The position numbers and the translations under genes are program-made. A stretch of 64,000 nucleotides of DNA from Eledone cirrhosa (taxonomy: Eukaryota). The stretch spans positions 97,154,001 through 97,218,000 of the forward strand of contig OZ024744.1 of the NCBI GenBank assembly GCA_964016885.1, given 5' to 3'. Below the pieces are notes generated by a model, which ran no database searches, was not told the origin of the DNA, and saw nothing but the letters and a program-made list of their open reading frames with translations. Numbering within the stretch: the stretch's first letter is position 1; every line of letters starts with the position of its first letter. Below, in pieces: positions 1-64,000 of this stretch.

Positions 1-1233
1 CTTGCCTCTGTCGACTGCAGTTGGCCAAATTCTCTGCGACGTCTCTTTGGACGTGCCTAGGCCCTTCGTTCCAGAGAATCATCGTCGGACCGTGTTTCTG
101 GCATTACATAGTATCTCGCATCCAGGATCTTTTGCCACAGCAAAGCTCATATCAGCTAGATTTTTCTGGCCAAATATGAGGCGTGAAATTGCTGCTTGGT
201 GCCGTTCCTGCGTCGCTTGCCAGAGATCAAAGGTCCATCGACACGTCAAGGCTCCCCTGGGTACCTTTGCTAACCCAGATGCGCGTTTTTCACATATTCA
301 TATTGACATAGTGGGACCTTGGCCTGTCAGCGATGGTTTTTCTTATCTGCTGACCGTCATTGACCGTTTTTCGAGATGGCCTGAGGCCATCCCTTTGAAA
401 AACATCACCGCGGAGACAACAGCACGTGCTCTTGTGTCTGGATGGATCTCTCGTTATGGAGTTCCATCCACAATAACTACCGACCGTCGACGACAGTTCG
501 AGTCGAGCCTTTTCCTCGAGCTGTCAAAATTAATTGGTGCTAAACGCGTACCATCCCGCTTCGAATGGTATGGTGGAGCGTTTTCACTGACAACTGAAGG
601 CCTCCTTAATGGCCTCAATGGACTCGGCGCATTGGAGAGAGTACCTCCCTATTGTGCTACTAGGGATTCGGTCAACGGTGAAGGTCGACTTTGGATTTTC
701 ACCGGCCGAAGTACTGTACGGTGCCCCTCTGACGTTGCCCAGGCAAATGCTTGCCCCTATCGATCTTGATGCCCAAGATCACGCTTCCTACGTGTCCCGT
801 TTGCGCTCCTATTTCCAGGATTTTCCCGCCAATGGGCACTAGGAAACAAACTGTCAAGACTGCTGTCCCGAGGGATATTGCCTCGTGGACGCATGTCTTT
901 GTAAGGAAAGATTCTGTGAAGCCCCCGCTCACACAGCCTTACACTGGACCTTACCGTGTCTTAGCGCGCTCGGCTAAGCATTTCACGTTAGATATTAAGG
1001 GATCCAGGGAGACAGTTAAAATAGACAGGCTTAAGCAGGCGCACCTTGACACGGACGCTGTGGTTCCTGATCCACGAACTCCTTCGTATTTGCCTGTTGA
1101 GCGAACGCCTGTTCCTGAACCACCATCATCACCTATCCCTACACCACCACCATCGCCACGTTACAAGACCACGACCCGTTCAGGTCGTAGGGTCCACTGG
1201 CCCAAAAAATTTTGCAGCACCGTCTATATTTAG
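1..1233 (+). mobile_element. Ty3/gypsy LTR retrotransposon pol remnant (integrase), frameshifted
   Basis: Integrase Zn-binding motif (LHSISHPG...CRSCVACQ), catalytic core ([30 protein letters not shown]) and C-terminal GPY motif (PYTGPYRVL...IDRLK). These are split over three frames (2..769, 609..842, 751..1233). Confidence 0.92.
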
Positions 1234-1680
1234 ACTATGTTAGCTGCACCTTTTTTTTGGCCTCTGTGTTTCTGCTTTTTCTTTGCCTTGTTTTTTATGC
1301 ATGCATGTTGTTGTTTTTTTAACATTTTTCAAATCCTTATTCTGGATTCAATTTTTGGTAGAGCGAATAGCTCCCCCTTGTTGCATTGTTCGCCATCTTA
1401 CTCCACATGTGAGTAATAACATCGATTTTCGATGATTTGAAAATCTGGCAGGGGATACTGTAGTAAGACGCCTCACGCCTCTTGATAGAACAACTCTGGT
1501 TGAGAACGCGAGAAAGAAAAAACAGACAGCCACTGAAAAGCCGACGGATCACACGCCAGAAACCAGCCTCTGTACCACACCATTGTTTGTGCTACATCAA
1601 AAATAAACGTATATTTCATCTCTAATTTCTGCTGTTGAAATCATTATTATGTCACTCGTGTCTCGATAACATCTATAAAC

Positions 1681-4600
1681 CATACTGCTAAAACACCATA
1701 CTACCACTAACATCATACCACCACTAATACCACCACCACTAACACCACACTACCACTAACACTAAACCACCACTAACACAACACCACCACTAACACCACA
1801 CCGCTACTAACACCATACCACCACTAACACCACACTGCGAACTCCATACCAGTGGTAACACCACCACCACTAATACCACAACACCACTAACTCCACACCA
1901 CCACTAACACCATAGCACCACTAACACAATACCACCTCTAACACCACACCACCACTAACACCACACCACCACTAACACCATGCAACCACTAACACCCTAC
2001 CACTGCTAACACCATACCACCACTAACACCATACCACCACTAACACCCTACCACCACTAACACCACACCACTACTAACACCACACCACCACTAACACCAT
2101 TCCACCACTAACACCATACTACCAGTAACACCCCACCACCACTAACACCATACAACCACTAACACGACACCACCATTAACACTATACCAACACTAACAAC
2201 ATGCCACCACTAAACACCATACCACTACTAACACCATACGACCATTAACACCACACCACCACTAACACCATACCACCACTAACACCATACCACCACTACG
2301 ACCACACCACCACTACGACCACACCACCACTAACACCATACAACCACTAACACTACACCACCACTAACACCACACCACCATTAACACCACACCACTACTA
2401 ATACCACACTACTACTAACACCATATCACCACTAACACGACACCACCACTAACAGCACACCACCACTAACACCACAACACCACTAACACTACACCACCAC
2501 TAACAACAACACCACCACTAACACCACAGCACCACTAACACCACACCACCACTAACACTATACCACCACTAACACCACACCACCACTAACACCATACCAC
2601 CACTAACAACATACCACCACTACGACCACACCACTACTAACAGCATACCACCACTAACACCATACCACCACTAACACTACACCACCACTAACACCACCAT
2701 TAACACCATACCACCACTAAGACAACACAACCACTAACTCCACACCAACACTAACAAAATACCACAACTGACACCACACCACTACTAACACCACACCATC
2801 ACCACACCACCACTAACACCACACCACCACTAACACCATACCACCACTAACACCATACCACCACTAACACCATACCACCACTAACACCATACCACCACTA
2901 ATACTACACCACCACTAACACCATACCACAACTAACACCACCACCACTAACACTACAGCACCAATAACACCATACCACTGCTAACACCATACCACCACTA
3001 ACACCATATCACCACTAACAGTGGTGATATGGTGTTACTGGTGGCGTGGAGTTAGTGATTGTGTGGTGTTAGTGATGATGGTGTTAGTGGTTGTGTTGTG
3101 TTAGTGGTGGTGTAGTGTTAGTAGTGGTCTGGTGTTAGTGGTGGTGTGGTGTTAGTGGTGGTATGGTGTTAGTGGTGATGTGGTGTTAGTGGTGGTATGG
3201 TGTTAGTGGTAGTATGGTGTTAGTGGTGTTGTGGTGTTAGTGGTGGTGTGGTGTTAGTGGTGCTGTGGTGTTAGTGGTGGTGTTGTGTTAGTGGTCGTGT
3301 GCTGTTAGTGGTGGTATGGTGTTAGTGGTGGTGTAATGTGAGGGGTGGTATGGTGTTACTAGTGGTGTGGTGTTAGTGATGGTGGTGTTAGTGGAGGTAT
3401 GGTGTTAGTGGTTTTGTTGCGTTAGTGGTGGTGTAGTGTTAGTGGTGGTGTGGTGTTAGTTGTGGTGTGGTGTTAGTAGTGGTGTGGTTTTAAGGGTGGT
3501 ATGGTGTTAGTGGTGGTGTGTTGTTAGTTGTGGTGTTAGTGATGGTGTGGTGTTAGTGGTGGTGTGGTGACAGTAGTGGGCTGGTGTTAGTGGTGGTGTG
3601 CTGTTAGTAGCCGTGTGGTGTTAGTGGTGGTAAGGTGTTAGTAGTAGTGTGGTATTAGTATTGGTGTGGTGTTAGTGGTGGTGTGGTGTTAATGGTGTTA
3701 GTGTTGGTGTGGTGTTAGTGATGGTGGTGTTAGTGGAGGTATGGTGGTGTTAGTATTGGTATGGTGTTAGTGGTGGTCTGGTGTTAATGGTGGTGTGGTG
3801 TTAGTGGTAGTGTCGTGTTTGTGATGCTGGGGTGTTAGTTGTGGTGTGGTGTTAGTAGTGGTGTGGTGTTAGTGGTGGTTTTATGTTAGTGGTGGTGTGC
3901 TGTTAGTGGTGGTGTGGTGTTAGTGGTGGTGTGGTGTTAGTGGTGGTATGGTGTTAGTGGTGGTATGGTATTAGTGGTGGTGTGGTGTTCGTGGTGGTGT
4001 TGTGTTAGTGGTGGTGTAGTGTTAGTGGTGCTGTGGTGTTAGTAGTGCTGTGGTGTTAGTGGTGGTGTGGTGTTAGTGGTGGTGTGCTGTTAGTGGTGGT
4101 GTGGTGTTAGTGGTGATATGGTGTTAGTAGTAGTGTGCTATTAGTAGTGGTGTGGTGTTAGTGTTGTTATGGTGTTAGGGGTGGTGTGGTGTTAGTGGAT
4201 TGTATGGTGTTAGTGGTGGCGTGGTGTTGGTGGTGGTGTGATGCTGGTGGTGGTATGGAGTTAGTGGTGGTGTGGTGATGGTGTGGTGTTAATAATGGTA
4301 TGGTGTTAGTGGTGGTGTGATGTTCGTGGTGGAATGGTGTTATTGGTGGTGTGGTGTTAGTGGTAGTGTGGTTTTAGAGGTGGAATGTTGTTAGTGGTGG
4401 TGTGGTGTTAGTTGTGGTATGGTGTTAGTGGTGGTGTGGTGTCAGTTGTGGTATTTTGTTAGTGTTGGTGTGGAGTTAATGGTTGTGTTGTCTTAGTGAT
4501 GGTGTAGTGTTAGCGGTGGTTTGGTGTTAGTGGTGGTATGGTGTTAGTGGTAGTTTGGTGTTAGTGTTGGTATGGTGTTAGTGGTGGAATTGTGTTTGTG

Positions 4601-7600
4601 GTGGTGTGGTGTTAGTTGTGGTATCGTGTTGGCAGTGGTGTGGTGTTAGTGGTGGTGTGTAGTTGGTGGTGGTGTGGTGTTAGTGGTGGTGTTGTGTTCG
4701 TGGTGTTGTGGTGTTTGTGGTGGATTGGTGTTATTGGTGGCATGGTGTTAGTGGTGGTATGATGTTAGTGGTGGTCTGGTTTTAGTGATAGTGTGGTGTT
4801 AGTGATGTTGTGGTGTTAGTGATGATGGTGTTAGTGGTGGTATGTTGTTAGTGGTTGTTTTGTGTTAGTGGTAGTGTAGTGTTAGTGGTGCTGTGGTGTT
4901 AGTTGTGGTGTGGTGTTAGTGTTGTGTTGTATTAGTGGTGTCGTAGTGTTAGTGGTGTAATGGTGTTAGTAGTGGTGTGGTGTTAGTGCTGGTGTGCTGT
5001 TAGTGGTGGTGTGGTGTTGGTGGTGGTGTGATGTTAGTGGTGGAATGTTGTTAGTGGTGGTGTAGTGTTAGTGGTGGTATGGTGTTAGTGGTGGTGTGGT
5101 GTTAGTTGTGGTATTGTTTTAGTGGTGGTGTGGAGTTAGTGGTAGTGTTGTCTTGGTGGTGGTGTGCTGTGAGTGGTGGTGTGGTGTTAGTGGTGGTATG
5201 GTGCTAGTTCTGGTGGGGTGTTTGTGGTGGTAGGGTATTAGTGGTGGTATGGTGTTAGTAGTGGTGTGGTGTTAGTGGTGTTGTGGTTTTGGTGGTGGTG
5301 TGATGTTAGTGGTGGTGTGGTGTTAGTGGTGGTGTGGTGTTAGTGGTGGCATGGTGTTAGTAGTGCTTTGGTGTTAGTGGTTGTATGGTGTTAGTGGTGG
5401 TGTAGTGTTAGCGGTAGTGTGGTGTTACTGGTGGTATGGTATTAGTGGTGGTATGGTGTTAGTGGTGGTGTGGTTTTTTTGGTGGTGTGGTGTTAGTAGT
5501 GGTGTGGTGTTGGTGGTGTGGTGTTAGTGGTGGTGTTGTGTTAGTGGTGGTGTAGTGTTAGTGGTGGTGTGGTGTTAGTGGTGTGGTGTTAGTAGTGGTA
5601 TGGTGTTAATGGTGGTGTGGTGTTAGTGGTGGTATTTGTGTTAGTAGTGTTTTGTGTTAGTGGTGGTGTGGTGTTAGTAGTGCTGTGGTGTTAGTGGTGG
5701 TATGGTGTTAGTGGTAGTGTGGTGTTAGTGGTGGTGTGGAGTTAGTGTTGGTGTGGTGTTAGTGGTGGTGTGGTGTTAGTGGTAGTGTGGTGTTAGTGGT
5801 GGTGTGGAGTTAGTGGTGGTGTGGTGTTAGTAGTGCTGTGGTGTTAGTGGTGGTATTTGTGTTAGTAGTGTTTTGTGTTAGTGGTGGTGTGGTGTTAGTA
5901 GTGCTGTGGTGTTAGTGGTGGTATGGTGTTAGTGGTAGTGTGGTGTTAGTGGTGGTGTGGAGTTAGTGTTGGTGTGGTGTTAGTGGTGGTGTGGTGTTAG
6001 TGGTAGTGTGGTGTTAGTGGTGGTGTGGAGTTAGTGGTGGTGTGGTGTTAGTAGTGCTGTGGTGTTAGTGGTGGTATGGTGTTAGTGGTAGTGTGGTGTT
6101 AGTGGTGGTGTGGAGTTAGTGTTGGTGTGGTGTTAGTGGTGGTGTGGTGCAGTGGTGGTGTGGTGCAGTGGTGGTATTGATTTAGTGGTGGTGTGGAGTT
6201 AGTGGTAGTGTTGTCTTAGTGGTGGTGTAGTGTTAGTGGTGGTATGGTGTTAATGGTGGTGTGTTGTTATTAGTGCTGTGGTGTTAGTGGTGGTGTGGTG
6301 TTAGTGGTGGTGATGTGTTAGTGGTGGTGTGGTGCTAGTGGTGGTGTGGTGTTGGTGGTGGTGTGATGTAGTGGTGGTGTGATGTTACAGGTGGTATTGT
6401 GTTAGTGGTAGCATGGTGTTAGTGGTGATGTGGTGTTACTGGTGGTGTGGTGTTAGTGGTGGTATGGTATTAGTGGTGGTATGGTGTTAGTGGAGGTGTG
6501 GTGTTAGTGGTTGTGTGGTGTTGGTGGTGGTGTGATGTTACTGGTGGTGTGGTGTTGGTGGTGGTGTGGTGTTAGTGGTGGTGTGGTGTTGGTGGTGGTG
6601 TGATGTTAGTGGTGGTGTGGTGTTAGTAGTGGTATGGTGTTAGTTTTGGTGTGGTGTTAGTGGTGGAATGGTGTTAGTGGTATGGTGTCAGTGGTGGTGT
6701 GGTGTTAGTAGTGCTGTGGTGTTAGTGGTAGTATGGCGTTAGTGGTTGTATGGTAATTGTGGTGCTATGGTGTTAGTGGTGGTGTGGTGTTAGTGGTTGT
6801 GTGGTGTTGGTGGTGCTTTGATGTTAGTGGTGTTGTGGTGTTAGTGGTGGTGTGGTGTTAGTGGTGGCATGGTATTAGTGGTGGTATGCTGTTAGTGGTG
6901 GTGTGGTGATAGTGGTGGTGTGGTGTTGGTGGTGGTATGGTGTTAGTGGTGGTATGCTGTTAGTGATGGTGTGGTGTTAGTGGTGGCACGGTATTAGTGG
7001 TGGTTTGGTGTTAGTGGTGGTGTGGTGTTGGTGGTGGTGTGATGTTAGTGGTGGTGTGGTGTTAGTAGTGGTGTGATGTTAGTGATGGTGTGGTGTTAGT
7101 AGTGGTATGGTGTTAGTGGTGGTGTGGTGTTAGTGGTGGAATGGTGTTAGTGGTATGGTGTCAGTGGTGGTGTGGTGTTAGTGGCGGTGTGGTGTTGGTG
7201 TTGATTTGATCTTGGTGGTGTGGTGTTAGTAGTGGTGAGGTGTTAGTGGTGGCGTGGTGTTGGTAGTGCTTTGGTGTTAGTGGTGGTGTGGTGTTAGTGG
7301 TAGTATGGTGTCAGTGGTGGTGTGATGTTAGTGGTAGTGTGGTGTTAGTGGTGATGTGGTGTTAGTGGTGGAGTGGTGTTAGCTGTGGTGTGTTGTTAGT
7401 GGTGGTGTAGTGTTAGTGGAGGTGTGCCTTTAGTGGTGGTGTGCTGTTAGTGGTGGTATGGTATTAGTGGTGGTGTGGTGTTAGTGGTGGTGTGGTGTTA
7501 GTGGTAGCATGGTGGTGTGGTGTTAGTGGTGGTGTGGTGTTGGTGGTGGTGTGATGTTAGTAGTGCTTTGGTGTTAGTGGTGGTGTGGTGTTACTAGTGC

Positions 7601-7975
7601 TGTAGTGTTAGTTGTGGTATAGTATTAGTGGTGGTGTGGTGTTAGTGGTGGTGTGGTGTTTGTGGTGGTATGGTGTCAGTGGTGGTATGGTGTTAGTGGT
7701 GGTGTCGTGTTAGTGGTGGTATCGTATTAGTGGTGGTATGGTTTTAGTGGTGGTGTGGTCTTAGTTGTGGTATGGTGTTAGTGGTGGTGTGGTGTTAGTG
7801 GTGGAATGGTATTAGTAGTGGTGTGGTGTTAGTGGTGGTATGGTGTTAGTGGTGCTTTTGTGTTACTGATGGTATGGTGTTAGTGGTGGTATGGTGTTAG
7901 TGGTGGCGTGGTGTTACTGGTGGTATGGTGTTAGTGGTTGTGTGGTGTTACTGGTTGTAAAGTGTTAGTGGTGTT
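1681..7975. repeat. 17-bp satellite array (consensus ACCACCACTAACACCAC / GTGGTGTTAGTGGTGGT) with internal orientation switch at ~3018
   Basis: Directly visible tandem 17-mers. C-rich on + from 1681 to 3016, G-rich on + from 3020 to ~7975. Confidence 0.97.
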
Positions 7976-8124
7976 AAAGGCGGCAACAGCTATTGCGTTT
8001 AGTGGTGGAGTGGCGTTAGTGCTGTCGGTATTGGTGATGGTAGTGGCGAAGGTCACGATGGTGTAAGTGTTGTTGTGGTGCTAGTGCTGGTGTGGTGTCA
8101 ATGGTAGTGTTGGTGTTGATTGTT

Positions 8125-8476
8125 GCTCAGTGGCCCTTTACCTTTGGAGTTCAAATCCGACGGAGGTTAACGTTGCCTTTCATCCTTACGGGGTCGATAA
8201 AATAAAGTACCAGTAATACCCTGGAGTAAGTGCTGGCCTTGTGTCAAAAGTAGAAACAGTTATATTCAACTATATAAGGCGGGAGATTGGAAGTATCGGT
8301 AGAGGGTCAGACACCATGCTTTGCAGCAGAGAGCTACGGTCCTTTACGTTTTAAATCAAAACCCTGCCGAGGTTAACTTTGACTTTCATCCTTACGGGGG
8401 ATCTATAAAATAAAGTACCAGTAATACACTGTTGTAACTGTTGGCCTTGAGCCAAAAGTAGAAACAATTATATTCG
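8125..8476 (+). mobile_element. Two tRNA-derived SINE copies (~8125-8267 5'-truncated; ~8278-8476 near full length)
   Basis: B-box-like GAGTTCAAATCC, central GCCTTTCATCCTTACGGGGTCGATAAAATAAAGTACCAGT, and 3' end TGGCCTTGTG(T/C)CAAAAGTAGAAACA. Same family as the copies at 8503-8949 and 48210/54428. Confidence 0.85.
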
Positions 8477-8502
8477 ACTCCATAAATAAGAAAAAAAAGG
8501 CC

Positions 8503-8949
8503 AATAATTGTTTCTACATTTGGCACAATGTCATCAATTACCACAGTGCATTACTGGTACTTTATTTTATCGACCCCGTAAGGATTAAAGGCAAAGTTAA
8601 CCTTAGCGGGATTTGAACTATGACTGTAAAGGGACGTAACTCTTTGGTCAAAGCATGGCGTCCGACCCTCTACCAATACTGCCAATCCACCGCCAATAAT
8701 TGTTTCTACTTTAGGCACAAGGCCAGCAATTACCAGTGTATTACTGGTACTTTATTTTATCGACCCCGTAAGGATTAAAGGCAAAGTCAACCTCGGAGGG
8801 ATTTGAACTCAATCCACCGCTAATAATTGTTTCTATATTAGGCACAAGGCCAGAAATTACCCAGTACATTACTGGTACTTTATTTTATCGACCCCGTAAG
8901 GATGAAAGGCAAAGTTAACACCGGCGGGATTTGAACTCAGATCCACCGC
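8503..8949 (-). mobile_element. Three head-to-tail SINE copies (8503-8694 full; 8695-8820 and 8821-8949 internally deleted)
   Basis: Minus-strand head GGCGGTGGATTGGCAGTATTGG (A-box-like), AGTTCAAATCC (B box), the same core, and ATTATT tails. Each 5' end abuts the tail of the next copy. Confidence 0.88.
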
Positions 8950-9021
8950 TAATAATGCAACTTCTACATGATCGATCGACATGTTAGAAATAACGACCAA
9001 ATGAAAGCCTACGACATTCTC

Positions 9022-9029
9022 ATCACACA

Positions 9030-9078
<49 letters not shown>

Positions 9079-9785
9079 ATACACACACATACACCTGCAC
9101 ACACTCACAGATACATACACTCACACACAAACACATAAACACAGGCACACATGCGCCTGCGCACGCAGACATACATATACACACACACACACTCATTCAC
9201 CTGCACACACACACACACACATACATATACACACACACACTCATGTACACATATAGCCACGCACACATACACCTGCACACACACACACACATACATACAC
9301 ACACATACACCTGCACACACACACATACACCTGCACACACACACATACACACACTCGTACATACACATACGCACACATACATACACACACACACATAAAC
9401 GCAACATACATAAACACACGCACACATTCACCTGCCCACACCCACCCACATACACATACACACATACATACACACAGACACACATACATACACACACACA
9501 CAAACGCAACACACATAAACACACGCACACATACTGATGCACACCCACACATACACACACATACACGCATACATACACACAGACACACATACATACACAC
9601 ACATACACACACACATAAACACACATAAACCTGAACACGCACACACACTTATATACACGCACACATACACCTGCACACACACACACACATATACCTGCAC
9701 ACACACACACATACATACACACACGCACATACACACACATACCCACACACACACACACACTCATACACACATAAACACACGCATA
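9022..9785. repeat. Compound (CA)n/(CATA)n microsatellite
   Basis: Visible dinucleotide-based low-complexity tract with recurring CACCTGCACAC variants. Confidence 0.95.
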
Positions 9786-9908
9786 AAGGCAGAGAACCGC
9801 AAGAGACAAAAAAAACACAAAACAAGAAAACAAATGAGATTACATTCTCCTATTCCATAATTCGGAAAAGAAACAGCATTTTAACATTAAAAGAAAAAAA
9901 TACTGAAA

Positions 9909-12356
9909 CCCTTTAACATTTAATCCGGCCATATCCGGCCAGAATTGTCTCGCCTCTTTCTGTTCAAACCAACTATAACCGGCCACTCATAATGACATTA
10001 AGGTATTGTTTTCAAAATATATAATATCAAAATCTCGTGATTATGTGAGATAATTATCTTTATATATACAAAAGCGAGGATGTATGTGTGTCTGTGTACA
10101 ACTTTGCATGCGTAAGGCTTTCACAATTACCAACTGAATTTGACCAAATTTTATGTGCAAGTTGCACAGGTCGCTAAGATTGTCACATCACAAACATTTT
10201 TAAAATCGACCAACGTTGAGCAATAAAAAATCGATATCAAAATTATCGGTAGAAAAATTGATGTAAGGGAGATAACAAACTTTATTGACAATCCTTATAA
10301 AAAAAAGGGAGATAACCTTTTCACCAAATATGCCCCATAAAAATAAGTATGCACATATTGGCTATCGGTCGAAAACAATGCGTGTAAATGACGCTCCGCC
10401 GATAACCGAAAATAGACAATCACTAAATGCGGTGAGTACAGTTATTGCAACATCTTTGTCCGCCGCTGAGCGTCGGTTAGTGCGGCGAACCAATAATGCT
10501 AAAGCAACTGCTGCAGCACGAGCTGCAGAGACTACAGAGCAACGTGAAACACGCCTTGCTATGGATGCTACAGATGCTGTTGCAGCAAGATCTGCAGAGA
10601 CAGTACAAAAATATGAAAGGCAGCAACTTTGCTCCCTGGTGGAAGGACGGCACATTTAGTTTTTAAATTGCCCCTTGATTTGGCAAAATTGGAAACTCCT
10701 ACTTGTCATATCACCAAAGACTCCGAAAGGGCTCATCTGCTGCGAAGGTGTCACCTTATTGTTTGGGATGAGTGCACAATGACGCACAAAGGTGCTCTTG
10801 AGGCACTAGACAGGTCTTTGCAAGACATACGGGATTGCAGTGATGTTATGGGTGGGGGTCACCCTTCTGCTATCAGGAGACTTCAGACAGACTCTTCCTA
10901 TAATACCGAAAGGAACAAGAGCAGATGCGGTAAATGCATGTCTTAAGTCTTCACCATTGTGGTGACAAGTGACATCATTAAGACTAACTACCAACATGCG
11001 TGCAAGATTGCATGGGGACCCTCTGTCATCAACATTTTCTGGAGACATTCTTACAATAGGAGATGGTAACCTACCTCCGGATACAGATGGACACATAGCA
11101 ATTGATCACATCTGCAATGTAGTTGGAACTGTCGATGATTTCAAGGCGAGTGTATTCCCGAACTTGCGTGATAACTATACGAATCTTGATTAGCTATGCG
11201 AAAGAGCCATTCTTGCACCCCAAAATATCACGGCTAGCTGTATTAAGGATCAGCTTCTTCAGCTTCTTCCTGGATGTCCACGGATATATAAATCTATTGA
11301 TACTGTATGTGATCCACAGGATGCGGTCAACTATCCAGTTGAATTTCTAAGTTCTTTAAATCCTCCCGGTTGACCTCCTAATACATTGGTTCTGAAAGAG
11401 GGAACACCAGTTATTTTGCTGAGAAATATCACTCCTCCAAAACTATGCAATGGTACACGCCTTGTGGTTAAAAAACTGTCTCCACTTAGTATTGACGCTA
11501 CCATTCTATCCGGATGTGGAAAAGGCGAGGATGTGATAATAACAAAAATTAGCCTGACTACATCAGGCGTGGATACTCCCTTCTCCTTTCGCCGAACCCA
11601 ATTTCCCCTTCGTGTTGCCTTTGCGATGTCCATAAACAAGTCGCAAGGTCAAACTCTGTCCGTCGCTGGAATTCACTTGGATGAACCTTGCTTTTTGCAC
11701 GGACAATTCTACGTTGCCTGCTCAGAGATGGCAGTAGAGATTATCTCTTTGCGTTGGTTCCGAAAAGAAAACCAAAGAATATCGTCTATCCTGAAGTGCT
11801 TTAGTGTTAACAAAATAACTTATTACAGCTCTGCCTTGGCTTCACCTTACTCATTACAAAACATACCAATGAATATGTCATGCAGGATATTTTGGATTAT
11901 AAATTAAAAATTTAACCATACACAGCAAAGAATGCTCTCAAAGAATAGATTTTCTCTTATTCTACTCTCATTGTTTTTTTGGTTGTATACAACTCTGCTT
12001 TCATTACAACGTTTTGTACTTTAGCAAAACTGCCTGTTTTTTTTTACAGATTTGCAACGTGTATTGTCTTTAATCATTTGTATAACTACATCCTGTTCAG
12101 TGTTTTCTTTCATTATCAGCATAGTTTTATGTGTACAAAAATTGCACTAAATATTCGTTTGCATTAATTATTGAAGACTTCTGCTTATTTTGACAGGTTG
12201 GGGACAAATAATGTTCTTCTTTTACTTCCTAGCTGTATATTCTTAGCATAATTTCAAACCCCGAGCAACGCCGGGTAAATCTGCTAGTGTAAGATAAAGC
12301 ATTTACCACAAAAATACAACAGTATATATATATAGAGTAATGTAAATGTTGAAGGG
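9909..12356. mobile_element. piggyBac-type MITE (~217 bp: 9909-10056 plus 12288-12356) split by a Helitron
   Basis: Terminal inverted repeats CCCTTTAACATTTA (9909) and TAAATGTTGAAGGG (ending 12356) with one mismatch. TTAA follows the right end; the left target site reads GAAA (decayed). Confidence 0.7.
10057..12287 (+). mobile_element. Internally deleted Helitron with decayed PIF1-family helicase
   Basis: 5' A|TCTTTATATATACAAAA; 3' hairpin CCCGAGCAACGCCGGG followed by CTAG|T. Helicase motifs LPGGRTAH, LIVWDECTM, LRNI..PKLCNGTRL and RRTQFPLRVAFAMSINKSQGQTL are interrupted by stops and frameshifts. An N-terminal AARAAETTEQRETRL repeat is present; the Rep/HUH domain is missing. Confidence 0.92.
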
Positions 12357-12661
12357 TTAAACCCGTGACTCCCGTAGCAGTCGTAGGGACCGCTCCGCAT
12401 TGACACACGGTGCGTTTTAAGGGCATTTCAAAAAAATCTAGCGGAGCCCGTCTCTTTGTCGGGTCTACTGAAATACCTGCATCGTCTATATCTATGATCC
12501 AAGAGCTGTGATGTGTGAGCAAAGTGTAAGATTTATTTTCTATAGAAAAAATTCGTAGCAACTTCTTGGTTTCAGTGATAGCTTGTCTAGTATATTTAAA
12601 TGCATATGTATAAATACATACATACATGATGATGGCTGCCCCCCTTGTTATCGAGTATGGC

Positions 12662-13100
12662 CAAGAAACTGGAACACAATAGACCTGACCTGGTGGTTTT
12701 GGACAAAGAAAAAAGATCGTGCCTGATTTTGGATGTGGCCTGCCCATTCGACACAAGAGTGCAAGAAAAGGAGAGGGAGAAAATTAACCGATACCAGGAC
12801 TTAAAGTGGGAGGTAAAAAGGATTTGGAACTGCCATGAAGTCAAAGTGATCCCGATTGTCATAGGCGCACTAGGGACTATCTTAAAAAGTTTCCAGGGAT
12901 GGTTAAAGAAAATTGGCCCCTTCACGCTTTTTGGAACGCTTCAAAAGCATGCTTGCTGGGAACAGCAAGAACCCTCCGATACGTCCTGAATATCTGAGGC
13001 TGCAGGTAGTGGCTTGATATTCATTTCAACAAACTTTCCAGTTAACTAACATCAATGACTGACTCAAAGAGTAATAATAATAATAATAATAATATTAATA
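12662..13100 (+). mobile_element. R4/Dong-clade LINE, short 5'-truncated copy with (AAT)n tail
   Basis: RLE domain (HNRPDLVVLDKEKRSCLILDVACPFD...EKINRYQDL). The 3' UTR matches the element at 26508-29973. Tail at 13072-13100. Confidence 0.92.
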
Positions 13101-14932
13101 AAAGGCATTTGACATGGTGCCTCATTCTTGGATCACCAAAAGCCTAGAAATCTTCAAGGTGGCAGATAACATCAGACAGTTGTTGGGCAAAAGTATGAAG
13201 TCCTAGAAAACAGAGTTAACATCAGCTGGAGAATCCTTGGGAGGCGTGAAGATCAAGAGAGGTATCTTCCAGGGAGATAGTCTGTCCCCTCTGTTGTTTG
13301 TCCTTGCCCTGATGCCCCTGACCATTATATTGCGAAAAGTGAGAGCAGGATACAAGTTGGGAAAGGGAGAGCTTACCATCAATCACGTCCTCTTCATAGA
13401 CGATCTTAAGCTCTTCGGGAAGAGTGAGAAGGAGTTGGATGTGCTTGTTGACACTGTCCGTATTTTCAGCAATGATATATGTATGCAATTTGGTATTAGT
13501 AAGTGTGGAGTCGTTGTGATGAAAAGGGGTAAATTGAGCAGAAGCAACGGAATCCAGGTACCAACAGGTGAGATGATAAAGGAAATTGACACTGAAGAAG
13601 GATACAAGTATTTGGGTGTTCTGGAGGCTGATAACATCAAGAACAAAAAAATAAAGGAATTGATAAGATCTGAGTACATTCGGAGAGTAAGGAGCGTATT
13701 AAAATCACACCTGAACAGTAGGAATGCCATAAGTGCAGTAAATTCCCGAACTGTGTCTATTATTAGGTACAGTGCGGGAATTCTGAGATGGAATGTTGCT
13801 GAACAAAAAGAAATGGATAGGAAAACTAGGAAGCTATTGACTATCTACAACATGTTCCACAAGAGGAGTGATGTGGATAGACTCTACTTAAGGAGATCTG
13901 AAGGTGGAAGAGGTCTTATCAGCATAGAGGACTGTGTTCAGATGGAAAAAAACAACCTACACAAATACGTGACTGATAGTAAGGAGTCAATGTTCAGAAT
14001 TGTACTGAAGGAGAGTACAATAGACTAGGGGATGTCCAAGGAGGAAATAACAACAAGGAGAAAGAGCAGCCTTCATGAAAAATCCCTTCATAGTACCTTC
14101 TTTGAGAAAACTGAATTCAGAGATCCACAGACATGGAACTGGTTGAAAAGAGGAGACCTTAAAAAGGCTGCAGAAGGAATGTTAATGGCTGCGCAAGAGC
14201 AAGCCCTCAAAACGAAGTGGCTGAAACACCATATTGACAAGTAGGAGGCTACCCCACTGTGCAGGATCTGTGGAGAGAGAAAGAGGAGACTGTGGCTCAC
14301 ATTGTATCCGAGTCTAAACACCTAGCCCAGACTCACTATAAGGGCTGGAGACATGATGTGATGGGCAGGGTGATCCACTGGCACCTATGCAAAGTAAACA
14401 ATTTACCACATTCTGAGAAGTGGTATGGGCATAAGCCAGAGTCGGTGATAGAAAACGATCATGTGAAGGTCCTATGGGATTTTAGGATACAGACGGACAA
14501 GAAACTGGAACACAATAGACCTGACCTGGTGGTTTTGGACAAGGAAAAAAGATCGTGCCTGATTGTGGATGTGGCCTGCCCATTCGACACGAGAGTGCAA
14601 GAGAAGGAGAGGGAGAAAATTAACCGATACCAGGACTTAAAGTGGGAGGTAAAAAGGATTTGGAACTGCCATGAAGTCAAAGTGGTCCCGATTGTCATAG
14701 GCGCACTAGGTACTATCTAAAAAAGTTTCCAGGGATGGTTAAAGAAAACTGGCCCCAACCCGCTTTTTGGAACACTTCAAAAGGCATGCTTGCTGGGAAC
14801 AGCAAGAACCCTCCGATACGTCCTGAATATCTGAGGCTGCAGGTAGTGGCTTGATATTCATTTCAACAAACTTTCCAGTTAACTAACATCAATGACTGAA
14901 ACTTAAAGAACAATAATAATAATAATAATAAT
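13101..14932 (+). mobile_element. R4/Dong-clade LINE, 5'-truncated decayed copy with (AAT)7 tail
   Basis: Starts at KAFDMVPHSW. Contains RT motifs GIFQGDSLSP and LFIDDLK, a CCHC remnant and the RLE domain, with in-frame stops. It begins immediately after the tail of the previous copy. Confidence 0.93.
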
Positions 14933-17900
14933 GATTTCTTTATTGGCCACAAGGGCTGACATCAAGAAAAACATTGTTTTGTTCGAGTAAAGATTTTTTA
15001 TTATTTATATAAGAAAAGAAAAAGAAAAAGACATAGAAACATATATATATATAAACAATAAAAATGAAAATTGAAACAATGAAAAATTCCTCAATAGGGG
15101 GGAAACCTCCGAGGGTTACTCGTGACGAAAACCACACAAAAGACCACGGCCACCCTGACCAACAGGGCAAGCGCCCTCTCTCAATTTTTCCATTTCTCAA
15201 ACTACAGGCGTATATTCAGAGCGGTCCCGTTTACTCGGCCCATTCTCACTACATTCACCCACCTTTCAACAAACTTGCTAGAAGGCAGCACTTGCCTCTC
15301 CACTCTGATTTTCCTCTTCAAGTGAAACTTGAAAAAGTTAATTAGGGATTCGCCGAAGAGGAAAGTGTCTGTCTTTAACCTTTTCAACCTTGTCCACCAC
15401 ACAATCTCTTTCGTCATGGCCACCAGACAGATGAAAACAGCTTGCCCTTCCTCCTCGAAGGAAGACGGCGAGACCATCTGCACAATGGACTCAGTCGATA
15501 ACCGGATCAGTCCTACATGCGACAACAAGTGTTCGACATAGCTCCACAAGTCAGCAATGCTCGAGCACTGAACGAGTGCGTGCACGACGGCTTCGTCGCT
15601 CTGCGCGCATCTCGGACAGGCTCGGCTGACGGCGCTTCCGTGCTTGTAGAGCTTATCTCGAACCGGCAGCGCTCCCCGGTAGCACTGCCAGGCCAGGGAT
15701 TTTTGGAAGTTATCCATAGGCCCTGGGCTGAAAGTTCTCCAGAAGAGAGCAAACAGCTGATCTTCTTCGACGCCCAGGATCTCTCCGAGAACGTCGTCGC
15801 TCTTCCTCTCCACTAGACCTCTTTAGAACGCCGAGGTGGATGTTCCACCGATACTGGTGCCCAGCTTGCAGAGGGCAGTGAGCGCCTGGAGACATTCCAG
15901 TTTCCAAGCGCTATCTCTCGGTCTTTTTCTGACCCAGGACTGCAGCTCCGTCAAGGAGACGAGCTATGGGAAAACGTGCCTGGCGAACGGCGACCACACC
16001 TGTTCACCGTCAAGGAAGCACCAGAGATCTCGCAGCCTCAGCGCATGTTTGCGCGTCTTCAGCCATGGCATGCCCAGTCCTCCACGCAACGGGTGTTGAC
16101 AGCAGATGGATCGTCTGACCATGGGATCGCGTCCCTTCCACAAAAAACGGAAGAGGAGGCGCTCCATTTTGGTGAGATTTGTATTGGAGCAAGGGACGAC
16201 GGTGAGGCGGTAGCAGATGACGGACTCGATGTACGCATTCGCCACCTTCGCCTGGCCTTTCAGGGACAGTTTTCTCTCGGCCCATTTCTGGGTGAGGGAG
16301 GCCACTCTGCTCGTCACCTCGCTCCAGGTTTTCTCCATCTGGAGGTCCGGTCCGAATCAGGGCCCGAGCAATTTAACCGGTCCGTCCGTCCGACGCCCCA
16401 CAGCGCTGTCGGACGGCATGGACTTTCCTCTCCAGGTGCCGAGTTGCAAGCCCACCGACTTTTCCTGGTTTATCTTTGTTCCTGTCACCGCTTCGTATTC
16501 CTTGAGAGCGGTGCCGAGCATCTGGACGTGTCTGGTGCTCGACACCACCACGGTGACGTCGTCAGTGTCAGCCGACTCGGATTTCCCGCATCCTAGTTCG
16601 CGTGGGACGCTCCTCATCGCCCCCAGTTTGTGCAGTAACGGCTCGAGAGCCAATACGTACAAGAAGGACGAGAGGGGACAACCCTGGCGCACCGAGCACA
16701 GGATGCTGAACGGCTGCGACAGGTGACCGTTCACCTTCACAACCGAGATGTCGCTGTACATCCCAGCGATCCAACCCCTGAAAACGGGCCCGAAACCGAC
16801 TGCCTCGAGGACCGCCGCCAGGTACCGATTGTCGACCCTATCGAATGCTTTGGATTGATCCAAGTTGACCAGGTTCCTTAACCACCCGTGCCAGGTTCCT
16901 TAACCACCCTCTCTATGATGTATCACATGAGGTGGAGGTTGTCGTGTATGGATCTGTCCGGAATGGCGCATGTCTGCGCCTCTCCTATGAGACCCTTGAC
17001 GACAAGCGCCAACCACTTTGCTAACACGTTGGCCAATATCTTGAACTCTGAGTTTAGCAGGGTTATCGGCCTGAAGTTTTCAATAACATCCCCCTTGTTC
17101 GGGTCTTTTCTCAGCAGCGCCACCGCTCCCCGGCTCACAAAACTGGCAATGCTCCCGTTCTGCTTCCAGTTGCATTAGACGTCTGCCAAGAGGTCCTCGA
17201 ACAAGTCTGGCATAAATGCATAAAGCTCGTAGGGTAGACCATCCAAACCTGGCGATTTACCCCTCATGCAGTTATTTCACCGGCTGTTATTGGCTTTTCG
17301 CAAGATTGTGCTGCAGTCGTCGAGAGCCGAGGCAGTCCGTTGGGGTATGCACTGAAGTCCATACCCCGATTCGGCCCGCCGCTGCTTCCGAACAGTTCAG
17401 CAAATTGCTGCTGAAAAGCTTCACAAATTTCCTCTATCACTAGTCCTTTGCTAAGCCTAATAGACTCTACTTTAATTGCCCTTTTCAGGGCGAACCACCT
17501 CCTGTTGTCGACGACCGCTCACGTCAACGCCCGCTTAACTAATGCGCTAATTCGGTCTCTGCAGAATACCCTATCGAGATACGATCTGGATGACCCGATG
17601 CGGTTTGTCCATGTCCACATTGGCACATTCGGGTGATCCAGTCGATACCTGTCAGACAGTTCAAAACGTCTCAGCAGGTTGGTGAGGCTCTTGCACCCTC
17701 CTACCCTATCCACTAGCCCCACACAATCCTAGCGTGCATCCAAGATACCGTTACAGTCGCCCACTAACACTAAAGAACGGGACGTTCCAAGAAAGGTCTC
17801 TAGACGTCTAAAGAAATCTGGCCGTCCTGTCCCTGTCGGAGCATAGACGGCTACTAGCCTGAAAGCGTTGCCTTCGGTGCCACTTACGTCCAGCCCCACC

Positions 17901-20187
17901 GACTTACCTTCTGAGTCCAGGAAGATGGTCCGTATGGCGAGACCCAAGCCCTTCCGAAACAACACAGCCACTCCCCCCCCGCTCCCAGACGGCTCCGAGA
18001 TGCGTACATCTCGTAACCGTTGAAGATCGGTGCGAAATCATGCGTTTCGGAGATTCTCGTCTCGCTGATGGCCATCACATCTATGTTTAGTGACCTGAGG
18101 TCGTTAAGCAAGTGACCCTGCTTCCAAATCGAGCTCAAGCCACGCACGTTTACATTTCCGATCCTGAATACAGCCATGTTGGGTGAGGAACGGGGTAAGT
18201 GAGAAAGGATCACTTACCTTGATCGTCTGGTGAAGGGACCGTTGAATCGTCCCTTCGGCTGGTCGTCGGCTCTTCTGTGAGTATATCCGAGTATACTCTC
18301 CGGTTGAGTGTCCCTCCTAGGTCTCTGAAATCACCAACTGCGTTGGGGAATTTCATTTTAATGTTTGTGTATTGTTTCTGTGCTATTCCTACCAGTCTTA
18401 TGTTCGTTGGTGTTTTGATTGGTGCTGGTATTATGTAGTGGTGCTGTGAAATGTCTGTGTGATCAATTATGTCAGTCATTAGTTTCTTGTGTGTATTTAT
18501 TGCTGTGCATTTCTTTTTCTGTGGGTGGGGTGTGGTTCTGCTATTTTCTTGTCGTTGCTGGGTGTGCGTGTTTTGTTGTGTTTGCGATGTTGGTGCTTGT
18601 GGTGGTGTTGTTGAAGGTGTTGTTGTTGTTGGCGGTGGTTCTGTGAGGTCGGGAGGGGTATCAGCTCCACTCTTTCACTTGTTCTTGTTGGTGATGGGTG
18701 CAGTGGAGTCTCTGTTGCAGCTGCAGTTGGTATTACTGTTGTTGTTGTTAATACTTCCACTGCTGCTGCTGTTCTTGATTTCCGTGGCGTGGGTATTGGT
18801 GCCACGGACCTATCCTTTCTGCTTGCCGCCTGTCCTGTTGCTGGTAGCAGGGGAGCCGGTTTCGGAAGGAGGGGGATTTCTCCTTTCTCAGGGTCTTTTC
18901 TTTGCAGAAAGCCCTGATGTGAGTCTTCGACCCACAGCGAAAGCATTTCGGGCGTTTGCCCTCAACACTTATGGGAAGTTGAGTGCCGTTATCGAAGTCT
19001 ATCACATCCGGGATAGCTTCGATGCACTCCTGGTTGGTTTGAATTAACATTTCAATGGAGGTACTTTTTTCTGTACTTGCAGTACAGTTGTTTTGTCCGC
19101 GATTCCGACGAGGACAGACGCGGCCAGCCAAGAAGGAGCCATCCCGGGGGGGGGGGGGGGGGGGGGACTTGGGTCAGTTTGACCCTCACAACTTTTTGCC
19201 CGCAGTAGGAGGGCACCAACACCATTTCCTTGCTCCTTAGGGTTCCTAAGGATTGAGCGTTTGCCTCCTGGGGTGTGGCAAAAAGCACGTCCACGGTGGC
19301 ATATTTCTTGCATCTGGTAATATGCGTTTTCCGCTGCCACACAGACTCTAAGGCTTTTTGTATTTGAGCCTCTGTGGCTCTTTCAACCCTACGTGATTTT
19401 GTGCTTACTGTACGGTACGTGACCGTACAGTGCTGTTGGGTTTCGAAAAATTCTTCGGCTGTCTTGCAGATTGCTCGGTGTCCGGTTTTCGTCACCATCT
19501 TCTTTGCTTCCTGTAATTCCTCATTTGTTATAAGGATGATTTCCAGGTTCTTTGCGATACCTGCAAACGAGATTGGTTTTTCTTTCTTGTTGTTGTTGTT
19601 GTTGTCGTCAGAGCTGCTGTTACTTTTGTTGTTGCTGCTGCTGGTCCTACGACCGCCGCCGCCGCTGTTGTTGTTGTAGTTGTTGCTGTTGCTGCTTCTG
19701 TTGTTGTTGCTGCTGCTGCTGTTGTTGTTTATGCTGCTGCTGATGTTGTTGCGGCTGCTACTAGTATTTTTCTCGCCTCGCCACTGTTGCTGCAGCTGCT
19801 GTTATTACGGCTGCTACTGCTATTCTTCATGACGTCAGACGAATGAAATGGCTTTCCGTATTTACCGCACACATCTTTCGTCGTTGTCGTCGTCGTGGAG
19901 AAATGTTCCACGGTATGCGCATTCTCTTGATGAAGAACGCTACGAGAAACTACATTTTTCTTTTTCTTTAATGGTGTCGCTTGCGAAAGAAGCGACAGAG
20001 GCGACACCACATTTAGAGAAGGGAGGGAGAGAGACAATCTTTTCTCTGACGTACTGATGATTGGAGAAGAAGAAGACGGAAGGAGTGGGAGTGACTTGTG
20101 AAAATACTTTTTTGTAGCCATGTTTTTTTACGCTTTAAAATGAATATTGGGCACAAATCCCCAATAACTGGTTATTTAACCCCGAAG
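14933..20187 (-). mobile_element. Decayed L1/Tx1-like LINE, lineage D1 (ORF1 remnants ~18210-20121, ORF2 remnants 15202-~18177)
   Basis: Fragmented APE endonuclease (NVNVRGL, ISETR), RT (DQSKAFDRV, RQGCPLS) and C-terminal Zn finger. ORF1 resembles that of the young copies; the ORF2 N-terminus and 3' UTR are divergent. Confidence 0.92.
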
Positions 20188-23100
20188 TTAATGAGGGCAT
20201 CACCGAAGAGGTAAGTGCTCGTCTTCAGCCCTTCCAAACGTGTCCACCATTCTATCTCTTTCGCCATGGCCACCAGACAGATAAAACCTACCTGCCCTTC
20301 CCGGCTAAAGGAAGAGGGCGGGGCAATCCTCACGATGGACTCAGCTGATAGCTGGATCCGTCCTACACGCGACAGCAGGTATTCGACATAAACCCACAAG
20401 TCAGCAATGCTCGGACACTGGACGAGTGCGTGCAGGACGGTTTCGTCGCCCTGCACGCATGTCGGACATGCCCGGCTGACGGCACCTCCATGCCTGTAGA
20501 GTTTATCCCGAACTGGCAAGGCTCCTCGGTAGCACTGCCAGGCCAGGGATTTCTGGAAGTTGTCCATAGGCCCCGGCCCGAAAGTTCTTCCGAAGAGATT
20601 GGCTAGTTGATTTTCGTCGACGCCTAGATTTTCTCCAAGTATGTCGTCGCTCTTCCCCTCCACTAATCCTGTATAGAACGCCAAGGTGGAGTTTCCACCG
20701 ATCACATTGCCCGATTGGTCGAGGGCTGTGAGCGCCTGAAGATATTCCAGTCTCCAAGCGCTCCCTCTCGGTCTTCGCTTGACCCAGAACTGCAACTCCG
20801 TCAAGGAGACGAGCTGGGGAAAGACGCGTCTAGCAAACGGCGACCACACCTGATCACCGTCGAGTAAGAGGTGGAGATGTCGTAGCCTGACCGCGTGTCT
20901 GCGCATCATCAGCCACGACATACACAGCCCTCCACGTAGCGGGTGTTGACAGCAGATGGACCTCCTGACCATCGGAGCGGGTCCCTTCCACAAAAAGTGA
21001 AAGAGCAAACGCTCCAACGCAGTCAGGCGAGGCTTAGGACAAGGCACGACGGTCAGGCGGTAGTAGATGACGGACGCGATGTACGCGTTAGCCACCTCCG
21101 CTCGACCTTTCAGGGATAGCTTCCTCTCCGCCCATTTCTGGGTGAGAGAAGCCACCCTGCTCGTCACCTCGTCCCAGTTTTTGTCCGTCTGGAGGTCCGG
21201 ACCGAACCAGACCCCTAGCAATTTAACCGGTCGTCCGTCCAGCGTCCGACGACGCTGTTGGACGGCATGGACCTGCCTCTCCAGGTGCCGAGCTGCAGGC
21301 CCACTGACTTTTCCTGGTTGATCATTGCTCCTGTCACCGCTTCGTATTCTCTTAGTGTAGTGCCGATCGCCTCGATGTGTTTGGCGTTCGACACCACTAC
21401 GGTGACATCGTCCGCATCCTAGCTCACGCGGGATCCCCCTCAACGGTTCCAGTTTGTGCAGTAATGGCTCGAGAGTCAATACGTTCAAGAGGGACGAGAG
21501 GGGATATCCTTGGCGGACCGAGCGAATGATGTTGAACAGTTCCGAAAAGTGACCGTTCACTCTCACCACAGAGCAGATGTCACTGTGCATGGCAGCGTTC
21601 CAGCCTCTGAAGACGGGCCCAAAGCCAGCTGCCCTCAGGACTGCCGCTAGGTAACGATGGTCGACCCTATCGAAAGCTTTCGACTGATCTAAATTGATCA
21701 AGGACCCACCCGTGCCAGGTTCCCTAGTTACCCTCTCTACGATGTATCGCATGAGGTGGAGGTTGTCGTGGATGGATCTGTCGGGAATGGCGCATGTCTG
21801 TGCCTCTCCCACCAGACCACCAACGACAAGCGCCAACCTCTTTGCTAGCACCTTGGCCAAAATCTTGAACTCTGTGTTTAACAGAGTTATGGGCCTAAAA
21901 TTATCTATGTTATCCCCCTTGTTCGGATCCTTTCTCAGCAGCGCCACCGCTCCTCGTCTCACAGATCTGGGAATTCTCCCGTTCTGTTGCCAGTTGCAGT
22001 AGATGTCCGCCAAGAGGCCTCCGAACAAGTATGGCATCTGTACGTAAAGTTAATAGGGCAGACCATCCAAACCAGGCGATTTACCCCTTGTGCAGCTAGT
22101 CATTGCCTCCCGTACTTCAGCGGCTGTTATCGGCTTTTCGCAACACCCCACCTCAGTGGCCTAGAGCCGTGGCAGTCCGTCGAGGTAGACACTAAAGTCC
22201 ATCCCTCGATCCGGCCCGCCGCTGCCCCCGAACAACTGAGCGAAGTGTCGCTGAAACGCTTCACACATTTGCTCGGGATCGAGTAGCATGCGCCCGTCGT
22301 GGTCCACCAAAGACCGGATCGTGGCTTTGTTGCCACGACGCGCCTCCGCCACTCGGGGCCACTGAACAGCTTTCGTCCCCTCGTGTATGTGAGCACGCAC
22401 CCTAGCTCTGACAACGCAGCCTTCGAAGAATTGGTCAAGGGCCAATTTCGCCGCAAGTACGTCGGTCGCGATGGCTTTGCTAAGCGCCTCGTCTAATTTT
22501 CTAACTAGTTCTCCCTCTGCTCTATTTTTCTCTATTGCTAAAGCCTTACTAAACCTATTGGACTATTCTAATCACTCTTTTCGTAGCAAACCACCACTTC
22601 TTGTTGACGATGGCCCCCGTCAACTCCCACTTAACTAGTTCGCTAAACCGGTCTCTGTAGGCGTTGCGCGCTGGTAAGGACGCGTTTAGCTTCCAGTAGC
22701 CGGGTCCTCGTCTATGAAGCCTATCTAAGTGAAGCACACAGATCACGAATTTGTGTCCGTGTAGCTGACTATCTTGAATTGTGGACAGCCTATGCTAGAC
22801 CTATCTATTTCGCTACAAAATACTCTATCTAGATATGATCTGGATGACCCTATTCGATTTGTCCAAGTCCACATTGGCACATTCGGGAAATCCAATCGGT
22901 ACCTGTCAGACAGTTCAAAACGCCTGAGCAGGTTGATGAGGCTCTTGCACCATTCTCCCCTATCCGCTAATCCCACACAGTCCCAGCGTGCATCTATGAT
23001 TCCGTTCCAGTCGCCCACTAACACTAAAGAGTGGGACGTTCCAAGAAAGGTCTCAAGACGCCGGAAGAAATCAAGCCGCCCTGCTCCTTACCTTCTGGGT

Positions 23101-25354
23101 CCAGGAAGATGGCCCGTATGGCGAGATCTAAAACTCTCCGAAAAAGCACAGCAACTCCTCCCCCCGATCCAGGACGGCTGGGAGATGCATACACATCGTA
23201 GCTACCGAAGATCAGTGCGAAGGCCCGTGCTTCGGAGATTCTGGTCTCGCTGATGACCACTACATCTATGTTTAGTGACCTGAGGTCGTTGAGCAGATGG
23301 CCCTGCTTCCATGACGACCCCAAGCCACGCGCATTTATGCTGGCTATTCTGAGTGAGGTCATGTTGAAATGGAGTGGAAAAGATGGGAAAGACCACTTAC
23401 CTTACTTCTCGTAGAGGAAGGATGGTTTCTCCATCCTTTTCACTGCTTCTGGCCTCCTCCGGAAGGATGTCCTTATATATCCTCCTGGAGAGTGCTTGTC
23501 GGAAGTCTCCGATGTCTTTGGGGAATTTTTGTTTTAGTGTCGTGTACGTTTTCTGTGTGATGGTGGTGGGAATTTTTGTTTTAGTGTCGTGTACGTTTTC
23601 TGTGTGATGGTGGTGTGAACTTTTGGGTTGTTGTGTAGCATTTTTCTGTTATGCTGGTGTTGTGTTGCATGTAGTGTAATAATTGGTTGTTGTTCAAATT
23701 TAATGCTGTGTAGTGTGTATCGTTTTGGTTGTTTTGTTTTGTTTGCGTTTGTTGTGGGTTTGTTTCTGTTTCACTTTTTTGGTGACTTTTGTGGTGTTGG
23801 GGTTAATGATGGTGATGGTGTTGGTGTTTGTGGTGATGGGGTCGGTGATGCTGGTGTGGATGGTGCCATAGCTGTCCTAACTTTTTTGTTTGATAGTTTA
23901 TTTGTTTCCCTCTGTATTTTGTTTTCGGAGCGAGAAGGAAGAGAATTTTTTTTATTGGTTTCTTTTTCTTTTTTTCTTTTTTCCTGATACCGTTTCCCAC
24001 TCCTCGTCGTCACAATCTGTCTCCAGTTGCGATAGGTCGGGAAGTGGAAAATCCTCCACAGGCGTTGGTTTTGGTTGTGGCGTGGTGGATGGTGTAGGCG
24101 CTGGTGCTAGTTCTCGCGCGTTGTGTGGTGGTGGTGGTATTCGTTTTGCTACTGTTTCTGGGGTTGTTGCTGTTCCAGTTGCTTCTGTTGTTGCTGCTAC
24201 AGTTGATGCTGCCATTTCTGCTGCTGGTGGTGTTGATGGTTGAGTCACTGGAGTGGGTAAGAGAGGTGGCCTCAACCTTTTAGCCTGAGGGCAGAAAGCT
24301 ATTAGGTGGGTTCCTTCACCACAAACGACACACCTAGGCCTTCTGCCCTCGACAATTACGGTGAGGTGGCTGCCGTCTGTGAGGTCTATTACCTCTGGGA
24401 TCTCCTCAATGCTTTTTTGGTCCGCTTGGATTAGGAGCTGCATCGCAGATCCGGACCAGTCCTCCTACTTTTCTTTCGCTATTTCGATTATCTTGGTGTT
24501 GGCTTCGATGCCGGCGAGGACGGCGGCCATTAGCCAGGGAATTTCGATGGCCGGTGGAACGTGGGTGACCCTGATCTTCACGAGTCTCTGGCCACAATAG
24601 CTTGGGACGAGTGTGAAGTCGTCACTTCTTAATGGGGCCATGGAGTGTTCTCTGGTCTCCTGTGGTGTTTCAAACAACACGTCCACGGTTCCATATTTCT
24701 GCCCACGTCTGATGTGGGCTTTTTTTGCCCACACGTGTCCCAAAGCTTTTTGGATTTGGGACTCGGATGCCCGTTCCACTCGGCGCGATTTTATGCTAAT
24801 CGTCCTATAAGACACGGTGCATAGGCGCCGATGCTCCATTTTATTAGGTGGGGGGCTGACCCTGTACCCATCTTTCTTTACCAATTTTTTGTCTTATTCT
24901 AATTCCTCCTGAGATGCCTGGAATGCTTCGCACATTTTTGCTACTCTGGCAAAAGACAGGGTGGTTTGCTTATTCTCATTGTTGCTGTTGTTATCGTTAT
25001 TTTTGTTATTGTTAATTTTAGTTTCAGTTGTGGTGTTCGGTGTGGAAGAGTTCATTTTGGGTGAATTCATTTCTGACAAATTTAAAATATTGCTACTGCT
25101 TATATTTTTAGTGTTGGCAAACGTAGTAATATTTACAATGGTGGTGTCGGTGTGAGGTGTTAGTTTGTGAGGAAGGCTCTCAGCTACTTGGTTCAGCTGT
25201 GAGTCGGCCATGATTTTTCAAAGAAAACATTTTTTATTTTATAATTATAAAAGTTTAAATTTGAGTGTCCTTTTCAGAAATGGCAATTTTAAACAACTGA
25301 AAACAACAAACCTTTGCGGAGCTCACGATGATACGATTTACTACGTAGGTCGCC
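20188..25354 (-). mobile_element. Decayed L1/Tx1-like LINE, lineage D2 (ORF1 remnants ~23396-25211, ORF2 remnants 20188-23362), 3' end deleted
   Basis: ORF2 closely resembles the young copies (MTSLRIASINARGLGSSWKQ). ORF1 is divergent, with Zn knuckle CVVCGEGTHLIAFC. The 5' end abuts (AAT)n. Confidence 0.92.
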
Positions 25355-25363
25355 AATAATAAA

Positions 25364-25423
<60 letters not shown>
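25355..25423. repeat. (AAT)n microsatellite junction
   Basis: Pure AAT run at ~25367-25423, between the D2 5' end and the sequence upstream of the Dong-like ORF. Confidence 0.95.
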
Positions 25424-25424
<1 letters not shown>

Positions 25425-28400
25425 GGGAAGGGGAAGAAGACGCACGAGGTGATGGAGGTCATGAAATCGCTCCCGTAAGTTTTGAATTTTTAACATATTT
25501 AAATCATTTGTGAAATAACAACTCTTAGTACAAATGCTACGTAAAGCACCCGGCTTGAGCCCCAAAAAATTCGGACCCAAAATATATTGTTATAAGGCTC
25601 AAATATTCAAATATTCAACTTTGTATTGTACACTATATATCCAAAAAAAAAATGGCTATAAATGGAAGAAGAAGAAGAACCCCCCCCCCCTCCTCTCCTC
25701 TGGCTACACTATATAGGACAGCTAAACTCACCAACACCAGAAACTAGATACACCACCCACCCCATCATCTGTGTACACTAAACACAACAGCATTTTCACC
25801 TTCACCGCCACCGCTCACTACGGCCATCATTACCACCACTATCCCATCACCGCCGCCACCACCCCTTGACTCCTTCACTGCTGCTGCCACCGCTACAGCA
25901 CCATCACTACAGTAATACGGTCGCATCACCGCCACCACTGCCTCGGTATCGACATCACCACCACCACTGTCTCAGTATCGCCAACGCTGCCAGTCTCCAA
26001 CTTCTCCATGCTGGCTGCCACTTCCACATTATAGAATTCCTACTATGAACAAAGAGGAAGGCATCAAAATATATAGATAGACTCAAAAGAAAAAAGAAAA
26101 AACAAACAACAAAACCAAAGCAGCACAGCAACAACAGCAAAAAACGAGAAAAACAAACAGAGAAAAACAAAAACAAAAAAAACCCCCCAAAACGTAAAGA
26201 AAATAAGAATGAAGAGAGAAGCAGGCGGACGGACAGAGAAGAGGGGGGAAAAAGTAAAACTTAAAAAACAAAAACTAAGTCAGACATTCGAATGCTACAT
26301 TACAATGAAACTTATGCTTATTCATTTTTGGGGCCCTTTCTGCCCGTGTGTTTGTTTGTTTATGTGTGTTCGTATACAGCGTGGTGATAATGCCACACAA
26401 GGGCCAAGTGGGATGGCGGATCCACAGATGGCTATGTAAACATACATTCGCCAATCCTCGATAAGAGTGTTTAAATATCGAACATAAACAGTTCGAATAA
26501 CGGTGAAATGGAGACTAGAACGTCATGTGACAGACTCTCACCCAACAGGTGCCCCCTGGCTCAGCAGCAGGAACCTGACTGTCAACCAAATACTGCTGAT
26601 GTTGGAGGAAGAAGAAGAAGGAAAGGGGCCAGAACCAACTGGACGAAAGAATTGAATAGAACTGTTATGCAATGCTACCTGAAAAGTAACCCCAAGGAGA
26701 GGGGCTACAGGAGACGGATGCATAACATCTGGAACGAGATTGGTTTATTTAAATTAGATGAACAAAAATTGGCCGGGCAGGCTCGGGTAATAAGAACTAA
26801 TGGGTGGATAAGCGAGCTGGAACTGGAGGAACTGAGCAGAGAGAATGGCTTGGAGATGGCGGGTGTAGTATGCCAGACAAGCGAGCCAGCGGGAAATGAA
26901 GGTGAGGAGGTCCTGAGAACGGAGGAACCACCCGAAGCAGACAATGATCTGAATACTGAGATAAATAATACCTGGAACAGAGATACGGCCACTGAGGAGA
27001 TGAATGCTGACGGGCTAGGACAAGATTCGGTTGACATCCTAAATTTAGTGGTAGATGAGTTGAACAATGATAGTGGGAGACCTATGAACCTAAGATTTGT
27101 AGACAGGAAAAAGTTAAAAGAAACAACAGCTAGGGTAAACAAAGTCATCCCATACCTTGAGGCGAGGAACCTTCACCAGTGCAACAATATCCTCAAAGCA
27201 ACAGCAAATACGGTGAGGAAACTACTTGGTATAAAAGCGAGAGGAAACAACAGACAAGAAAGAGCAGAGCCGTGGTGGAAGAAGCGACTGAGTGGGCAAA
27301 TCGGGGAAATGAGAAATGACATAGGAAAGCTTGAGTCACTACTGAATGGGACACTAAAAAACGTAGGCACTAAAAATAGACTGGAAATAAAATACAAAAC
27401 TAGGAGTAAAAAGCTAAATATTATCATAGAGGAATTGAAGCAACGCATTGTAGCAAAGAGTGCCAAAATCAGGCGATACGAGAACAGAGTCAGTCAGTAT
27501 AAACAGAACCGCATGTTCGACAACAACCAGAAGATGCTGTTTGGACAGCTTGAGGGGAAAGAAAGAGGCAACGACTTGATCCCTGGGGCGGAACAAGCTA
27601 AAACATTCTGGAGAGGAATATGGGAGCAGGATGTTAGACACAATGCCCAGGCAGGGTGGATTGAGACAGTACAGAGGGAGATCGGTGAGCAGGCACAGCA
27701 ACAAACTGATTTGAGTATCACAGTTGAAACTCTTAAGGGGCAAGCCAAAAAACTAACCAACTGGAAATCACCAGGCCCAGATGGTGTGCAGGGGTATTGG
27801 ATTAAACATTTAACATCCCTCCACCCGAAGCTGACGGCCATGTTCAATGACTGCTTGGTGTCGGGTGAGGTGCCAGAGTGGTTGACAAAAGGTACCACAG
27901 TTCTGATAATGAAAGACCGAATCAAGGGTAATGATGCTACCAACTATAGACCTATCACATGTCTGCCCGTAATGTGGAAACTGTTGACGAGCATTGTGTC
28001 TGAGGAAATCTACCATCACCTCCACACAAACAACTTGTTACCGGACGAACAGAAAGGATGCCGAAAGAAGTCACGTGGTACAAAGGACCAGTTGCTTATT
28101 GATAAGATGGTAATGGGGAATTGCAGGAGGAGACACACTGATCTTGCCATGGGATGGATAGACTACAGAAAGGCATTTGACATGGTGCCTCATTCCTGGA
28201 TCACCAAAAGCCTGGAGATCTTCAGGGTGGCAGATAACATCAGACAGTTGCTGGGCAGGAGTATGGGGTCCTGGGAGACAGAGTTGACATCAACTGGAGT
28301 ATCCTTGGGAAGCGTGAAGATCAAGAGAGGTATCTTCCAGGGAGATAGCCTGTCCCCTCTGTTGTTTGTCCTTGCCCTGATGCCCTTGACCATTATGCTG

Positions 28401-29973
28401 CGAAAAGTGAGAGCAGGATACAAGTTGAGAAGGGGAGAGCTTACCATCAATCACCTCCTCTTCATGGACGATCTTAAGCTCTTCGGGAAAAGTGAGAAGG
28501 AGTTGGATGTGCTTGTTGACACTGTCCGTATTTTCAGCAGTGATATATGTATGCAGTTTGGTATTGGTAAATGTGGAGTCATTGTGATGAAGAGGGTAGG
28601 TTGAGCAGAAGTAACGGGATCCAGATACCAACAGGTGAGATGATAAAGGAAATTGACTCTGAGGAGGGATACAAGTATTTGGGCGTTCTGGAGGCTGATG
28701 GCATAAAGAACAAAAAAATGAAGGAATTGTTAAGAACTGAATACATTCGGAGAGTAAGGAGCGTATTGAAGTCACATCTGAACAGCAGAAATGCCATAAG
28801 CGCAGTAAATTCCCGAGCTGTGTCTATTATCAGGTACAGTGCGGGAATTCTGAGATGGAATGTTGCTGAACAAAAAGAAATGGATAGGAAGACTAGGAAG
28901 CTATTGACTATCTACAACATGTTCCACAAGAGGAGTGATGTCGATAGACTCTACCTAAGGAGATCTGAGGGTGGAAGAGGTCTTATCAGCATAGAGGACT
29001 GTGTTCAGATGGAGAAAAACAACCTATACAAATACGTGACCTATAGTAAGGAGCCAATGCTCAGAACTGTACTGAAGGAGGGGACAGTAGGCCAGGGGAT
29101 GTCCAAGGAGGAAATAACATCAAGGAGGAAGAGCAGCCTTAAGGGAAAATCCCTTCATAGTACCTTCTTTGAGAAAACTGAATTTAGAGATCCACAGACA
29201 TGGAACTGGTTGAGAAGAGGAGACCTCAAAAAGGCTACAGAAGGAATGCTAATGGCTGCGCAGGAGCAGGCCCTCAAAACGAAGTGGTTGAAGCACCATA
29301 TCTACAAGGAGGAGGCTAGCCCACTGTGCAGGATCTGTGGAGAGAGAGAGGAGACTGTGGCTCACATTGTGTCCGAGTGTAAACACCTAGCCCAGACCCA
29401 CTATAAGGGCTGGAGACACGATGTGATGGGCAGGGTGATCCACTGGCACCTGTGCAAAGTAAACAATCTACCACATTCTGAGAAATGGTATGAGCATAGG
29501 CCAGAGGCGGTGATGGAGAACAGTCAGGTGAAGGTGCTGTGGGATTTTAGGATACAGACGGACAAAAAACTGGAACACAATAGACCTGACCTGGTGGTTG
29601 TGGACAAAGAAAAAAGATCGTGCCTGATTGTGGATGTGGCCTGCCCGTTCGACACGAGAGTGCAAGAGAAGGAGAGGGAGAAAATTAACCGATACCAGGA
29701 CCTAAAGTGGGAGGTGAAAAGGATTTGGAACTGCCATGAAGTCAAAGTGATCCCGATTGTCATAGGCGCACTGGGGACTATCTCCCAAAGTTTCCAGGGA
29801 TGGTTAAAGAAAATCGGCCCCTTCACGCTTTTTGGAACGCTTCAAAAGGCATGCTTGCTTGGAACAGCAAGAACCCTCCGATACGTCCTGAATATCTGAG
29901 GCTGCAGGTAGTGGCTTGATATTCAATCCAACGGACTTTCCAGTTAACCAACATCAATGACTGAGATTCAAGG
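25424..29973 (+). mobile_element. Apparently full-length R4/Dong-clade non-LTR retrotransposon (5' boundary uncertain)
   Basis: Single RT-CCHC-RLE reading frame, bounded by (AAT)n on both sides. Assigning 25424-26507 to the 5' UTR is an inference. Confidence 0.8.
26508..29899 (+). CDS. R4/Dong-type polyprotein (RT + CCHC zinc finger + restriction-like endonuclease), one frameshift at ~28593
   Basis: Motifs NWKSPGPDGV, YRPITCLP, IDYRKAFD, GIFQGDSLSP, LFMDDLK, CRIC..ETVAHIVSEC, RHD and RPDLVVVD...DVACPFD. ORFs 26508..28604 and 28571..29899 are joined by a one-G loss (AGGGT here, AGGGGT in the copy at ~13525). Confidence 0.92.
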
Positions 29974-29986
29974 AATAACAATAATG

Positions 29987-30066
<80 letters not shown>
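29974..30066. repeat. (AAT)n tract shared as tail by the Dong-like element (+) and Tx1-like copy 1 (-)
   Basis: About 30 AAT units between two convergent element 3' ends. Confidence 0.95.
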
Positions 30067-30068
<2 letters not shown>

Positions 30069-30329
30069 TTTCTTTATTAACCACAAGGGTTTACATAAAG
30101 TAGACATTAAGGACAGTGCAGGACAATGAAGGACGGTACAAATGGGCATTTCTGCGTGTAAAAAAAACAAAAACAGAGGATGTAACAAAAATAACAATGA
30201 AAATAACAATGAAAAATTCCCCAATAGGGGGGAGACTTCGGAGGGACATTTGTGGAGAAAGCCCAGTAAAAAGCCACAATGACCCTGACCACCAAGGCAA
30301 GTGCCCTCTCCCAGTTTTCCACCTTTAGT

Positions 30330-33300
30330 TTACAGATATATACTCAGAGTCGGCCCATTCACTCGGGCCATTCTTGCTTCTCTCACCCATCTTTCAACAA
30401 AATGCTGGGAAGAGAGCACTTCCTTCTCTACTCTGATTTTCCTTTTCAAATGAAATTTGAAAAAGTCAATCAGAGCATCACCGAAGAGGTAAGTGCTCGT
30501 CTTCAGCCCTTTCAAACGTGTCCACCATACTATCTCTTTCGCCATGGCCACCAGACAGATAAAAACTGCCTGCCCTTCCCGGCTAAAGGAGGAGGGCGGG
30601 GCAATCCTCACGATAGACTCAGATGATAGCTGGATCCGTCCTAAACGCGACAGCAGGTGTTCGACATAAACCCACAAGTCAGCAATTTTCGGACACTGGA
30701 CGAGTGCGTGTAGGACGGTTTCGTCGCCCTGCGCGCATCTCGGACATGCCCGGCTGACGGCACCTCCATGCCTGTAGAGTTTATCCCGAACTGGCAAGGC
30801 TCCTCGGTAGCACTGCCAGGCCAGAGATTTCTGGAAGTTGTCCATAGGCCCTGGCCCGAAAGTTCTTCCGAAGAGATTGGCTAGTTGATTTTCGTCGACG
30901 CCTAGAGTTTCCCCAAGTACGTCGTCGCTCTTCCCCTCCACTAATCCTCTATAGAACGCCGAGGTGGAGTTTCCACCGATCACATTGCCCGATTGGTCGA
31001 GGGCTGTGAGCGCCTGAAGACATTCCAGTCTCCAGGCGCTCCCTCTCGGTCTTCGCTTGACCCAGGACTGCAGCTCCGTCAAGGAAACGAGCTGGGGAAA
31101 AACGCGTCTAGCAAACGGCGACCACACCTGATCACCGTCGAGGAAGAGGTGGAGATGTCGTAGCCTGAGCGCGTGCCTGCGCATCATCAGCCACGGCATG
31201 CCCAGCCCTCCACGTAGCGGGTGTTGACAACAGATGGACCGCCTGACCATCGGAGCACGTCCCTTCCACAAAAAGCGAAAGAGCAAACGCTCCAGCGCAG
31301 TCAGGCGAGGCTTAGGACAAGGTACGACGGTTAGGCGGTAGCAGATGACAGACGCGATGTACGCGTTAGCCACCTCCGCTCGACCTTTCAGGGATAGCTT
31401 CCTCTCCGCCCATTTCTGGGTGAGAGAAGCCACCCTGCTCGTCACCTCGTCCCAGTTTTTGTCCGTCTGGAGGTCCGGACCGAACCAGACCCCTAGCAAT
31501 TTAACCGGTCCGTCCGTCCAGCGCCCGACGACGCTGTTGGACGGCATGGACCTGCCTCTCCAGGTGCCGAGCTGCAGGCCCACTGACTTTTCCTGGTTGA
31601 TCATTGCTCCTGTCACCGCTTCGTATTCTCTTAGTGTAGTGCCGATCGCCTCGATGTGTTTGGCGTTCGACACCACTACGGTGACATCGTCCGCATATGC
31701 TGACACGGATCTTCCGCATCCTAGTTCGCGCGGGACTCCCCTCAACGTCTCCAGTTTGTGCAGTAATGGCTCGAGCGTCAATACGTACAAGAGGGACGAG
31801 AGGGGACATCCTTGGCGGACCGAGCGCATGATGTTGAACGGTTCCGACAGGTGACCGTTCACTCTCACCACAGAGCAGATGTCGCTGTGCATGGCAGCGA
31901 TCCAGCCTCTGAAGACGGGCCCAAAGCCAGCCGCCCTCAGGACTGCCGCTAGGTAACGATGGTCGACCCTATCGAAAGCTTTCGACTGATCTAAATTGAT
32001 CAAGGACCCACCCGTGCCAGGTTCCCTAGCTACCCTCTCTACGATGTATCGCATGAGGTGGAGGTTGTCGTGGATGGATCTGTCGGGAATGGCGCATGTC
32101 TGCGCCTCTCCCACCAGACCACCAACGACAAGCGCCAACCTCTTTGCTAGCACCTTGGCCAAAATCTTAAACTCTGTGTTTAGCAGAGTTATGGGCCGGA
32201 AATTGTCTATGTTATCCCCCTTGTTCGGATCCTTTCTCAGCAGTGCCACCGCTCCTCGGCTCACAGAACTGGGAATTCTCCCGTTCTGTTGCCAGTTGCA
32301 GTAGACGTCCGCCAAGAGGCCTCCGAACAAGTCTGGCATCTGTACGTAAAGTTCATAGGGCAGACCATCCAAACCAGGCGATTTACCCCTTGTGCAGCCA
32401 GTCATTGCCTCCCTTACTTCAGCGGCTGTTATCGGCTTTTCGCAACACTTCGCCTCAGTGGCCGAGAGCCGCGGCAGCCCGTCGAGGTAGACACTAAAGT
32501 CCATCGCTCTACCCGGCCCACCGCTGCCCCCGAACAGCTGAGCGAAGTGTCGCTGAAAAGCTTCACACATTTGCCCGGGATCGAGTAGCATGCGCCCGTC
32601 GTGGTCCACCAAAGACCGGATCGTGGCTTTGTTGCCACGACGCGCCTCCGCCACTCGGGCCCATTGAACGGCTTTCGTCCCCTCGTGTCTGAGAGCACGC
32701 ACCCTAGCTCTGACAACGCAGCCTTCGTGCTTTGCATTGAAGAATTGGTCAAGGGCCAATTTCGCCGCAAGCACGTCGGTCGCAATGCCTTTGCTAAGCG
32801 CCTCGTCTAATTTTCTAACTAGTTCTCCCTCTGCTCTATTTTTCTCTATTGCTAAAGCCTTACTAAACCTAATCGATTCTATTCTAATCGCTCTTTTCAG
32901 AGCAAACCACCACTTGTTGTTGACGATGGCCCCCGTCAACGCCCGCTTAACTAGTTCGCTAATCCGGTCTCTGTAGGCCTTGCGCGCTGGTAAGGACGCG
33001 TTTAGCTTCCAGTAGCCGGGTCCTCGTCTATGAAGCCTATCTAGGTCAAGCACACAGATCACGAATTTGTGGTCCGTGTAGCTGACTATCTTGAATTGTG
33101 GACAGCCTATGCTAGACCTATCTATTTCCCTACAAAATACTCTATCTAGATATGATCTGGATGACCCTATGCGGTTTGTCCAAGTCCACATTGGCACATT
33201 CGGGAAATCCAATCGGTACCTGTCAGACAGTTCAAAACGCCTGAGCAGGTTGGTGAGGCTCTTGCACCCTCCACCCCTATCCGCTAATCCCACACAGTCC

Positions 33301-33749
33301 CAGCGTGCATCTAAGATCCCGTTCCAGTCGCCCACTAACACTAAAGAGCGGGACGTTCCAAGAAAGGTCTCCAGACGCCGGAAGAAATCAGGCCGCCCTG
33401 CTCCTGTCGGGGCATAGACGGCCACTAGCCTGAAAGCTTGCCCGTCTCCGCTGGTCACGTCCAGCACCACCAGCTTACCCTCTGGGTCCAGGAAGATGGC
33501 CCGTATGGCGAGATCCAAACCTCTGCGAAAAAGCACAGCAACTCCTCCACCCGATCCAGGACGGCTGGGAGATGCGTACACATCGTAGCCGCCGAAGATC
33601 GGTGCGAAGGCCCGTGCTTCGGAGATTCTGGTCTCGCTGATGGCCACTACATCTATGTTTAGTGACCTGAGGTCGTTGAGCAGGTGACCCTGCTTCCATG
33701 ACGACCCCAAGCCACGCGCATTTATGCTGCCTATTCTGAGTGAGGTCAT
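30330..33749 (-). CDS. ORF2p: APE endonuclease, reverse transcriptase, C-terminal zinc finger (1139 aa)
   Basis: Endonuclease: SINARGL, ISETR, GDWN, YLDRVF, TDH. RT: GKSPGLDGLP, FRPITLLN, DQSKAFDRV, QGCPLS, YADD. Zinc finger: CPRC...ETVLHALVQC. Confidence 0.96.
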   Translation of the reverse strand: MTSLRIGSINARGLGSSWKQGHLLNDLRSLNIDVVAISETRISEARAFAPIFGGYDVYASPSRPGSGGGVAVLFRRGLDLAIRAIFLDPEGKLVVLDVTSGDGQAFRLVAVYAPTGAGRPDFFRRLETFLGTSRSLVLVGDWNGILDARWDCVGLADRGGGCKSLTNLLRRFELSDRYRLDFPNVPMWTWTNRIGSSRSYLDRVFCREIDRSSIGCPQFKIVSYTDHKFVICVLDLDRLHRRGPGYWKLNASLPARKAYRDRISELVKRALTGAIVNNKWWFALKRAIRIESIRFSKALAIEKNRAEGELVRKLDEALSKGIATDVLAAKLALDQFFNAKHEGCVVRARVRALRHEGTKAVQWARVAEARRGNKATIRSLVDHDGRMLLDPGQMCEAFQRHFAQLFGGSGGPGRAMDFSVYLDGLPRLSATEAKCCEKPITAAEVREAMTGCTRGKSPGLDGLPYELYVQMPDLFGGLLADVYCNWQQNGRIPSSVSRGAVALLRKDPNKGDNIDNFRPITLLNTEFKILAKVLAKRLALVVGGLVGEAQTCAIPDRSIHDNLHLMRYIVERVAREPGTGGSLINLDQSKAFDRVDHRYLAAVLRAAGFGPVFRGWIAAMHSDICSVVRVNGHLSEPFNIMRSVRQGCPLSSLLYVLTLEPLLHKLETLRGVPRELGCGRSVSAYADDVTVVVSNAKHIEAIGTTLREYEAVTGAMINQEKSVGLQLGTWRGRSMPSNSVVGRWTDGPVKLLGVWFGPDLQTDKNWDEVTSRVASLTQKWAERKLSLKGRAEVANAYIASVICYRLTVVPCPKPRLTALERLLFRFLWKGRAPMVRRSICCQHPLRGGLGMPWLMMRRHALRLRHLHLFLDGDQVWSPFARRVFPQLVSLTELQSWVKRRPRGSAWRLECLQALTALDQSGNVIGGNSTSAFYRGLVEGKSDDVLGETLGVDENQLANLFGRTFGPGPMDNFQKSLAWQCYRGALPVRDKLYRHGGAVSRACPRCAQGDETVLHALVQCPKIADLWVYVEHLLSRLGRIQLSSESIVRIAPPSSFSREGQAVFICLVAMAKEIVWWTRLKGLKTSTYLFGDALIDFFKFHLKRKIRVEKEVLSSQHFVERWVREARMARVNGPTLSIYL

Positions 33750-33783
33750 GTTTAAATAGAGTGGAAAAGATGGGAAAGACCAC

Positions 33784-35913
33784 TTACCGTACTTTTGGTA
33801 GAGGAGGGATGGTTTTTACATCCCTTTTCACTTGATCGTCTGGTGAAGGGACCGTTGAATCGTCCCTTCGGCTGGTCGTCGGCTCTTCTAAGAGAATGTC
33901 TGAATATACTCTTCGATTGATGGTTCCTCCTAGGTCCCTGAAATCACCAACTGCGTTGGGGAATTTCGTTTTAATGTTTGTGTATTGTTTCTGTGCTATT
34001 TTTAGCAGTCTTATGTTAGTTGGCGTTTTGATTGGTGCTGGTATTATGTAGTCCTGTTGTGAAATGTCTGTGTGTTCAATTATGTAAGTCATTAGTTTCT
34101 TGTTGTGTGTGTTTATTGCCGTGCATTTGTTTTTCTGGGGGTGGGGTGTGGTTCTGCTATTTTCTTGTCGTTGTTGCTGGGTGTGTGTGTTTTGTTGTTG
34201 TGTTTGCGATGTTGGTGCTTGTGGTGGTGGTGTTGAAGGTGTTGTTGGCGGTGGGGTTGTCGCCGGTGGTGATGGTGGTGCTAGTGTGGGTGGTGATGGT
34301 GTTGGTGTTGTTGCTGCTGTGGGTCTCTTTGCAGTAGACTTTACCCTTTTCTCATTTCTTTCCTCCCTTTTCAAAGGCGACGATGCGCTGCTTCTGCGTT
34401 TGTGCCTTCTTGCGACCTTTTGCCATCCCTCTCCCACCTCACACTCCATGTCTGATTCTGTGAGGTCGGGGAGGGGTACCAGCTCCACTCTTTCACTTGT
34501 TGTTGTTGGTGATGTTTGCACTGGAGTCTCTGTTGCAGCTGCATTTGGTATTGCTGTTGTTGTTGTTAATATTTCCACTGCTGCTGCTGTCTTTGATTTC
34601 CGTGGAGTGGGTATGGGTGCCACGGACCTATCGTTCCTGGTTGCCGCTTGTCCTGTTGCTGGTAGCCGTGGAGCCGGATTCGGAAGGAGGGGGGTTTTCT
34701 CCTTTCTCAGGGTCTTCTCGTTGCAGAAGGCCCTGAGGTGAGTCTTCGATCCACAGCGAAAGCATTTCGGGCGTTTGCCCTCAACACTTATGGGCAGTTG
34801 AGTGCCGTTATCGAAGTCTATCACATCCGGGATAGCTTCGATGCACTCCTGGTTGGTTTGGATTAGCATCTCAATGGAGGAGCCGACCCAATCTTCTCTT
34901 ACTTTTTTCTGTACTTGCAGTACAGTTGTTTTGTCCTCGATTCCGACGAGGACAGACGCGGCCAGCCAAGAAGGGGTCATTCCGGGGGGGACGTGGGTCA
35001 GTTTGACCCTCACAATTTTTTGCCCGCAGTAGGAGGGCACCAACACCATTTCCTCGCTCCTTAGGGTCACTACTGATTGGGCCTTTGCCTCCTGGGGTGT
35101 GGCAAAAAGTACGTCTACGGTGGCGTATTTTTTGCCTCGGGTGATGTGCGTTTTCCTCTGCCACACAGACCCCAAGGCTTTTTGTATTTGGGCCTCTGTG
35201 GCTCTTTCCACCCTACGGGATTTTGTACTTACTGTACGGTACGTGACCGTACAGTGCTCTTGGGTTTCGAAAAAATTTTTCGCTGCCTTGCAGATTGCTC
35301 GGTGTCCGTTCTTTGTCACCATCTTCTTCGCTTCCTCTAATTCCTCATTTGTTATGAGGATTGTTTCCAAGTTTTTCGCAATACCTGCAAATGAGATTGG
35401 TTTGTCTCTGCTGTTGTTGTTGTCGTCAGAGCTGCTGGTACTTTTGTTGTTGCTGCAGGTACTACGACTACTGCCTCCGCCGCTGTTGCTGTGGTTGTTG
35501 TTGGTGTTGCTGCTGCTAATGCTGTTGTTGTTTATGCTGCTGGTGATGCTGTTGCGGCTGCTACTGTTGTTTTCATTGTCACTGTTGCTGTTGTTATTAC
35601 GGCTGCTACTGCTATTATTCCTGACGTCAGACGAATGAACTGGGTTTTCGTATTTCCCGCACACCTGTTTCGTCGCTGTCGTCGTCGTCGTGGAGAAACT
35701 TTGCACGCTTTGCACGAGACTTTTCTTTTCTTTCGTCACTTGCGAAAGAGAAGGGAGGGAGAGAGACACATTTAAAGAAGGGAGGGAGAGAGACAATCTT
35801 CTCTCTGCTGTAGTGATGATTGAGGAAGAAGAAGACGGAATGAGTGGGAGTGACGTATGAAATTTCTTTTTGGTAGCCATGTTTTTTTGTTTAAAATGAA
35901 ATTTTGGGTACAA
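33784..35913 (-). CDS. ORF1p: gag-like nucleic-acid-binding protein with CCHC knuckle (709 aa; likely ATG start at 35880, MATKKK)
   Basis: CFRCGSKTHLRAFC (CX2CX4HX4C), flanked by S/N-rich and P/T-rich low-complexity regions; lies directly upstream of ORF2. Confidence 0.9.
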   Translation of the reverse strand: MYPKFHFKQKNMATKKKFHTSLPLIPSSSSSIITTAERRLSLSLPSLNVSLSLPSLSQVTKEKKSLVQSVQSFSTTTTTATKQVCGKYENPVHSSDVRNNSSSSRNNNSNSDNENNSSSRNSITSSINNNSISSSNTNNNHSNSGGGSSRSTCSNNKSTSSSDDNNNSRDKPISFAGIAKNLETILITNEELEEAKKMVTKNGHRAICKAAKNFFETQEHCTVTYRTVSTKSRRVERATEAQIQKALGSVWQRKTHITRGKKYATVDVLFATPQEAKAQSVVTLRSEEMVLVPSYCGQKIVRVKLTHVPPGMTPSWLAASVLVGIEDKTTVLQVQKKVREDWVGSSIEMLIQTNQECIEAIPDVIDFDNGTQLPISVEGKRPKCFRCGSKTHLRAFCNEKTLRKEKTPLLPNPAPRLPATGQAATRNDRSVAPIPTPRKSKTAAAVEILTTTTAIPNAAATETPVQTSPTTTSERVELVPLPDLTESDMECEVGEGWQKVARRHKRRSSASSPLKREERNEKRVKSTAKRPTAATTPTPSPPTLAPPSPPATTPPPTTPSTPPPQAPTSQTQQQNTHTQQQRQENSRTTPHPQKNKCTAINTHNKKLMTYIIEHTDISQQDYIIPAPIKTPTNIRLLKIAQKQYTNIKTKFPNAVGDFRDLGGTINRRVYSDILLEEPTTSRRDDSTVPSPDDQVKRDVKTIPPLPKVR

Positions 35914-36093
35914 AACCCCAATAACTGGTTATTTAACCCCGAAGGGCCAAATAACGGACAGAAAGACCCCTCTCACGAGGAGGAGGGTGTCTTTATCAAC
36001 AATTTGGTTCAAGTTTTAAACAATTTACAATTGTTTTAACGGTTAAAAATTACTATACCTTACAGAGCCGAGCCTCCGTCAACCATGGCATTC

Positions 36094-36125
<32 letters not shown>

Positions 36126-36385
36126 TTTCTTTATTAACCACAAGGGTTTACATAAAGTAGACATTAAGGACAGTGCAGGACAATGCAGGACGGTACAAAT
36201 GGGCATTTCTGCGTGTAAAAAAACAAAAACAGAGGATGTAACAAAAATAACAATGAAAATAACAATGAAAAATTCCCCAATAGGGGGGAGACTTCGGAGG
36301 GACATTTGTGGAGAAAGCCCAGTAAAAAGCCACAATGACCCTGACCACCAAGGCAAGTGCCCTCTCCCAGTTTTCCACCTTTAGT

Positions 36386-39300
36386 TTACAGATATATACT
36401 CAGAGTCGGCCCATTCACTCGGGCCATTCTTGCTTCTCTCACCCATCTTTCAACAAAATGCTGGGAAGAGAGCACTTCCTTCTCTACTCTGATTTTCCTT
36501 TTCAAATGAAATTTGAAAAAGTCAATCAGAGCATCACCGAAGAGGTAAGTGCTCGTCTTCAGCCCTTTCAAACGTGTCCACCATACTATCTCTTTCGCCA
36601 TGGCCACCAGACAGATAAAAACTGCCTGCCCTTCCCGGCTAAAGGAGGAGGGCGGGGCAATCCTCACGATAGACTCAGATGATAGCTGGATCCGTCCTAA
36701 ACGCGACAGCAGGTGTTCGACATAAACCCACAAGTCAGCAATTTTCGGACACTGGACGAGTGCGTGCAGGACGGTTTCGTCGCCCTGCGCGCATCTCGGA
36801 CATGCCCGGCTGACGGCACCTCCATGCCTGTAGAGTTTATCCCGAACTGGCAAGGCTCCTCGGTAGCACTGCCAGGCCAGAGATTTCTGGAAGTTGTCCA
36901 TAGGCCCTGGCCCGAAAGTTCTTCCGAAGAGATTGGCTAGTTGATTTTCGTCGACGCCTAGAGTTTCCCCAAGTACGTCGTCGCTCTTCCCCTCCACTAA
37001 TCCTCTATAGAACGCCGAGGTGGAGTTTCCACCGATCACATTGCCCGATTGGTCGAGGGCTGTGAGCGCCTGAAGACATTCCAGTCTCCAGGCGCTCCCT
37101 CTCGGTCTTCGCTTGACCCAGGACTGCAGCTCCGTCAAGGAAACGAGCTGGGGAAAAACGCGTCTAGCAAACGGCGACCACACCTGATCACCGTCGAGGA
37201 AGAGGTGGAGATGTCGTAGCCTGAGCGCGTGCCTGCGCATCATCAGCCACGGCATGCCCAGCCCTCCACGTAGCGGGTGTTGACAACAGATGGACCGCCT
37301 GACCATCGGAGCACGTCCCTTCCACAAAAAGCGAAAGAGCAAACGCTCCAGCGCAGTCAGGCGAGGCTTAGGACAAGGTACGACGGTTAGGCGGTAGCAG
37401 ATGACAGACGCGATGTACGCGTTAGCCACCTCCGCTCGACCTTTCAGGGATAGCTTCCTCTCCGCCCATTTCTGGGTGAGAGAAGCCACCCTGCTCGTCA
37501 CCTCGTCCCAGTTTTTGTCCGTCTGGAGGTCCGGACCGAACCAGACCCCTAGCAATTTAACCGGTCCGTCCGTCCAGCGCCCGACGACGCTGTTGGACGG
37601 CATGGACCTGCCTCTCCAGGTGCCGAGCTGCAGGCCCACTGACTTTTCCTGGTTGATCATTGCTCCTGTCACCGCTTCGTATTCTCTTAGTGTAGTGCCG
37701 ATCGCCTCGATGTGTTTGGCGTTCGACACCACTACGGTGACATCGTCCGCATATGCTGACACGGATCTTCCGCATCCTAGTTCGCGCGGGACTCCCCTCA
37801 ACGTCTCCAGTTTGTGCAGTAATGGCTCGAGAGTCAATACGTACAAGAGGGACGAGAGGGGACATCCTTGGCGGACCGAGCGCATGATGTTGAACGGTTC
37901 CGACAGGTGACCGTTCACTCTCACCACAGAGCAGATGTCGCTGTGCATGGCAGCGATCCAGCCTCTGAAGACGGGCCCAAAGCCAGCCGCCCTCAGGACT
38001 GCCGCTAGGTAACGATGGTCGACCCTATCGAAAGCTTTCGACTGATCTAAATTGATCAAGGACCCACCCGTGCCAGGTTCCCTAGCTACCCTCTCTACGA
38101 TGTATCGCATGAGGTGGAGGTTGTCGTGGATGGATCTGTCGGGAATGGCGCATGTCTGCGCCTCTCCCACCAGACCACCAACGACAAGCGCCAACCTCTT
38201 TGCTAGCACCTTGGCCAAAATCTTAAACTCTGTGTTTAGCAGAGTTATGGGCCGGAAATTGTCTATGTTATCCCCCTTGTTCGGATCCTTTCTCAGCAGT
38301 GCCACCGCTCCTCGGCTCACAGAACTGGGAATTCTCCCGTTCTGTTGCCAGTTGCAGTAGACGTCCGCCAAGAGGCCTCCGAACAAGTCTGGCATCTGTA
38401 CGTAAAGTTCATAGGGCAGACCATCCAAACCAGGCGATTTGCCCCTTGTGCAGCCAGTCATCGCCTCCCTTACTTCAGCGGCTGTTATCGGCTTTTCGCA
38501 ACACTTCGCCTCAGTGGCCGAGAGCCGCGGCAGTCCGTCGAGGTAGACACTAAAGTCCATCCCTCTACCCGGCCCCCCGCTGCCCCCGAACAGCTGAGCG
38601 AAGTGTTGCTGAAAAGCTTCACACATTTGCCCGGGATCGAGTAGCATGCGCCCGTCGTGGTCCACCAAAGACCGGATCGTGGCTTTGTTGCCACGACGCG
38701 CCTCCGCCACTCGGGCCCATTGAACGGCTTTCGTCCCCTCGTGTCTGAGAGCACGCACCCTAGCTCTGACAACGCAGCCTTCGTGCTTTGCATTGAAGAA
38801 TTGGTCAAGGGCCAATTTCGCCGCAAGCACGTCGGTCGCAATGCCTTTGCTAAGCGCCTCGTCTAATTTTCTAACTAGTTCTCCCTCTGCTCTATTTTTC
38901 TCTATTGCTAAAGCCTTACTAAACCTAATCGATTCTATTCTAATCGCTCTTTTCAGAGCAAACCACCACTTGTTGTTGACGATGGCCCCCGTCAACGCCC
39001 GCTTAACTAGTTCGCTAATCCGGTCTCTGTAGGCCTTGCGCGCTGGTAAGGACGCGTTTAGCTTCCAGTAGCCGGGTCCTCGTCTATGAAGCCTATCTAA
39101 GTCAAGCACACAGATCACAAATTTGTGGTCCGTGTAGCTGACTATCTTGAATTGTGGACAGCCTATGCTAGACCTATCTATTTCCCTACAAAATACTCTA
39201 TCTAGATATGATCTGGATGACCCTATGCGGTTTGTCCAAGTCCACATTGGCACATTCGGGAAATCCAATCGGTACCTGTCAGACAGTTCAAAACGCCTGA

Positions 39301-39804
39301 GCAGGTTGGTGAGGCTCTTGCACCCTCCACCCCTATCCGCTAATCCCACACAGTCCCAGCGTGCATCTAAGATCCCGTTCCAGTCGCCCACTAACACTAA
39401 AGAGCGGGACGTTCCAAGAAAGGTCTCCAGACGCCGGAAGAAATCAGGCCGCCCTGCTCCTGTCGGGGCATAGACGGCCACTAGCCTGAAAGCTTGCCCG
39501 TCTCCGCTGGTCACGTCCAGCACCACCAGCTTACCCTCTGGGTCCAGGAAGATGGCCCGTATGGCGAGATCCAAACCTCTCCGAAAAAGCACAGCAACTC
39601 CTCCACCCGATCCAGGACGGCTGGGAGATGCGTACACATCGTAGCCGCCGAAGATCGGTGCGAGGCCCGTGCTTCGGAGATTCTGGTCTCGCTGATGGCC
39701 ACTACATCTATGTTTAGTGACCTGAGGTCGTTGAGCAGGTGACCCTGCTTCCATGACGACCCCAAGCCACGCGCATTTATGCTGCCTATTCTGAGTGAGG
39801 TCAT
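36386..39804 (-). pseudogene. ORF2 of copy 2 with a 1-bp deletion at ~39663
   Basis: GGTGCGAGGCCC here versus GGTGCGAAGGCCC in copies 1 and 3. The true start MTSLR at 39804 goes out of frame after ISEARA. Could be a sequencing error. Confidence 0.85.
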
Positions 39805-39839
39805 GTTTAAAATAGAGTGGAAAAGATGGGAAAGACCAC

Positions 39840-41969
39840 TTACCGTACTTTTGGTAGAGGAGGGATGGTTTTTACATCCCTTTTCACTTGATCGTCTGGT
39901 GAAGGGACCGTTGAATCGTCCCTTCGGCTGGTCGTCGGCTCTTCTAAGAGAATGTCTGAATATACTCTTCGATTGATGGTTCCTCCTAGGTCCCTGAAAT
40001 CACCAACTGCGTTGGGGAATTTCGTTTTAATGTTTGTGTATTGTTTCTGTGCTATTTTTAGCAGTCTTATGTTAGTTGGCGTTTTGATTGGTGCTGGTAT
40101 TATGTAGTCCTGTTGTGAAATGTCTGTGTGTTCAATTATGTAAGTCATTAGTTTCTTGTTGTGTGTGTTTATTGCCGTGCATTTGTTTTTCTGGGGGTGG
40201 GGTGTGGTTCTGCTATTTTCTTGTCGTTGTTGCTGGGTGTGTGTGTTTTGTTGTTGTGTTTGCGATGTTGGTGCTTGTGGTGGTGGTGTTGAAGGTGTTG
40301 TTGGCGGTGGGGTTGTCGCCGGTGGTGATGGTGGTGCTGGTGTGGGTGGTGATGGTGTTGGTGGTGTTGCTGCTGTGGGTCTCTTTGCAGTAGACTTTAC
40401 CCTTTTCTCATTTCTTTCCTCCCTTTTCAAAGGCGACGATGCGCTGCTTCTGCGTTTGTGCCTTCTTGCGACCTTTTGCCATCCCTCTCCCACCTCACAC
40501 TCCATGTCTGATTCTGTAAGGTCGGGGAGGGGTACCAGCTCCACTCTTTCACTTGTTGTTGTTGGTGATGTTTGCACTGGAGTCTCTGTTGCAGCTGCAT
40601 TTGGTATTGCTGTTGTTGTTGTTAATATTTCCACTGCTGCTGCTGTCTTTGATTTCCGTGGAGTGGGTATGGGTGCCACGGACCTATCGTTCCTGGTTGC
40701 CGCTTGTCCTGTTGCTGGTAGCAGTGGAGCCGGATTCGGAAGGAGGGGGGTTTTCTCCTTTCTCAGGGTCTTCTCGTTGCAGAAGGCCCTGAGGTGAGTC
40801 TTCGATCCACAGCGAAAGCATTTCGGGCGTTTGCCCTCAACACTTATGGGCAGTTGAGTGCCGTTATCGAAGTCTATCACATCCGGGATAGCTTCGATGC
40901 ACTCCTGGTTGGTTTGGATTAGCATCTCAATGGAGGAGCCGACCCAATCTTCTCTTACTTTTTTCTGTACTTGCAGTACAGTTGTTTTGTCCTCGATTCC
41001 GACGAGGACAGACGCGGCCAGCCAAGAAGGGGTCATTCCGGGGGGGACGTGGGTCAGTTTGACCCTCACAATTTTTTGCCCGCAGTAGGAGGGCACCAAC
41101 ACCATTTCCTCGCTCCTTAGGGTCACTACTGATTGGGCCTTTGCCTCCTGGGGTGTGGCAAAAAGTACGTCTACGGTGGCGTATTTTTTGCCTCGGGTGA
41201 TGTGCGTTTTCCTCTGCCACACAGACCCCAAGGCTTTTTGTATTTGGGCCTCTGTGGCTCTTTCCACCCTACGGGATTTTGTACTTACTGTACGGTACGT
41301 GACCGTACAGTGCTCTTGGGTTTCGAAAAAACTTTTCGCTGCCTTGCAGATTGCTCGGTGTCCGTTCTTTGTCACCATCTTCTTCGCTTCCTCTAATTCC
41401 TCATTTGTTATGAGGATTGTTTCCAAATTTTTCGCAATACCTGCAAATGAGATTGGTTTTTCTCTGCTGTTGTTGTTGTCGTCAGAGCTGCTGGTACTTT
41501 TGTTGTTGCTGCAGGTACTACGACTACTGCCTCCGCCGCTGTTGCTGTGGTTGTTGTTGGTGTTGCTGCTGCTAATGCTGTTGTTGTTTATGCTGCTGGT
41601 GATGCTGTTGCGGCTGCTACTGTTGTTTTCATTGTCACTGTTGCTGTTGTTATTACGGCTGCTACTGCTATTATTCCTGACGTCAGACGAATGAACTGGG
41701 TTTTCGTGTTTCCCGCACACCTGTTTCGTCGCTGTCGTCGTCGTCGTGGAGAAACCTTGCACGCTTTGCACGAGACTTTTCTTTTCTTTCGTCGCTTGCG
41801 AAAGAGAAGGGAGGGAGAGAGACACATTTAAAGAAGGGAGGGAGAGAGACAATCTTCTCTCTGCTGTAGTGATGATTGAGGAAGAAGAAGACGGAATGAG
41901 TGGGAGTGACGTATGAAATTTCTTTTTGGTAGCCATGTTTTTTTGTTTAAAATGAAATTTTGGGTACAA
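39840..41969 (-). CDS. ORF1p of copy 2 (709 aa)
   Basis: Near-identical to copy 1 ORF1, with the CCHC knuckle. Confidence 0.9.
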   Translation of the reverse strand: MYPKFHFKQKNMATKKKFHTSLPLIPSSSSSIITTAERRLSLSLPSLNVSLSLPSLSQATKEKKSLVQSVQGFSTTTTTATKQVCGKHENPVHSSDVRNNSSSSRNNNSNSDNENNSSSRNSITSSINNNSISSSNTNNNHSNSGGGSSRSTCSNNKSTSSSDDNNNSREKPISFAGIAKNLETILITNEELEEAKKMVTKNGHRAICKAAKSFFETQEHCTVTYRTVSTKSRRVERATEAQIQKALGSVWQRKTHITRGKKYATVDVLFATPQEAKAQSVVTLRSEEMVLVPSYCGQKIVRVKLTHVPPGMTPSWLAASVLVGIEDKTTVLQVQKKVREDWVGSSIEMLIQTNQECIEAIPDVIDFDNGTQLPISVEGKRPKCFRCGSKTHLRAFCNEKTLRKEKTPLLPNPAPLLPATGQAATRNDRSVAPIPTPRKSKTAAAVEILTTTTAIPNAAATETPVQTSPTTTSERVELVPLPDLTESDMECEVGEGWQKVARRHKRRSSASSPLKREERNEKRVKSTAKRPTAATPPTPSPPTPAPPSPPATTPPPTTPSTPPPQAPTSQTQQQNTHTQQQRQENSRTTPHPQKNKCTAINTHNKKLMTYIIEHTDISQQDYIIPAPIKTPTNIRLLKIAQKQYTNIKTKFPNAVGDFRDLGGTINRRVYSDILLEEPTTSRRDDSTVPSPDDQVKRDVKTIPPLPKVR

Positions 41970-42149
41970 AACCCCAATAACTGGTTATTTAACCCCGAAG
42001 GGCCAAATAATGGACAGAAAGACCCCTCTCACGAGGAGGAGGGTGTCTTTATCAACAATTTGGTTCAAGTTTTAAACAATTTACAATTGTTTTAACGGTT
42101 AAAAATTACTATACCTTACAGAGCCGAGCCTCCGTCAACCATGGCATTC

Positions 42150-42181
<32 letters not shown>

Positions 42182-42433
42182 TTTCATTTATTGGCCACAA
42201 GGGCCGACATATAGGGGACAACACAATAGACAGGGACAGTGGGGGTTTACATAGAGATCGAGTAAGTATAAATAACAAAAAAAACAAAATAACAATAAAA
42301 ATACAACAATGAAAGTTCCCCAATAAGAGGGATCACCACCCAGGGTTGACTCAAGCACCCCACCAGTCCTGAGCCACCCGACGCTCCTAGGGCACCCGGG
42401 AAGGGCACCCCTCTCCTTCTCGAATTCACCAGC

Positions 42434-45400
42434 CTACAGGCGCATGATCAGAGTAGGCCCACTCACGCGGGCCATTCTCGCCACATTCACCCACCTTTCA
42501 GTAAATGTACTGGGGGGCAGCACTTCTCTCTCCACCCTCACCTTCCTTTCCAAGTGAAACTTGAAGAAGTTGATGAGGGATTGGCCGAAGAGAAAAGTGT
42601 CTGTCTTCAGTCCTTTCAACCTGGTCCACCATGCAACCTCTTTCGCTACTGCCACCAGGCAGAGGAAAATTGCCTGCCCTTCCTGACCAAAAGAAGGCGG
42701 CGGGTCAATCTTCACTATGGACTCGGACGATAGCCGGATCCATTCTACACGCGACAATAGCTGTTCGACATAACCCCACAAGTCAGCAATGCACGGACAC
42801 TGGACGAGTGCGTGCAGAACGGTTTCGTCGCTCTGCGCGCATCTCGGGCAGGTTCGTCTGACAGCACTTCCGTGCCTGTAGAGTTTATCCCGAACCGGCA
42901 GCGCCCCCCGGTAGCACTGCCAAGCGAGGGATTTCTGGAAGTTATCCATCGTCCCCGGCTCGAAAGTCCTCCGGAACATACTGGTCAGTTCTACTTCGTT
43001 GACGCCCAGAGCCTCTCCTAGTACGTCATCGCACTTGCCCTCCACTAATCCTCTATAGAAATCTTGAGTGGAAGTTCCACTGACCGCATTGCCCACCTTG
43101 CAGAGTGCAGTGAGCGCCTGGCAACATTCCAGATGCCAGTCGCCCAGTCTCGGTCTCTTCTTGACCCAGGACTGCAGCTCAGTCAAAGAGATGAGCTGCG
43201 GAAAGGCCCGTCTAACAAACGGCGACCACACCTGTTCACCGTTTAGGCAAAATATCTGGAGATGTCGCAGCCTCAGCGCATGTCTGCGCATCATTAGCCA
43301 CGGCATGCCCAGCCCTCCACGAAGAGGGTGCTGGCAGCAGATGGACCGCCTCACCAACGGGACCCGTCCCCTCCACAAAAATTTGAAAAGGAGCCGTTCC
43401 AAATTGGCGAGGCGTGGACGGGGGCAAGGCACGACGGTCAGGCGGTAGTAGATGACGGACGCGATGTACGCGTTCGCCACCTCCGCCCGCCCTTTCAGTG
43501 ATAGCTTTCTCTCAGCCCATTTCTGGGTGAGGTTGGCTATCCTGCTCGTCACCTCGTCCCAATTCTTATCCACCTGGAGGTCTGGTCCGAACCAAACCCC
43601 GAGCAACTTTACCGGTCCGTCTGTCCAGCGCCCAACGACGCTGTTGGACGGCATGGACCTGCCTCTCCAGGTGCCGAGCTGCAGGCCCACTGACTTTTCC
43701 TGGTTGATCATTGCTCCTGTCACCGCTTCGTATTCTCTTAGTGTAGTGCCGATCGCCTCGATGTGTTTGGCGTTCGACACCACTACGGTGACATCGTCCG
43801 CATATGCTGACACGGATCTTCCGCATCCTAGTTCGCGCGGGACTCCCCTCAACGTCTCCAGTTTGTGCAGTAATGGCTCGAGCGTCAATACGTACAAGAG
43901 GGACGAGAGGGGACATCCTTGGCGGACCGAGCGCATGATGTTGAACGGTTCCGACAGGTGACCGTTCACTCTCACCACAGAGCAGATGTCGCTGTGCATG
44001 GCAGCGATCCAGCCTCTGAAGACGGGCCCAAAGCCAGCCGCCCTCAGGACTGCCGCTAGGTAACGATGGTCGACCCTATCGAAAGCTTTCGACTGATCTA
44101 AATTGATCAAGGACCCACCCGTGCCAGGTTCCCTAGCTACCCTCTCTACGATGTATCGCATGAGGTGGAGGTTGTCGTGGATGGATCTGTCGGGAATGGC
44201 GCATGTCTGCGCCTCTCCCACCAGACCACCAACGACAAGCGCCAACCTCTTTGCTAGCACCTTGGCCAAAATCTTAAACTCTGTGTTTAGCAGAGTTATG
44301 GGCCGGAAATTGTCTATGTTATCCCCCTTGTTCGGATCCTTTCTCAGCAGTGCCACCGCTCCTCGGCTCACAGAACTGGGAATTCTCCCGTTCTGTTGCC
44401 AGTTGCAGTAGACGTCCGCCAAGAGGCCTCCGAACAAGTCTGGCATCTGTACGTAAAGTTCATAGGGCAGACCATCCAAACCAGGCGATTTACCCCTTGT
44501 GCAGCCAGTCATTGCCTCCCTTACTTCAGCGGCTGTTATCGGCTTTTCGCAACACTTCGCCTCAGTGGCCGAGAGCCGCGGCAGCCCGTCGAGGTAGACA
44601 CTAAAGTCCATCGCTCTACCCGGCCCACCGCTGCCCCCGAACAGCTGAGCGAAGTGTCGCTGAAAAGCTTCACACATTTGCCCGGGATCGAGTAGCATGC
44701 GCCCGTCGTGGTCCACCAAAGACCGGATCGTGGCTTTGTTGCCACGACGCGCCTCCGCCACTCGGGCCCATTGAACGGCTTTCGTCCCCTCGTGTCTGAG
44801 AGCACGCACCCTAGCTCTGACAACGCAGCCTTCGTGCTTTGCATTGAAGAATTGGTCAAGGGCCAATTTCGCCGCAAGCACGTCGGTCGCAATGCCTTTG
44901 CTAAGCGCCTCGTCTAATTTTCTAACTAGTTCTCCCTCTGCTCTATTTTTCTCTATTGCTAAAGCCTTACTAAACCTAATCGATTCTATTCTAATCGCTC
45001 TTTTCAGAGCAAACCACCACTTGTTGTTGACGATGGCCCCCGTCAACGCCCGCTTAACTAGTTCGCTAATCCGGTCTCTGTAGGCCTTGCGCGCTGGTAA
45101 GGACGCGTTTAGCTTCCAGTAGCCGGGTCCTCGTCTATGAAGCCTATCTAGGTCAAGCACACAGATCACGAATTTGTGGTCCGTGTAGCTGACTATCTTG
45201 AATTGTGGACAGCCTATGCTAGACCTATCTATTTCCCTACAAAATACTCTATCTAGATATGATCTGGATGACCCTATGCGGTTTGTCCAAGTCCACATTG
45301 GCACATTCGGGAAATCCAATCGGTACCTGTCAGACAGTTCAAAACGCCTGAGCAGGTTGGTGAGGCTCTTGCACCCTCCACCCCTATCCGCTAATCCCAC

Positions 45401-45856
45401 ACAGTCCCAGCGTGCATCTAAGATCCCGTTCCAGTCGCCCACTAACACTAAAGAGCGGGACGTTCCAAGAAAGGTCTCCAGACGCCGGAAGAAATCAGGC
45501 CGCCCTGCTCCTGTCGGGGCATAGACGGCCACTAGCCTGAAAGCTTGCCCGTCTCCGCTGGTCACGTCCAGCACCACCAGCTTACCCTCTGGGTCCAGGA
45601 AGATGGCCCGTATGGCGAGATCCAAACCTCTGCGAAAAAGCACAGCAACTCCTCCACCCGATCCAGGACGGCTGGGAGATGCGTACACATCGTAGCCGCC
45701 GAAGATCGGTGCGAAGGCCCGTGCTTCGGAGATTCTGGTCTCGCTGATGGCCACTACATCTATGTTTAGTGACCTGAGGTCGTTGAGCAGGTGACCCTGC
45801 TTCCATGACGACCCCAAGCCACGCGCATTTATGCTGCCTATTCTGAGTGAGGTCAT
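42434..45856 (-). CDS. ORF2p of copy 3 (1140 aa, intact chimera)
   Basis: Open APE-RT-ZnF frame; the protein diverges from copy 1 from DLQVDKNW onward. Confidence 0.95.
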   Translation of the reverse strand: MTSLRIGSINARGLGSSWKQGHLLNDLRSLNIDVVAISETRISEARAFAPIFGGYDVYASPSRPGSGGGVAVLFRRGLDLAIRAIFLDPEGKLVVLDVTSGDGQAFRLVAVYAPTGAGRPDFFRRLETFLGTSRSLVLVGDWNGILDARWDCVGLADRGGGCKSLTNLLRRFELSDRYRLDFPNVPMWTWTNRIGSSRSYLDRVFCREIDRSSIGCPQFKIVSYTDHKFVICVLDLDRLHRRGPGYWKLNASLPARKAYRDRISELVKRALTGAIVNNKWWFALKRAIRIESIRFSKALAIEKNRAEGELVRKLDEALSKGIATDVLAAKLALDQFFNAKHEGCVVRARVRALRHEGTKAVQWARVAEARRGNKATIRSLVDHDGRMLLDPGQMCEAFQRHFAQLFGGSGGPGRAMDFSVYLDGLPRLSATEAKCCEKPITAAEVREAMTGCTRGKSPGLDGLPYELYVQMPDLFGGLLADVYCNWQQNGRIPSSVSRGAVALLRKDPNKGDNIDNFRPITLLNTEFKILAKVLAKRLALVVGGLVGEAQTCAIPDRSIHDNLHLMRYIVERVAREPGTGGSLINLDQSKAFDRVDHRYLAAVLRAAGFGPVFRGWIAAMHSDICSVVRVNGHLSEPFNIMRSVRQGCPLSSLLYVLTLEPLLHKLETLRGVPRELGCGRSVSAYADDVTVVVSNAKHIEAIGTTLREYEAVTGAMINQEKSVGLQLGTWRGRSMPSNSVVGRWTDGPVKLLGVWFGPDLQVDKNWDEVTSRIANLTQKWAERKLSLKGRAEVANAYIASVIYYRLTVVPCPRPRLANLERLLFKFLWRGRVPLVRRSICCQHPLRGGLGMPWLMMRRHALRLRHLQIFCLNGEQVWSPFVRRAFPQLISLTELQSWVKKRPRLGDWHLECCQALTALCKVGNAVSGTSTQDFYRGLVEGKCDDVLGEALGVNEVELTSMFRRTFEPGTMDNFQKSLAWQCYRGALPVRDKLYRHGSAVRRTCPRCAQSDETVLHALVQCPCIADLWGYVEQLLSRVEWIRLSSESIVKIDPPPSFGQEGQAIFLCLVAVAKEVAWWTRLKGLKTDTFLFGQSLINFFKFHLERKVRVEREVLPPSTFTERWVNVARMARVSGPTLIMRL

Positions 45857-45890
45857 GTTTAAATAGAGTGGAAAAGATGGGAAAGACCAC

Positions 45891-48020
45891 TTACCGTACT
45901 TTTGGTAGAGGAGGGATGGTTTTTACATCCCTTTTCACTTGATCGTCTGGTGAAGGGACCGTTGAATCGTCCCTTCGGCTGGTCGTCGGCTCTTCTAAGA
46001 GAATGTCTGAATATACTCTTCGATTGATGGTTCCTCCTAGGTCCCTGAAATCACCAACTGCGTTGGGGAATTTCGTTTTAATGTTTGTGTATTGTTTCTG
46101 TGCTATTTTTAGCAGTCTTATGTTAGTTGGCGTTTTGATTGGTGCTGGTATTATGTAGTCCTGTTGTGAAATGTCTGTGTGTTCAATTATGTAAGTCATT
46201 AGTTTCTTGTTGTGTGTGTTTATTGCCGTGCATTTGTTTTTCTGGGGGTGGGGTGTGGTTCTGCTATTTTCTTGTCGTTGTTGCTGGGTGTGTGTGTTTT
46301 GTTGTTGTGTTTGCGATGTTGGTGCTTGTGGTGGTGGTGTTGAAGGTGTTGTTGGCGGTGGGGTTGTCGCCGGTGGTGATGGTGGTGCTAGTGTGGGTGG
46401 TGATGGTGTTGGTGTTGTTGCTGCTGTGGGTCTCTTTGCAGTAGACTTTACCCTTTTCTCATTTCTTTCCTCCCTTTTCAAAGGCGACGATGCGCTGCTT
46501 CTGCGTTTGTGCCTTCTTGCGACCTTTTGCCATCCCTCTCCCACCTCACACTCCATGTCTGATTCTGTGAGGTCGGGGAGGGGTACCAGCTCCACTCTTT
46601 CACTTGTTGTTGTTGGTGATGTTTGCACTGGAGTCTCTGTTGCAGCTGCATTTGGTATTGCTGTTGTTGTTGTTAATATTTCCACTGCTGCTGCTGTCTT
46701 TGATTTCCGTGGAGTGGGTATGGGTGCCACGGACCTATCGTTCCTGGTTGCCGCTTGTCCTGTTGCTGGTAGCCGTGGAGCCGGATTCGGAAGGAGGGGG
46801 GTTTTCTCCTTTCTCAGGGTCTTCTCGTTGCAGAAGGCCCTGAGGTGAGTCTTCGATCCACAGCGAAAGCATTTCGGGCGTTTGCCCTCAACACTTATGG
46901 GCAGTTGAGTGCCGTTATCGAAGTCTATCACATCCGGGATAGCTTCGATGCACTCCTGGTTGGTTTGGATTAGCATCTCAATGGAGGAGCCGACCCAATC
47001 TTCTCTTACTTTTTTCTGTACTTGCAGTACAGTTGTTTTGTCCTCGATTCCGACGAGGACAGACGCGGCCAGCCAAGAAGGGGTCATTCCGGGGGGGACG
47101 TGGGTCAGTTTGACCCTCACAATTTTTTGCCCGCAGTAGGAGGGCACCAACACCATTTCCTCGCTGCTTAGGGTCACTACTGATTGGGCCTTTGCCTCCT
47201 GGGGTGTGGCAAAAAGTACGTCTACGGTGGCGTATTTTTTGCCTCGGGTGATGTGCGTTTTCCTCTGCCACACAGACCCCAAGGCTTTTTGTATTTGGGC
47301 CTCTGTGGCTCTTTCCACCCTACGGGATTTTGTACTTACTGTACGGTACGTGACCGTACAGTGCTCTTGGGTTTCGAAAAAATTTTTCGCTGCCTTGCAG
47401 ATTGCTCGGTGTCCGTTCTTTGTCACCATCTTCTTCGCTTCCTCTAATTCCTCATTTGTTATGAGGATTGTTTCCAAGTTTTTCGCAATACCTGCAAATG
47501 AGATTGGTTTGTCTCTGCTGTTGTTGTTGTCGTCAGAGCTGCTGGTACTTTTGTTGTTGCTGCAGGTACTACGACTACTGCCTCCGCCGCTGTTGCTGTG
47601 GTTGTTGTTGGTGTTGCTGCTGCTAATGCTGTTGTTGTTTATGCTGCTGGTGATGCTGTTGCGGCTGCTACTGTTGTTTTCATTGTCACTGTTGCTGTTG
47701 TTATTACGGCTGCTACTGCTATTATTCCTGACGTCAGACGAATGAACTGGGTTTTCGTATTTCCCGCACACCTGTTTCGTCGCTGTCGTCGTCGTCGTGG
47801 AGAAACTTTGCACGCTTTGCACGAGACTTTTCTTTTCTTTCGTCACTTGCGAAAGAGAAGGGAGGGAGAGAGACACATTTAAAGAAGGGAGGGAGAGAGA
47901 CAATCTTCTCTCTGCTGTAGTGATGATTGAGGAAGAAGAAGACGGAATGAGTGGGAGTGACGTATGAAATTTCTTTTTGGTAGCCATGTTTTTTTGTTTA
48001 AAATGAAATTTTGGGTACAA
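45891..48020 (-). CDS. ORF1p of copy 3 (709 aa)
   Basis: Near-identical to copy 1 ORF1. Confidence 0.9.
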   Translation of the reverse strand: MYPKFHFKQKNMATKKKFHTSLPLIPSSSSSIITTAERRLSLSLPSLNVSLSLPSLSQVTKEKKSLVQSVQSFSTTTTTATKQVCGKYENPVHSSDVRNNSSSSRNNNSNSDNENNSSSRNSITSSINNNSISSSNTNNNHSNSGGGSSRSTCSNNKSTSSSDDNNNSRDKPISFAGIAKNLETILITNEELEEAKKMVTKNGHRAICKAAKNFFETQEHCTVTYRTVSTKSRRVERATEAQIQKALGSVWQRKTHITRGKKYATVDVLFATPQEAKAQSVVTLSSEEMVLVPSYCGQKIVRVKLTHVPPGMTPSWLAASVLVGIEDKTTVLQVQKKVREDWVGSSIEMLIQTNQECIEAIPDVIDFDNGTQLPISVEGKRPKCFRCGSKTHLRAFCNEKTLRKEKTPLLPNPAPRLPATGQAATRNDRSVAPIPTPRKSKTAAAVEILTTTTAIPNAAATETPVQTSPTTTSERVELVPLPDLTESDMECEVGEGWQKVARRHKRRSSASSPLKREERNEKRVKSTAKRPTAATTPTPSPPTLAPPSPPATTPPPTTPSTPPPQAPTSQTQQQNTHTQQQRQENSRTTPHPQKNKCTAINTHNKKLMTYIIEHTDISQQDYIIPAPIKTPTNIRLLKIAQKQYTNIKTKFPNAVGDFRDLGGTINRRVYSDILLEEPTTSRRDDSTVPSPDDQVKRDVKTIPPLPKVR

Positions 48021-48207
48021 AACCCCAATAACTGGTTATTTAACCCCGAAGGGCCAAATAACGGACAGAAAGACCCCTCTCACGAGGAGGAGGGTGTCTT
48101 TATCAACAATTTGGTTCAAGTTTTAAACAATTTACAATTGTTTTAACGGTTAAAAATTACTATACCTTACAGAGCCGAGCCTCCGTCAACCATGGCATTC
48201 AATAATC

Positions 48208-48209
<2 letters not shown>

Positions 48210-48239
<30 letters not shown>

Positions 48240-48387
48240 TGTGTCTACTATTGGCACAAGGCCAGCAATTTTCCAGTACATTACTGGTACTTTATTTTAT
48301 CGATCCAGTAAGGATGAAAGGCAAAGTTAACCTCGTCGGGATTTGAACTCAGATTATAAAGAGCCGTAACTCTTTGCTGCAAAGCCA
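48210..48387 (-). mobile_element. 5'-truncated SINE with (ATT)10 tail between array copies 3 and 4
   Basis: Same family as 8125-8949; retains the B box GAGTTCAAATCCC and lacks the head. Confidence 0.9.
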
Positions 48388-48659
48388 AATAATAATGATT
48401 TCTTTATTAACCACAAGGGTTTACATAAAGTAGACATTAAGGACAGTGCAGGACAATGCAGGACGGTACAAATGGGCATTTCTGCGTGTAAAAAAAACAA
48501 AAACAGAGGATGTAACAAAAATAACAATGAAAATAACAATGAAAAATTCCCCAATAGGGGGGAGACTTCGGAGGGACATTTGTGGAGAAAGCCCAGTAAA
48601 AAGCCACAATGACCCTGACCACCAAGGCAAGTGCCCTCTCCCAGTTTTCCACCTTTAGT

Positions 48660-51600
48660 TTACAGATATATACTCAGAGTCGGCCCATTCACTCGGGCCA
48701 TTCTTGCTTCTCTCACCCATCTTTCAACAAAATGCTGGGAAGAGAGCACTTCCTTCTCTACTCTGATTTTCCTTTTCAAATGAAATTTGAAAAAGTCAAT
48801 CAGAGCATCACCGAAGAGGTAAGTGCTCGTCTTCAGCCCTTTCAAACGTGTCCACCATACTATCTCTTTCGCCATGGCCACCAGACAGATAAAAACTGCC
48901 TGCCCTTCCCGGCTAAAGGAGGAGGGCGGGGCAATCCTCACGATGGACTCAGATGATAGCTGGATCCGTCCTAAACGCGACAGCAGGTGTTCGACATAAA
49001 CCCACAAGTCAGCAATTTTCGGACACTGGACGAGTGCGTGCAGGACGGTTTCGTCGCCCTGCGCGCATCTCGGACATGCCCGGCTGACGGCACCTCCATG
49101 CCTGTAGAGTTTATCCCGAACTGGCAAGGCTCCTCGGTAGCACTGCCAGGCCAGAGATTTCTGGAAGTTGTCCATAGGCCCTGGCCCGAAAGTTCTTCCG
49201 AAGAGATTGGCTAGTTGATTTTCGTCGACGCCTAGAGTTTCCCCAAGTACGTCGTCGCTCTTCCCCTCCACTAATCCTCTATAGAACGCCGAGGTGGAGT
49301 TTCCACCGATCACATTGCCCGATTGGTCGAGGGCTGTGAGCGCCTGAAGACATTCCAGTCTCCAGGCGCTCCCTCTCGGTCTTCGCTTGACCCAGGACTG
49401 CAGCTCCGTCAAGGAAACGAGCTGGGGAAAAACGCGTCTAGCAAACGGCGACCACACCTGATCACCGTCGAGGAAGAGGTGGAGATGTCGTAGCCTGAGC
49501 GCGTGCCTGCGCATCATCAGCCACGGCATGCCCAGCCCTCCACGTAGCGGGTGTTGACAACAGATGGACCGCCTGACCATCGGAGCACGTCCCTTCCACA
49601 AAAAGCGAAAGAGCAAACGCTCCAGCGCAGTCAGGCGAGGCTTAGGACAAGGTACGACGGTTAGGCGGTAGCAGATGACAGACGCGATGTACGCGTTAGC
49701 CACCTCCGCTCGACCTTTCAGGGATAGCTTCCTCTCCGCCCATTTCTGGGTGAGAGAAGCCACCCTGCTCGTCACCTCGTCCCAGTTTTTGTCCGTCTGG
49801 AGGTCCGGACCGAACCAGACCCCTAGCAATTTAACCGGTCCGTCCGTCCAGCGCCCGACGACGCTGTTGGACGGCATGGACCTGCCTCTCCAGGTGCCGA
49901 GCTGCAGGCCCACTGACTTTTCCTGGTTGATCATTGCTCCTGTCACCGCTTCGTATTCTCTTAGTGTAGTGCCGATCGCCTCGATGTGTTTGGCGTTCGA
50001 CACCACTACGGTGACATCGTCCGCATATGCTGACACGGATCTTCCGCATCCTAGTTCGCGCGGGACTCCCCTCAACGTCTCCAGTTTGTGCAGTAATGGC
50101 TCGAGAGTCAATACGTACAAGAGGGACGAGAGGGGACATCCTTGGCGGACCGAGCGCATGATGTTGAACGGTTCCGACAGGTGACCGTTCACTCTCACCA
50201 CAGAGCAGATGTCGCTGTGCATGGCAGCGATCCAGCCTCTGAAGACGGGCCCAAAGCCAGCCGCCCTCAGGACTGCCGCTAGGTAACGATGGTCGACCCT
50301 ATCGAAAGCTTTCGACTGATCTAAATTGATCAAGGACCCACCCGTGCCAGGTTCCCTAGCTACCCTCTCTACGATGTATCGCATGAGGTGGAGGTTGTCG
50401 TGGATGGATCTGTCGGGAATGGCGCATGTCTGCGCCTCTCCCACCAGACCACCAACGACAAGCGCCAACCTCTTTGCTAGCACCTTGGCCAAAATCTTAA
50501 ACTCTGTGTTTAGCAGAGTTATGGGCCGGAAATTGTCTATGTTATCCCCCTTGTTCGGATCCTTTCTCAGCAGTGCCACCGCTCCTCGGCTCACAGAACT
50601 GGGAATTCTCCCGTTCTGTTGCCAGTTGCAGTAGACGTCCGCCAAGAGGCCTCCGAACAAGTCTGGCATCTGTACGTAAAGTTCATAGGGCAGACCATCC
50701 AAACCAGGCGATTTACCCCTTGTGCAGCCAGTCATTGCCTCCCTTACTTCAGCGGCTGTTATCGGCTTTTCGCAACACTTCGCCTCAGTGGCCGAGAGCC
50801 GCGGCAGTCCGTCGAGGTAGACACTAAAGTCCATCCCTCTACCCGGCCCCCCGCTGCCCCCGAACAGCTGAGCGAAGTGTTGCTGAAAAGCTTCACACAT
50901 TTGCCCGGGATCGAGTAGCATGCGCCCGTCGTGGTCCACCAAAGACCGGATCGTGGCTTTGTTGCCACGACGCGCCTCCGCCACTCGGGCCCATTGAACG
51001 GCTTTCGTCCCCTCGTGTCTGAGAGCACGCACCTTAGCTCTGACAACGCAGCCTTCGTGCTTTGCATTGAAGAATTGGTCAAGGGCCAATTTCGCCGCAA
51101 GCACGTCGGTCGCAATGCCTTTGCTAAGCGCCTCGTCTAATTTTCTAACTAGTTCTCCCTCTGCTCTATTTTTCTCTATTGCTAAAGCCTTACTAAACCT
51201 AATCGATTCTATTCTAATCGCTCTTTTCAGAGCAAACCACCACTTGTTGTTGACGATGGCCCCCGTCAACGCCCGCTTAACTAGTTCGCTAATCCGGTCT
51301 CTGTAGGCCTTGCGCGCTGGTAAGGACGCGTTTAGCTTCCAGTAGCCGGGTCCTCGTCTATGAAGCCTATCTAAGTCAAGCACACAGATCACAAATTTGT
51401 GGTCCGTGTAGCTGACTATCTTGAATTGTGGACAGCCTATGCTAGACCTATCTATTTCCCTACAAAATACTCTATCTAGATATGATCTGGATGACCCTAT
51501 GCGGTTTGTCCAAGTCCACATTGGCACATTCGGGAAATCCAATCGGTACCTGTCAGACAGTTCAAAACGCCTGAGCAGGTTGGTGAGGCTCTTGCACCCT

Positions 51601-52079
51601 CCACCCCTATCCGCTAATCCCACACAGTCCCAGCGTGCATCTAAGATCCCGTTCCAGTCGCCCACTAACACTAAAGAGCGGGACGTTCCAAGAAAGGTCT
51701 CCAGACGCCGGAAGAAATCAGGCCGCCCTGCTCCTGTCGGGGCATAGACGGCCACTAGCCTGAAAGCTTGCCCGTCTCCGCTGGTCACGTCCAGCACCAC
51801 CAGCTTACCCTCTGGGTCCAGGAAGATGGCCCGTATGGCGAGATCCAAACCTCTCCGAAAAAGCACAGCAACTCCTCCACCCGATCCAGGACGGCTGGGA
51901 GATGCGTACACATCGTAGCCGCCGAAGATCGGTACGAAGGCCCGTGCTTCGGAGATTCTGGTCTCGCTGATGGCCACTACATCTATGTTTAGTGACCTGA
52001 GGTCGTTGAGCAGGTGACCCTGCTTCCATGACGACCCCAAGCCACGCGCATTTATGCTGCCTATTCTGAGTGAGGTCAT
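48660..52079 (-). CDS. ORF2p of copy 4 (1139 aa)
   Basis: APE-RT-ZnF motifs as in copy 1. Confidence 0.96.
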   Translation of the reverse strand: MTSLRIGSINARGLGSSWKQGHLLNDLRSLNIDVVAISETRISEARAFVPIFGGYDVYASPSRPGSGGGVAVLFRRGLDLAIRAIFLDPEGKLVVLDVTSGDGQAFRLVAVYAPTGAGRPDFFRRLETFLGTSRSLVLVGDWNGILDARWDCVGLADRGGGCKSLTNLLRRFELSDRYRLDFPNVPMWTWTNRIGSSRSYLDRVFCREIDRSSIGCPQFKIVSYTDHKFVICVLDLDRLHRRGPGYWKLNASLPARKAYRDRISELVKRALTGAIVNNKWWFALKRAIRIESIRFSKALAIEKNRAEGELVRKLDEALSKGIATDVLAAKLALDQFFNAKHEGCVVRAKVRALRHEGTKAVQWARVAEARRGNKATIRSLVDHDGRMLLDPGQMCEAFQQHFAQLFGGSGGPGRGMDFSVYLDGLPRLSATEAKCCEKPITAAEVREAMTGCTRGKSPGLDGLPYELYVQMPDLFGGLLADVYCNWQQNGRIPSSVSRGAVALLRKDPNKGDNIDNFRPITLLNTEFKILAKVLAKRLALVVGGLVGEAQTCAIPDRSIHDNLHLMRYIVERVAREPGTGGSLINLDQSKAFDRVDHRYLAAVLRAAGFGPVFRGWIAAMHSDICSVVRVNGHLSEPFNIMRSVRQGCPLSSLLYVLTLEPLLHKLETLRGVPRELGCGRSVSAYADDVTVVVSNAKHIEAIGTTLREYEAVTGAMINQEKSVGLQLGTWRGRSMPSNSVVGRWTDGPVKLLGVWFGPDLQTDKNWDEVTSRVASLTQKWAERKLSLKGRAEVANAYIASVICYRLTVVPCPKPRLTALERLLFRFLWKGRAPMVRRSICCQHPLRGGLGMPWLMMRRHALRLRHLHLFLDGDQVWSPFARRVFPQLVSLTELQSWVKRRPRGSAWRLECLQALTALDQSGNVIGGNSTSAFYRGLVEGKSDDVLGETLGVDENQLANLFGRTFGPGPMDNFQKSLAWQCYRGALPVRDKLYRHGGAVSRACPRCAQGDETVLHALVQCPKIADLWVYVEHLLSRLGRIQLSSESIVRIAPPSSFSREGQAVFICLVAMAKEIVWWTRLKGLKTSTYLFGDALIDFFKFHLKRKIRVEKEVLSSQHFVERWVREARMARVNGPTLSIYL

Positions 52080-52114
52080 GTTTAAAATAGAGTGGAAAAG
52101 ATGGGAAAGACCAC

Positions 52115-54238
52115 TTACCGTACTTTTGGTAGAGGAGGGATGGTTTTTACATCCCTTTTCACTTGATCGTCTGGTGAAGGGACCGTTGAATCGTCCCTTC
52201 GGCTGGTCGTCGGCTCTTCTAAGAGAATGTCTGAGTATACTCTTCGATTGATGGTTCCTCCTAGGTCCCTGAAATCACCAACTGCGTTGGGGAATTTCGT
52301 TTTAATGTTTGTGTATTGTTTCTGTGCTATTTTTAGCAGTCTTATGTTAGTTGGCGTTTTGATTGGTGCTGGTATTATGTAGTCCTGTTGTGAAATGTCT
52401 GTGTGTTCAATTATGTAAGTCATTAGTTTCTTGTTGTGTGTATTTATTGCCGTGCATTTGTTTTTCTGGGGGTGGGGTGTGGTTCTGCTATTTTCTTGTC
52501 GTTGTTGCTGGGTGTGTGTGTTTTGTTGTTGTGTTTGCGATGTTGGTGCTTGTGGTGTTGAAGGTGTTGTTGGCGGTGGGGTTGTCGCCGGTGGTGATGG
52601 TGGTGCTGGTGTGGGTGGTGATGGTGTTGGTGGTGTTGCTGCTGTGGGTCTCTTTGCAGTAGACTTTACCCTTTTCTCATTTCTTTCCTCCCTTTTCAAA
52701 GGCGACGATGCGCTGCTTCTGCGTTTGTGCCTTCTTGAGACCTTTTGCCATCCCTCTCCCACCTCACACTCCATGTCTGATTCTGTAAGGTCGGGGAGGG
52801 GTACCAGCTCCACTCTTTCACTTGTTGTTGTTGGTGATGTTTGCACTGGAGTCTCTGTTGCAGCTGCATTTGGTATTGCTGTTGTTGTTGTTAATATTTC
52901 CACTGCTGCTGCTGTCTTTGATTTCCGTGGAGTGGGTATGGGTGCCACGGACCTATCGTTCCTGGTTGCCGCTTGTCCTGTTGCTGGTAGCCGTGGAACC
53001 GGATTCGGGAGGAGGGGGGTTTTCTCCTTTCTCAGGGTCTTCTCGTTGCAGAAGGCCCTGAGGTGAGTCTTCGATCCACAGCGAAAGCATTTCGGGCGTT
53101 TGCCCTCAACACTTATGGGCAGTTGAGTGCCGTTATCGAAGTCTATCACATCCGGGATAGCTTCGATGCACTCCTGGTTGGTTTGGATTAGCATCTCAAT
53201 GGAGGAGCCGACCCAATCTTCTCTTACTTTTTTCTGTACTTGCAGTACAGTTGTTTTGTCCTCGATTCCGACGAGGACAGACGCGGCCAGCCAAGAAGGG
53301 GTCATTCCGGGGGGGACGTGGGTCAGTTTGACCCTCACAATTTTTTGCCCGCAGTAGGAGGGCACCAACACCATTTCCTCGCTGCTTAGGGTCACTACTG
53401 ATTGGGCCTTTGCCTCCTGGGGTGTGGCAAAAAGTACGTCTACGGTGGCGTATTTTTTGCCTCGGGTGATGTGCGTTTTCCTCTGCCACACAGACCCCAA
53501 GGCTTTTTGTATTTGGGCCTCTGTGGCTCTTTCCACCCTACGGGATTTTGTACTTACTGTACGGTACGTGACCGTACAGTGCTCTTGGGTTTCGAAAAAA
53601 TTTTTCGCTGCCTTGCAGATTGCTCGGTGTCCGTTCTTTGTCACCATCTTCTTCGCTTCCTCTAATTCCTCATTTGTTATGAGGATTGTTTCCAGGTTTT
53701 TCGCAATACCTGCAAATGAGATTGGTTTTTCTCTGCTGTTGTTGTTGTCGTCAGAGCTGCTGGTACTTTTGTTGTTGCTGCAGGTACTACGACTACTGCC
53801 TCCGCCGCTGTTGCTGTGGTTGTTGTTGGTGTTGCTGCTGCTAATGCTGTTGTTGTTTATGCTGCTGGTGATGCTGTTGCGGCTGCTACTGTTGTTTTCA
53901 TTGTCACTGTTGCTGTTGTTATTACGGCTGCTACTGCTATTATTCCTGACGTCAGACGAATGAACTGGGTTTTCGTATTTCCCGCACACCTGTTTCGTCG
54001 CTGTCGTCGTCGTCGTGGAGAAACTTTGCACGCTTTGCACGAGACTTTTCTTTTCTTTCGTCACTTGCGAAAGAGAAGGGAGGGAGAGAGACACATTTAA
54101 AGAAGGGAGGGAGAGAGACAATCTTCTCTCTGCTGTAGTGATGATTGAGGAAGAAGAAGACGGAATGAGTGGGAGTGACGTATGAAATTTCTTTTTGGTA
54201 GCCATGTTTTTTTGTTTAAAATGAAATTTTGGGTACAA
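52115..54238 (-). CDS. ORF1p of copy 4 (707 aa)
   Basis: Near-identical to copy 1 ORF1, with a 2-codon deletion in the Pro-rich tract. Confidence 0.9.
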   Translation of the reverse strand: MYPKFHFKQKNMATKKKFHTSLPLIPSSSSSIITTAERRLSLSLPSLNVSLSLPSLSQVTKEKKSLVQSVQSFSTTTTTATKQVCGKYENPVHSSDVRNNSSSSRNNNSNSDNENNSSSRNSITSSINNNSISSSNTNNNHSNSGGGSSRSTCSNNKSTSSSDDNNNSREKPISFAGIAKNLETILITNEELEEAKKMVTKNGHRAICKAAKNFFETQEHCTVTYRTVSTKSRRVERATEAQIQKALGSVWQRKTHITRGKKYATVDVLFATPQEAKAQSVVTLSSEEMVLVPSYCGQKIVRVKLTHVPPGMTPSWLAASVLVGIEDKTTVLQVQKKVREDWVGSSIEMLIQTNQECIEAIPDVIDFDNGTQLPISVEGKRPKCFRCGSKTHLRAFCNEKTLRKEKTPLLPNPVPRLPATGQAATRNDRSVAPIPTPRKSKTAAAVEILTTTTAIPNAAATETPVQTSPTTTSERVELVPLPDLTESDMECEVGEGWQKVSRRHKRRSSASSPLKREERNEKRVKSTAKRPTAATPPTPSPPTPAPPSPPATTPPPTTPSTPQAPTSQTQQQNTHTQQQRQENSRTTPHPQKNKCTAINTHNKKLMTYIIEHTDISQQDYIIPAPIKTPTNIRLLKIAQKQYTNIKTKFPNAVGDFRDLGGTINRRVYSDILLEEPTTSRRDDSTVPSPDDQVKRDVKTIPPLPKVR

Positions 54239-54425
54239 AACCCCAATAACTGGTTATTTAACCCCGAAGGGCCAAATAACGGACAGAAAGACCCCTCTCA
54301 CGAGGAGGAGGGTGTCTTTATCAACAATTTGGTTCAAGTTTTAAACAATTTACAATTGTTTTAACGGTTAAAAATTACTATACCTTACAGAGCCGAGCCT
54401 CCGTCAACCATGGCATTCAATAATC

Positions 54426-54427
<2 letters not shown>

Positions 54428-54457
<30 letters not shown>

Positions 54458-54605
54458 TGTGTCTACTATTGGCACAAGGCCAGCAATTTTCCAGTACATT
54501 ACTGGTACTTTATTTTATCGATCCAGTAAGGATGAAAGGCAAAGTTAACCTCGTCGGGATTTGAACTCAGATTATAAAGAGCCGTAACTCTTTGCTGCAA
54601 AGCCA
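54428..54605 (-). mobile_element. 5'-truncated SINE, identical to the copy at 48210-48387
   Basis: By eye, base-for-base repeat including the truncation point and the AATAATCTT(AAT)10 flank. Confidence 0.9.
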
Positions 54606-54709
54606 AATAATAATAATAATAAATTATATATATATATACGCACACACTCACACACACACACGCGCGCACACACATCTATATATACATATACACATACAAA
54701 TACATAACA

Positions 54710-54902
54710 ATTAACGGTGCTGAGATCGAATGTGGCTTTTTAACCAAGCCAATGATCTAAAATGTATTGCATAGAGTTGTTAACCAAAACATTCACTGGC
54801 AGTAGCCGGCTGTTGTTGGAATTCATGTACCTTTGCATGTCGTTTGAGCCCTCCTGCTGATCTACACATGCTTGGCAGGCATGATGAGTAGCATCTCCTG
54901 TA
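54710..54902 (-). mobile_element. Probable RTE-type LINE 3' fragment (terminal C2H2-like finger)
   Basis: Minus-strand translation CLPSMCRSAGGLKRHAKVH resembles the C-terminal finger of RTE-clade ORFs. Very short. Confidence 0.4.
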
Positions 54903-54904
54903 AC

Positions 54905-55405
54905 ATACATACACACATACATACATACATACATACATACATACATACATACATACATACATACATACATACATACATTCATACATTCATACATACATAC
55001 ATGGTGGCTGCCAACTCGTTTTCGAGTACGGCCACTACTTTATATCCATGTAGGAGAACCGCTACCGATGCGCTGAACGAGTGTGACTTTTTAGTCCAGC
55101 CAGCCACTTGAAAACTCTGGTACAAACACTACACTTGTGACAATTATTGACACATAGTGCTGGGCCCATGGTACCATGTGACGACAAGTGCAGAGAGATC
55201 TCCAGATATAAAGCAATGCCTGTACCGTGAAGCTTTTATAGTGAGCAAAGGAACTGCACAAAGCCAGTCCCACTCTCTTAACCAAGATAATATTTACCAA
55301 AAAGAAGAACAAGTCAACATCATTGGATACCATCAGGGTTGCAGGTGTTATATCAGAGTTTTCCTTCTCCTAGAATTCTGCCTTGACAAAGGATAAGGGT
55401 CATCA
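54905..55405 (-). mobile_element. Short RTE-related non-autonomous element with (ATGT)n tail
   Basis: Minus-strand CTAGGAGAAGGAAAACTCTGA resembles an RTE 5'-UTR motif (from recall). A related diverged copy lies at 55909-56190 and a similar 3' tip at ~12615-12661. Confidence 0.5.
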
Positions 55406-55480
55406 CATACATACATACATACATACATACATACATACATACATACATACATACATACATACATACATACATACATACAT

Positions 55481-55904
55481 AATTCATAGTCTACAAATGG
55501 CTGCGATAGCTGGCACCTTCAAAATTTGCAAAACATTCTTGCGATTCAAGGGATGACAATTTCTTTTCTATTACAACCTTGCCACCAGGAAGGTGGCCGG
55601 TCAAAAAAATATACTCGAAATTAAGAGAAAGAGATAACATACATACATACATACATACATACATACATACATACATACATACATACATACATAATTCATA
55701 GTCTACAAATGGCTGCGATAGCTGGCACCTTCAAAATTTGCAAAACATTCTTGCGATTCAAGGGATGACAATTTCTTTTCTATTACAACCTTGCCACCAG
55801 GAAGGTGGCCGGTCAAAAAAATATACTCGAAATTAAGAGAAAGAGATAACATACATACATACATACATACATACATACATACATACATACATACATACAT
55901 ACAT
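55481..55904. repeat. 212-bp direct tandem duplication (unique ~158 bp plus (ATAC)n)
   Basis: AATTCATAGTCTACAAATGG...GAGATAAC occurs at 55481 and 55693. Confidence 0.95.
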
Positions 55905-55908
55905 ACAT

Positions 55909-56190
55909 GATGGCAGCAAACTCTGCTAAGAGTACTGCAATAACTTGCCTGATTGTAGAGTTTGGTGCACCTTTAGGTTTCGGCTAGACACACGAAGCTG
56001 TAACAGACCCTGGACAAGCAATGCCCGTGCTTTGAAGGTTTTTTTACACTCGACCAATCCCACTCTCTGATCGTCGAAAATACTACCCGAATAGGAGAAC
56101 AAGTCAACGTCATCGGATGCTTCCGAAGCCGCAGGGTTTTTTTCAGAGTTTCCCTCTCCTAGAAAGGTGTTGTGACAACAACAGGGGGCC
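55909..56190 (-). mobile_element. Diverged second copy of the RTE-related short element
   Basis: Shares GAACAAGTCAAC.TCAT.GGAT and TCAGAGTTT.CC.TCTCCTAGAA with 55306-55376; its tail runs into (TACA)n. Confidence 0.5.
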
Positions 56191-56553
56191 CTTCACTCCT
56201 AGGTGAAAAATAAAAAAAAAGTACTATTAGGATGGCCGTTGACTCTGCTGAGTCCCTCCGCCTTTTACCAAGTGTTAGATAAGTCAAACTTTACATAGAC
56301 ACTCTACGCTACCATTTTTGACTTATACACGCCGAAATTATATTTTTCTCTTGTTTTTTTTTTTATTCCTTTGAATTAAAGTTTACCGTTTCTAAAGATT
56401 ATAGATAGTTGTATAGCATAACATCTCTCTTAATGCCGTGCGTGCACGCCTGAGTGGGTTGGCATCCTCAGGTCAGTCCGCCTTCTTACACCTTCTCCCT
56501 TATATTTCGGCCTGTTTAGCCCCCCCCCCCACACACACACACCGCCCGCCGCC

Positions 56554-57100
56554 ATGAAGGTAATAAACTATGTAGATAACAATGGAATGGTCGCTGTGCG
56601 GCATATCATCGTTCTAGGTTGGGCAGCTTTCAACAAGAACAAGGAACTACTAACATCAAAACGAGTTTCCTACCATTTGAAGGCTAAGATCTTTGATACT
56701 TACATCGGACCAGTTGTGTTATATGGTCTTGACTGTGTTAATTAGACGACAAGGTCACTTCAGAAGCTCTCTACATTCCAGAACCACATCATGAGACTTA
56801 TGACTGGCAAGCGGCTCAGCGACTGTATCTGTATCAGTGAGCTGCTCAACATTACCAAACTTAGACCAATTACATCAATTGTCAAGTCAAGAGTACTCAA
56901 ACTATACGGTCATATAAAAATATCAACTCGGGGTGTGAATACGTTATGCCTGGAAGGGAGGTTGGCTGGTAAGAGAAGCAGAGGCCGGCAGCCAAAATGA
57001 TGACTTGACAATATCAACTTATGGACTGGACTTGATCTTTGCTCTTTGAACTCTGCTGCTGGTGATCGAACTTTGTGGAGAAAAATATTTCACGTTGATG
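56554..57100 (+). mobile_element. RTE-clade LINE fragment (region C-terminal to RT), decayed
   Basis: GWAAF..K.LL, KAKIFDTYIGPVVLYGLDC, LKLYGHI, LEG..GKRSRGR, with stop codons. Confidence 0.75.
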
Positions 57101-57423
57101 CGCAGTGTCACAAGAAGACGACATCCCAGATTATTGACCACTTCCTGTGACAAAAAAAACATCAAACTTTTAAGATTTTTTGCTTAGATTTTTTTTGCTT
57201 TTTTTGCTTTGACTATATGCCCATAAATAGACTGTACCTTTGATGAGTTCAGCTAGATTCCCGCTGTTCTAATACTGCTGACTCAGTTCGGATCTGGCTG
57301 TCGAAACGGCCGGAGGTCAACCATTGCAATCCTGAATCTTTTCATAAAACCCACTCTAATACCCCAAGTATCGAATACTATTTGGGTTATGGTCCACCTG
57401 GTATTTTACAACAACCTCTTTGT

Positions 57424-57573
57424 TATATATACACACACATACACACACACATATATATATTTATATATATATATATAAAGAGAGAGAAAGAGAGAGAGAT
57501 AGAGAGAGAAAGAGTAGAGGAGGGAAAGAAATCTGTATATGTGTGTGTATATATCTGCTTGTGTACGTGTATG

Positions 57574-57630
<57 letters not shown>

Positions 57631-57700
57631 TGTGTGTGTGTGTGTGTGTGTGTTTGAGTGTGTGAGAAAGAGAGAGAGAAAGAATGAAAAAAAGAAAGAG
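57424..57700. repeat. Compound (TA)n/(GA)n/(TG)n microsatellites
   Basis: Directly visible. Confidence 0.95.
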
Positions 57701-58002
57701 AAATAAAGAGATGTAGTGAAACAGTTAAGCGGATATAATTACTATGACATATATTTAAATATACTTAAGTGCAGATTAACATACTTCATGTAGTGTGCCA
57801 AAAATAATTTTAATCAATTGAATTTACACACGTAATGAGAGGAGTGAAAAGGAAAAAATCATTCGTGTTGATGTCAATACTGGTCTAGGAAAACAAGGGG
57901 AGATAATTCCGAAATTTAATTGATTAAAAAAATAAATGCAGACATTCAGTAAGGCTTGTGTATGGTCTTTAGCATGTACGATGTTTATCGGTGCTGTCTG
58001 TT

Positions 58003-58434
<432 letters not shown>

Positions 58435-58579
58435 AAAGACATTACGACAAGGAAATTAAAATCAATGAGATATATTTTCCATTGAGTTACAATTATTTAA
58501 GGGTCACATCTTAAATACGTTAACCTACACACAACTATGAATTCTTCATGCCGAAGACATTGATGATAGGTCTCTTGAT

Positions 58580-60845
58580 GTCATATATTCAAATTTGTCT
58601 CAATATATATATTTAAATCATATATTCAAATTTGTCTCAATATAAATATTTAAATCATATATTTAAATTTGTCTCAAGGATAAATATTTAAATCATATAT
58701 TTTAATTTGTCTCAATATAAATATTTAAATCATATATTTAAATTTGTCTCAATATATTTAAATCATATATTTAAATTTGTCTCAAGGATAAATATTTAAA
58801 TCATATATTCAAATTTGTCTCAATATAAATATTTAAATCATATATTCAAATTTGTCTCAATATATATATTTAAATCATATATTCAAATTTGCCTCAATAT
58901 AAATATTTAAATCATATTTTTAAATTTGTCTCAAGGATAAATATTTAAATCATATATTTAAATTTGTCTCAATATATATTTAAATCATATATTTTAATTT
59001 GTCTCAAGGATAAATATTTAAATATATTCAAATTTGTCTCAATATAAATATTTAAATCATATATTCAAATTTGTCTCAATATAAATATTTAAATCATATA
59101 TTCAAATTTGTCTCAATATAAATTTAAATCATATATTTTAATTTGTCTCAATATATATTTAATTCATATATTTAAATTTGTCTCAAGGATAAATATTTAA
59201 ATCATATATTCAAATTTGCCTCAATATAAATATTTAAATCATATATTAAAATTTGTCTCAATATATATATTTAAATCATATTTTTAAATTTGTCTCAAGG
59301 ATAAATATTTAAATCATATATTTAAATTTGTCTCAATATATATTTAAATCATATATTTTAATTTGTCTCAATATATATTTAATTCATATATTTAAATTTG
59401 TCTCAAGGATAAATATTTAAATCATATATTTTAATTTGTCTCAATATAAATATTTAAATCATATATTTAAATTTGTCTCAATATATTTAAATCATATATT
59501 TAAATTTGTCTCAAGGATAAATATTTAAATCATATATTCAAATTTGTCTCAATATAAATATTTAAATCATATATTCAAATTTGTCTCAATATAAATATTT
59601 AAATCATATATTTAAATTTGTCTCAATATGTTTAAATCTTATATTCAAATTTGTCTCAAGGATAAATATTTAAATCTTATATTCAAATTTGTCTCAATAT
59701 AAATATTTAAATCATATATTCAAATTTGTCTCAATATAAATATTTAAATCATATATTCAAATTTGTCTCAATATAAATATTTAAATCATATATTTAAATT
59801 TGTCTCAATATATTTAAATCTTATATTGAAATTTGTCTCAAGGATAAATATTTAAATCATATATTCAAATTTGTCTCAATATAAATATTTAAATCATATA
59901 TTCAAATTTGTCTCAATATAAATATTTAAATTATATATTTAAATTTGTCTCAATATATATATTTAAATCATATATTCAAAATTGTCTCAATATAAATATT
60001 TAAATCATATATTCAAATTTGTCTCAATATAAATATTTAAATCATATATTCAAATTTGTCTCAATATAAATATTTAAATCATATATTTAAATTTGTCTCA
60101 ATATATATATTTAAATCATATATTTAAATTTGTCTCAATATAAATATTTAAATCATATATTCAAATTTGTCTCAATATATATATTTAAATCATATTCAAA
60201 TTTGTCTCAATATAAATATTTAAATTATATATTTAAATTTGTCTCAATATATATATTTAAATCATATATTCAAATTTGTCTCAATATAAATATTTAAATC
60301 ATATATTTAAATTTGTCTCAAGGATAAATATTTAAATCATATATTTAAATTTGTCTCAATATATATATTTAAATCATATATTTAAATGTGTCTCAATATA
60401 AATATTTAAATCATATATTTATATTTGTCTCAATATATATATTTAAATCATATATTTAAATTTGTCTCAATATAAATATTTAAATCATATATTCAAATTT
60501 GTCTCAATATATATATTTAAATCATATTCAAATTTGTCTCAATATAAATATTTAAATTATATATTTAAATTTGTCTCAATATATATATTTAAATCATATA
60601 TTCAAATTTGTCTCAATATAAATATTTAAATCATATATTTAAATTTGTCTCAAGGATAAATATTTAAATCATATATTTAAATTTGTCTCAATATATATAT
60701 TTAAATCATATATTTAAATGTGTCTCAATATAAATATTTAAATCATATATTTAAATTTGTCTCAATATAAATATTTAAATCATATATTTAAATGTCTCAA
60801 TATAAATATTTAAATCATATATTTAAATTTGTCTCAAGGATAAAT
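58580..60845. repeat. 37-bp AT-rich satellite, block 1 (AAATTTGTCTCAATATAAATATTTAAATCATATATTC)
   Basis: Period of 37 measured between 58590 and 58627; variants carry AAGGATAAA. Confidence 0.96.
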
Positions 60846-60901
60846 CAAGGCTTTGTTTTTTTTCTCAATATGTTGCGTGTAATTGTGTGTATGGGGGTGG
60901 T

Positions 60902-60902
<1 letters not shown>

Positions 60903-60997
<95 letters not shown>

Positions 60998-61315
60998 GGT
61001 GTGTGTGCGGGTGTGTGTGCGGGTGTGTGCGTGCGTGTGTTGTGTGTTTGTGTGTGTCTGTGTGTGTGTGTGTGTGCGGGTGTGTGTGCGGGTGTGTGCG
61101 TGCGTGTGTTGTGTGTTTGTGTGTGTCTGTGTGTTGTGCGTTTGTGTGTGAGTGTATGTGTGTGTCTGTCCTTGCCTGTGCCTCTCTGTGTATATGTATA
61201 TTTATGTGTGTGCGTGTGTGTGTCTGAATATGTGTGTGTGTGTGTGCATGTGTATATATGTGTGTCTGTGTGTGTATATATGTGTGTCTGTGTGTGTGTC
61301 TGTGTGTGTATATAA

Positions 61316-61348
<33 letters not shown>
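60903..61348. repeat. (TG)n compound microsatellite (duplicate)
   Basis: Same interruptions as 58035-58433. Confidence 0.95.
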
Positions 61349-61493
61349 AAAGACATTACGACAAGGAAATTAAAATCAATGAGATATATTTTCCATTGAG
61401 TTACAATTATTTAAGGGTCACATCTTAAATACGTTAACCTACACACAACTATGAATTCTTCATGCCGAAGACATTGATGATAGGTCTCTTGAT

Positions 61494-63648
61494 GTCATAT
61501 ATTCAAATTTGTCTCAATATATATATTTAAATCATATATTCAAATTTGTCTCAATATAAATATTTAAATCATATATTTAAATTTGTCTCAAGGATAAATA
61601 TTTAAATCATATATTTTAATTTGTCTCAATATAAATATTTAAATCATATATTTAAATTTGTCTCAATATATTTAAATCATATATTTAAATTTGTCTCAAG
61701 GATAAATATTTAAATCATATATTCAAATTTGTCTCAATATAAATATTTAAATCATATATTCAAATTTGTCTCAATATATATATTTAAATCATATATTCAA
61801 ATTTGCCTCAATATAAATATTTAAATCATATTTTTAAATTTGTCTCAAGGATAAATATTTAAATCATATATTTAAATTTGTCTCAATATATATTTAAATC
61901 ATATATTTTAATTTGTCTCAAGGATAAATATTTAAATATATTCAAATTTGTCTCAATATAAATATTTAAATCATATATTCAAATTTGTCTCAATATAAAT
62001 ATTTAAATCATATATTCAAATTTGTCTCAATATAAATTTAAATCATATATTTTAATTTGTCTCAATATATATTTAATTCATATATTTAAATTTGTCTCAA
62101 GGATAAATATTTAAATCATATATTCAAATTTGCCTCAATATAAATATTTAAATCATATATTAAAATTTGTCTCAATATATATATTTAAATCATATTTTTA
62201 AATTTGTCTCAAGGATAAATATTTAAATCATATATTTAAATTTGTCTCAATATATATTTAAATCATATATTTTAATTTGTCTCAATATATATTTAATTCA
62301 TATATTTAAATTTGTCTCAAGGATAAATATTTAAATCATATATTTTAATTTGTCTCAATATAAATATTTAAATCATATATTTAAATTTGTCTCAATATAT
62401 TTAAATCATATATTTAAATTTGTCTCAAGGATAAATATTTAAATCATATATTCAAATTTGTCTCAATATAAATATTTAAATCATATATTCAAATTTGTCT
62501 CAATATAAATATTTAAATCATATATTTAAATTTGTCTCAATATGTTTAAATCTTATATTCAAATTTGTCTCAAGGATAAATATTTAAATCTTATATTCAA
62601 ATTTGTCTCAATATAAATATTTAAATCATATATTCAAATTTGTCTCAATATAAATATTTAAATCATATATTCAAATTTGTCTCAATATAAATATTTAAAT
62701 CATATATTTAAATTTGTCTCAATATATTTAAATCTTATATTGAAATTTGTCTCAAGGATAAATATTTAAATCATATATTCAAATTTGTCTCAATATAAAT
62801 ATTTAAATCATATATTCAAATTTGTCTCAATATAAATATTTAAATCATATATTCAAATTTGTCTCAATATAAATATTTAAATCATATATTTAAATTTGTC
62901 TCAATATATATATTTAAATCATATATTTAAATTTGTCTCAATATAAATATTTAAATCATATATTCAAATTTGTCTCAATATATATATTTAAATCATATTC
63001 AAATTTGTCTCAATATAAATATTTAAATTATATATTTAAATTTGTCTCAATATATATATTTAAATCATATATTCAAATTTGTCTCAATATAAATATTTAA
63101 ATCATATATTTAAATTTGTCTCAAGGATAAATATTTAAATCATATATTTAAATTTGTCTCAATATATATATTTAAATCATATATTTAAATGTGTCTCAAT
63201 ATAAATATTTAAATCATATATTTATATTTGTCTCAATATATATATTTAAATCATATATTTAAATTTGTCTCAATATAAATATTTAAATCATATATTCAAA
63301 TTTGTCTCAATATATATATTTAAATCATATTCAAATTTGTCTCAATATAAATATTTAAATTATATATTTAAATTTGTCTCAATATATATATTTAAATCAT
63401 ATATTCAAATTTGTCTCAATATAAATATTTAAATCATATATTTAAATTTGTCTCAAGGATAAATATTTAAATCATATATTTAAATTTGTCTCAATATATA
63501 TATTTAAATCATATATTTAAATGTGTCTCAATATAAATATTTAAATCATATATTTAAATTTGTCTCAATATAAATATTTAAATCATATATTTAAATGTCT
63601 CAATATAAATATTTAAATCATATATTTAAATTTGTCTCAAGGATAAAT
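61494..63648. repeat. 37-bp AT-rich satellite, block 2
   Basis: Same variant order as block 1; 111 bp (3 units) shorter. Confidence 0.96.
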
Positions 63649-63689
63649 CAAGGCTTTGTTTTTTTTCTCAATATGTTGCGTGTAATTGT

Positions 63690-64000
63690 GTGTATGGGGG
63701 TGGTGGTGTGTGTGTATGTGTGTGTGCATGTGTGTGTGTGGGGGGGTATGTGTTTGTGTGTATGTGTGTGCATGTGTGTGTTATGTGTGTGTGGGGGGCA
63801 TGTGTGTGTGCATGTGTGTCTGCATGCTTGTGCCTTTGTGTGTGTGTGAGTGTGTGTGTCTTTGTGTGTGTGTGAGTGTGTGTGTGTGAGCATGTGTATG
63901 TGCGTGTAATTGTTTGTGTGTGGGTAATAGTGTGTGTGTGTTTGTGTGTGTATGTGTGCATGAGTGTGTGTGCATGCATGTATGTGTGTGTGTGTTCGTG
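63690..64000. repeat. Degenerate (TG)n microsatellite running off the window end
   Basis: Directly visible. Confidence 0.95.

Follow-up and report, generated by a model that had tools for sequence, protein, structure and literature searches.

Organization of the retrotransposon nest

The window analyzed, a 64-kb stretch of DNA from the octopod Eledone cirrhosa, carries LINEs of two classes and a SINE which are joined largely through AAT tracts. On the forward strand lie three copies of an RLE-type (R4/Dong-like) LINE: Dong1 (12662-13071), a 3' fragment with 95-96% identity to the 3' ends of the other two; Dong2 (13102-14911), which is 5'-truncated, carries four stops and a frameshift, and is 92.4% identical to Dong3, with tblastn as a second line of evidence; and Dong3 (26508-29973), whose single ORF is near-complete, has one frameshift near 28.6 kb and carries RT, CCHC, RHD and RPD..D nuclease motifs. 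The 1.08 kb from the third AAT tract to the first ATG of Dong3 (25425-26507) represents either DNA of the host or an extended 5' UTR of Dong3, and gave neither a self-match in the window nor an Rfam match above chance.

Six L1/Tx1-like LINEs occupy the reverse strand. TxA (14933-20187) is decayed, about 80% identical to TxB in ORF2, and has lost the first 150 bp of its 5' UTR at a deletion junction. TxD (20188-25354) is also decayed, with an ORF2 94-98% identical to that of TxB, a different ORF1 (46% amino acid identity) and 5' UTR, and the 3' 400 bp lost, while its 5' end abuts AAT. TxB1 (30067-36093) is intact, with ORF1 at 35880-33784 (698 aa, one CCHC knuckle) and ORF2 at 33749-30330 (1139 aa; APE, RT and zf-RVT), and its 3' end shows, in order, a hairpin, AATAAA and ATT. 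It is followed by TxB2 (36124-42149), a near-identical copy whose ORF2 is frameshifted once near its start, by TxC3 (42180-48200), an intact chimera with a 3' 1.5 kb derived from a different lineage (75-86%), and by TxB4 (48397-54418), an intact copy.

Two SINEs in the nest, also on the reverse strand (48239-48387 and 54457-54605), lack about 40 nt of the head, have a 3' hairpin in common with the LINE, and are identical to each other, with no difference over 196 bp of junction. Five further copies of this SINE lie between 8.1 and 9.0 kb: two are on the forward strand, and the other three form a reverse-strand train (8503-8956).

Classification of the LINEs

The Dong-like elements show the R4/Dong layout of a single ORF, in which RVT_1 (Pfam) is followed by the CCHC and RHD, RPD..D motifs and no APE is present, and the C-terminal part of Dong3 gave a weak match to the nuclease region of R2 (E 0.002). 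All three copies end in TAA at the 3' side, and the 5' flank is TAA in one, non-TAA in one and unlocated in one.

The reverse-strand ORF2 contains the Pfam domains Exo_endo_phos, RVT_1 and zf-RVT with intact catalytic motifs, and its best solved relative was human L1 ORF2p (E 2e-52, versus 1e-21 for R2). The 698-aa ORF1 matched no Pfam family and carries one CX2CX4HX4C at residue 373; a separate ORF1 with a CCHC knuckle is a feature of the Tx1 clade within the L1 group. In a quick tree of 46 rows, among which there was no named Tx1 sequence, the window copies grouped beside a protein of Argonauta hians, this group being sister to further relatives, and none of the named Tx1 families (Tx1L, Keno, Kibi, Koshi) was returned by the protein or Atlas searches. 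As judged from sequence, these features support membership of the L1/Tx1 group, at the level of the group rather than of the Tx1 clade. The same family was not found in metagenome, genome or viral contigs, where only relatives with at most 48% identity in the best segment were seen. When reads and contigs of sequencing runs were aligned to a LINE-AAT-LINE junction, the family was present in three of four runs but no flank was shown, as the alignment skips the repeat tract, and no dispersed LINE copy was seen together with its 5' flank; in run X10, two contigs each extend 29 letters past an element end into that tract, which would fit a long AAT flank and was not counted.

Dong elements are reported to target TAA repeats (PMC3812793, PMC7998251), and a Myb/SANT-like domain at the N terminus (PMC7998251) and a 5' HDV-like ribozyme, the latter in Bombyx Dong (PMC3774820), are given as features of R4 and R4/Dong elements. 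Similar to the Dong elements of the R4 clade, as far as the available parts of the sources describe them (PMC3812793, PMC7998251, PMC1635306, PMC3774820), the elements here combine a single ORF carrying RT, CCHC and C-terminal RLE motifs with TAA tails, and a truncated copy has a TAA 5' flank. No essential difference was seen; one 5' junction here is without AAT, and near Dong3, whose 5' end is unlocated, an HDV-type ribozyme gave no Rfam match and no match in 25425-26507 to a descriptor run without a positive control. Both Dong-R4 and L1-Tx1 are described as recently active in Octopus vulgaris (PMC13282606).

Copy relationships and probable local amplification

The comparison of the four young copies showed that TxB1 and TxC3 differ at one site over the 5' 4.5 kb, that TxB2 and TxB4 have 13 sites in common, and that TxC3 and TxB4 share an identical 718-bp 5' end plus the SINE junction. 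The four are thus recombinant mosaics, two of them with the identical 196-bp SINE junction, and therefore not independent. The count of 11 insertions for 11 elements was rejected for the same reasons, and by our count about eight independent insertions stand behind the 11 elements; part of the chain is likely to be a later tandem duplication or recombination.

The conflicting patterns of sharing, together with the exact recurrence of (AAT)10 and the 718-bp stretch duplicated without a difference, would also be expected if the four-copy block were partly an assembly artefact (an expanded repeat or mixed haplotypes) and the nest shorter than 42 kb, and no listed contig spanned the queried LINE-AAT-LINE junction. 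However, TxB2 and TxB4 carry private variants in 10 and 14 columns, respectively, and TxC3 has a 3' 1.5 kb of its own, which makes an artefact very improbable indeed, and the left 18 kb and the question of targeting would be unaffected by it.

The 3' hairpin common to SINE and LINE

The 3' hairpin of four pairs common to the LINE and the SINE was evaluated on 11 hand-picked 3' ends, the same ends from which the structure had been derived; in this set 90.9% of the cells are paired and three of the four pairs show two-sided changes, a covariation reached by none of 500 shuffles (slid controls at most 0.19, versus 0.47). Of the pol III boxes of a tRNA-derived head, the SINE contains GTTCAAATCC, which we take to resemble a B box, and no tRNA was found by ARAGORN. 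A structured 3' end in common, as in stringent SINE-LINE pairs, is thus present, and on this sequence likeness a SINE-LINE partnership is inferred. Compared with stringent pairs and with SINEU/Tx1-Mar, as presented in the accessible parts of PMC3747384 and PMC4494074, the 3' stem-loop and the apparent target are likewise common to SINE and LINE, whereas here only about 25 nt are in common and the partner is an octopod L1/Tx1-group LINE, for which no SINE partner was found in the literature searched.

AAT tracts and element junctions

AAT runs of at least three units number 10 on the forward and none on the reverse strand of the whole window, against 0.16 per strand from a first-order Markov model of the nest; all 10 lie inside 13072-54620, with none in the remaining 22 kb, and they have a single polarity despite elements facing both ways. 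The first (13072-13101) is the tail of Dong1 and at the same time the 5' flank of the truncated Dong2. The second (14912-14932) and the fourth (29974-30066) separate the 3' end of a Dong copy, Dong2 and Dong3, respectively, from the 3' end of TxA and of TxB1, and between them the third (25355-25424) forms the 5' flank of TxD, with no Tx or SINE tail directly adjoining. Then follow two (AAT)10 tracts (36094-36123 and 42150-42179), an imperfect tract (48201-48238) with the same sequence as the ninth (54419-54456), an (AAT)3 (48388-48396), and a tract at 54606-54620 which lies between the 5' end of the truncated SINE and non-element DNA and is the most diagnostic junction.

The original prediction had given the first nine of these runs, and its coordinates proved correct, with the tenth now closing the nest; its strand assignments for the three Dong-like copies, the six L1/Tx1-like copies and the two nest SINEs were recovered when the element inventory was re-derived, and so was the Dong-to-Tx configuration across AAT at 14912 and 29974, with two Tx lineages about 80% identical. 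Its statement that nearly all junctions are AAT holds for 10 of the 13, with the 5' end of Dong3 unlocated in one, but 20187 is not the sole exception, since the 5' junction of Dong1 at about 12662 is also without AAT. A readout of target-site duplications was dropped, as these are not readable within a microsatellite and the left edge of the nest is lost.

Evidence on the proposed ATT targeting

At the Tx and SINE 5' junctions in the nest, ATT was found at all seven that survive, the eighth being deleted; these belong to one locus and are not independent. Five of the seven flanks equal the tail of a neighbour, and two, those of TxD (25355) and of the SINE at 54605, have no directly adjoining Tx or SINE tail; the latter flank is unlikely to be the SINE's own head because this copy is 5'-truncated. 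In the SINE train, ATTATT stands at all four boundaries (8503, 8695, 8822 and 8951), including the host-side 5' edge, against a background outside the nest of 3.2e-4 per base per strand, and the two forward-strand copies at 8.1-8.5 kb (two of the five copies there) have no ATTATT at the 5' side. Support for ATT targeting comes from those junctions for which a neighbour's tail gives no direct explanation: the 5' end of TxD (25355), that of the truncated SINE (54606) and the outer edge of the train (8951). The single polarity of the 10 tracts, the covarying 3' hairpin of SINE and LINE and the endonuclease loop common to four lineages also count in its favour. Among the three junctions, the most diagnostic are those of the SINE, and its connection with the LINE is itself presumptive, and the TxD flank could be a TxB1 tail split by Dong3, if 25425-26507 is Dong3 UTR. 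For comparison, a criterion given for target-specific Tx1 insertion is more than 20% of flanks in one repeat type (PMC4494074).

The tail-to-tail junctions, from which an APE-type family specific for (AAT)n had been proposed, were rejected as proof of Tx1 targeting; the published TAA targeting of Dong and an ATT tail on the LINE suffice for them, and an (ATT)n preference is still the best reading on other grounds. A LINE without a sequence target, which makes (ATT)n tails and stacks head-to-tail by tandem amplification or by insertion beside its own copies while TAA-targeting Dong lands in the tails in the opposite orientation, would account for both junctions, for the polarity and for the mosaic young copies. 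Moreover, LINEs of the sister clade (41% amino acid identity) do stack head-to-tail, in linker-free arrays that reach about a dozen copies; no AAT/ATT run of at least four units was seen in 40 of their loci, none of six clear array edges lies within a microsatellite, and the tails of 14 distant relatives showed no AAT/ATT tract, these being mostly short contigs and uninformative. However, such a LINE leaves unaccounted for the (ATT)5 at 54606, where non-element DNA meets the truncated SINE, and the ATTATT on the host side of the train at 8.5-9.0 kb, and it fails on unlike partners (a SINE tail at a LINE head, a lineage C tail at a lineage B head, and young B1 upstream of decayed TxD), and we regard it as rather unlikely.

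An ATT preference could also be real and be set by RNA-DNA pairing instead of the nuclease, where read-through transcripts ending, and perhaps beginning, in AUU repeats would pair at relaxed nicks within AT-rich repeats, nicks made by Dong among them. All lineages have ATT repeats within 6-7 nt after AATAAA and no poly(A), full-length 5' ends directly abut ATT, and L1 nicking is described as looser than integration (PMC1950540), all of which would fit. On the other hand, Dong would nick the other strand and be unable to prime L1/Tx1-group copies, and the stretch aligned with the hairpin-loop region of the L1 endonuclease, a loop with an influence on the choice of target by L1 (PMC1950540), does not differ between TxA, TxD, TxB and TxC, though TxA DNA is only about 80% identical, and varies among proteins of the sister clade, which is not associated with microsatellites. 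Pairing as the determinant is thus doubtful, more so than a LINE without a target.

Proposed mechanism and significance

The anatomy of the nest, its polarity, the intact APE/RT and RLE motifs, the mosaic copies and the common 3' hairpin are direct observations. They are in our view probably explained by local amplification together with an L1/Tx1-group family that prefers (ATT)n, has a SINE as partner and uses the target of Dong in the opposite polarity; the nest would have grown because the L1/Tx1-group APE prefers the AAT repeat. The APE would nick the A-rich strand of the repeat and Dong the T-rich strand. Target-primed reverse transcription may begin at a forward-strand 3'-OH ending in AAT, since AAT is followed directly by GATTTC at each of the five Tx 3' junctions that survive. 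At the 3' end of the RNA, ORF2 would recognise the hairpin, whose loop is CUUGU, and the SINE would therefore also be copied. Each insertion would leave repeat on both sides and so renew the target for both clades, and adjacent similar copies may then be added and shuffled by unequal exchange or by co-mobilisation of SINE+LINE composites.

A wider reading, toward which we lean slightly less than against, is that the APE of an octopod L1/Tx1-group LINE became specific for the A-rich strand of (AAT)n and thereby converged on a target whose other strand is cut by the unrelated RLE of Dong, and that it also drives an abundant SINE by way of a small hairpin at the 3' end, so that AAT tracts would be seeded, split and lengthened by three element classes together and become self-growing chains, with ORF1, ORF2 and 3' modules swapped and SINE+LINE composites moving as units.

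Known microsatellite targets are (TC)n for Kibi, (TTC)n for Koshi and (TTCC)n/(TTTC)n for crocodilian Tx1 families (PMC4494074, PMC3812793). Similar to these, as far as the available text describes them, the LINEs here are APE-type two-ORF L1/Tx1-group elements in microsatellites; the key differences are the (ATT)n repeat, one base off the Koshi unit if read as TTA, the octopod host, and a specificity drawn from few junctions, with a likeness to Kibi and Koshi of features rather than of established kinship. TRAS and SART of Bombyx likewise build chains as two oppositely oriented families in one simple repeat, but both are described as R1-type on telomeric repeats (PMC10088271), while here APE and RLE classes meet on an interstitial trinucleotide tract. 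Microsatellite targeting and opposite-strand use of one repeat are thus already known and no principle is changed; no description of an AAT/ATT target for the L1/Tx1 group was found, and the supplements of PMC4494074 may list further Tx1 targets. If the interpretation is true, a trinucleotide target would join the short list for APE-type LINEs, and two naturally paired nucleases, unrelated to each other and acting on opposite strands of one 3-bp repeat, would offer a clean test of whether the nuclease loop or RNA pairing determines targeting. An octopod SINE would thereby gain both a motor and a rule of insertion, in a group in which SINEs account for about 12% of the genome of O. vulgaris (PMC13282606), and local chains of retrotransposons would be explained as well.

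Anatomy of the AAT-linked nest

The scan identified 10 AAT runs of at least three units, every one on the + strand and within 13072-54620, in comparison to an expected 0.16 runs per strand, while the same scan found no ATT run of at least three units in the whole window. Based on self-comparison and ORFs, 11 elements occupied 40.5 of the 42.0 kb of the nest (12662-54620): three R4/Dong-like LINE copies (Dong1, Dong2 and Dong3) on the + strand, and six APE-type LINE copies of the L1/Tx1 group (TxA, TxD, TxB1, TxB2, TxC3 and TxB4) with two SINE copies (48239-48387 and 54457-54605) on the - strand. AAT was present at 10 of 13 junctions and absent from two (12662 and 20187), the remaining one being the unlocated 5' end of Dong3. 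The results thus agreed with the original prediction of an AAT-joined chain, and the nest is a genuine feature. The same prediction had named 20187 as the sole exception, which is correct as to 20187, where a deletion took the first 150 bp of TxA and the last 400 bp of TxD, but not as to its being the only one, since 12662 is also non-AAT.

Between AAT tract 3 and the Dong3 ORF lies a kilobase (25425-26507) with ACC-rich and A-rich blocks. Just outside the nest ends are (ACAT)n tracts at 12615-12661 and 54903-55908, the latter with a 212-bp unit recurring between ACAT runs; these tracts are possibly another repeat-linked element, its remnant adjoining Dong1. Elsewhere in the window, decayed Pif1-like helicase reading frames at about 10100-12290 (Pfam Pif1_2B_dom, E 7e-10) are probably a Helitron remnant, a 17-bp satellite at 1692-7973 flips direction near 3020, with 79 copies in one orientation and 293 in the opposite one, and a 37-bp AT-rich satellite at 58581-63648 (about 138 copies) is broken by (TG)n tracts.

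Domains and relatives of the two LINE clades

The ORF2 of TxB1 carried APE, RT and zf-RVT domains whose motifs are intact, with human L1 ORF2p as its best solved relative, and its ORF1 carried a single CCHC knuckle. TxB1, TxC3 and TxB4 were intact, TxB2 had one frameshift, and TxA and TxD each had at least eight stops. The single ORF of Dong3, interrupted by one frameshift, had motifs for RT, CCHC and a restriction-like nuclease, and weakly matched the R2 nuclease region; by their nucleases, the APE-type and Dong-like LINEs are not related. Among named proteins, the nearest to the LINE ORF2 came from Argonauta hians (73% identity across the RT region), and an Octopus sinensis protein matched a short stretch. 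No named Tx1 sequence turned up among the matches, and a quick tree of 46 rows placed the APE family no further than with Argonauta, next to unnamed relatives. The LINE or part of it was present in 12 public runs from seven studies, nine of which, under six organism labels, held at least half of its words. A splice-donor-like GGTAAGT was seen at the ORF1 stop of TxB1 (about 33780-33790, -) and TxD (about 23400, -), whose ORF1s are divergent.

Relationship among the young copies

In the first 4.5 kb, TxB1 and TxC3 differed at one site, TxB2 and TxB4 had 13 variants in common, and the remaining pairs of young copies differed at 23 to 28 columns. TxC3 and TxB4 shared an identical 718-bp 5' end, imperfect repeat and SINE. 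TxC3 (42180-48200) joined a TxB1-type 5' part to 1.5 kb of foreign sequence at its 3' end, and TxD (20188-25354) combined a TxB-like ORF2 with a foreign ORF1 and 5' UTR, the switch lying near the ORF1 end. These conflicting sharing patterns and swapped modules require recombination, tandem duplication or a co-mobilised SINE and LINE composite, so that the young copies cannot be counted as independent insertions, and the sequences suggest about eight events behind the 11 elements.

SINE copies and the shared hairpin

Five copies of the nest's SINE were found at 8132-8956, two on + and three on -. The three - copies form a train (8503-8956), outside the nest interval, with ATTATT at all four boundaries against a background of 3.2e-4 per base per strand; ATTATT was absent from the 5' side of both + copies. 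Two of the three train copies have an internal deletion past the first 11 to 12 head bases. The link between SINE and LINE is a hairpin whose CUUGU loop is conserved and whose stem is compensated, and this hairpin is also found in the sister clade of related LINEs; the hairpin controls are lenient because the 11 ends were hand-chosen and the structure was derived from the same ends.

Evidence on ATT targeting

The original prediction that Tx1-like LINEs target (AAT)n had relied in part on tail-to-tail junctions with Dong. TAA repeats are described as Dong insertion sites in PMC3812793, PMC7998251 and PMC1635306, and a LINE merely ending in ATT would draw Dong in the opposite orientation, so both junctions can form with no specificity on the part of the LINE. 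A further caution comes from the sister clade (41% at the amino acid level), which was found as eukaryote-type DNA inside a bacterial bin and stacks head-to-tail. It had 49 3' ends in the retrieved loci and 59 motif matches in the bin; no AAT or ATT run of at least four units was found across 40 loci, nor a microsatellite at any of six clear array edges (seven regions examined, one unclear). LINE stacking alone therefore proves nothing on targeting, although binning probably favors such arrays, which need not typify the clade. In the 'uncultured Arenicella' bin (CAXXMW01), contigs of microsatellite-rich eukaryote-type DNA consist of homogeneous head-to-tail arrays whose units are intact L1/Tx1-group LINEs of 6.4-6.8 kb; one contig has about a dozen of them consecutively. 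Every array has a short junction specific to it and lacks a microsatellite linker; these contigs are likely host DNA in which LINEs act as a macrosatellite.

Besides the ATTATT boundaries of the SINE train, what spoke for targeting, and made tail-only stacking unlikely, was the 5' flanks: all seven surviving 5' junctions of Tx and SINE copies had ATT, then G or TG. Five of these flanks are a neighbor's tail, several joining unlike partners, and two, at TxD and the SINE at 54605, have no adjoining tail. The TxD 5' end was weakly collinear with those of TxB (score 59 versus 45 +/- 5, with 5 of 500 shuffles as high), and its flank loses weight if the kilobase before the Dong3 ORF is Dong3 UTR. 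The SINE at 54605 is missing about 40 nt from its head, and upstream are (ATT)5 and then non-element DNA. Support also came from the endonuclease segment aligned to the L1 hairpin-loop region, which was the same in all four lineages (A, B, C and D) and varied in the sister clade; an RNA-guided preference for ATT is considered improbable. Partial misassembly is regarded as a very remote explanation. Reads and contigs aligned to a LINE-AAT-LINE junction covered both ends in three of four runs, in an output that skips the AAT tract itself and so shows no flanks. In run X7, summed contig depth, which is not copy number, was several-fold greater at the LINE 3' end than at the 5' end.

No (AAT)n- or (ATT)n-targeting family of the Tx1 or L1 group, and no octopod SINE-Tx1 pair, was found in a literature search that took in PMC4494074, PMC3812793, PMC7998251, PMC3774820, PMC10088271, PMC1635306, PMC13282606, PMC8967140, PMC9115989, PMC4758252, PMC3747384, PMC4640811 and PMC1950540. 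The likeliest record of such a family, in Kojima and Fujiwara 2004 or Repbase Reports, lies outside that scope, so the claim of novelty is soft.

Proposed mechanism

All five surviving Tx 3' ends read AAT|GATTTC on the + strand; in the element's own sense each is closely preceded by AATAAA, and poly(A) was found at none of the five. We consider it probable that an ATT-targeting LINE with its partner SINE used the same repeat as Dong in the opposite orientation, with later exchange between copies. Under standard target-primed reverse transcription, the APE would nick the A-rich strand and prime from a 3' end in AAT, while Dong, on +, would be primed from the T-rich strand. Each insertion would leave repeat at both sides, and the tract would thus stay open to insertion by Dong, the APE-type LINE and the SINE alike. 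Near-identical neighbors would then exchange.

Follow-up and report, generated by a model that had tools for sequence, protein, structure and literature searches.

Shared SINE and LINE tails are textbook knowledge, and a locus of Eledone cirrhosa, in which several L1-type LINEs and a tRNA-type SINE terminate in a small predicted hairpin with a CUUGU loop, raises the question of whether the two kinds of element are partners, and whether it is the hairpin that the LINE enzyme reads. The window, i.e. the whole stretch of 64,000 nucleotides that was analysed (contig OZ024744.1, positions 97,154,001 to 97,218,000), contains four LINEs of the L1/Tx1 group, each of about 6 kb, arranged head-to-tail from 30067 to 54418 and lying in antisense orientation within the (AAT)n tail of another LINE, which we take, from its protein motifs, to be Dong/R4-like (Table 1). 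Dong-R4 is one of the LINE clades listed for octopus (PMC13282606). The decayed copy D1 likewise lies within a Dong-like (AAT)n tail, the second such tail in the window. In each LINE of the array, ORF1 contains a zinc knuckle, and ORF2, about 1140 amino acids long, comprises APE endonuclease, RT and zf-RVT domains; in copy 2 a frameshift is present close to the start of ORF2. Copies 3 and 4 each have a 5'-truncated SINE ahead of them; the SINEs at 48240 and 54458 represent one event, because the stretches 48201-48388 and 54419-54606 are identical (0 differences in 188 positions).

Table 1. Features of the window; positions are counted from its first nucleotide.
Feature	Position	Strand	Remarks
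SINE cluster, about six older copies	8132..8956	both	several head-to-tail
D1, decayed Tx1-like copy, third subfamily	14933..20187	-	hairpin AGCC-CUUGU-GGCC at 14945-14957, 3 bp
Dong/R4-like LINE (presumed clade)	26440..29979	+	RT and CCHC; restriction-like endonuclease motif PD..D; array inserted in its (AAT)n tail
(AAT)n run	29980..30066	+	serves as Dong tail and as Tx1 target; on the Tx1 strand it reads (ATT)n
Tx1-like LINE copy 1, full-length	30067..36093	-	ORF1 and ORF2
Copy 1 linker AAUAAA-GAAAUC	30067..30078	-	GAAA common to the SINE, AAUAAA in the LINE only; putative function
Copy 1 terminal hairpin AACC-CUUGU-GGUU	30079..30091	-	predicted in the MFE structure, pair probabilities 0.65-0.89
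Copy 1 ORF2	33749-30330	-	APE endonuclease, RT, zf-RVT
Copy 1 ORF1	about 35880-33784	-	CX2CX4HX4C knuckle
Tx1-like LINE copy 2	36124..42149	-	in (ATT)n adjoining the 5' end of copy 1; hairpin 36136-36148
Tx1-like LINE copy 3, chimera	42180..48200	-	hairpin GGCC-CUUGU-GGCC at 42193-42205
tRNA-type SINE, 5'-truncated	48240..48385	-	B box, central domain; hairpin UGGC-CUUGU-GCCA at 48252-48264
Tx1-like LINE copy 4	48397..54418	-	hairpin 48409-48421
SINE, duplicate of the 48240 copy	54458..54603	-	part of a repeated [SINE + LINE 5' end] unit

The ORF2 product matches Pfam families PF03372, PF00078 and PF13966, and its closest solved structure is human L1 ORF2p (E 2e-52; R2 1e-21); the predicted architecture, with an APE endonuclease, an RT and a C-terminal cysteine-rich zinc region, places the LINEs of the window in the L1 group. 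A zinc knuckle in ORF1 is a feature of the Tx1 clade, and the CX2CX4HX4C knuckle found here agrees with it; the flanks, which consist of (ATT)n, (ATCT)n or (AT)n depending on the family, correspond to a Tx1-like target preference. No named Tx1 reference was present among the homologues retrieved, which included an Octopus sinensis gene model matching over a short stretch, and the Tx1 label is based on architecture, on targeting and on the fact that L1-Tx1 is the sole L1-group entry among the active octopus LINEs in Table 1 of PMC13282606.

The motifs quoted in the initial annotation are all present on the minus strand: AACC-CTTGT-GGTT-AATAAAGAAATC-(ATT)n at 30091-30067, 36148-36124 and 48421-48397, GGCC-CTTGT-GGCC-AATAAATGAAATC at 42205-42180, AGCC-CTTGT-GGCC at 14957-14933 in D1, and TGGC-CTTGT-GCCA at 48264-48252 and 54482-54470 in the SINE. 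The end that three different LINEs were said to share is there, but the outer pair of D1 is A.C, hence its stem has 3 bp and not 4; likewise, among the SINE copies adduced in its support, the hairpin holds at 48240, but the copies at 8713 and 8841 read GCCT (3-bp stem) and the one at 8234, on the plus strand, has no ATT run. The 48240 SINE is itself atypical, as its linker is ATAGTAGACACA, the usual forms being AAAGTAGAAACA and TAAAGTAGAAACA. CTTGT by itself is not enriched in the 64-kb window (132 occurrences against 179 expected).

Genome-wide, 11 multi-copy Tx1 families end in NNCC-YUBGU-GGNN-AAUAAA..GAAA, and a degenerate pattern of the LINE end gave 24,023 matches, while its reversed control gave 0. 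Nearly all of the 30 matches to the 3' UTR that were retrieved, from 40 listed, terminate in one motif, and when loci were selected by zf-RVT only, 28 of 30 kept a recognisable one, as judged by reading. The string YTBGTGGNNARTAAA follows 130 of 152 ORF2 C-termini, a share that is inflated because many of these loci were retrieved through their 3' end; its carriers form 11 multi-copy clusters plus 9 singletons, the clusters reaching down to about 50% amino-acid identity. Of the other 22 C-termini, most have decayed by a single change, are truncated or have had their end replaced by a SINE. Among representatives of the 11 families, which were picked as motif-bearing, the terminal 23 columns are 84% identical, compared to 28-63% for the UTR and 71-77% for the ORF2 coding DNA: the module is conserved above the UTR in which it lies. 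Tx1 families targeting (ATCT)n or (AT)n retain it. The loop had been regarded as constant; instead, CTTGT, CTGGT, CTCGT and TTTGT all occur among the Tx1 families, with variation at positions 1 and 3. AAUAAA is invariant across all Tx1 representatives and, because the SINE lacks it, this part of the linker is likely a Pol II polyadenylation signal that serves the LINE only.

The second partner has the properties of a SINE: it is short (about 185 nt) and non-coding, has A-box-like and B-box-like motifs (judged by eye), duplicates its target and occurs in many copies; locus L063 contains a natural full-length copy that has both boxes and an 18-bp duplication. ARAGORN and Rfam gave no tRNA match on it. 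Its central domain may be of the Deu/Nin type, and 169 matches to this domain comprised 127 short forms, 20 long and older forms, and 22 others. An identity with MetaSINEs was considered and dropped, as no resemblance was seen by eye to the BivaMeta and BivaMD sequences in the supplement of PMC4824008, which were used for the comparison in place of the 66-bp Meta consensus itself. Partial duplications of the element's own 5' head are common among SINE copies (L057, L082, L084, L085, L086).

The SINE ends in GGC-CUUGU-GCC..GAAA, in gapless register with the Tx1 ends, and the distance from the loop to the element end is 16 nt both in the SINE and in most Tx1. The SINE has no AAUAAA, and its short form is devoid of most of the upstream tail; loop, stem, GAAA and the 16-nt spacing are kept. 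The SINE-end pattern has 135,183 matches in the genome, its reversed control 0, and every sampled instance, when read upstream, proved to be a SINE or a truncated SINE. The fourth pair is broken in about half of the SINE ends (67,257 for the A form, with a slightly longer pattern, against 135,183). The median nearest-neighbour identity is 96% for the SINE, 98% for Tx1 and 99% for a young CR1 family (CR1-A), so that all these copies are young. A search for SINE subfamilies bearing a canonical Tx1 tail yielded none, only 18 isolated chimeras or stubs. The stubs at L381-L398 are Tx1 pieces of 25-30 nt, made up of hairpin and linker, within SINE tails, and represent an extreme 5' truncation; they include families that usually target (ATCT)n.

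The initial annotation had raised the possibility of a LINE tail elsewhere in the genome that matches the SINE better; none was found among 20 CR1, RTE, Dong, Nimb and I-like ends. LINEs were surveyed through domain searches (best 150 matches), evenly spaced regions totalling 400 kb and a tblastn search of all loci. The 20 ends are five CR1-type, eleven RTE, two Dong, one Nimb-like and one I-like, clades that we assign on the basis of protein motifs; a CR1 in L400, a Hero/NeSL-like piece (L403) and an old Dong (L401), in which a 3' end could not be defined, do not enter the tail scores. In end-anchored comparisons, the SINE tail reaches scores of 10-30 with 11 Tx1 ends and of 0-8 with the 20 others, the latter rising to 12 when 12 of the ends are trimmed by up to 4 nt; the module is absent from the other clades sampled. 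The partnership originally put forward is thus upheld in that the SINE tail resembles every Tx1 end and no sampled non-Tx1 end, and in that the SINE has a Tx1-like target duplication. The homology between the 3' ends is present but short, about 25-30 nt, and bivalve SINE/LINE pairs share longer stretches (35-61 bp, as reported in PMC11481361). A chance likeness between two short AT-rich ends, of which CTTGT would be a common ingredient, is hardly credible: among 1200 ATTAT-flanking sites taken as null (mean score 2.2), a score of at least 18 was reached by only 8, the top 7 were decayed SINE or Tx1 tails, and the anatomy of the target agrees independently. The highest score (up to 30) belongs to the older, long SINE tail and, because this form matches the Tx1 ends best, the SINE tail probably derived long ago from a Tx1 3' end.

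About 1.8 Mb of the 3.0 Gb were surveyed, for the most part loci from domain searches limited to the best 150 matches, which leaves some room for a partner outside the sample, namely an unsampled or extinct LINE with a closer 3' end, such as another Tx1/L1 branch, L2, Hero, R2 or a low-copy RTE. No sampled Tx1 has the exact stem of the SINE: the second pair is G-C in the SINE and C-G in Tx1, and none among 152 ORF2 C-termini was followed by the SINE's G-C pair. Moreover, the SINE occupies sites with shorter ATT runs (median of 2 units, i.e. short ATTAT sites, versus 5 for ATT-type Tx1). Against such an outside partner, however, the LINE that moves a young SINE of 135,000 copies is expected to be abundant, the sampled SINE ends read upstream revealed nothing other than the SINE, and sampling reached four large clades among those recently active in Octopus vulgaris, which are RTE, Dong-R4, CR1, L1-Tx1, Hero and R2 (PMC13282606 and its Table 1). 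This explanation is therefore considered improbable, and Tx1 itself quite probably the partner of the SINE.

Insertion sites were compared by scoring duplications that are exact, non-repetitive, at least 10 bp long and starting at the element end. Such duplications were found at 42 of 131 SINE ends (null 1%); they measure 10-26 bp, all start with ATTA and are mostly preceded by C or T. Since they begin at ATT, the ATT following the SINE is target and not an added tail. Tx1 families not directed to ATT gave 6 of 41 ends (null 3%), four genuine duplications of 13-19 bp and two tandem artefacts. In ATT-type Tx1 the duplication is hard to score, because it is itself an ATT repeat: it was called in 1 of 87 ends, an earlier count of 9 in 41 is not above its null of 19%, and 14 of 49 called 5' junctions have at least 8 bp, many others being miscalled for lack of references. 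None of 67 CR1-A ends has a duplication as defined, with the 5' junction within reach for about 30; duplications of at least 9 bp are present in 3 of 30, all after the tail in AT-rich DNA. In the length and start of its duplication, the SINE matches the non-ATT Tx1 families and differs from CR1-A, which adds (ATT)n ahead of a short or absent duplication, whereas the SINE has a long duplication and no added tail.

The (ATT)n run, which had been proposed as a marker of the partnership, is mostly the insertion target, and it is not diagnostic of the partner because the young CR1 family, too, ends in a hairpin followed by (ATT)n. CR1-A has 11,066 end matches, many intact 945-aa frames and a terminal hairpin of its own, and CR1-SINE pairs are reported as common in molluscs (PMC11481361), so that a mobilization of the SINE by this family had to be weighed; its tail scores 0-2 against the SINE, its loop and spacing are different, and its 67 ends without a long duplication contrast with the long, tail-free duplications of the SINE, which makes it a very improbable driver. 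CR1-A copies (L111-L140, L311-L340) insert in TA-rich sites with an added (ATT)n tail, and some carry a tandemly doubled 3' UTR (L207, L312, L318, L327).

In a non-random sample of loci, a SINE on the same strand comes immediately after 15 of 87 ATT-type Tx1 ends, against 0 of 41 for other Tx1, 2 of 67 for CR1-A and 0 of 25 for RTEa. Of the 87 ATT-type Tx1 ends, 19 directly adjoin the 3' end of a Dong element in antisense orientation. ATT-type Tx1 repeatedly insert, in antisense, into (AAT)n tails belonging to two Dong/R4-like families (in the window, 14912-14932 and 29980-30066), so that two unrelated endonucleases, of Tx1 and of Dong/R4-like elements, exploit one microsatellite from opposite strands. 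In one Tx1 family an identical, non-microsatellite flank is found at four loci (L286, L298, L302, L380), hinting that this family targets another repeat.

The hairpin was examined by folding and by covariation. Pair probabilities of at least 0.7 were obtained for 10 of 12 Tx1 end representatives; the values for five SINE variants are 0.87, 0.46, 0.01, 0 and 0, i.e. the hairpin is clearly predicted in one SINE end of five. The folding energy of the whole end was no better than that of shuffles in five folded ends (z from -0.96 to +0.26). According to these predictions, the terminal hairpin is marginal, and poorly predicted in most SINE variants. A longer basal helix including the terminal CAUUA appeared in single folds of Tx1-A, Tx1-C and one SINE, but was inconsistent and was discarded. 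In the Tx1 stem the two inner C-G pairs are invariant, the third is G-C or A-U, and the fourth is U-A, G-C, A-U or G-U, being unpaired in 3 of 10 rows; the stem often consists of 3 bp only. Two-sided changes, which the initial annotation had described as compensatory, are indeed seen, but the covariation is modest and built on few events: in the alignment of Tx1 only, double changes occur at 2 of 4 pairs, with a score reached by 3 of 500 shuffles, and in that of Tx1 plus SINE at 3 of 4 pairs, with a score reached by 0 of 500; slid controls score lower, and relatedness alone can beat shuffles.

These data also bear on a relaxed Tx1 partnership, in which annealing of the AUU end would suffice and the LINE would retain the motif for the sake of Pol II 3' processing (AAUAAA and, upstream of it, a U/G-rich element) and the SINE would retain it as an inherited relic. 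The invariance of AAUAAA in the Tx1 representatives, a hairpin energy at the level of shuffles, the poor prediction of the hairpin in 3 of the 5 SINE ends and the variability of loop positions 1 and 3 are all in line with it. However, the SINE, devoid of AAUAAA, still keeps loop, stem, GAAA and the 16-nt spacing, the stem changes are two-sided, and the module persists in the Tx1 families directed to ATCT and AT; the relaxed version thus appears rather unlikely. As for the reading of the hairpin by ORF2p that the initial annotation had suggested, the hairpin is better predicted in the Tx1 ends than in most SINE ends and the covariation is modest; recognition through the hairpin is, in our opinion, somewhat more probable than the contrary. 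The joint proposal, that Tx1 ORF2p recognises the terminal module on the RNA and that ATT-targeting Tx1 mobilise the SINE in trans, is likewise held to be moderately probable.

On the basis of established TPRT and of the loop-specific, stem-tolerant recognition by ZfL2 (PMC4176376), a mechanism may be envisaged for this preferred reading. The module would consist of a predicted 3-4 bp stem closed by C-G, the YUBGU loop, the A-rich linker and GAAA, and ORF2p would bind its hairpin on the RNA; the APE endonuclease would nick the bottom strand at (C/T)^ATTAT, and a primer ending in ...AATAAT-OH could anneal to the AUU of the RNA end. Reverse transcription would then begin at a fixed point past GAAANN, and a second nick, 10-20 nt off, would produce the target duplication. 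The SINE, as a Pol III transcript, may have dropped AAUAAA while retaining hairpin, spacing and GAAA. As every insertion would restore an ATT site at its own 3' end, LINEs and SINEs would pile up head-to-tail, which is the arrangement found in the window.

Hairpin-bearing pairs of the L1 clade have been described in plants and algae: ZmSINE2 and ZmSINE3 with LINE1-1_ZM in maize and sorghum (monocot 1a L1 lineage), in which the terminal hairpin is shared with a tRNA SINE, and SINEX-3_CR with L1-1_CR in Chlamydomonas (PMC3472496, PMC3747384). According to the same sources, these pairs have, like the Tx1 ends of E. cirrhosa, compensatory stem changes and a conserved loop and 3' flank and, like the E. 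cirrhosa pair, were deduced from sequence only; unlike it, their LINEs end in poly(A) and about 50-80 nt are shared, compared to about 25-30 nt. The E. cirrhosa pair further differs in belonging to an animal Tx1-type lineage, in targeting microsatellites and in a SINE without an added tail. The table of stringent pairs in PMC3747384 lists no animal L1 or Tx1 pair. In crocodilians, SINEU resembles the present case in the assignment to a Tx1 partner (Tx1-Mar), a common target preference, tandem insertions and 5' additions, to which the partial 5'-head duplications of the E. cirrhosa SINE are comparable; however, as described in PMC4494074, SINEU has snRNA heads and poly(A) tails, no LINE was found to share its 3' end, and the link is by target only, whereas the E. 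cirrhosa SINE is of the Pol III tRNA type and shares its 3' module with Tx1. UnaL2/UnaSINE1 and ZfL2-1/ZfL2-2 also carry a terminal stem-loop near a short repeat, with a specific loop and an exchangeable stem; those elements belong to the L2 clade, were demonstrated by assay and encode their repeats (PMC4176376), whereas here the LINE is of the L1 group, the case is built on sequences and the stem is much smaller. Finally, family-specific microsatellite targets, as found here for (ATT)n, (ATCT)n and (AT)n, are known for Kibi (TC)n, Koshi (TTC)n and the crocodilian (TTCC)n and (TTTC)n Tx1 families, for which the account in PMC4494074 describes no conserved terminal hairpin.

For molluscs, the SINE partners reported in bivalves are CR1, CR1-Zenon, L2 and Nimb (PMC11481361, PMC4824008, PMC4758252, PMC5786205). 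In Octopus vulgaris, SINEs account for about 11.6% of the genome and are mostly unclassified; the 2026 annotation recognises 13 L1-Tx1 families as active, along with 893 active SINE families left unclassified, and, in its available part, makes no mention of the partners of the SINEs (PMC13282606). A published report of this particular Tx1/SINE pair was not found in the literature searched, repeat-database entries and some supplements aside. The E. cirrhosa pair, which is genome-wide, is best read as a Tx1/SINE partnership of the stringent type and would not constitute a new kind of system; sequence-specific recognition of the tail would nevertheless be unusual among animal relatives of L1. According to a proposal by Ohshima, a specific 3' structure was read by the ancestral elements of the L1 clade, poly(A) recognition being a product of parallel relaxation; the stringent examples were from plants and algae, and tests in other lineages were urged (PMC3747384). 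An animal example with multiple families and young, intact copies makes this proposal testable with one ORF2p and a 30-nt tag. It also separates RNA recognition, which is constant, from DNA targeting, which is variable, and it names Tx1 as the likely driver of octopus SINEs. We give an even chance to the broader combination, in which an animal Tx1 lineage kept a hairpin-based recognition, swapped its targets among (ATT)n, (ATCT)n and (AT)n, and drives the SINE explosion of octopus; if true, a portable RNA tag of 30 nt would make any transcript a substrate for a tail-free, microsatellite-directed enzyme of the L1 type.

Other features of the window deserve mention. Copy 3 shows 0 differences from copy 1 across its 5' 4.5 kb, while its 3' 1.5 kb comes from another subfamily and carries an open ORF2; together with the exact duplication of the [SINE + LINE 5' end] unit, this chimera in the 42180-48200 region of the array suggests template switching, read-through transcripts or unequal exchange within the array. 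Another Tx1-like copy, distinct in its 5' end and its ORF1 and without a 3' end, occupies 20185-25354 and abuts the 5' region of D1. ORF fragments at 733-1233 and 11374-11907 resemble the C-terminus of an LTR-retrotransposon integrase and a PIF1/Helitron helicase, respectively. Two satellites are present: a 17-bp one at 1692-7973, whose orientation flips at 3020, and an AT-rich 37-bp one at 58581-63648, with a higher-order duplication of 2.9 kb.
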